Assembly (NCBI GenBank): GCA_013204405.1
Contig: JABMNX010000033.1
Span: 1 to 33,860 of the forward strand
From: Candidatus Kaiserbacteria bacterium
Lineage (GTDB): Bacteria; Patescibacteriota; Minisyncoccia; Phycocordibacterales; JABMNX01
Length of the DNA stretch: 33,860 nucleotides
Direction of reading: 5' to 3'
A model generated the notes under the pieces. It saw only the letters and a list, made by a program, of their open reading frames with translations, was not told the DNA's origin and ran no database searches. The stretch's first letter is position 1, and the number at the start of each line of letters is the position of its first letter. A program made the position numbers and the translations under genes. Positions 1-33,860 of this stretch are shown here, one piece after another.

Positions 1-1
1 A

Positions 2-376
2 TATAGAAGTTCGTGTTACTACGAAATAAGCGCGTGGTGGAGTGCTGTGTTTAATAGAGATTATGAAAAGATAGGTGCTTTATGCGAAGAAGTTACCAAC
101 GAGGAACAACAAGAAGCGTGCTATATGGGGTTTGGTGGAGTAGCTCCTCCTTCGGCAAATTATGATGTTGATAAAACAATACACCTGTGTGAAAAAATGC
201 CAAGCTTCGATGGAGAGCTTCTGTGTCGAGCGGGGGCATCTTGGGTTTATTTTTCTATTCCAGAAAAAAGGTCACAAGCGACTCTTTTCTGTGAAGGCCT
301 CACGGAAGAGAATTCAAAGTATTGTGTACAAAAGTCAGATATTTTGGGTACTGGTGAAATTAATCTCGACATATGA
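2..376 (+). CDS. C-terminal part of a Cys-rich exported protein (5-His/Cys family paralog 1), truncated by the window start
   Basis: The frame is open back to position 2 (YRSSCYYEISAWW...). The SCY..WW..C, ACYMGFG and LCRAGA Cys spacing matches the C-termini of the downstream paralogs. Its stop overlaps the next start (ATGA, 373-376). Confidence 0.85.
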   Translation, partial: YRSSCYYEISAWWSAVFNRDYEKIGALCEEVTNEEQQEACYMGFGGVAPPSANYDVDKTIHLCEKMPSFDGELLCRAGASWVYFSIPEKRSQATLFCEGLTEENSKYCVQKSDILGTGEINLDI

Positions 377-1887
377 TACGTACAGTTCTAAAACACCCAT
401 TTTTTTATATTGTAGTTCTATTTATTATTGCTACTGGCTTAAGTACATTTGGTCACTCACTTTCTTCAGGCGGGTTTAATAAAAATCATACCCCAGAGTC
501 TTTTTCAGTTGAATTAAGGGATGGTGGTTTTTATCCATCTGAGCTTACAATTAAAGTTGGTGATAGTATTACATTTACCACAATAAGGGACAAAAACTTT
601 TGGCCAGCAAGTGACCCACATCCCACGCATGAATTCTTAGGGGGATTTGATCCTGCTAGGTCATTAGCTGCAGAAGAGGCTTGGACATATACATTTAATT
701 ATTCTGGTGTGTGGAGGTACCATGACCACCTCAATGTTTCTTTCCGGGGTAACGTAACGGTACTGGAACCATCTTCAAAGGTTTTTTTAAAAAGTACTTC
801 AAGTAAAGAAGAGTGCGATGGTCTGTGTTTTGATGAACGTATACGCGAAACTGTACGAAAAGAAGGAGTAGATGCTGCTTACGCTCTTTTCCAAGATGCG
901 TTTGTAGCAGGAACATTACCTCGAAGCTGTCATTGGACCGCTCACCAAATAGGGGAAGAAGCATACCAATTATTTAAAGATGGAAAGGAATTTCCTATAA
1001 CGGAGGCTACCTCACACTGTGGTTACGGTTTCTACCACGGGTTTTTAGAGGGGTTACTTCGTGAAAATCCAGATATTGAATATGCACTATCTTTTTGCAA
1101 GGAAGTAGAAGCACAGCTTGGTGATATGGGATTACAAAACTGTTACCATGGTATCGGACATGGGTTCACAGAAGATCCTCCGGACCCAGAGGTGTGGGGA
1201 GATTTTGAAGCGATGATTAAGCCAGGTATCAAAGTATGTGAGTTTCTTTTTGGAAAAGATTCCTTTCGCAACCTGAATTTATGTCTTACTGGTGTATTTA
1301 CTGTCCCTGCAGGATTTTCCGCCGATGGAGAATTTGGTTTATCTATTAATATTGACGACCCGTTTGCATTCTGTCGTACGCAACCGTATCGATACCACAA
1401 AGCATGTTATGGTGAGATTACCCCGAAGCTCGATGTAATACTTGATTGGGATCTTTCTGGTTTACCTAAATATCTCGATAACATAACCGACGATAAGACC
1501 AAGCGTTTAGTAGTATGGGTATTACCATCTGTGATGATGGCACGAGATATATTAAAAGATAATCATGATGACTATATAGTTGGTTGTCGTGAAAACTTTG
1601 AAGGAAGACTACAATATGTTTGCCTCGCGGGGACAGTGTTTGGTTTTTTCTCCCATGGAATACCAGGAGAAGAGTACCGTAAAGTACTTGAGTTTTGTGA
1701 ATCAGAAGCATTTCTTGGGAACGAGCGTGAGCTTTGTTATAGTGAGGCTCTGAGGCAAATGCGGGTGCAATATACACTTGAAAAAGTGATTAATATATGT
1801 GAACTTGTACCAGAGGCTTACAAGCCTCACTGTACGGAGACTTTACACACTCCACCGTATGACGACCCTTTGTTTGATAATATCTAA
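373..1887 (+). CDS. Membrane-anchored cupredoxin-like domain fused to a Cys/His-rich domain (paralog 2)
   Basis: N-terminal hydrophobic helix. Cupredoxin-like segment GFYPSELTIKVGDSITF..WPASDPHPTH..GVWRYHDHL, then CHWTAH..GFYHG..CYHGIGHG. Confidence 0.85.
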   Translation: MIRTVLKHPFFYIVVLFIIATGLSTFGHSLSSGGFNKNHTPESFSVELRDGGFYPSELTIKVGDSITFTTIRDKNFWPASDPHPTHEFLGGFDPARSLAAEEAWTYTFNYSGVWRYHDHLNVSFRGNVTVLEPSSKVFLKSTSSKEECDGLCFDERIRETVRKEGVDAAYALFQDAFVAGTLPRSCHWTAHQIGEEAYQLFKDGKEFPITEATSHCGYGFYHGFLEGLLRENPDIEYALSFCKEVEAQLGDMGLQNCYHGIGHGFTEDPPDPEVWGDFEAMIKPGIKVCEFLFGKDSFRNLNLCLTGVFTVPAGFSADGEFGLSINIDDPFAFCRTQPYRYHKACYGEITPKLDVILDWDLSGLPKYLDNITDDKTKRLVVWVLPSVMMARDILKDNHDDYIVGCRENFEGRLQYVCLAGTVFGFFSHGIPGEEYRKVLEFCESEAFLGNERELCYSEALRQMRVQYTLEKVINICELVPEAYKPHCTETLHTPPYDDPLFDNI

Positions 1888-1905
1888 GAAACCAGCACAT
1901 AACAT

Positions 1906-3408
1906 ATGGATTTTATAACAAAAAAAATAAATGTATCAAAAGCGGTTGTCGCACTTCTTTTAATAAGTATTGTAATTATTGGTTATGTACTTTATTTAAA
2001 TTCAAAAAAAGAAGGAACTCACTCTGGCGTCATTAAAGAGAATACTATTAATTTAAGTGATGAAGGCTTTTATCCACAAGAACTCACTGTATCAAAAGGC
2101 ACGACAGTCACATTTACTAATACACGCGACCATTATTTTTGGCCTGCATCAAACCTTCATCCAACACACGGTATTTACTCAGAATTTGACCCTAAAAAAC
2201 CAATTAGTCCTACAAATAGTTGGAGTTTTACTTTTATGAATGTTGGAGAGTGGGAGTTTCACGACCATCTTGCACCATATTTTACAGGGATCATAACGGT
2301 GGTGGATGGAGAAGAAACATTGGCTCAAGATAGATGTAAAGATAATAGGGGCTCTACCGAATGTTGGCAGAAACCACTTCTAAAAGCACTTGAAGAAGAC
2401 GGGCTCGAAGCCTCGCTAGATTTACTTAAGGAACTGTATAGTGATGAACCAGACTTTGATGACAACTGTCACTCAGTCACCCATAACATTGGCATTGCTG
2501 CGTACAAGAACTTTCTCAAAGACAAAGATTCTATTCTTACTCCCAAAGCTGCATATTGCGCAAGTGGATTCTATCATGGGTTTATGGAAGCGTTCTTAAG
2601 TGTCACGAGAGATGTAGAAGCAGCTCGAGAATTCTGTTTATATGTAGAGGAAAAGTTATCGGACAAATCTCCAGATGCAGGGTTTCAATGTTTCCATGGC
2701 ATAGGTCACGGGCTTATGGACTTGGCTGTCTTTACTAGTTTTGCTGACGGAGTGACTAAGGTTGATGAACACAGTTTAACAAAACCAGCCCTTGAGATGT
2801 GTGAGGTTGCTTCTGTACGTGAAGAAGAGCTCTACCGATGTACATCAGCAGTGTTTAATAGTATTGCTAACTATTATTACGAAAATGAATATGGCTTAGA
2901 GGCAGACATAAGTGATCCGCTTTGGCTTTGCAGAGAACAACCTGAAAAATATAAACAGAGCTGTTATGGTAATATGAACAGCACCCTCTCGTACGTTGCT
3001 GATAGAGATTTTTCTAGAGCCTCCTCTTTTGTAGAGAAGATGGAGGATACACAGTATGCACCAGAGACAATGCGATATCTCTCATTGACAGTTTCACTAA
3101 GTGTAAAAAATGAAGACGATGCACGTAAGGTCGTTTCTGTATGTAGGGGGTTGCGGGAATCCTTGCAAGAACCCTGCCTTTCGGGTATTGCGCACGGATT
3201 TCTTGAGCACGGCACTCCAGGTCTCGAATACCAAGATGCAATACGTTTTTGTTCATACCCCATCTTTACAGATAAAGAGAGTAGCATATGTCTCACCGCA
3301 GCTTTATCAAACCTTAGTGTGTGGTATGGGGAAGATAAGGTTAATATGATATGTAGCAATATAGAGGAAAGATATAAAAAATATTGTCGTTATACGTATG
3401 CAAATTAA
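1906..3408 (+). CDS. Membrane-anchored cupredoxin-like domain fused to a Cys/His-rich domain (paralog 3)
   Basis: Same architecture as 373-1887: GFYPQELTVSKGTTVTF..WPASNLHPTH..GEWEFHDHL, then CHSVTH..GFYHG..CFHGIGHG. Confidence 0.85.
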   Translation: MDFITKKINVSKAVVALLLISIVIIGYVLYLNSKKEGTHSGVIKENTINLSDEGFYPQELTVSKGTTVTFTNTRDHYFWPASNLHPTHGIYSEFDPKKPISPTNSWSFTFMNVGEWEFHDHLAPYFTGIITVVDGEETLAQDRCKDNRGSTECWQKPLLKALEEDGLEASLDLLKELYSDEPDFDDNCHSVTHNIGIAAYKNFLKDKDSILTPKAAYCASGFYHGFMEAFLSVTRDVEAAREFCLYVEEKLSDKSPDAGFQCFHGIGHGLMDLAVFTSFADGVTKVDEHSLTKPALEMCEVASVREEELYRCTSAVFNSIANYYYENEYGLEADISDPLWLCREQPEKYKQSCYGNMNSTLSYVADRDFSRASSFVEKMEDTQYAPETMRYLSLTVSLSVKNEDDARKVVSVCRGLRESLQEPCLSGIAHGFLEHGTPGLEYQDAIRFCSYPIFTDKESSICLTAALSNLSVWYGEDKVNMICSNIEERYKKYCRYTYAN

Positions 3409-4612
3409 GAACTTAAAATTTGGAAAGGAATCTATTTTTGTACTTCTGCTTTTACTCTTTATAGGAACTTTGTTGACTGTAGAAGAACCATTATTAGATC
3501 AAAACAAGGACCTGTTAATGGAATACAGTACTTCAATTCTTGAAATATGCGCTCAAGATGAGTACCGTCCCACATGTTACGACAGGGAGATTCCAAAACT
3601 TATGGATCAAGGTTTATCAATGGAGGAAGCATTTGATGTGACACGGTTTATTCAAGACAAGGACGAGGTGTATTTTTATTGTCACGTACTTGGTCATTAC
3701 TTAAGCGGGAAAGAAACCGCAAAAGACCCGTCAAAATGGAAGGATGTGATAATCCGTGTACCAAGTGGTGTATGTTCAAACGGAGGTATCCACGGTGCAT
3801 TTCAAGAACGTTTTCGTAGTGAATCGTTACCTGATGCAGATGTGGACGACCTAAAGCCTATTTTGGCAGATATATGTAGAAAGAGGGATGATTGGGACCC
3901 AACTCCTATGGAACAGGCAACGTGCACACATGCTATAGGGCATTTAACAATGTATGTTACAGATGCTGATATAGATAAATCAATCAAGCTATGTGACGAA
4001 GTGTCTATCAACGAAAGGGGCAGAGACTTTACACAGCTTTGCTACGACGGAGCATTTATGCAAATTTTTCAACCTCTTGACCCCGAAGACTTTGGACTTG
4101 TTGAGGACATACAGCCAACAAAAGAAGAACTCCATTCTTTCTGCTGGTCTTTTGAGGGTAGAAAACGGAGCTCATGCTGGAGCGAGGGGTGGCCCCTTGT
4201 TTCCGAGGAGATTAAAGAACCTGAAGGGGTTGTCGCGCACTGTTCACAAATGAGCAAAAATTTGCAAGAGGAAAACCGTTGTTACAGCGCTTTATTTTAT
4301 GTGCTTGGTGCTCAGTTCGGTTTTGATAAAGCGCGCGTTATAGATTTCTGTTCTCGTTTCCTAGAAGAAAGAAAGGGTCAGTGCTTTGCGAATGGAGCAT
4401 CGAGAATGATTGAGATTGATTGGAGTTATATAAATAAGGCGGTCAGTATTTGTACTGCGGCTGAAGAAAAGGGAGTAGGTGATGCTTGCTATGACGAACT
4501 TCTACTCTACTCAAGCTATAATTTCATAGTTGGTTCGGAATCTTTTCTTCAACTATGTGATGGGATGCCTGATCCATGGAGAAAGCAGTGTTTAGCACAA
4601 GATAGTCGATAG
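3398..4612 (+). CDS. Membrane-anchored Cys/His-rich protein (paralog 4, no cupredoxin)
   Basis: N-terminal TM helix; CHVLGH..GGIHG..CTHAIGH..CYDGAFMQ. Overlaps the upstream stop by 11 nt. Confidence 0.85.
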   Translation: MQIKNLKFGKESIFVLLLLLFIGTLLTVEEPLLDQNKDLLMEYSTSILEICAQDEYRPTCYDREIPKLMDQGLSMEEAFDVTRFIQDKDEVYFYCHVLGHYLSGKETAKDPSKWKDVIIRVPSGVCSNGGIHGAFQERFRSESLPDADVDDLKPILADICRKRDDWDPTPMEQATCTHAIGHLTMYVTDADIDKSIKLCDEVSINERGRDFTQLCYDGAFMQIFQPLDPEDFGLVEDIQPTKEELHSFCWSFEGRKRSSCWSEGWPLVSEEIKEPEGVVAHCSQMSKNLQEENRCYSALFYVLGAQFGFDKARVIDFCSRFLEERKGQCFANGASRMIEIDWSYINKAVSICTAAEEKGVGDACYDELLLYSSYNFIVGSESFLQLCDGMPDPWRKQCLAQDSR

Positions 4613-4643
4613 AGATATTTAAACACGTAAGATCGCTAATAAT

Positions 4644-5699
4644 GTGAATGGAATATTTAAGAGTATAGCTATAGGTATCTCCATAATATTTATTATTGTA
4701 GGATATTATGTTGTATCTACAATAGGAACAAATGAGTACAATATTCCGAGATTTGTTAAATATAAACTACAGTCTTGCAACGAGTTGGTTAGTTTAGAAA
4801 AAGATAAGTGTGTTCAAGATATCGCAGATAGAATATTGTATAAAGACGGTATCCTTTCTGCTTTTGAGTTTCTTAAAACTGCGTTTCAATACGAAAAATT
4901 TACAGCGCGTGGGTGTTTTTGGGATACAGGAGTTTTAGCTCAGTATAAAGAAGAGCTACTCAAAGAGACTACGGTAGGGGAAGTTGGATTTGAAAAAGTA
5001 TTACCAAGGGCTGTATACAACTGTTATTTTTTAATAGGAAAAATAGTAGCTGCGGAACCTCTTCTGGGGTCTAGTCCTCAAGGTATTGAAAAAATACTAG
5101 AGAATACGTTACCTCTTTGCGCTCTTATTTCGAAAGAAATACGAGAACAAAATGAGTGTGAAGAAGGTGTGTATAGTTTAGCAATAGAGCATATGGGTGA
5201 AAATAATATTCAGGACGATTTATTCTCTCTCTGTAGAAGTCAGCCTGATCAATACAAGCCTCAATGTTTTTACGAATTTGCAAGAACTGCTGATATTAAG
5301 AAGGGAGATTTTTTTAGAATGCACAGCGTTATTATGCAGGCACCTACAGAGTCTCTCAGAGAATCAGTAACAAAAGCTATAGTATCAACAGGTACGAGAG
5401 GAGAAGTAAGGAGCGATAATTTTGAAAAAACTGTGAATGGATGTCGTAGTTTTCAGACTCAAGGAGTCAGAGAGGCTTGTGTAAGAGCTCTTGTTGTGGG
5501 AGTCTGGGAAGCAAGTGATATTGGGGAGGAATACCAACAAGGGGACATATTCTGCTCAAATAATTTTTTGACGCAGGTGGAGAAGCAGAGCTGTTATAAG
5601 ACTCTTTTTGGTGAGCTTTCAGTTATTTACAGTATCCCTAAAATGCAGAAAGTGTGCAATAAATTTTCACAGGAATATCAGCACATATGCGTTCTATAA
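4644..5699 (+). CDS. Divergent Cys-rich paralog 5 that lacks the conserved histidines
   Basis: N-terminal TM helix. The Cys scaffold is retained (LCRSQPDQYKPQCF, GEEYQQGDIFCS, CY..L..C..C as in paralogs 2 and 3), but CYFLIGK replaces CxHGxGH. GTG start. Confidence 0.8.
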   Translation: MNGIFKSIAIGISIIFIIVGYYVVSTIGTNEYNIPRFVKYKLQSCNELVSLEKDKCVQDIADRILYKDGILSAFEFLKTAFQYEKFTARGCFWDTGVLAQYKEELLKETTVGEVGFEKVLPRAVYNCYFLIGKIVAAEPLLGSSPQGIEKILENTLPLCALISKEIREQNECEEGVYSLAIEHMGENNIQDDLFSLCRSQPDQYKPQCFYEFARTADIKKGDFFRMHSVIMQAPTESLRESVTKAIVSTGTRGEVRSDNFEKTVNGCRSFQTQGVREACVRALVVGVWEASDIGEEYQQGDIFCSNNFLTQVEKQSCYKTLFGELSVIYSIPKMQKVCNKFSQEYQHICVL

Positions 5700-6748
5700 A
5701 AAGATATATGATAAATTTAAAAAACAAAGAAGGTATAGTACTGTTACTTGTCAGTATAATAATTATATTTTTTTTATTTATTGTAAACTCTCCTCAAGAT
5801 TTTAAACTAGACACTAGCATTAGTGATTATTCAAAACTAGAGTCTACTTTTGAAAAACGAATGGAAGATGTTGGTGGTAAAAAACTTTTTGAAGAAATAA
5901 TTTTCTTTGCAGAACTTCTTGATCCAAGTATCAAACATCTTTACGGACACATATTTGGTAAAGTGCTTTATGAAAAGGAAGGACTCGGTTCTTTTTTAAT
6001 ATGTGACTCACGCCTACAACAAGGGTGTATCCATGAATTTATTGGTAATGCTATAGTTGATTTAGGTATTGAATCAGTGACTATCTTAAATGACACATGT
6101 TTAGGGTTACAGGGAAGACAAGAGGTTCAAGCTTGTCAGCATGGAATAGGGCATGGGCTTGTGTCTCACTTTGGATATTCAGAATCCGATCTTTTGCGCG
6201 CATTGAGTGTGTGTAGAACACTCCCCACTCATGATAGTGGCCAAATGTTCGGTTGTTACGGAGGGGTTTTTATGGAACATAATGTTAAGACAATGCTTGC
6301 TGAGGAAACAGACATCCGTCACTCAGAAGATCTTTTTGAGCCATGCCGCTCTTTAGATGATGTTTACAAATCAGCGTGTTCATTTTGGCAACCGCAGTGG
6401 TGGAGACAAGAACATTTGAGTCACTTAGACCCATTGAGTGCCTATGCCCGTATGGGTTCTTACTGCTCTGATCTCAGCAAGGAACCACATCTCATTAATG
6501 TATGCTTTTTAGGTATGGGTAATCTTTTACCTATAGATGCTAACTTAGACTCAGCGCTTGCGGTTCGTATGTGCGACGCGGGTTCAGATGTCTTTGATTA
6601 TAGAATGAGTTGTAGGAAACGTGCTGGAAGAGATTTTAGTGAAGAAAGGCATACTTCAAAACTAGAGTTAGTTTGTGCAGAAATGAGTGATACAGACTAC
6701 AGACGTTGCGTTTCTTGGCTTGAGGGCAGTGTTAATGATGCGAATTAA
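5687..6748 (+). CDS. Membrane-anchored Cys/His-rich protein (paralog 6, subfamily B)
   Basis: TM helix; HLYGHIFG..CD..GCIHE..CQHGIGHG..GCYGGVFME..WQPQWW. The start may be the second Met (5708). Confidence 0.85.
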   Translation: MRSIKRYMINLKNKEGIVLLLVSIIIIFFLFIVNSPQDFKLDTSISDYSKLESTFEKRMEDVGGKKLFEEIIFFAELLDPSIKHLYGHIFGKVLYEKEGLGSFLICDSRLQQGCIHEFIGNAIVDLGIESVTILNDTCLGLQGRQEVQACQHGIGHGLVSHFGYSESDLLRALSVCRTLPTHDSGQMFGCYGGVFMEHNVKTMLAEETDIRHSEDLFEPCRSLDDVYKSACSFWQPQWWRQEHLSHLDPLSAYARMGSYCSDLSKEPHLINVCFLGMGNLLPIDANLDSALAVRMCDAGSDVFDYRMSCRKRAGRDFSEERHTSKLELVCAEMSDTDYRRCVSWLEGSVNDAN

Positions 6749-6753
6749 AAAAT

Positions 6754-7803
6754 ATGAAAGAATTTTTAAATAAAAAGAGAGTAGTTATCGCAATGTGTAT
6801 AACAGCATTTTTCTTTTCATTAGTTTTTTTTGCTGGTTTTATTGATACTAGTTACGGTACAGATAGTATGGAAAATAAGACGCAGTCTGAAATCGAGTCG
6901 TATTGGCGTGCAAGTGTTAGTAATGTTGGTGGAGATGAGGCATACAAGAAATTTTCAAATATAGTGACTTTACTGGATATTGATACTCAGCATCGCTATG
7001 CACATATCTTTGGTGGGGTGCTGTATGAGGAAGAAGGAATAAATTCTTTTTCTGTCTGTGATTCAAATTTTTTGTATGGCTGTGTGCATGAATTTGTTGG
7101 AGAGGCTTTATTTGATTCAGGTGTTCAGATTTCAGATGACTTAAATTTTAACTGCATTGAGAAACTAGGAGAAAGTTCTCGTTTTTGTCAGCACGGGATA
7201 GGGCATGGTCTCATAGCGTACTTTGGATACTCTGAAGAATCTCTTAAGCAAGCACTTAACATCTGTGCACAATTGCCGACATTAGACGGAAACAAAATTG
7301 GAGGTTGTTATGGAGGGGTTTTTATGGAATATAATTTACAAAGTATGTTAGCTGACGATGGCAGTGTTCGTATTTCAGAAAATTATCTTGAGCCGTGCGC
7401 TAGTATAGATGATGAATACATGTCTTCTTGTATATACTGGCAGCCTCAGTGGTGGAGAAACGGCCCATTGAGCAGTTTTGGAACTGATGGTGAGGTGTTT
7501 AAAGAAATGGGAAAATACTGTTATGAAATTACAACCAAACGAAATTTAATTGATATTTGCTTCCAGGGTATAGGAAATATTATTGCTCCTGGGGTTGATT
7601 TTGATACAGATTTATCTATACATATGTGTAAAGAGGCAACCAGTTCAGAGAGAGATAATACTATCTGTCGTATTGCAGCAGCCAAACGAACTGTGGATGG
7701 CCCAGGTGCACAAGTAGCAAATCAAATATGTGTTGGTTTACTGGAGTATGATTTTAAGGATTGCTTTTCACAAGTAGAAATAAATAGTAATAATAAGAAC
7801 TAG
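6754..7803 (+). CDS. Membrane-anchored Cys/His-rich protein (paralog 7, subfamily B)
   Basis: TM helix; HRYAHIFG..GCVHE..CQHGIGHG..GCYGGVFME..WQPQWW. Confidence 0.85.
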   Translation: MKEFLNKKRVVIAMCITAFFFSLVFFAGFIDTSYGTDSMENKTQSEIESYWRASVSNVGGDEAYKKFSNIVTLLDIDTQHRYAHIFGGVLYEEEGINSFSVCDSNFLYGCVHEFVGEALFDSGVQISDDLNFNCIEKLGESSRFCQHGIGHGLIAYFGYSEESLKQALNICAQLPTLDGNKIGGCYGGVFMEYNLQSMLADDGSVRISENYLEPCASIDDEYMSSCIYWQPQWWRNGPLSSFGTDGEVFKEMGKYCYEITTKRNLIDICFQGIGNIIAPGVDFDTDLSIHMCKEATSSERDNTICRIAAAKRTVDGPGAQVANQICVGLLEYDFKDCFSQVEINSNNKN

Positions 7804-7804
7804 T

Positions 7805-8842
7805 ATGAATAAAAATATAGACACATCATATTTTTTTGTTTTACTTTTACTGTTTGTTGGTTTGTTTGCAGTGGGGTATATATATAATATTCAAAATACC
7901 GAGCGAGACAAAGAAACATTATTGTTTTCAGAGTTTCATTGGGAAGAACGTGTCACAACCGTTGGTCCAGATAGGGCATATGATGAACTTATACAGTCAG
8001 CAAAAAATCTTCCTTTGGGAAAACAGCACGAACTAGTTCATGTGTTTGGAGCAGCACTATATAATGGGAAAGATTTAAATCTTCTTCTTGTATGTGATGA
8101 ACAGTTTTTGTATGGGTGCTTTCATGAATTTATTGGCAGTACTATTGCTGAACATGGTCTCCATGTTATAGAAGAGATAGATGCTATATGTAGTAAAGCG
8201 GAAGGTGGTAACAAAACTGTATGCCATCACGGAGTTGGGCACGGTATTCAAACCTATTTGGGCTATAAAGAAGAAGACTTAGTTTCTGCGTTGAAGGTCT
8301 GTGATGGTTTTCCTTTAAGTGACCCAATAGGCGGGTGTTACGGAGGGGTTTTTATGGAATATAACTTACGTACCATGCTGGGAGGTGACGATGAGATACG
8401 TTCGTTGACGGAGAATATATTATCTCCCTGTGACCATATTGAAGAGAAGTATCAAGCGTCATGTATGTTCAGGCTGCCACAATGGTGGAGACATCACCTA
8501 TCCGAGAATGTTTCTAAGGAAATAACATCACAGTTGGGTGAAATGTGCTCTACGGCGATTTTACCCAATATGGTGTCACCATGTTTTCAAGGTATAGGAA
8601 ATATTGTTGCGGTAAATGTTAATTTTGATATGGCTCAAATAATTCCCCTATGTGATGCTAGTACGTCAGATTTAGATTACACAGTAGCATGTAGAATACA
8701 GGCTCTTGTCACCAAAGGTTTTGCCAGTGGAATTTCTGTTCAAGATACTTCTAGGGTATGTCGGGCACTGCCTTTAGAAAACAAAAAAACCTGCGAGACG
8801 CAGGTTAACATAGTTGTCACTAGTTTAAAAGACCCTAAGTAA
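7805..8842 (+). CDS. Membrane-anchored Cys/His-rich protein (paralog 8, subfamily B)
   Basis: TM helix; HELVHVFG..GCFHE..CHHGVGHG..GCYGGVFME..LPQWW. Confidence 0.85.
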   Translation: MNKNIDTSYFFVLLLLFVGLFAVGYIYNIQNTERDKETLLFSEFHWEERVTTVGPDRAYDELIQSAKNLPLGKQHELVHVFGAALYNGKDLNLLLVCDEQFLYGCFHEFIGSTIAEHGLHVIEEIDAICSKAEGGNKTVCHHGVGHGIQTYLGYKEEDLVSALKVCDGFPLSDPIGGCYGGVFMEYNLRTMLGGDDEIRSLTENILSPCDHIEEKYQASCMFRLPQWWRHHLSENVSKEITSQLGEMCSTAILPNMVSPCFQGIGNIVAVNVNFDMAQIIPLCDASTSDLDYTVACRIQALVTKGFASGISVQDTSRVCRALPLENKKTCETQVNIVVTSLKDPK

Positions 8843-8861
8843 CCGACTGTTTCTGTGTGTT

Positions 8862-9083
8862 TTAAAAAAAACCACCGCACCCTACAAAATATACATTATC
8901 TTTTGCTGCTTCATCTGATACTGATACTTCTGAAGTACATTGTTTAGATGCCACTGTATTACTAGAAAGTCCTAATAGTGTATTAGGGGAATTTTTCACA
9001 AAAACAATAATGGCAACAGTAGTTATGACTACCGTAACGATAATCGCAGTTATAAGCTGTTTTGCTGAGTAACTAGTATTCAT
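8862..9083 (-). CDS. Small membrane-anchored peptide A ending in YFVGCGGFF (candidate precursor/substrate peptide), 73 aa
   Basis: TM helix, then a Ser/Thr-rich linker, then a C-terminal motif shared with 16464-16682. Start placed at ATG 9083 because an extended -10 ends 6 nt upstream; 9089 is the alternative. Confidence 0.85.
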   Translation of the reverse strand: MNTSYSAKQLITAIIVTVVITTVAIIVFVKNSPNTLLGLSSNTVASKQCTSEVSVSDEAAKDNVYFVGCGGFF

Positions 9084-9089
9084 AAACAT

Positions 9090-9098
9090 ATTGTAGCA
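9090..9098 (-). promoter_or_regulatory. Extended -10 element (TGCTACAAT) for peptide A; leaderless spacing
   Basis: TGn-TAnnnT match 6 nt upstream of ATG 9083. Confidence 0.55.
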
Positions 9099-9131
9099 TA
9101 TAAAATATTAAAATAGTAAATTATCCACATA

Positions 9132-17647: not shown

Positions 17648-18923
17648 GAAACAAAAAAAAGCAGCTATTGATGTCTTAAAAAAAGTACTTGTAAGTGAAC
17701 ATAGTGGCTTTTATAGAGAAAAATATAGTGCTCACATAGATACGGTGGATGCGATTATCAAAGGAAGTGAAGAGTGGGAAGCACTACCGTTTCTTACTCG
17801 TGATGACATACAAAATTCTTTATACAGTGACCGTCTCTACATACCGTTTAATGACGTTAGACTTGTGCGTGCCACGTCAGGGACCTCTGGCCTTGGTATT
17901 CTTACTATTCCAAGAGTACGACTCCATCCAGCTCCACTATTCGACAAACAATATCTTCAGCCTGATTCAATCAAACGTGCTGTAACATTTAGTGGAGCAC
18001 ATTGCGTCTACGCCGATAACTTTAGGAAGAGGTTCAATCTTGATTCTATTTATCTTGACCCAGGAGATGTGAACATTTCGTCCCGTCTTTTTAGTATTTA
18101 TAAACCTGATATTTTGTTTGGATTTCCATATGCAGTGGCATCACTTTTGCCGCATATTAATGATAAAGAATTATTAAAATCAGTCAAAGTGGTATCTCTT
18201 TTCGGAGAATGGTGTTCAGAGCTTCAGTGGAAAAATTTTGAAAAGCATTTCCCCAACGCTTTGATAATTTCAGAGTATGCAAGTGTTGAGAGTCAGTCCA
18301 CGTTGTGTGGACCGTGTTCTGAAATTATTAAAAATAAAGAACGGTTTGTACACCCATTCCCAGATAGTGTATATGCTGAGCTGATAGATCCAGCCACTAA
18401 TTCAGTTATCACAGAGGAAGGAGTGTCAGGCGAACTGGTTGTCACTGTGTTGCGTAACCCTGCTTTTCCGCTTATTCGGTATAAAACAGGTGACTCCGCT
18501 CGTATAATCCGGTCTTCGTGTTCTTGTGGTATAGGTACTTCTGTATAATCTTTGATTTCACTATGCTGTCAGGGTGAAAAACCTCTGAATATTTTACATT
18601 AAACTCTACTCCAGTGATATATTGCTGATGCTCTACAAGAACGCGATCTATTTCTGCAAGATTAATTTCTCCTTTTGGAATACGTAAACGGTCAATTGAA
18701 ATCCTGCCGTCGATGGAGTATAATAGAGCTCTCTTGGAATAAAGAAATGATAAATGCCCAAGAAATAGCGGGGTCGATAGCGCAGGTGCTTCGAGTGGCA
18801 CCAAGCTATACATATGCACAAGGGGTTATGGATGGAATATATGAACCGCTTACTGTTGAGTACCGTGAGCCAAGTAAAGCTATAGAAAAGAACTTAAGAA
18901 TCACTCATACTATTAAACAGTAG
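17637..18923 (+). pseudogene. PaaK-like adenylate-forming ligase interrupted by an internal ~175-bp inversion
   Basis: TSGTSG, FGE, YASVE, PLIRYKTGD, CSCG. The missing middle part (YSIDGRISIDRLRIPKGE..) is on the minus strand at 18548-18718. Re-inverting it yields a continuous 428-aa ORF collinear with 25123-26415. Confidence 0.9.
18544..18722. other. Inverted segment bounded by palindromic TATA cores (18544-18547 and 18719-18722)
   Basis: Both junctions read GTATAAT now. The restored orientation reads GTATAC and ATTATAAT and is in frame at both ends. Confidence 0.9.
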
Positions 18924-18948
18924 TAGAGTTGTCTAATAAAGTATAATT

Positions 18949-20274
18949 ATGTTTCTGTCCTCATTCCACAAAATAAAACTTGAAGAAGTTTTAAAATCAG
19001 TTCTTGAAAACAAACACTCATCTTTCTATGCAGACCGTTTTTTAGACAGAGCAATACGTCAACCATTAACATTTAAGTCATGGGGGAACATCCCTTTTGC
19101 AACTCGAGCCGAGATTACAGCTACACCATTTTGGGAACGAGTATTTGTCCCACGAGCCGAAGTTCCTGTAATTCGACATACATACGGAACAAGCGGAAAG
19201 AGAATCTTAATAACTCCGCGTTCAAGTTACGGTGATTATCAGGAGCCATATATAAACACTGGTATGAGTCGACTCATGTGTTTTTTTGCATCTGGTCATA
19301 ATGAATGCCCACGTGAAAGTATAGACATCCAGGTATGGTTTGGTGATGTTGGTAATCTTGAGATGTCAGCAAAAATTGCAGCAGAAGGAAGAGTTGATAG
19401 TCTATCCATTACACCATATACCGCACTTAATTTTGCTAAAGAACTTGAGAAGTACGATGCGGTGAAAAATATCAAGACAGTAATGCTTATTGGGGAACGA
19501 TGCTCTCCACTACAGCTTAAAAGAATTAATAGTCTATATCCAGACGCAGATGTATATGGAGTCTTTGCAAGTTCGGAGACACGAGAGGTAGTAGCACTTC
19601 CTTGTGTACATACTCGAAAATCTGCACCACTTGTACTTGAGCAGGTAAAGGAAATGTACTGTGAAATTATTGATCCAAACACAGGATCAGTCATTAATGA
19701 ATACGATGTGGTTGGAGAGTTGGTGATTACCACTTTAACTCTTGGGATACCATTTCCACTTATACGGTACCGCACAGGAGACATTGCTAAATATACAAAA
19801 CGTTCATGTTTGTGCGAGGAGGGAGGTCGTGGGTTTGAGGTTCTTGGAAGATCGACAGTTTTTCCCGTGAGGATGGCTAAAGGAGAATTAACAATAGATG
19901 CGGTGGAGAAGGCATTAAATGAGATACCAGATATTAATCCTAGATATTTTGAGGCACATTACTTTGAGATTGATAATAAGGATAAAAGGGTGCTACCTTG
20001 TATTCGAATGGTGTTAGTAACAGGTTCTGAAGACGAATCTAAAAATAAAGAATTAGCACAACAGATAGAACTTAAACTTTTTGTGTTTCCAACGTACACA
20101 TACGCACAAGGAGTGGAAGATGGAATCTATTTACCCATTGAAGTTTCATGCATACGCTCTGTTCCCGAAAGTTCTCCAGGAAAGCAGAGACCATCGGTCG
20201 TTGTGCGCCACATTTCCGGATCTCAATCAAATGAAGGGTATTATACTTCGGTGAGCGAAACCCGGTCATTGTAG
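18949..20274 (+). CDS. PaaK/F390-synthetase-like adenylate-forming ligase
   Basis: TYGTSG, IGE, FASSE, GELVITT..PLIRYRTGD, CLC, LGR, and a C-terminal GK. Confidence 0.85.
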   Translation: MFLSSFHKIKLEEVLKSVLENKHSSFYADRFLDRAIRQPLTFKSWGNIPFATRAEITATPFWERVFVPRAEVPVIRHTYGTSGKRILITPRSSYGDYQEPYINTGMSRLMCFFASGHNECPRESIDIQVWFGDVGNLEMSAKIAAEGRVDSLSITPYTALNFAKELEKYDAVKNIKTVMLIGERCSPLQLKRINSLYPDADVYGVFASSETREVVALPCVHTRKSAPLVLEQVKEMYCEIIDPNTGSVINEYDVVGELVITTLTLGIPFPLIRYRTGDIAKYTKRSCLCEEGGRGFEVLGRSTVFPVRMAKGELTIDAVEKALNEIPDINPRYFEAHYFEIDNKDKRVLPCIRMVLVTGSEDESKNKELAQQIELKLFVFPTYTYAQGVEDGIYLPIEVSCIRSVPESSPGKQRPSVVVRHISGSQSNEGYYTSVSETRSL

Positions 20275-20312
20275 GGTGTATGAGTAAGTAGTCTAAGATA
20301 GTGTTATTAAAA

Positions 20313-21893
20313 TTATTCACTTAAATAGAACTCTGGTGACATTATTAAATTAACCTTTAATCTAGTATCACTGATAAACTCGGCAGCATCTTGTGGCGGT
20401 ATTTGTGAAATGAGATCATCGTTGTAACTTCGGAAGTGAAAATTTTTAATAGGAGCAAGTCCCCTTTTTTCAGTTAACAAGAGTGGAAAGTCTACGATAG
20501 TTTCATTTGATAGAAAGAAAAGAGTGTCAATGTATGAACGTGTTAAAAAAAGTGCATAGAGTGGTATTTCTTGTTTTCGTGATACATTCACTGCAGTAAG
20601 TCCCATGTCGTCGATATTGCCAATAAGATGTTCTGACCATGCACTTTTTCCTTTCCATACTGTAACAAGGGAGAAGAGTCTATCCACGTTCTTGTTTCCA
20701 AATGTTAGTGTGAGGGTGTCAGGATTAGATGTCTCTAAGAGTAATTTCACTTTTTCTATAAAACCTTCAACTATTCTTGTGTCTAAGAATGATGTAGATG
20801 AAATAATATTTTTTTCTAGTGATGCTAGTTCTGTAAGAAGAATATCAGTGTCTTTAGCTGCCACACTAAAAAGTGGAGAATGCATTAAATCATTTTGTAT
20901 GTAGTGTGAAGTGAGCACTAAACTAGCGTCATGCCCAAAATCTGGGCATAGGTATGGATTAAGTGGTTGGTGTTGATATTTTAGACCTGATTTATTGAGC
21001 GTTTCGTAATAATTACCATTAGCTTCTGATAAATCATTAAATAGTAGGTCATTAATTGGGTTTATTCGAATAGTTTCAGAGTCGCTTATGCGGGACGAAC
21101 TCCACCAGAACATTATGGCAGGAATATCATTTGAGTAACGACAAATGCCGTCATTAAGAAATATTGTTGGCAAACTGCCTATAGATTTAGTTGTTTTAGA
21201 AAAAGCGGTGAATTTATTTACCACAGATTGAGCTATAATATTCTTATTTTGCGACAGTATCTCTCTTGGGGTACTTTCTTTATCTTCCACATGTATTTTA
21301 TCTGTTGGTATATCTTTTGGTTCAATTCGACAAGAAGATGATATTTTTAATAAACATTTAAATCGTCTTTTCTCCTCCTCTCCGCGCTTATTTGCCATCT
21401 GGATAGCCAACTTTAATTGTGTAGAGTAAAAATTTACATTAGTTGAGCCGTTAAGAAAGAATAGATCATGATTATCTAACGAGTCTAATACATAGACCAT
21501 ATCTTGTGCATTCTTTTTGTATATATATATGGTTTTAAGTAAACTGAAGTGGTATTTTTTAGCTTCTATGAGTGACGGTTTTGTTGAAAGCTGGACACGT
21601 AACATCTCGGTCATTGGCAAAGTTTCAAGAAACTCAATAGGGAACAATATTTTTCGTGTATATTGCTTTGTTTCTTCTGGAAAATATGAAATCGATAAAG
21701 AAAGACTTTTTTTAAGGTTTTTTATTGAATGTTCAAGCTCACTGGGGTCACTTCCTTCAAATGCAAACAAAGGTTTTGCTTGGTGTTGTGATATGTAATA
21801 TTCCAGCTCAGTGGAGCCCGGACCTTTATTTTCAAGTGCAAACAGAGATAGTATAAGCACAGTGAGTAGCAAAATTACTGTAGAGAGCCTCAT
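20313..21893 (-). CDS. Uncharacterised exported/membrane-anchored protein, family X paralog 3
   Basis: Full-length collinear paralog of 9132-10718 (MFWWS.SRIS, QPLNPYLCPDFGHD, IGNIDDM, LIM.PE). Confidence 0.85.
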   Translation of the reverse strand: MRLSTVILLLTVLILSLFALENKGPGSTELEYYISQHQAKPLFAFEGSDPSELEHSIKNLKKSLSLSISYFPEETKQYTRKILFPIEFLETLPMTEMLRVQLSTKPSLIEAKKYHFSLLKTIYIYKKNAQDMVYVLDSLDNHDLFFLNGSTNVNFYSTQLKLAIQMANKRGEEEKRRFKCLLKISSSCRIEPKDIPTDKIHVEDKESTPREILSQNKNIIAQSVVNKFTAFSKTTKSIGSLPTIFLNDGICRYSNDIPAIMFWWSSSRISDSETIRINPINDLLFNDLSEANGNYYETLNKSGLKYQHQPLNPYLCPDFGHDASLVLTSHYIQNDLMHSPLFSVAAKDTDILLTELASLEKNIISSTSFLDTRIVEGFIEKVKLLLETSNPDTLTLTFGNKNVDRLFSLVTVWKGKSAWSEHLIGNIDDMGLTAVNVSRKQEIPLYALFLTRSYIDTLFFLSNETIVDFPLLLTEKRGLAPIKNFHFRSYNDDLISQIPPQDAAEFISDTRLKVNLIMSPEFYLSE

Positions 21894-21900
21894 GGATGGT

Positions 21901-21909
21901 ATCGTACCA
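21901..21909 (-). promoter_or_regulatory. Extended -10 (TGGTACGAT); leaderless spacing
   Basis: Ends 7 nt upstream of ATG 21893. Confidence 0.5.
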
Positions 21910-22083
21910 TATCTTTATTGTAGTTTCAGCACAAGCTTTATTTTACATATGTTTATACTCACCAACCTTTAAACTTATGCAAACCTAAAAGAAGTGGTAT
22001 TATCTTATGAAAGTGACAATGCTGTAATATACAAAGTGTGTACATATTTGTAACTGTGTTTATAAAAAAAGTATCTTTATTGT

Positions 22084-23529
22084 ATGTATAAAAATATTAA
22101 AGTAGTAAATGTTGGTTATTTAATTCTTATTGTACTAGGTGTGTTGTTGGTATTTTCTACTGTTTTTTCTGGGAAGAACAGAGGGGATGGAACTCAATAC
22201 CTTTCTGAAAATGATCTAAGTTGTGAAGGTTGTAACGTGCTAGTTATAGGGTTTGATGCACTACAGGCAAATCATGTGAGTCACCTTGGATACAAAAAGA
22301 TAACAACTCCTACGTTGGACACGTTAGCATCTAATGGAGTAAGTTTTTCTCGTAATTTTAGTGTTGCTTCTTGGACAGTCCCATCTTTTATGTCTTATTT
22401 TACTTCATTGTATCCGTCTGAGCACGGGGTGGTTAATAAGTTTGTAACATTCACTGAGAATGAAAAAGTTATATCAAACCTCAAAAAGATTTCTCCTCAA
22501 GTTTTAACACTAGCAGATGCATTCAAAAGTGCTGGCTACATAACAGGAGGCTTTACAGGGGACGCTGGTGTTAATAGTATTTTTGGGTATGGGCAAGGTT
22601 TTGATACATACACGGATGAGACGACATTTGGCTCTATTGAAGGAAGTGCAAGTCACGCCCTTTCATGGCTTGATGAACATCAAGGGGAAAAATTCTTTAT
22701 GTTTCTACACGGGTATGATGCACACGGGCAATTTAGTGGCGTAGGTCCTGACTACAAACCAACTTTCGCCCATGGAGCTGATGAACAGTATGAAATTACC
22801 CCAGAGCGACAAAGGGAACTTAGGGAAAAGGGTCTTAGTGACGGTGATTTGTTGCTAGATAAGGGAGAGGTCAGTGCGTGGAATGCTTGGTACGACAGTA
22901 AGATATTTGATGCAGATGCACGGATTGGGGTATTTTTATCAGAACTTGAAAAACGTAACTTACTTGAATCATTGGTGGTGGTTGTAATTTCAGACCATGG
23001 GACTGAAATATATGAGCACAGGCGCTTTGATCATGGATATAGCTTGTACAATGAGCTTATACGTGTCCCTCTTGTTATATCAGTTCCTAACCAAGAGAAT
23101 TCATTTATATCTGATGTTCAGGTCCGTTCCATTGATCTCGCCCCAACACTTTTTGACATCACAGGCATTACTATTAATGATGATTGGAAGAATCAGATTC
23201 GTGGCTCAAGCCTTGTCCCAGTACTGACCGGAGAAGAAAAAAATAACCGTCCCGTATTTTCTTCAACTGATTATAGAAATTATACTCATAAGCGTTCTTA
23301 TATAGATGATGGTAGTTGGAAACTTATTTACACGCTTGAGACAGGTGAATCAGAACTCTACAATCTTAAAGATGATTTAAGTGAGTACAAAGATCTTGCT
23401 ACAATATTTCCAGATCGGGTTGAGAATATGAAGAATATTTTATTTGAACAGCTCCTACGTACAGGAGAGAATGTTGATGGAAAATGGGAGATAGGGTGCC
23501 TCCCTGTTTATAATGATCAGTGTATTTAA
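22084..23529 (+). CDS. Membrane-anchored sulfatase-like hydrolase/transferase (alkaline phosphatase superfamily)
   Basis: NVLVIGFDAL, TPTLD, SWTVPSFMSYFTSLYP, SDHG, DHG, RVPL, ELYNL..D; N-terminal TM helix. Confidence 0.9.
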   Translation: MYKNIKVVNVGYLILIVLGVLLVFSTVFSGKNRGDGTQYLSENDLSCEGCNVLVIGFDALQANHVSHLGYKKITTPTLDTLASNGVSFSRNFSVASWTVPSFMSYFTSLYPSEHGVVNKFVTFTENEKVISNLKKISPQVLTLADAFKSAGYITGGFTGDAGVNSIFGYGQGFDTYTDETTFGSIEGSASHALSWLDEHQGEKFFMFLHGYDAHGQFSGVGPDYKPTFAHGADEQYEITPERQRELREKGLSDGDLLLDKGEVSAWNAWYDSKIFDADARIGVFLSELEKRNLLESLVVVVISDHGTEIYEHRRFDHGYSLYNELIRVPLVISVPNQENSFISDVQVRSIDLAPTLFDITGITINDDWKNQIRGSSLVPVLTGEEKNNRPVFSSTDYRNYTHKRSYIDDGSWKLIYTLETGESELYNLKDDLSEYKDLATIFPDRVENMKNILFEQLLRTGENVDGKWEIGCLPVYNDQCI

Positions 23530-23543
23530 GTAATAGAGATATT

Positions 23544-25133
23544 TTAGAAATACGGCTGGATGGTACCTTCTATAACAGGTTCACTGTTCCTTGTTTGTTG
23601 AGTTTTTTCCCACCAAATATCAAGCTTATTTTTTAACTCTTTAGCAACCTCTTCTTCTTTGTTATACACATTACGTAGCTCATTTGGGTCTTCCTTAAGA
23701 TTGTAGAGCTCATACAAATCTCTAATCGTATCGCGCTGTGTGATAAGATTCCACCAACCATATTGTGCTTCCTGTAGTCTTGCCTTTCTCCAGATAAGCT
23801 TCCATTCTTTCGTTCGAATCGCTACATCAAATATTGCATCTTTCTTATCAAGCTCATCAAAAGATGTCAGAGAGTCTTGTATTTTTTGATATACACTTTC
23901 TTCATTCTGAATAAATCCATTACTCGTTTGAATTGCATGTTCCCACAGTGGCACACGTACTGAAAAAGTTTCATTGCGGATACTAGAAGTAGATTTTTCA
24001 ATAAGTGGACGTAGGCTTATTCCTTCAGCTTGATTTAAAGGGGGTTCTTGTATGTAGTCAAGAATTGTAGGAAGAACATCGAAGGAATTAACCAATGAGT
24101 CTATCCGTTGCGGTTTTTCTCCTGGGATATAAATAATGAGTGGTGTGTGTATAGTGGCGTCATATATGTCGTAATGGGCATAGTAACCATGCTCTCCCAT
24201 TTCCTCACCGTGTTCTGAATGAAGTATTACAATAGTATTTTCTGCAATAACACTTCTTTTGAATGCTTTAAAAAACTTACCCAAAAATTCATCTGTGGCA
24301 CGTATATTGCTGAGATACCCCTCTTTTATATATCTACTGTCTTCATCGGTTAGTGGAGTTATTGTTGTACCAAGTTCATCAAGGGACCATATATTTCCTT
24401 CATATATAGTCCTTAAATGATCCCACCAATCTAGTTTATTTTCATCTTTTAGTGGGCCATTGTATTCTTGTTGATATGAAAATGGATAACGTCCATATGG
24501 CCAGTGAGCTGTGCCGAGAGTTAACCAGAGAAAGAATTTATCATCTGGGGGATTTTTAATCCAAGAAAGGGGATTGTTCGATAGAGCCCTACCAGACCTA
24601 AAATAAGTACGAGACTCGATTGGTGGCACCTGGAATTCTTTATAATATTCGTCAAAGCCCCTGCTAAAGCTTTCACGAAGTGCATATGAAAAGTCAAAAA
24701 ATTCGGGAGAGGAACCCATTGCCACAGTGTAATATCCACTTGACTGTAATACTTGCGCCAGAGTAATAAACTTATTATTTAAGACAGAATCAAATCGGAC
24801 TACACCACTGTTTAGGGGCGAGAGTGATGTGTGCAGGGACATTTCAGTTATTGGAGTTAAATACGATGGAGTGATGTAGTCTTCAAACACAATTGATTTC
24901 TCAGCCCAGCTATCTATTGAAGGAGTGGGGCTTTCTATTATGTTTTCATTGTACGTGCCAACATAATTCGAACCTAAGCTGTCAATAGAGATAAGAATTA
25001 TATTGCATTTTTTTTCACACGGGAGTTTGTTAATTGTCGCAAGAAAGTGTAAAGAAAAAAAACACGCGAGTAGAAAACTAAGCACGCATAGTTTATAGAT
25101 AACTTTTACTGATTGAGGATTTCTACTTATCAT
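23544..25133 (-). CDS. Membrane-anchored sulfatase-like hydrolase/transferase
   Basis: NIILISIDSL, TPSID, LTPITEMSLHTSL, HWPY, SEHGE, ELYNLKEDPNE. ATG 25133 overlaps the upstream stop; the track start 25250 lies inside the neighbouring gene. Confidence 0.9.
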   Translation of the reverse strand: MISRNPQSVKVIYKLCVLSFLLACFFSLHFLATINKLPCEKKCNIILISIDSLGSNYVGTYNENIIESPTPSIDSWAEKSIVFEDYITPSYLTPITEMSLHTSLSPLNSGVVRFDSVLNNKFITLAQVLQSSGYYTVAMGSSPEFFDFSYALRESFSRGFDEYYKEFQVPPIESRTYFRSGRALSNNPLSWIKNPPDDKFFLWLTLGTAHWPYGRYPFSYQQEYNGPLKDENKLDWWDHLRTIYEGNIWSLDELGTTITPLTDEDSRYIKEGYLSNIRATDEFLGKFFKAFKRSVIAENTIVILHSEHGEEMGEHGYYAHYDIYDATIHTPLIIYIPGEKPQRIDSLVNSFDVLPTILDYIQEPPLNQAEGISLRPLIEKSTSSIRNETFSVRVPLWEHAIQTSNGFIQNEESVYQKIQDSLTSFDELDKKDAIFDVAIRTKEWKLIWRKARLQEAQYGWWNLITQRDTIRDLYELYNLKEDPNELRNVYNKEEEVAKELKNKLDIWWEKTQQTRNSEPVIEGTIQPYF

Positions 25134-26415
25134 CTCGAAATATCTTTTTCTTTTTACCAGTAGAGGCTTTAGTATGAACCAGTGGCACAATTTCAAGAGA
25201 CATATATATATTTTCTTCGACTCCATCTGCATAAACACGGTCTGGAGCAATACGTAGAGATTTTGATAGAGCCTCTTTTAAAGTGCTTGTGCTTTTATCT
25301 GGAGAAATAAGAGAAAGATGTATTGATATCTGTGGTTTAAACACACCGTCTTCATCTACAATTTCTTTGTAATGGACCTCAAAGTCTCCACTATTTAGAT
25401 AATCACTATGTAGTGAAATAACTCGATCAACCTCTGATAAGTTAAGTTCTCCTTTTCTAAAACGTAGACGGTCTATATCTAACCTACCGTCAATTGAGAG
25501 GACTGGTGTTGTTATTCCACATTCACATTCATGACGGATTATTTGTGCTAAATCTCCTGTTCGATATCGTATAAGTGGGAAAGCAACAGGGCGGATTGTT
25601 GTTATTACTAGCTCTCCACCGACTCCATTTTCTTTAATAATTTCTTCAGATATTGGGTTAATAATTTCTGTATACACATATTCAGGGACAGGGTGTACGT
25701 ATTGTTTGTGTTCATTAATTGCAATACTGCATGGGACTGCCACAGATGTTTGTGACTCAATACTCGCGTACTCGGAAACTATTTTTGCGTTTGGGAATAA
25801 CCTTTGGAATTCATTCCACTGGAATTGAGAACACCATTCACCAAATACTTGTATTGCTTTTACTTTCTTTCGGACGTTTGTCGGTAGATTTTCTGACAAA
25901 GCTCCAAGAGCATACACGGGCCCTGCAAGCATGTCTGGCATGTAAAGCGTAATGAGGTGTGCCGCTAATGGAATATCACCAGGGTCAACGTTTATTGAAT
26001 CGATTCCTGCTAGTCTTCGAAACGATGGACTATAATAAAATTGAGCACCGCTAAATGTAGCAAGGCGGTGTACATTAAGAGAAACAAACAACCTATAGTT
26101 TAAAGGCAGTTTATTTCCTTCATGGGACATTGTGCGTGGTACTGGGAGAATACCTGCTCCTGATGTTCCAGAAGTGGGTCGGATTATCTCTACATCTTTT
26201 TCGTCAACATATAAGCGTTCGTGCATCGGAAATTTTTGTATCTCCCCACGTGATAAAAATGGTATGTCCTCCCACGCAGTTTCGTCTCCTTCAAGAAATG
26301 ATTGCACAGATGTTTCTCCGAAGTATTTTTCTCGGTAGAAGTTGCTCTTGGAGCTTTTTGTTACTTCTTTTAGCACTGTAGCTAGTGCCGAGTATGGAAA
26401 ATTCAAATTATTCAT
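25123..26415 (-). CDS. PaaK-like adenylate-forming ligase, intact paralog of 17637-18923
   Basis: TSGTSG, FGEWCS, SEYASIESQ, PLIRYRTGD, CECG, IDGR, TGK. ATG 26415 is coupled to the upstream stop. Confidence 0.88.
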   Translation of the reverse strand: MNNLNFPYSALATVLKEVTKSSKSNFYREKYFGETSVQSFLEGDETAWEDIPFLSRGEIQKFPMHERLYVDEKDVEIIRPTSGTSGAGILPVPRTMSHEGNKLPLNYRLFVSLNVHRLATFSGAQFYYSPSFRRLAGIDSINVDPGDIPLAAHLITLYMPDMLAGPVYALGALSENLPTNVRKKVKAIQVFGEWCSQFQWNEFQRLFPNAKIVSEYASIESQTSVAVPCSIAINEHKQYVHPVPEYVYTEIINPISEEIIKENGVGGELVITTIRPVAFPLIRYRTGDLAQIIRHECECGITTPVLSIDGRLDIDRLRFRKGELNLSEVDRVISLHSDYLNSGDFEVHYKEIVDEDGVFKPQISIHLSLISPDKSTSTLKEALSKSLRIAPDRVYADGVEENIYMSLEIVPLVHTKASTGKKKKIFRDDK

Positions 26416-27268
26416 GTCCAATTGTTATATGTCCATCTTGGTCTACAGAGGTATTTGTAGAGATAGCAAAACGAATAAGCGGTATTGTATGGCACTTAAG
26501 ACTAGTTATGTAGCAACAGTCGTTAATAACTTCAAAGAAATATTCTGGAGAAGGTAGAAAACTTAAAGAATCCTGTTTTGATGAAGGGTTTGTGTACCCG
26601 ATTGGTATTCCTGGGAAAAGATGGTACTCAATAGATGTGTCGCCACTGAGTTGTGGTATAGTCACTTTTTTATTAAGTGGAGCAACGATGTGCCACAACC
26701 GCACTTGTTCCTGTAAACCTTCAGATTTTAAGATATTAAATACATCTTCTGCGACATCTGATGTCGCAACAACCATTTGCGCTTCCGTTTCTTTGATTAA
26801 TTGCGTAATCAGTGGTGGGTTGCGTGGGGAAAGTACTGATACTGGTACATTCTTTTTCCTACATGTTTTGTAGAACATTGGACCAAGTTGCCATGAGAGC
26901 GGTACGGTCATTATAGCAACTCGTGGTGTGTACGCTGCAACTTCATCGGCAACTGTGTCCCATTCCGCATCTATGTTTTGAGCGTATAAAAATAAGTCCT
27001 TCCAATTATCTAAATCAAATTCAGATACAAGATATCGAATATCTTTTTCTGGGTAGTGAATTAACTTTTCTTTATGCTTAATTAATTCAGTAGCAGACAC
27101 CGTTGGTATTTTTTGTAACTCCTCAAGAAACGTTTCTTGAGAGCCCGAAACTATCGGTAAGTCCGCGTACAGGTCGCTTAAAGTGTTCTCTCGGGCGAAA
27201 TCTAAAACCGTGTGGATATCGTGTATGATTTCTTTACTGATAGGTGTGTGCCAATCTTTTGTGCTCAT
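26408..27268 (-). CDS. Short, degenerate PaaK-like protein, paralog of 16796-17647
   Basis: HYPEKDIRYLVSEFD, WQLGP, SPRN, EYHLFPGIPIG, PSPEYFFE, PLIRF; no P-loop. Confidence 0.7.
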   Translation of the reverse strand: MSTKDWHTPISKEIIHDIHTVLDFARENTLSDLYADLPIVSGSQETFLEELQKIPTVSATELIKHKEKLIHYPEKDIRYLVSEFDLDNWKDLFLYAQNIDAEWDTVADEVAAYTPRVAIMTVPLSWQLGPMFYKTCRKKNVPVSVLSPRNPPLITQLIKETEAQMVVATSDVAEDVFNILKSEGLQEQVRLWHIVAPLNKKVTIPQLSGDTSIEYHLFPGIPIGYTNPSSKQDSLSFLPSPEYFFEVINDCCYITSLKCHTIPLIRFAISTNTSVDQDGHITIGHE

Positions 27269-27269
27269 A

Positions 27270-28574
27270 TTATTTGTTTAGGTGGTGAAATAAACGCACT
27301 TTTTTCTCTGCTTTGGTTGGTGTAGGTTCGGTTAGTATGTCAATTATCATTGGGAGAAAGAAGTTTCTTTTTACTCCGTCAGCATACGTGACATGGCTGT
27401 TTATGTAAATGTGCTCGGATAAACACTTGGCTATAGTGCTTAAACGTACGTTCTTAGAGACTGGCCTGACACGTATCTTTAAATAAGGACGGGCTATACT
27501 GTCTGGATTTTCATCCGCATTTCCTTCAAAATAATGGGCTTCAAAGTCATTTTCTATATATGTACTACATGCAGCGACCCCTTCTTCTATCCAGAGAATC
27601 GAAAATTCTCCACTCATAAAACGTATTCTGTCAGCAACAGTTCTCCCAACCATCTCAAAGAGAGGACCACGTCCACATGGACAGTGGTCTTTTTCAATAA
27701 GAAACAAATCTCCAGTACGATATCTAATGAGAGGGAATGGTTGTTCTGTGGTGCGCGATGATACTACTAGCTCAGCTGGTTCATGTGGATCTTTTTGTTT
27801 TCCTGTATCAGGGTCTATAAATTCACTAAGGAACTTTTTGTCATCAATATGGAACGATATTAGATTATGTTCTTTAGCGTATGAACATGAGATTCCAAAG
27901 ATTCCAGCAACTTCAGATGAAGAATAGTTCTGGAAGATAAGAGGATTTTTATATAATGCCTTAATGCTATCTCGTTGAGCACGGGAACACCTGTCCCCGT
28001 ACATCTCCACTGTCTTTATTTCTTCAAGGTATCCTTCATTCCTTAAATACGGTGCGAGTTGGATTACGAGGTGAGGGAATGCCGAAATACTTTCAGCCTT
28101 AAATAAAAAAATCATACGTGCTGCATACTTAAAATCATCAACCGTTTCTGGATAGGACATATTCATGAGTATCGCACCCGCGTTTCTTCTGCTTAATTCT
28201 GACATGTACCACGCACTCATAAAAGATACTTGTCTTTTGATTCCAGCCTTACTTGGTGCGTCCCCATAATTTCCTGCAGTACGACGTGGAGCAATAATTG
28301 GTTTCTTAGAAGATGTTGAGCTTGTGGAACGGATAGCTTCTACTTCGGTTTGTGGAATAAATGTTCTATTCCACACAGACACAGCTGTCATTTCCTCTCT
28401 GTTTAGAAAGGGTAGAGTACGCCAACTCAATATGCTGTCGGGAAATGTATTGTTGGTAGTGCTTTGTGCTAAGTGGTTACGATAAAAATCTGAGTACTCA
28501 CTCTGTAAAACATGTTTTAAGACATTTTGTAGCTCGTCGAGGACAGGTTCGGTGTCAGTTGGTATAGTCAACAT
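27270..28574 (-). CDS. PaaK-like adenylate-forming ligase with a divergent P-loop
   Basis: SDFYR, LPFL, TSSTSSK (the Gly positions are Ser), YSSSE, PLIRYRTGD, CPCG, VGR. Confidence 0.85.
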   Translation of the reverse strand: MLTIPTDTEPVLDELQNVLKHVLQSEYSDFYRNHLAQSTTNNTFPDSILSWRTLPFLNREEMTAVSVWNRTFIPQTEVEAIRSTSSTSSKKPIIAPRRTAGNYGDAPSKAGIKRQVSFMSAWYMSELSRRNAGAILMNMSYPETVDDFKYAARMIFLFKAESISAFPHLVIQLAPYLRNEGYLEEIKTVEMYGDRCSRAQRDSIKALYKNPLIFQNYSSSEVAGIFGISCSYAKEHNLISFHIDDKKFLSEFIDPDTGKQKDPHEPAELVVSSRTTEQPFPLIRYRTGDLFLIEKDHCPCGRGPLFEMVGRTVADRIRFMSGEFSILWIEEGVAACSTYIENDFEAHYFEGNADENPDSIARPYLKIRVRPVSKNVRLSTIAKCLSEHIYINSHVTYADGVKRNFFLPMIIDILTEPTPTKAEKKVRLFHHLNK

Positions 28575-28677
28575 AAAGATGTGGCACTTTAAGGAAAGTG
28601 ATAATACAATGTATTATAGCTTCTATTCACTTAAATTTTAAGTGTAGATATTATAAAGAGATTTTTGACTATTGACG

Positions 28678-29961
28678 ATGGATATAATAAAAAACAAATC
28701 AAGAATAGCTGTGTGGTATAGAGATTTCTTTCACATAAACGAGGTAGAAAAATCTGAAACACTTAAGATTGTGGCATGGGCGCTCTTGTTGGGGTGGTTT
28801 CTCGAATTTTCTACGTGGTTTAAATTTTCAGATTTTACTATTAATGCTGTCGAGGAGGGTAGACAGCTGTGTTGGCCATTCTTTCAAAGTTGTGGAGATT
28901 GGTACTTTTTGACACTAGAACCTATTGGGAACACTCACGTGCTTATGTACGGTATTTTGTTTGGACTTCTTATTACCACCGCATACACATTAATACGTGG
29001 TATGTACACCAGGGCACACGTTCTCTTTTTATGTCTCTTCTTGTGGGAAATGACAGTACTACTTATGTCTATGCGACTAGCCGTGAACTATTGGTATTTT
29101 CACGTGTTTTATGTAGCACTATTCCTTTTTCCAGTAGGAAAATTAATGTTCTTACGACTAGGTGCGGTGTTTTTATATTTTTTTTCTGGGATTCTAAAAC
29201 TTGATGATGGTTGGTTAACTGGAAGTTATTTTAAGGCACTTTCTGAAGGCCTTTACTTTATACCTGATACATTAATCCCAGTTGCCACAAATGCTGTTAT
29301 TTTTATCGAGATAGTGCTTGTTTGGTTCTTGTTGAGCAGTAAAAGAGGATTCCGTATGCCGGTGCTTGTTATATTGTTCATCTTCCATGTGTACTCTGTA
29401 TTGTTCGTTGGGTATACATACCCGACCATTGCGTTATCAATGGTGCTTGTACTCTTCCTGTCCAACGAAGGTTATGTGTCCTTAATGCAAACATTCAAGA
29501 AGAGTGTTACCGGAATAGGTATATTCACTTTCTTTATAATTGTACACTTTATCCCATACACAATTCCTGGAGATTCGCGCATAACAGGGGAAGGGAATAA
29601 GTTTGGGATGTATATGTTTGATGCAAATTACCAATGTAATTCAAAAGCAATTTTTCATCAAAAAGATGGACAGGTTACCGAGAGAGAATCCAAGTCTTTT
29701 TTCGCAATACAACGTTGTGACCCATACTCTCACCTCTTCTATCTTAAAAATCTCTGCAGTATAGATAGTGATATTGAAAGAGTGGAATGGGCGTTTGATA
29801 TTTCAGTTAATGGTAGTCCACTACAACGAATTGTTGATGAGGAAAATGCTTGTAATCTCTCATACAGGACACTTTCTCATAATGAGTGGATTAAAATTCC
29901 TGGAGTAGACGAAGTGTCAGTAATTGGACCAGTAAGTAAAAATAGCTATCGTCCTATCTAG
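28678..29961 (+). CDS. HTTM-domain / vitamin K-dependent gamma-carboxylase-like membrane protein
   Basis: Multiple TM helices. LYFFSGILKLDDGWLTG resembles the VKGC YF.AG..K..W..G motif; FH and GEGNKFGMYMF are also present. Cys-containing soluble C-terminus. Confidence 0.75.
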   Translation: MDIIKNKSRIAVWYRDFFHINEVEKSETLKIVAWALLLGWFLEFSTWFKFSDFTINAVEEGRQLCWPFFQSCGDWYFLTLEPIGNTHVLMYGILFGLLITTAYTLIRGMYTRAHVLFLCLFLWEMTVLLMSMRLAVNYWYFHVFYVALFLFPVGKLMFLRLGAVFLYFFSGILKLDDGWLTGSYFKALSEGLYFIPDTLIPVATNAVIFIEIVLVWFLLSSKRGFRMPVLVILFIFHVYSVLFVGYTYPTIALSMVLVLFLSNEGYVSLMQTFKKSVTGIGIFTFFIIVHFIPYTIPGDSRITGEGNKFGMYMFDANYQCNSKAIFHQKDGQVTERESKSFFAIQRCDPYSHLFYLKNLCSIDSDIERVEWAFDISVNGSPLQRIVDEENACNLSYRTLSHNEWIKIPGVDEVSVIGPVSKNSYRPI

Positions 29962-29982
29962 ATTTCGTATTTCGTCCATTTT

Positions 29983-30750
29983 CTATATCTTAGGATAAGG
30001 GTCTCCAAGAGTGATAAGTGTTGCAGTAAGGCGGTCGTTCGATACATCGTATGTGATATATACCGCCTGTCCTTCTCTGATTGAGTTTAAGTTACTTGAT
30101 ACAGAAGCACTTTGTGAGTACACTATCCCGTCCTCTTGTAAGAAAACATTTTTCCCCACATGTGTATCTTCATTAAAATATATCCTTACTTTCTGTGTTT
30201 CACTTTGTGCATAGCCAGGCCTATAGACTAAAATAAAATATCTAGCCTCTTTATTAATAGAGTAGATAGTCCCCTTTATTTTACTATTAGAACTATTGGT
30301 AGCGGTAACATACTCACTATCACCAGTTCCTTGTGGGTAGCTTATATCCCTGACATTTATCTTTTTTATACCATCATCACCAACAATATCCACATGGTCT
30401 CCGGGTCGCATATCTGTGTATGTACCACCGGAAGTATTCCACCATGAGTACGATATGTTATCTTCAGCCTTATAAAACCTCTCTTTAAAATTTGTCGAGT
30501 CGTTAAAATAAACATCGACTTTATTAATTGAGCTTAGTCCATATTCGTCAGGGTAATTTAACGTTAATATTTTTTTATCGAAGTTGATTGAATCGATAGT
30601 GCCTCGCACACGTTTAGATGTTTCTAGTCGAATCTTTTCTATAGTTAATGGGATAATTTCCTGAGTGACATCTTGGTGAGTGGGTAAAGTAACTGACCCT
30701 AGAGTGATCCCTAGTGCAAAACCTATAAACATAATTACAATTTTTTTCAT
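29983..30750 (-). CDS. Exported protein with two tandem beta-rich (OB-fold/DUF5666-like) repeats
   Basis: Signal/TM helix, then two copies of GTI.SIN..V.(V/I)YFN..T..(M/I)R.G..V.I. Confidence 0.7.
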   Translation of the reverse strand: MKKIVIMFIGFALGITLGSVTLPTHQDVTQEIIPLTIEKIRLETSKRVRGTIDSINFDKKILTLNYPDEYGLSSINKVDVYFNDSTNFKERFYKAEDNISYSWWNTSGGTYTDMRPGDHVDIVGDDGIKKINVRDISYPQGTGDSEYVTATNSSNSKIKGTIYSINKEARYFILVYRPGYAQSETQKVRIYFNEDTHVGKNVFLQEDGIVYSQSASVSSNLNSIREGQAVYITYDVSNDRLTATLITLGDPYPKI

Positions 30751-30764
30751 AAGCTATAAATTAC

Positions 30765-31232
30765 TTAGTTCTGGACATGTTCTCCTAAAATGTTCTCAAA
30801 CCGTAAATAAATTGCCACGAATTTATCATTCTCGACTTTATATTTTAAATATATCTTTGAACCCACTGGTATGTCAGTTATTGACTTCATCTGTATGTAG
30901 CTACTATTATATTCTACTCCCCAATTTCTCAAGAACCCTACCTCATCAACGATAGTTTCTTTGTTAAAGTTGATTCTTATTTTGTAGATATCATCGGTAT
31001 ATCCAGTAGTGTGGGAGATAATAAGAAAGTTATTTATTATATCTAATGAGTCGACCGTTCCTTTTAGTTCTAATACACTCGTTCCTTGAGTGCTGGCAGG
31101 GGTCTTACTGCTTGTCATATAAAAAAATAATACGTAGCCAAACAGAAATGGTACAGTAAAGGCTAGTACCCCTAGAGCAATTTTTTTCCACACAGTAGTA
31201 CTTATTTCTATATTATAATCGGAGTCCTCCAT
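30765..31232 (-). CDS. Membrane-anchored protein with one copy of the same beta-rich repeat
   Basis: TM helix, then KGTVDSLD..IRINFNKET..DIPVGSKIYL..VA. Confidence 0.7.
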   Translation of the reverse strand: MEDSDYNIEISTTVWKKIALGVLAFTVPFLFGYVLFFYMTSSKTPASTQGTSVLELKGTVDSLDIINNFLIISHTTGYTDDIYKIRINFNKETIVDEVGFLRNWGVEYNSSYIQMKSITDIPVGSKIYLKYKVENDKFVAIYLRFENILGEHVQN

Positions 31233-31315
31233 AACGTTTCTTTATTGTATACCACAATAGTAAGTATGCTAAAATAAAGTACTTGATAATCTTTTAACAA
31301 TCAGTATTCAGCCTT

Positions 31316-33277
31316 ATGGAGCATGAGATACGTCACAAACACACACCGGGTGTAGCCAGCAATGTGAGCTTTATTTTTTTATGTTTGATGGCATTTTTGT
31401 TGCCCATTTTTACATTACCCTGGTTAGGCATATCGATTGACACAGCAAAAAATTTCGCTTTTGTCTTTTCTGTAATAGCCCTGGTGGTTGTATCTTTAGT
31501 TTTTGGTTTCAGATATAGAAAAGATATTTTGATACCAGGAGGAGTACTATTTTTGACATGGGTACTCACCATAAGCACTCTTGTTGTGTCGACTATGTTA
31601 TCTTCAGTTCCAACAGTTTCATTAACGGGACTGGGGTACGAGGCTGGAACCACAACGGTACTTGTTTTGTTTTTTGTTCTTCTTTTAATTTCCTCAATTA
31701 TCTTACAGAAAAAGGGAAGACTCCTTATTCTTTACATGTTAATAGTCACTTCTTCATTTATTGTATTTTTATTTGAATTAATAAATATACTAGGAGGTGG
31801 TTCTTTATTATCAGAAACAGAGACCTTGATAGGGAACTCATTCAATCTGGCGATTTTTGCTGGGTTTGTTGTGGTACTTACCCTTACGATTGTCACGAAC
31901 CCATTGTTTGGTAAAATACTACGTCTTTTTTCTTCGGCTGTGCTTGCTCTTGCGCTTATTATACTTGCCTTACTTTCGTTCAAATTAACTTGGGTTACCG
32001 TAGCTGTTTTTTCTTTTATCGCTCTTTTTTCACATAAATTTATAGTATTAAGTTCTACTAAAACAAGTGTTATAGGGAGTCTTTCAAAAACCGCAACTCT
32101 TGTATTGGTGATTGCAGTTTTTTTTATTAGCTTTGGTGGGACAGTTACTAACATCACGAGTAAGGTCTTTAATATTTCACCAGTAACAGACATACGACCG
32201 ACGTGGGTTCAGACATATACCATCTTAAGTAATACATCTATCAAGGACACAAAAAGCTCTTTATTTGGAAGTGGGCCAAACACTTTTTCTTATCAGTGGG
32301 ATAGGTATAAACCCATATCTAGTAACAGTAGTCCTTTTTGGAGAGTTACCCCCGAGATGGGCTGGGGGTTCTTACCAACACTTGTTGTGACTACTGGGTT
32401 ACTTGGCATATTTGTTTTAGCAACTTTCATATACGTATTGTTTTCCAATGGACTACGCACACTTTTTGTTCAGATGCGCAACAATGAGGATTCATATTTT
32501 CTAGCATCAGCCATATTATGTTCACTTTATGGGTGGTTGTGGGCTCTGTTGTACCCAATTAATGTCGTTATACTTATGCTTATTGCAGTCACTAACGGTG
32601 GGTTACTCGCATTACTTATACAAAGAAATAAGATACCAACTTTTCCACTGGGGAGGATATTTGAATTTAGGAGACTGTTTATGATGTTTGTGGTAGTTTC
32701 TGTTTTGTGTGGTGTGTGGGGGCTGTACAAAGTTGCTAATAGGTTTGTTTCAATTGTATATTATGAAAAGACACTTGTATCTGCAAATCAAGCTGGAGGG
32801 GTTTCAAATGCAGAGAAATACGCACTAAAAGCACTGGAGTATTCTAACCAAGCTTCTTTTTACCGGACTCTATCTGAAATACAACAAGAACAAATGAGGG
32901 TGTTACTTTCTCAAAGGGGAGAACTTTCTTCTAAAGAACTACAGAAGAATTTCGAAGAACTTGAACTCAAGTCAAGGGAGAATGCTCGTAGGGCAACACA
33001 GCTAGATAAGGAGAATTACTTAAATTGGGTTGTGTTCGGGAACCACTACTTTAATTTAGTGTATTTTTCTATTCCTGAAGCTCACACTGAGGGGGATTTA
33101 AATTATGAAATAGCTGCAAAACTAAATCCAAACAATCCAGTTATTCCATTTCTCCGTGCACGTTTGGCACTTTCTGGAAAAGATATACCCAAAGCAGTCT
33201 CTTTTCTAGAGAGGGCAGTCTTATTAAAACCGGATTATGTTGAGGCTCGTACACTTCTCTCCCAACTTAGAACGTAG
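31316..33277 (+). CDS. O-antigen ligase (Wzy_C)-like polytopic membrane protein with C-terminal TPR repeats
   Basis: About 12-13 TM helices, FGSGPNTF loop motif and TTGLLG. TPR-like AAKLNPNN and LERAVLLKPDYVEA. Confidence 0.75.
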   Translation: MEHEIRHKHTPGVASNVSFIFLCLMAFLLPIFTLPWLGISIDTAKNFAFVFSVIALVVVSLVFGFRYRKDILIPGGVLFLTWVLTISTLVVSTMLSSVPTVSLTGLGYEAGTTTVLVLFFVLLLISSIILQKKGRLLILYMLIVTSSFIVFLFELINILGGGSLLSETETLIGNSFNLAIFAGFVVVLTLTIVTNPLFGKILRLFSSAVLALALIILALLSFKLTWVTVAVFSFIALFSHKFIVLSSTKTSVIGSLSKTATLVLVIAVFFISFGGTVTNITSKVFNISPVTDIRPTWVQTYTILSNTSIKDTKSSLFGSGPNTFSYQWDRYKPISSNSSPFWRVTPEMGWGFLPTLVVTTGLLGIFVLATFIYVLFSNGLRTLFVQMRNNEDSYFLASAILCSLYGWLWALLYPINVVILMLIAVTNGGLLALLIQRNKIPTFPLGRIFEFRRLFMMFVVVSVLCGVWGLYKVANRFVSIVYYEKTLVSANQAGGVSNAEKYALKALEYSNQASFYRTLSEIQQEQMRVLLSQRGELSSKELQKNFEELELKSRENARRATQLDKENYLNWVVFGNHYFNLVYFSIPEAHTEGDLNYEIAAKLNPNNPVIPFLRARLALSGKDIPKAVSFLERAVLLKPDYVEARTLLSQLRT

Positions 33278-33330
33278 CTAGATACTAGCAGTATTACATT
33301 TGAAAATAGTGTACAGTAAATGTAAACAAT

Positions 33331-33704
33331 ATGAATAAAATAAATAAAAAGACCGTTATTAAAAAAGAAATCAAAAAAAGAAGGTAAAAAAACCTTCTGA
33401 CTTATCACCATTTCCAAAATCAACATATGAGCGAAATGCCATAATCTACAAAACACTCAGTAACCCAAAGCGATTAGAGATTTTAAATACCATCAAGAAT
33501 AGGGAATTAACAGCTGGAGAACTTATGGAGGTGCTCCAAGTTCGTAAAGCAAACCTATCACAACATCTAACTATTCTTCGTAATCATCGTTTGGTAAAAA
33601 CTCGACGACAAGGAACAAACATCTACTACAGTATCATGGACCCACGTATAGTTGAGCCCTGTAAAATTTTACACGAGTTTTGGGGAGGAAAATCTAAAAG
33701 TTAG
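33331..33704 (+). CDS. ArsR/SmtB-family transcriptional regulator, apparently frameshifted in an A-run near the 5' end (absent from the ORF track)
   Basis: Manual translation of 33363-33704 gives YKTLSNPKRLEILNTIKNRELTAGEL..KANLSQHLTILRNHRLVKTRRQGTNIYYSI, a classic ArsR HTH. There is no in-frame start before the domain. The ATG 33331 frame stops at 33385-33387 and joins with one extra A in the run at 33361-33366 or 33373-33379. Confidence 0.85.
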
Positions 33705-33812
33705 AACCTATTCAGAAATTTGTCAGTTAAGGTCTAAATGTAATTGTTATCAACAAAATATGCTTTGTTGAAGGGAGTCTTGTTGATATAATAGTTTCAT
33801 AGGTTCGCAACT

Positions 33813-33860
33813 ATGAAACTAATAGAAGAACAAAGTGAAGTAAAAATAAGCAGAAGACAT
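33813..33860 (+). CDS. Possible start of a gene running off the window (MKLIEEQSEVKISRRH)
   Basis: ATG with an open frame to the window end and an upstream TGATATAAT extended -10. Only 16 codons are visible. Confidence 0.4.
   Translation, partial: MKLIEEQSEVKISRRH

What the first reader, a model, noticed from the sequence alone, without database searches (positions are those of the whole stretch)
2..29961. Candidate undescribed biosynthetic/peptide-modification system: FVGCGGF peptides, 5-His/Cys proteins, PaaK-like ligases and family X
Seen in the sequence: four families, each multiply duplicated and interleaved over 30 kb (9 Cys/His proteins, 8 ANL-fold ligases, 3 family X proteins, 2 motif-sharing peptides). 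A transporter, two sulfatase-fold enzymes and an HTTM protein accompany them, with no housekeeping genes. Established: ANL enzymes activate carboxylates as acyl-adenylates, and HTTM proteins (SdpB, CypH, GGCX) act on peptides. Inference: a RiPP-like or surface-tailoring pathway in which cytoplasmic ligases build acyl units and exported metalloproteins modify membrane-tethered peptides. I know of no described pathway with this composition, and it would be a large investment for a reduced CPR-like genome.
Basis: partly seen in the sequence, partly recalled or inferred. Interest (0 to 1): 0.92.

Follow-up and report, generated by a model that had tools for sequence, protein, structure and literature searches.

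The report
Conserved peptide–ligase–exported protein module
This 30-kb island of a tiny-genome (CPR-type) bacterium holds an amplified copy of an undescribed gene module, also found in many related lineages, that pairs a small exported peptide ending in a fixed Cys motif with a dedicated ATP-using ligase and an exported protein of unknown fold.

Summary
The window carries 9 Cys/His family A genes, 8 PaaK-like ligase genes, 3 family X genes and 2 peptides ending FVGCGGF. Of the ligase genes, 3 are short N-domain-only forms and 2 long ones are broken.

The linkage is conserved. A peptide–X–ligase triad recurs in 3 of 6 same-genus genomes and in a second family of the phylum. A DNA scan for the peptide's C-terminus alone gave 44 hits. 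Of the 18 peptide-like hits, 15 had the ligase or X within 8 kb, against 1 of 26 other hits. Peptide-linked ligases cluster apart from other PaaK-like ligases of the phylum.

Family A is a wider Parcubacterial family and a frequent but optional neighbour: 5 of 18 loci, plus this genus.

X and A match no Pfam or NCBIfam model and no solved fold. No paper describing the module was found.

Best reading, chemistry untested: a RiPP-like module in which the cytoplasmic ligase makes an acyl-adenylate that the invariant Cys captures as a thioester, most simply a thiolactone with the peptide's own C-terminus. Loading of an imported acid is the main rival.

The parts
8862..9089 (-). Precursor peptide 1 (75 aa). 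N-terminal hydrophobic anchor or signal, second Cys 25 residues from the end, C-terminus YFVGCGGFF.
   Evidence: It lies 43 nt downstream of X1 on the same strand. The same architecture is seen in 24 peptides from other loci.
16464..16718 (-). Precursor peptide 2 (84 aa from the first start; probably 72 aa from the Met at 16682). C-terminus LFVGCGGFLE. The only one of 24 peptides without a second Cys.
   Evidence: It is convergent with X3 and divergent from short ligase 16730.
9132..10718 (-). Family X copy 1 (528 aa). N-terminal signal or anchor, then a helical bundle plus an alpha/beta domain. Carries the near-invariant C251 and the NxYxC316PD motif.
   Evidence: AF2 model: pLDDT 78, pTM 0.82. 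No Pfam, NCBIfam or PDB match.
20313..21893 (-). Family X copy 2 (526 aa, 48% identical to copy 1). No peptide gene found beside it.
15090..16415 (+). Family X copy 3 (441 aa). Lacks the N-terminal hydrophobic segment, a central block and both conserved Cys. Starts 3 nt after the membrane protein gene.
14086..15087 (+). Polytopic membrane protein (333 aa), no family. Not found in related loci.
11980..12804 (+). Short ligase-like protein (274 aa). N-terminal PaaK-like domain only; ends just after the CxC motif.
   Evidence: Orthologues pair with a long ligase in G004, G005 and G006.
12822..13944 (+). Long PaaK-like ligase, split by a frameshift near 13549-13574 into ORFs 12822-13574 and 13549-13944.
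   Evidence: Run contigs are identical there.
16730..17647 (+). Short ligase-like protein (305 aa), without a recognisable P-loop.
   Evidence: same family in L048, L051, L053, L066.
17637..18923 (+). Long PaaK-like ligase, a pseudogene. 4 in-frame stops between 18546 and 18672.
18949..20274 (+). Intact long PaaK-like ligase (441 aa).
   Evidence: NCBIfam PaaK-type models at E 1e-23, all below cut-off. PDB PaaK 2y27 at E 7e-12. Sits in an all-peptide-linked clade with support 99/99.
25123..26421 (-). Intact long PaaK-like ligase (432 aa).
26408..27268 (-). Short ligase-like protein (286 aa), 41% identical to 16730-17647.
27270..28574 (-). Intact long PaaK-like ligase (434 aa) with a degenerate P-loop (STSSTSS). 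Nearest relative is the ligase of locus L040.
2..8842 (+). Array of eight family A genes: 2-376 (partial), 373-1887 and 1906-3408 (with an N-terminal cupredoxin-like domain), 3398-4612, 4644-5699 (His-poor), 5687-6748, 6754-7803, 7805-8842. All are N-terminally anchored, disulfide-rich helical repeat proteins.
   Evidence: In the 45-sequence alignment, 14 Cys, 5 His, E192, R206 and W233 are invariant. AF2 model: pLDDT 92.5, all-helical. No PDB match above noise.
10790..11962 (+). Ninth family A gene (390 aa), between X1 and the first ligase pair.
22084..23529 (+). Sulfatase-fold (alkaline-phosphatase superfamily) protein, N-terminally anchored. Accessory.
   Evidence: Pfam PF00884 at E 1e-36. 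Sulfatase-fold neighbours also in L046 and L050.
23544..25250 (-). Second sulfatase-fold protein. Accessory.
   Evidence: Pfam PF00884 at E 3e-40.
28672..29961 (+). HTTM/MauE-like polytopic membrane protein, divergent from ligase 27270-28574. Accessory.
   Evidence: No Pfam or PDB sequence hit. Atlas structure TM 0.75 to an HTTM cluster; feature score 0.95 to MauE/DoxX clusters. The same ligase-plus-HTTM-like adjacency occurs in G008.

Best explanation
The core is a three-gene peptide-modification module found in several Patescibacterial (CPR) lineages. This window holds an amplified and partly decayed version of it, next to an array of exported Cys/His helical-repeat proteins (family A).

Shown:
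- A 66-95 aa precursor has a basic, hydrophobic N-terminal export or anchor segment and a polar tail, usually with a second Cys.
- Its extreme C-terminus has the form aromatic-x-x-C-x-x-F-(F/Y/L/I), sometimes followed by one E or K.
- This peptide gene travels with a dedicated clade of PaaK-type adenylate-forming ligases and with family X, an N-terminally anchored ~550-aa protein of unknown fold.

Inferred mechanism:
1. A precursor this short is finished in the cytoplasm before export.
2. There the ligase spends ATP to form an acyl-adenylate, and the invariant Cys thiol captures it as a thioester.
3. The simplest version: the acyl group is the peptide's own C-terminal carboxylate, an aromatic residue that resembles phenylacetate. 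This gives a 5-residue (or 6-residue) thiolactone of the ring size seen in staphylococcal autoinducing peptides.
4. After Sec export, X receives or processes the peptide outside the cell. X carries a near-invariant Cys in an NxYxCPD motif.
5. Family A, with 5 invariant His and cupredoxin-fused or cupredoxin-adjacent forms, is an optional extracytoplasmic redox or metal partner.

My odds: functional linkage of peptide, ligase and X about 0.85. The peptide as the ligase's direct substrate or acceptor about 0.55. The C-terminal thiolactone specifically about 0.3.
For: Linkage:
- X was found in 4 of 41 relatives, all in the window's genus. In G004, G005 and G006 it sits with family A genes, a short-plus-long ligase pair and a peptide ending FFVSCAGFLE, LFINCVGFIE, LFVSCGGFLE or FFVSCSGFLK.
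- In a phylum sample of 401 genomes, strong X hits fall in 6 genomes. These are G000 and 5 of the 10 sampled genomes of family f56. The same 6 have the ligase at E<1e-100.
- All five f56 loci show ligase, X and peptide side by side, with C-termini GCGNFY, GCNGFF and GCNNFF. G190 was not used to build any profile.

Motif-anchored test:
- A genome-contig scan for F-[VIM]-G-C-x-G-F-F-stop gave 44 loci.
- 18 hits are 66-103 aa ORFs with a real stop and an N-terminal hydrophobic segment. All lie in records titled as Patescibacteria-type MAGs, apart from one titled Acidimicrobiales and two titled 'uncultured bacterium'.
- Of these 18, 14 have the ligase, 10 have X, 5 have family A and 15 have the ligase or X within 8 kb or less.
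- Of the other 26 hits, 1 has a ligase-like hit, 0 have X and 0 have family A. Fisher p = 5e-8, but related genomes are not independent.
- Two of the 18 repeat f56 loci already seen.

Dedicated ligase clade: the peptide-linked label needs 2 changes on the tree, against 10.2 for shuffled labels (0 of 500 shuffles as low). 9 of 12 other PaaK-like ligases of the phylum form a separate 100/99 clade without a peptide or X.

Modules duplicate as units: L053 and L066 each have two peptides and two X genes. The LFVGCGGFF peptide lies by a long ligase and the FFV[ST]CGGIY peptide by a short one.

Ligase competence: the long forms keep the SGT(S/T) loop, the RYRTGD hinge, the CxCG motif and mostly the C-terminal Lys.

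Against an ordinary phenylacetate-CoA role: no PaaA/C and no enoyl-CoA hydratase in the genome. CoaE was found in 0 of 5 carrier genomes, one of them a single contig.

Peptide architecture: the Cys and the Phe three residues after it are invariant in alignment A4. 24 of 24 peptides have a basic N-terminus plus a hydrophobic segment, and 23 of 24 have a second Cys.

[quoted passage not shown] I read passages of 10.1101/2024.05.13.593846 and the abstract of PMC12150305.
Against: - No biochemical or expression evidence exists.
- PaaK-family enzymes known to me act on small aryl acids with CoA, not on peptides (recalled).
- No leader-binding (RRE-like) domain was seen in the ligases.
- Type-2 peptides carry an extra E or K after the 5-residue unit, so ring size or processing must differ there.
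- Most peptides have a second Cys, which fits an ordinary disulfide in a secreted peptide as well as a thioester.
- Solute-binding proteins for organic anions sit in 13 of 25 loci: TctC, DctP, and NMT1 with ABC parts. This suggests an imported small acid could be the ligase substrate.
- X has no recognisable catalytic fold. 3 of 18 motif loci show neither ligase nor X within the fetched 8 kb. X was seen in only 10 of the 18.
- The phylum-sample co-occurrence is largely circular, because the profiles were built from 5 of the 6 positive genomes.
Confidence: 0.4

Rival explanations
1. The ligase activates an imported small organic acid (aryl or aliphatic), not the peptide's C-terminus. It loads this acid onto the peptide's invariant Cys as an S-acyl thioester, or onto another acceptor. 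The peptide would then be an acyl carrier or a lipo/acyl-peptide that X handles outside the cell.
For: - Carboxylate or organic-anion binding proteins recur next to the module. TctC is in L047 and L051, with the same cluster in L053 and L064. DctP occurs twice in L066. NMT1-type SBP with ABC parts is in G256, L035, L060, L068, L075, L077 and L084.
- The best NCBIfam matches of the ligases are aryl-acid ligases: PaaK, FlxY and the DVU_1553 family.
- CoaE was not found in 0 of 5 carriers, so a non-CoA thiol acceptor such as the peptide Cys is attractive.
Against: - It does not explain why the motif always sits at the extreme C-terminus with an aromatic last residue.
- The SBPs belong to three unrelated transporter types. 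They are mostly orphans without membrane partners in the fetched loci.
- No SBP is present in the window or its genus.
Confidence: 0.25
2. This is a cell-surface or envelope island, not a peptide-modification pathway. The ligases tailor a glycan or lipid, as CapK-like PaaK homologues in capsule loci are thought to. The small peptide, X and family A would be secreted or anchored surface proteins that merely share regulation or location.
For: - The island has two sulfatase-fold (alkaline-phosphatase superfamily) enzymes, an HTTM-like membrane protein and a polytopic TPR protein next door.
- Giant fn3/Calx-beta surface proteins flank the module in L045, L077 and L084.
- A TMEM260-like O-mannosyltransferase flanks it in L037.
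- Other PaaK-like ligases of the phylum sit in peptide-free contexts.
Against: - The peptide-linked ligases form clades separate from those other ligases.
- The accessory envelope genes are not conserved with the module: sulfatase in 3 of 24 loci.
- Peptide and X numbers rise together in duplicated loci.
Confidence: 0.15
3. This is a secreted peptide toxin or bacteriocin (or a pheromone) with X as its immunity protein or receptor. The ligase provides a tailoring or self-protection step. The paralogue expansion and decay in the window would reflect an arms race.
For: - The module is accessory. It is present in 4 of 7 genomes of the genus, and all three families are missing together from G001, G002 and G003.
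- Peptide and X are duplicated 1:1.
- The paralogues diverge fast (25-50% identity within a genus) and include pseudogenes.
Against: - No exporter or peptidase typical of bacteriocin loci was seen.
- Nothing distinguishes this reading from a signalling or adhesion role.
- It is compatible with the best explanation rather than opposed to it.
Confidence: 0.1

Closest known systems
AgrD/AgrB autoinducing-peptide (AIP) system of staphylococci
   Same: A small precursor is targeted to the membrane by its N-terminus. The core has the form Cys-x-x-hydrophobic-hydrophobic, the unit that in AIPs forms a 5-residue thiolactone. In type-2 peptides an acidic residue follows it, as in AgrD. The AIP and AgrD sequences and ring size are recalled, not tested.
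   Different: No AgrB in 0 of 5 carrier genomes. The motif sits at the extreme C-terminus, so there is no long tail whose cleavage could drive ring closure. An ATP-dependent ligase is the linked enzyme instead. No kinase or regulator was seen in the loci.
ThiF-like adenylyltransferase (TLAT) RiPPs: microcin C (MccB), enterofaecin (EnfB), the streptococcal Glu-to-Cys thiolactone
   Same: The core lies at the very C-terminus of a ribosomal precursor. ATP-dependent adenylation of the C-terminal carboxylate is followed by intramolecular capture, with thiolactone among the known outcomes (passages; abstract).
   Different: The linked enzyme is an ANL/PaaK-type ligase, not an E1-like ThiF fold. No ORF of the window that was scanned hit ThiF. 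Only 1 of 5 carrier genomes had a partial ThiF hit, and that was on another contig. The precursors carry Sec-type N-termini, and the partner protein X is unknown elsewhere.
Phenylacetate-CoA ligase PaaK and relatives (FlxY, BagE/FevW, F390 synthetase)
   Same: Sequence similarity to PDB 2y27 at E 7e-12 and to the NCBIfam models PaaK, FlxY and DVU_1553. The conserved SGT loop, RYRTGD and CxCG motifs are present.
   Different: All scores are far below the curated cut-offs, for example 84-90 bits against 300-700. No paa catabolic genes and no CoaE were found. The ligases form their own clades tied to a peptide gene. N-domain-only short paralogues exist.
HTTM / vitamin-K-dependent carboxylase / MauE-DoxX membrane proteins (for 28672-29961 only)
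   Same: The Atlas model aligns at TM 0.75/0.71 over 370 residues with a cluster that is 100% PF05090 plus VKGC_lumenal. Feature hits to MauE/DoxX clusters reach 0.95.
   Different: No Pfam hit at E 10 and no PDB sequence hit. It is not part of the conserved core. It was seen next to a ligase only here and in G008.

Membership tests
ANL superfamily, PaaK-type ligase (long ligase genes) | Significant sequence similarity to PaaK models and structures | tested here: met
   PDB PaaK 2y27 at E 7e-12. NCBIfam PaaK, DVU_1553 and FlxY at E 1e-11 to 1e-25.
ANL superfamily, PaaK-type ligase (long ligase genes) | Core motifs: phosphate loop (S/T)SG(T/S), hinge RYRTGD, C-terminal catalytic Lys | tested here: met
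   Alignment A6. G80/T81 are nearly invariant, and Y274/D278 and C287xC289G are invariant. A Lys-rich C-terminal motif is present in most rows. 27270-28574 has a degenerate loop. The motif names are recalled.
Phenylacetate-CoA ligase PaaK (equivalog) | Score above the curated cut-off of TIGR02155 / NF041878 | tested here: not met
   42-63 bits against cut-offs of 646-700.
Phenylacetate-CoA ligase PaaK (equivalog) | Phenylacetate catabolic context (PaaABCDE, enoyl-CoA hydratase) and CoA supply | tested here: not met
   PF05138 and PF00378 have no match in the 93%-complete genome. CoaE found in 0 of 5 carriers.
RiPP biosynthetic gene cluster | Short precursor gene with a conserved core, next to a modifying enzyme, conserved across lineages | tested here: met
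RiPP biosynthetic gene cluster | A post-translational modification of the peptide has been demonstrated | not testable with these tools
Agr-type AIP system | AgrB membrane peptidase (PF04647) | tested here: not met
   0 of 5 carrier genomes.
ThiF-like adenylyltransferase RiPPs | ThiF/E1-like adenylyltransferase next to the precursor | tested here: not met
   None of the window ORFs scanned hit ThiF. PF00899 matched in 1 of 5 carriers, a partial hit on an unrelated contig.
Bacterial lipoprotein pathway (the lipobox-like L-F-V-G-C) | Lgt diacylglyceryl transferase present; lipobox directly after the signal h-region | tested here: not met
   PF01790 in 0 of 5 carriers. The motif lies 35-60 residues after the hydrophobic segment.
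HTTM (PF05090), for 28672-29961 | Match to the Pfam HTTM model | tested here: not met
   No family at E up to 10. Structural likeness comes only through the Atlas, which I treat as a lead.
Sulfatase (PF00884), for 22084-23529 and 23544-25250 | Match above the Pfam gathering score | tested here: met
   127 and 139 bits against a cut-off of 25.
Formylglycine-type sulfatase | (C/S)-x-P-x-R formylglycine motif at the nucleophile position | tested here: inconclusive
   Read by eye...SWTVPSF... and ...YLTPITE..., with Thr and no Arg. The motif and its register are recalled and were not aligned to a reference.
Cupredoxin (PF13473), N-domains of 373-1887 and 1906-3408 | Match above the gathering score (27 bits) | tested here: inconclusive
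   27.5 bits for 1906-3408 and 18 bits for 373-1887. No Cys in the region, so a type-1 copper site is not evident.

The most novel reading that the evidence does not exclude
CPR bacteria use a cytoplasmic ANL ligase to charge a ribosomal peptide's invariant Cys with a thioester and then export it through Sec. The energy-rich bond is spent outside the cell, where there is no ATP. Family X, through its conserved Cys, would pass the acyl group on to a target on the cell's own surface or on the host's. This would be an ATP-prepaid extracellular ligation or attachment system. It would also be the first RiPP class defined by a PaaK-type enzyme.
Probability: 0.12. Interest if true: 0.95.

Novelty: new variant of a known kind. 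Interest (0 to 1): 0.8.

Why it matters
CPR/Patescibacteria have tiny genomes and are mostly thought to live attached to hosts. Very little is known about how they signal, attach or compete.

This window spends about 5% of a 0.6-Mb genome on the island. Its three-gene core is conserved across several candidate phyla-level groups, and two of the three proteins (X and family A) match no known family or fold.

If the ligase acts on the peptide, this would be a new enzymatic route to C-terminally activated or cyclised ribosomal peptides: an ANL enzyme instead of a ThiF-like or AgrB-like one. It would also be a first concrete handle on peptide-based communication or attachment in CPR bacteria. The prediction can be tested directly with two genes in E. 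coli and a mass spectrometer.

Tried and rejected
I therefore have no deep census of X.
- The search for related loci with alignment A1 failed because no stretch was conserved enough.
No ligase-peptide or X-peptide docking was done.

Searches that led nowhere:
- The search for homologous proteins with X profiles returned only 4 proteins, 2 of them the window's own. The candidate list was saturated. It missed the X genes that the genome search had found, so this is not a measure of rarity.
- The Atlas gave no usable hit for X.
- Fold searches gave nothing above noise. Family A: Foldseek had no hit at E<1e-3, and the best VIA Z was 7.0 to designed helical repeats. X: Foldseek had no hit, and the best VIA Z was 6.9. 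This shows neither that the folds are new nor that they are known.
- No RNA holder was listed for 8600-18500, so nothing can be said on expression.

Ideas rejected:
- Lipobox/Lgt processing of L-F-V-G-C: Lgt in 0 of 5 carriers, and the motif lies far from the h-region.
- Agr system: AgrB in 0 of 5.
- ThiF-type RiPP.
- Phenylacetate catabolism.
- Stop-codon recoding for 17637-18923: the stops are mixed TAA and TGA.
- A double-glycine leader cleavage site at C-G-G: many peptides have CNG, CNN or CAG instead.

Literature. Five searches found no description of this module:
- PaaK + RiPP + precursor peptide: 0 papers.
- Patescibacteria + quorum sensing + autoinducing peptide: 1 paper, unrelated by its title.
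- Thiolactone / RiPP / adenylat / C-terminal carboxylate: only ThiF-like systems.
- Patescibacteria + F390 synthetase: 0 papers.
- CPR + RiPP + BGC: 22 papers, 12 listed, none on this by title or abstract.
Supplements were closed and were not consulted.

Slips that I corrected:
- Alignment A3 used wrong end coordinates and was replaced by A4.
- One search used an out-of-range coordinate, fixed.
- One search was one base too long, fixed.

Rows dropped or treated unevenly:
- In one search only ORFs of 80 aa or more were scored. A 44-aa ligase fragment at the edge of L045, seen, is therefore not counted.
- In one search partial ligases (L037, L064) were kept, while L045, L046 and L066 fragments and all short ligases were left out.

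Full report
WHAT IS IN THE WINDOW

The window is contig C30 of a 595-kb, 53-contig genome that is 93% complete.

Family A has 9 genes. They are N-terminally anchored and Cys/His-rich. Two of them (373-1887 and 1906-3408) carry an N-terminal cupredoxin-like domain, scoring 18 and 27.5 bits against Pfam PF13473 with a cut-off of 27.

The ligase family has 8 genes.
- Long forms of 432-441 aa hit PaaK-type NCBIfam models at E 1e-11 to 1e-25, always far below the curated cut-offs. They also hit the solved PaaK 2y27 at E 7e-12.
- Three genes are short (274-305 aa). They cover only the N-terminal domain and end just after the CxC motif.
- Two long genes are broken. 12822-13944 has a frameshift. 17637-18923 has four in-frame stops, 3 TAA and 1 TGA.
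- Contigs from three runs of one study are identical there. That study may be the source of this DNA, so this is not independent support.

Family X has 3 genes. Two are 48% identical exported proteins of about 527 aa. The third lacks the N-terminal hydrophobic segment, a central block and both conserved Cys.

Two small ORFs end in YFVGCGGFF and LFVGCGGFLE.

The accessory genes are as follows.
- Two sulfatase-fold proteins are solid.
- The 'HTTM' call rests only on the Atlas. Its model of this protein aligns at TM 0.75/0.71 with an HTTM/VKGC cluster, and its features resemble MauE/DoxX clusters at 0.95. Pfam and the PDB sequences see nothing.
- The 'transporter' is an unassigned polytopic membrane protein.

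Ligases and X occur nowhere else in the genome.

IS THE LINKAGE CONSERVED?

Within 41 relatives, X was found only in the window's genus: G000 and 3 of 6 others. The ligase was found in the same genomes plus G008. Family A was found in 8 of 41. G001, G002 and G003 of the same genus lack all three families, so the island is accessory.

In G004, G005 and G006 the region holds 4-7 family A genes, X, a short-plus-long ligase pair, and a small ORF with an N-terminal hydrophobic segment. These ORFs end in SFFVSCAGFLE, LFINCVGFIE, LFVSCGGFLE or SFFVSCSGFLK.

A profile of X searched over 401 genomes of the phylum hit only G000 and family f56. In all five f56 genomes that carry it, a 423-441 aa ligase, X and a 73-81 aa peptide lie side by side. 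The peptide ends are CLYSGCGNFY, CLFIGCNGFF, ALFVGCNGFF, CLWVGCNNFF and CMYVGCNGFF. No family A gene lies nearby.

I then started from the peptide alone. A scan of 185,579 species genomes for DNA encoding F-[VIM]-G-C-x-G-F-F followed by TRR gave 44 loci.
- 18 hits are 66-103 aa ORFs with a true stop and an N-terminal hydrophobic segment.
- By record title they come from Daviesbacteria, Moranbacteria, Nomurabacteria, Wolfebacteria, Parcubacteria, 'Saccharibacteria' and Patescibacteria MAGs. One is labelled Acidimicrobiales and two 'uncultured bacterium'.
- Two of the 18 repeat f56 loci already seen.
- Within the fetched 8 kb or less, 14 of 18 have the ligase, 10 of 18 have X, 5 of 18 have family A, and 15 of 18 have the ligase or X.
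- The 26 remaining hits are short ORFs, ORFs with no hydrophobic segment, or cases where TGG stands in place of the stop. They serve as an internal control: 1 of 26 has a ligase-like hit, 0 of 26 have X and 0 of 26 have family A.
- Fisher p = 5e-8, with the caveat that related genomes are not independent.

On a maximum-likelihood tree of 34 ligases, the 22 peptide-linked ones need only 2 label changes. Shuffled labels need 10.2 on average, and 0 of 500 shuffles were as low. Nine of 12 other PaaK-like ligases of the phylum form a separate clade with support 100/99, and their loci have no peptide and no X. The window's three intact long ligases sit in a 10-member, all-peptide-linked clade with support 99/99.

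The refutation condition is therefore not met for peptide, ligase and X. For family A the answer is mixed. It is a large Parcubacteria/Kaiserbacteria-type family with 126 hits, all 'hypothetical' and without Pfam domains. It also occurs without X. Even so, it neighbours the module in this genus and in 5 of 18 other loci.

ANATOMY OF THE PARTS

Peptides.
- All 24 have a basic N-terminus followed by a 17-residue hydrophobic stretch with mean Kyte-Doolittle score of at least 1.5.
- The tail is usually acidic, and 23 of 24 tails have a second Cys 10-37 residues from the end.
- The motif is at the extreme C-terminus. The Cys and the Phe three residues after it are invariant in the 10-sequence alignment. 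Two peptides found later have Ile there (GGIY).
- Type 1 ends in C-x-x-F-(F/Y). Type 2 (FFVSC...) ends in C-x-G-F-(L/I)-(E/K) or C-G-G-I-Y and goes with short ligases.
- In L053 and L066 the two types sit in one locus, each with its own X.

Ligases. They keep the SGT(S/T) loop, the RYRTGD hinge, CxCG and mostly a C-terminal Lys. None has a signal sequence, so they should be cytoplasmic.

Family X.
- The AF2 model from 13 sequences has pLDDT 78.3 and pTM 0.82. It shows an N-terminal helix, long helical bundles and a small alpha/beta domain.
- No structural match rises above noise.
- Across 22 sequences, only P39 is invariant. L58, P83, L87, Y123, C251, Y314, C316 and R451 are nearly so. C316 lies in an NxYxCPD motif.

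Family A.
- The AF2 model from 45 sequences has pLDDT 92.5. It is an all-helical repeat after an N-terminal anchor helix.
- 14 Cys are invariant, presumably forming seven disulfides. H80, H84, H112, H147, H151, E192, R206 and W233 are also invariant.
- No fold match exceeds the level usual for helical repeats.
- The cupredoxin-like domain is fused in two paralogues. A small separate ORF beside family A in L047 has a weak Cupredoxin_1 hit (E 0.0012). The equivalent ORF in L040 matched only by blastp. This fused-versus-split pattern hints at a redox or metal function.

HOW IT MOST LIKELY WORKS

Shown: the three core genes are inherited and duplicated together.

Inferred:
- A precursor of under 100 residues leaves the ribosome before it can be exported (established knowledge of small secretory proteins). 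Its C-terminus is therefore exposed to a cytoplasmic, ATP-using ligase.
- An adenylate-forming enzyme needs a carboxylate and a nucleophile. The peptide offers an always-free C-terminal carboxylate on an aromatic residue, which resembles phenylacetate, the family's namesake substrate. It also offers an invariant thiol four or five residues upstream.
- Adenylation followed by thiol capture would give a thiolactone of AIP-like ring size.
- ATP-driven C-terminal adenylation with macrocyclisation, including a Glu-to-Cys thiolactone, is documented for ThiF-like enzymes (passages read; abstract seen). The chemistry has precedent, but this enzyme family does not.
- The usual PaaK role is unlikely here. 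No PaaA/C, no enoyl-CoA hydratase and no CoaE were found.
- X would act on the exported peptide. Its conserved Cys could exchange with a thioester, but this is speculation.

The main rival is that the ligase loads an imported small acid onto the Cys. Carboxylate-type solute-binding proteins (TctC, DctP, NMT1 with ABC parts) lie in 13 of 25 loci, though in none from this genus.

COMPARISON WITH KNOWN SYSTEMS

- It works most like a RiPP cluster of the 'C-terminal activation' kind (TLAT RiPPs), and its motif resembles Agr AIPs. It is a member of neither: AgrB in 0 of 5 carriers, and ThiF not linked.
- It is not a lipoprotein-pathway product. Lgt was found in 0 of 5 carriers, and the motif lies far from the signal segment.
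- The ligases are members of the PaaK-like branch of the ANL superfamily, but of no curated equivalog.

NOVELTY AND LIMITS

No curated family covers the peptide, X or family A. Five literature searches found no description.

There is no expression evidence and no docking result. The phylum-sample co-occurrence is partly circular. The motif-anchored test and G190 are the independent evidence.

I rate this a real, conserved and undescribed module: a new variant of a known kind (ribosomal peptide plus ATP-dependent modifying enzyme). Interest is 0.8.

Noticed in passing
window 2-376 and genome contig C4:245-2535: The partial family A gene at the left edge is 96% identical over 124 aa to the end of a family A gene on contig C4. 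C4 carries a second family A gene upstream. The island probably continues onto C4, or C4 is a strain variant of it. A further family A copy lies at C29:9998-11077, and cupredoxin-only ORFs lie on C8 and C48.
   Followed up: partly
window 27270-29961; L031:5722-8475 (G008): A 27270-type ligase and the HTTM/MauE-like membrane protein are neighbours in the window. They are also neighbours in G008, a different genus without X, where the HTTM-like protein is 38.6% identical. This may be a second, separate conserved pair. MauE-type and HTTM-type proteins are tied to disulfide or quinone chemistry (recalled), which would suit the 14-Cys family A.
   Followed up: partly
window 22084-25250: Read by eye, both sulfatase-fold proteins have Thr where formylglycine sulfatases have Cys or Ser, and they lack the Arg (…WTVPSF…, …LTPITE…). 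This looks more like the LtaS/EptA type of phosphotransferase than a sulfatase. The motif is recalled and was not aligned to a reference.
   Followed up: no
window 29983-33277: Just outside the finding lie two paralogous small secreted proteins (255 and 155 aa) and a 653-aa polytopic protein with C-terminal TPR. They are conserved next to the island in G004, G005 and G006. In L037 the peptide's neighbour is an 891-aa TMEM260-like O-mannosyltransferase with TPR.
   Followed up: partly
L047:4585-5547, L051:1802-2818, L066:2671-4823, L028:14194-16740, L084:9642-10646: Solute-binding proteins of three unrelated transporter types sit next to the module in 13 of 25 loci: TctC, DctP, and NMT1 with ABC ATPase and permease. 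The TctC and DctP genes have no membrane partner in the fetched DNA. This is unexplained. They could supply an acid substrate or bind the peptide's carboxylate.
   Followed up: partly
L045:610-6717, L077:1-6351, L084:2-6358: Giant surface proteins of 2,036-2,119 aa flank the peptide gene in three loci. The L077 protein has fn3, Calx-beta and purple-acid-phosphatase N-domains.
   Followed up: no
L008:3258-5167 (G004) and equivalents in G005, G006, L052: A secreted protein of 172-188 aa that begins ...FGHG... after its signal, followed by an Ig-like surface protein (Bact_surface_Ig-like, E 1e-36). This pair lies inside the cassette of the relatives but not in the window.
   Followed up: no
window 20313-21893: X copy 2 has no peptide gene beside it. 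No ORF ending in a C-x-x-hydrophobic-hydrophobic motif was found in its flanks. The window therefore has 3 X genes but only 2 peptides.
   Followed up: yes
L042, L054 (two Bizionia genomes) and other Bacteroidota hits: Several Flavobacteriia records match the DNA pattern as FIGC(K/N/S)GFF. In these the 'stop' is TGG or the ORF is only 8-50 aa, and no ligase or X is nearby. They look like chance or unrelated matches.
   Followed up: yes
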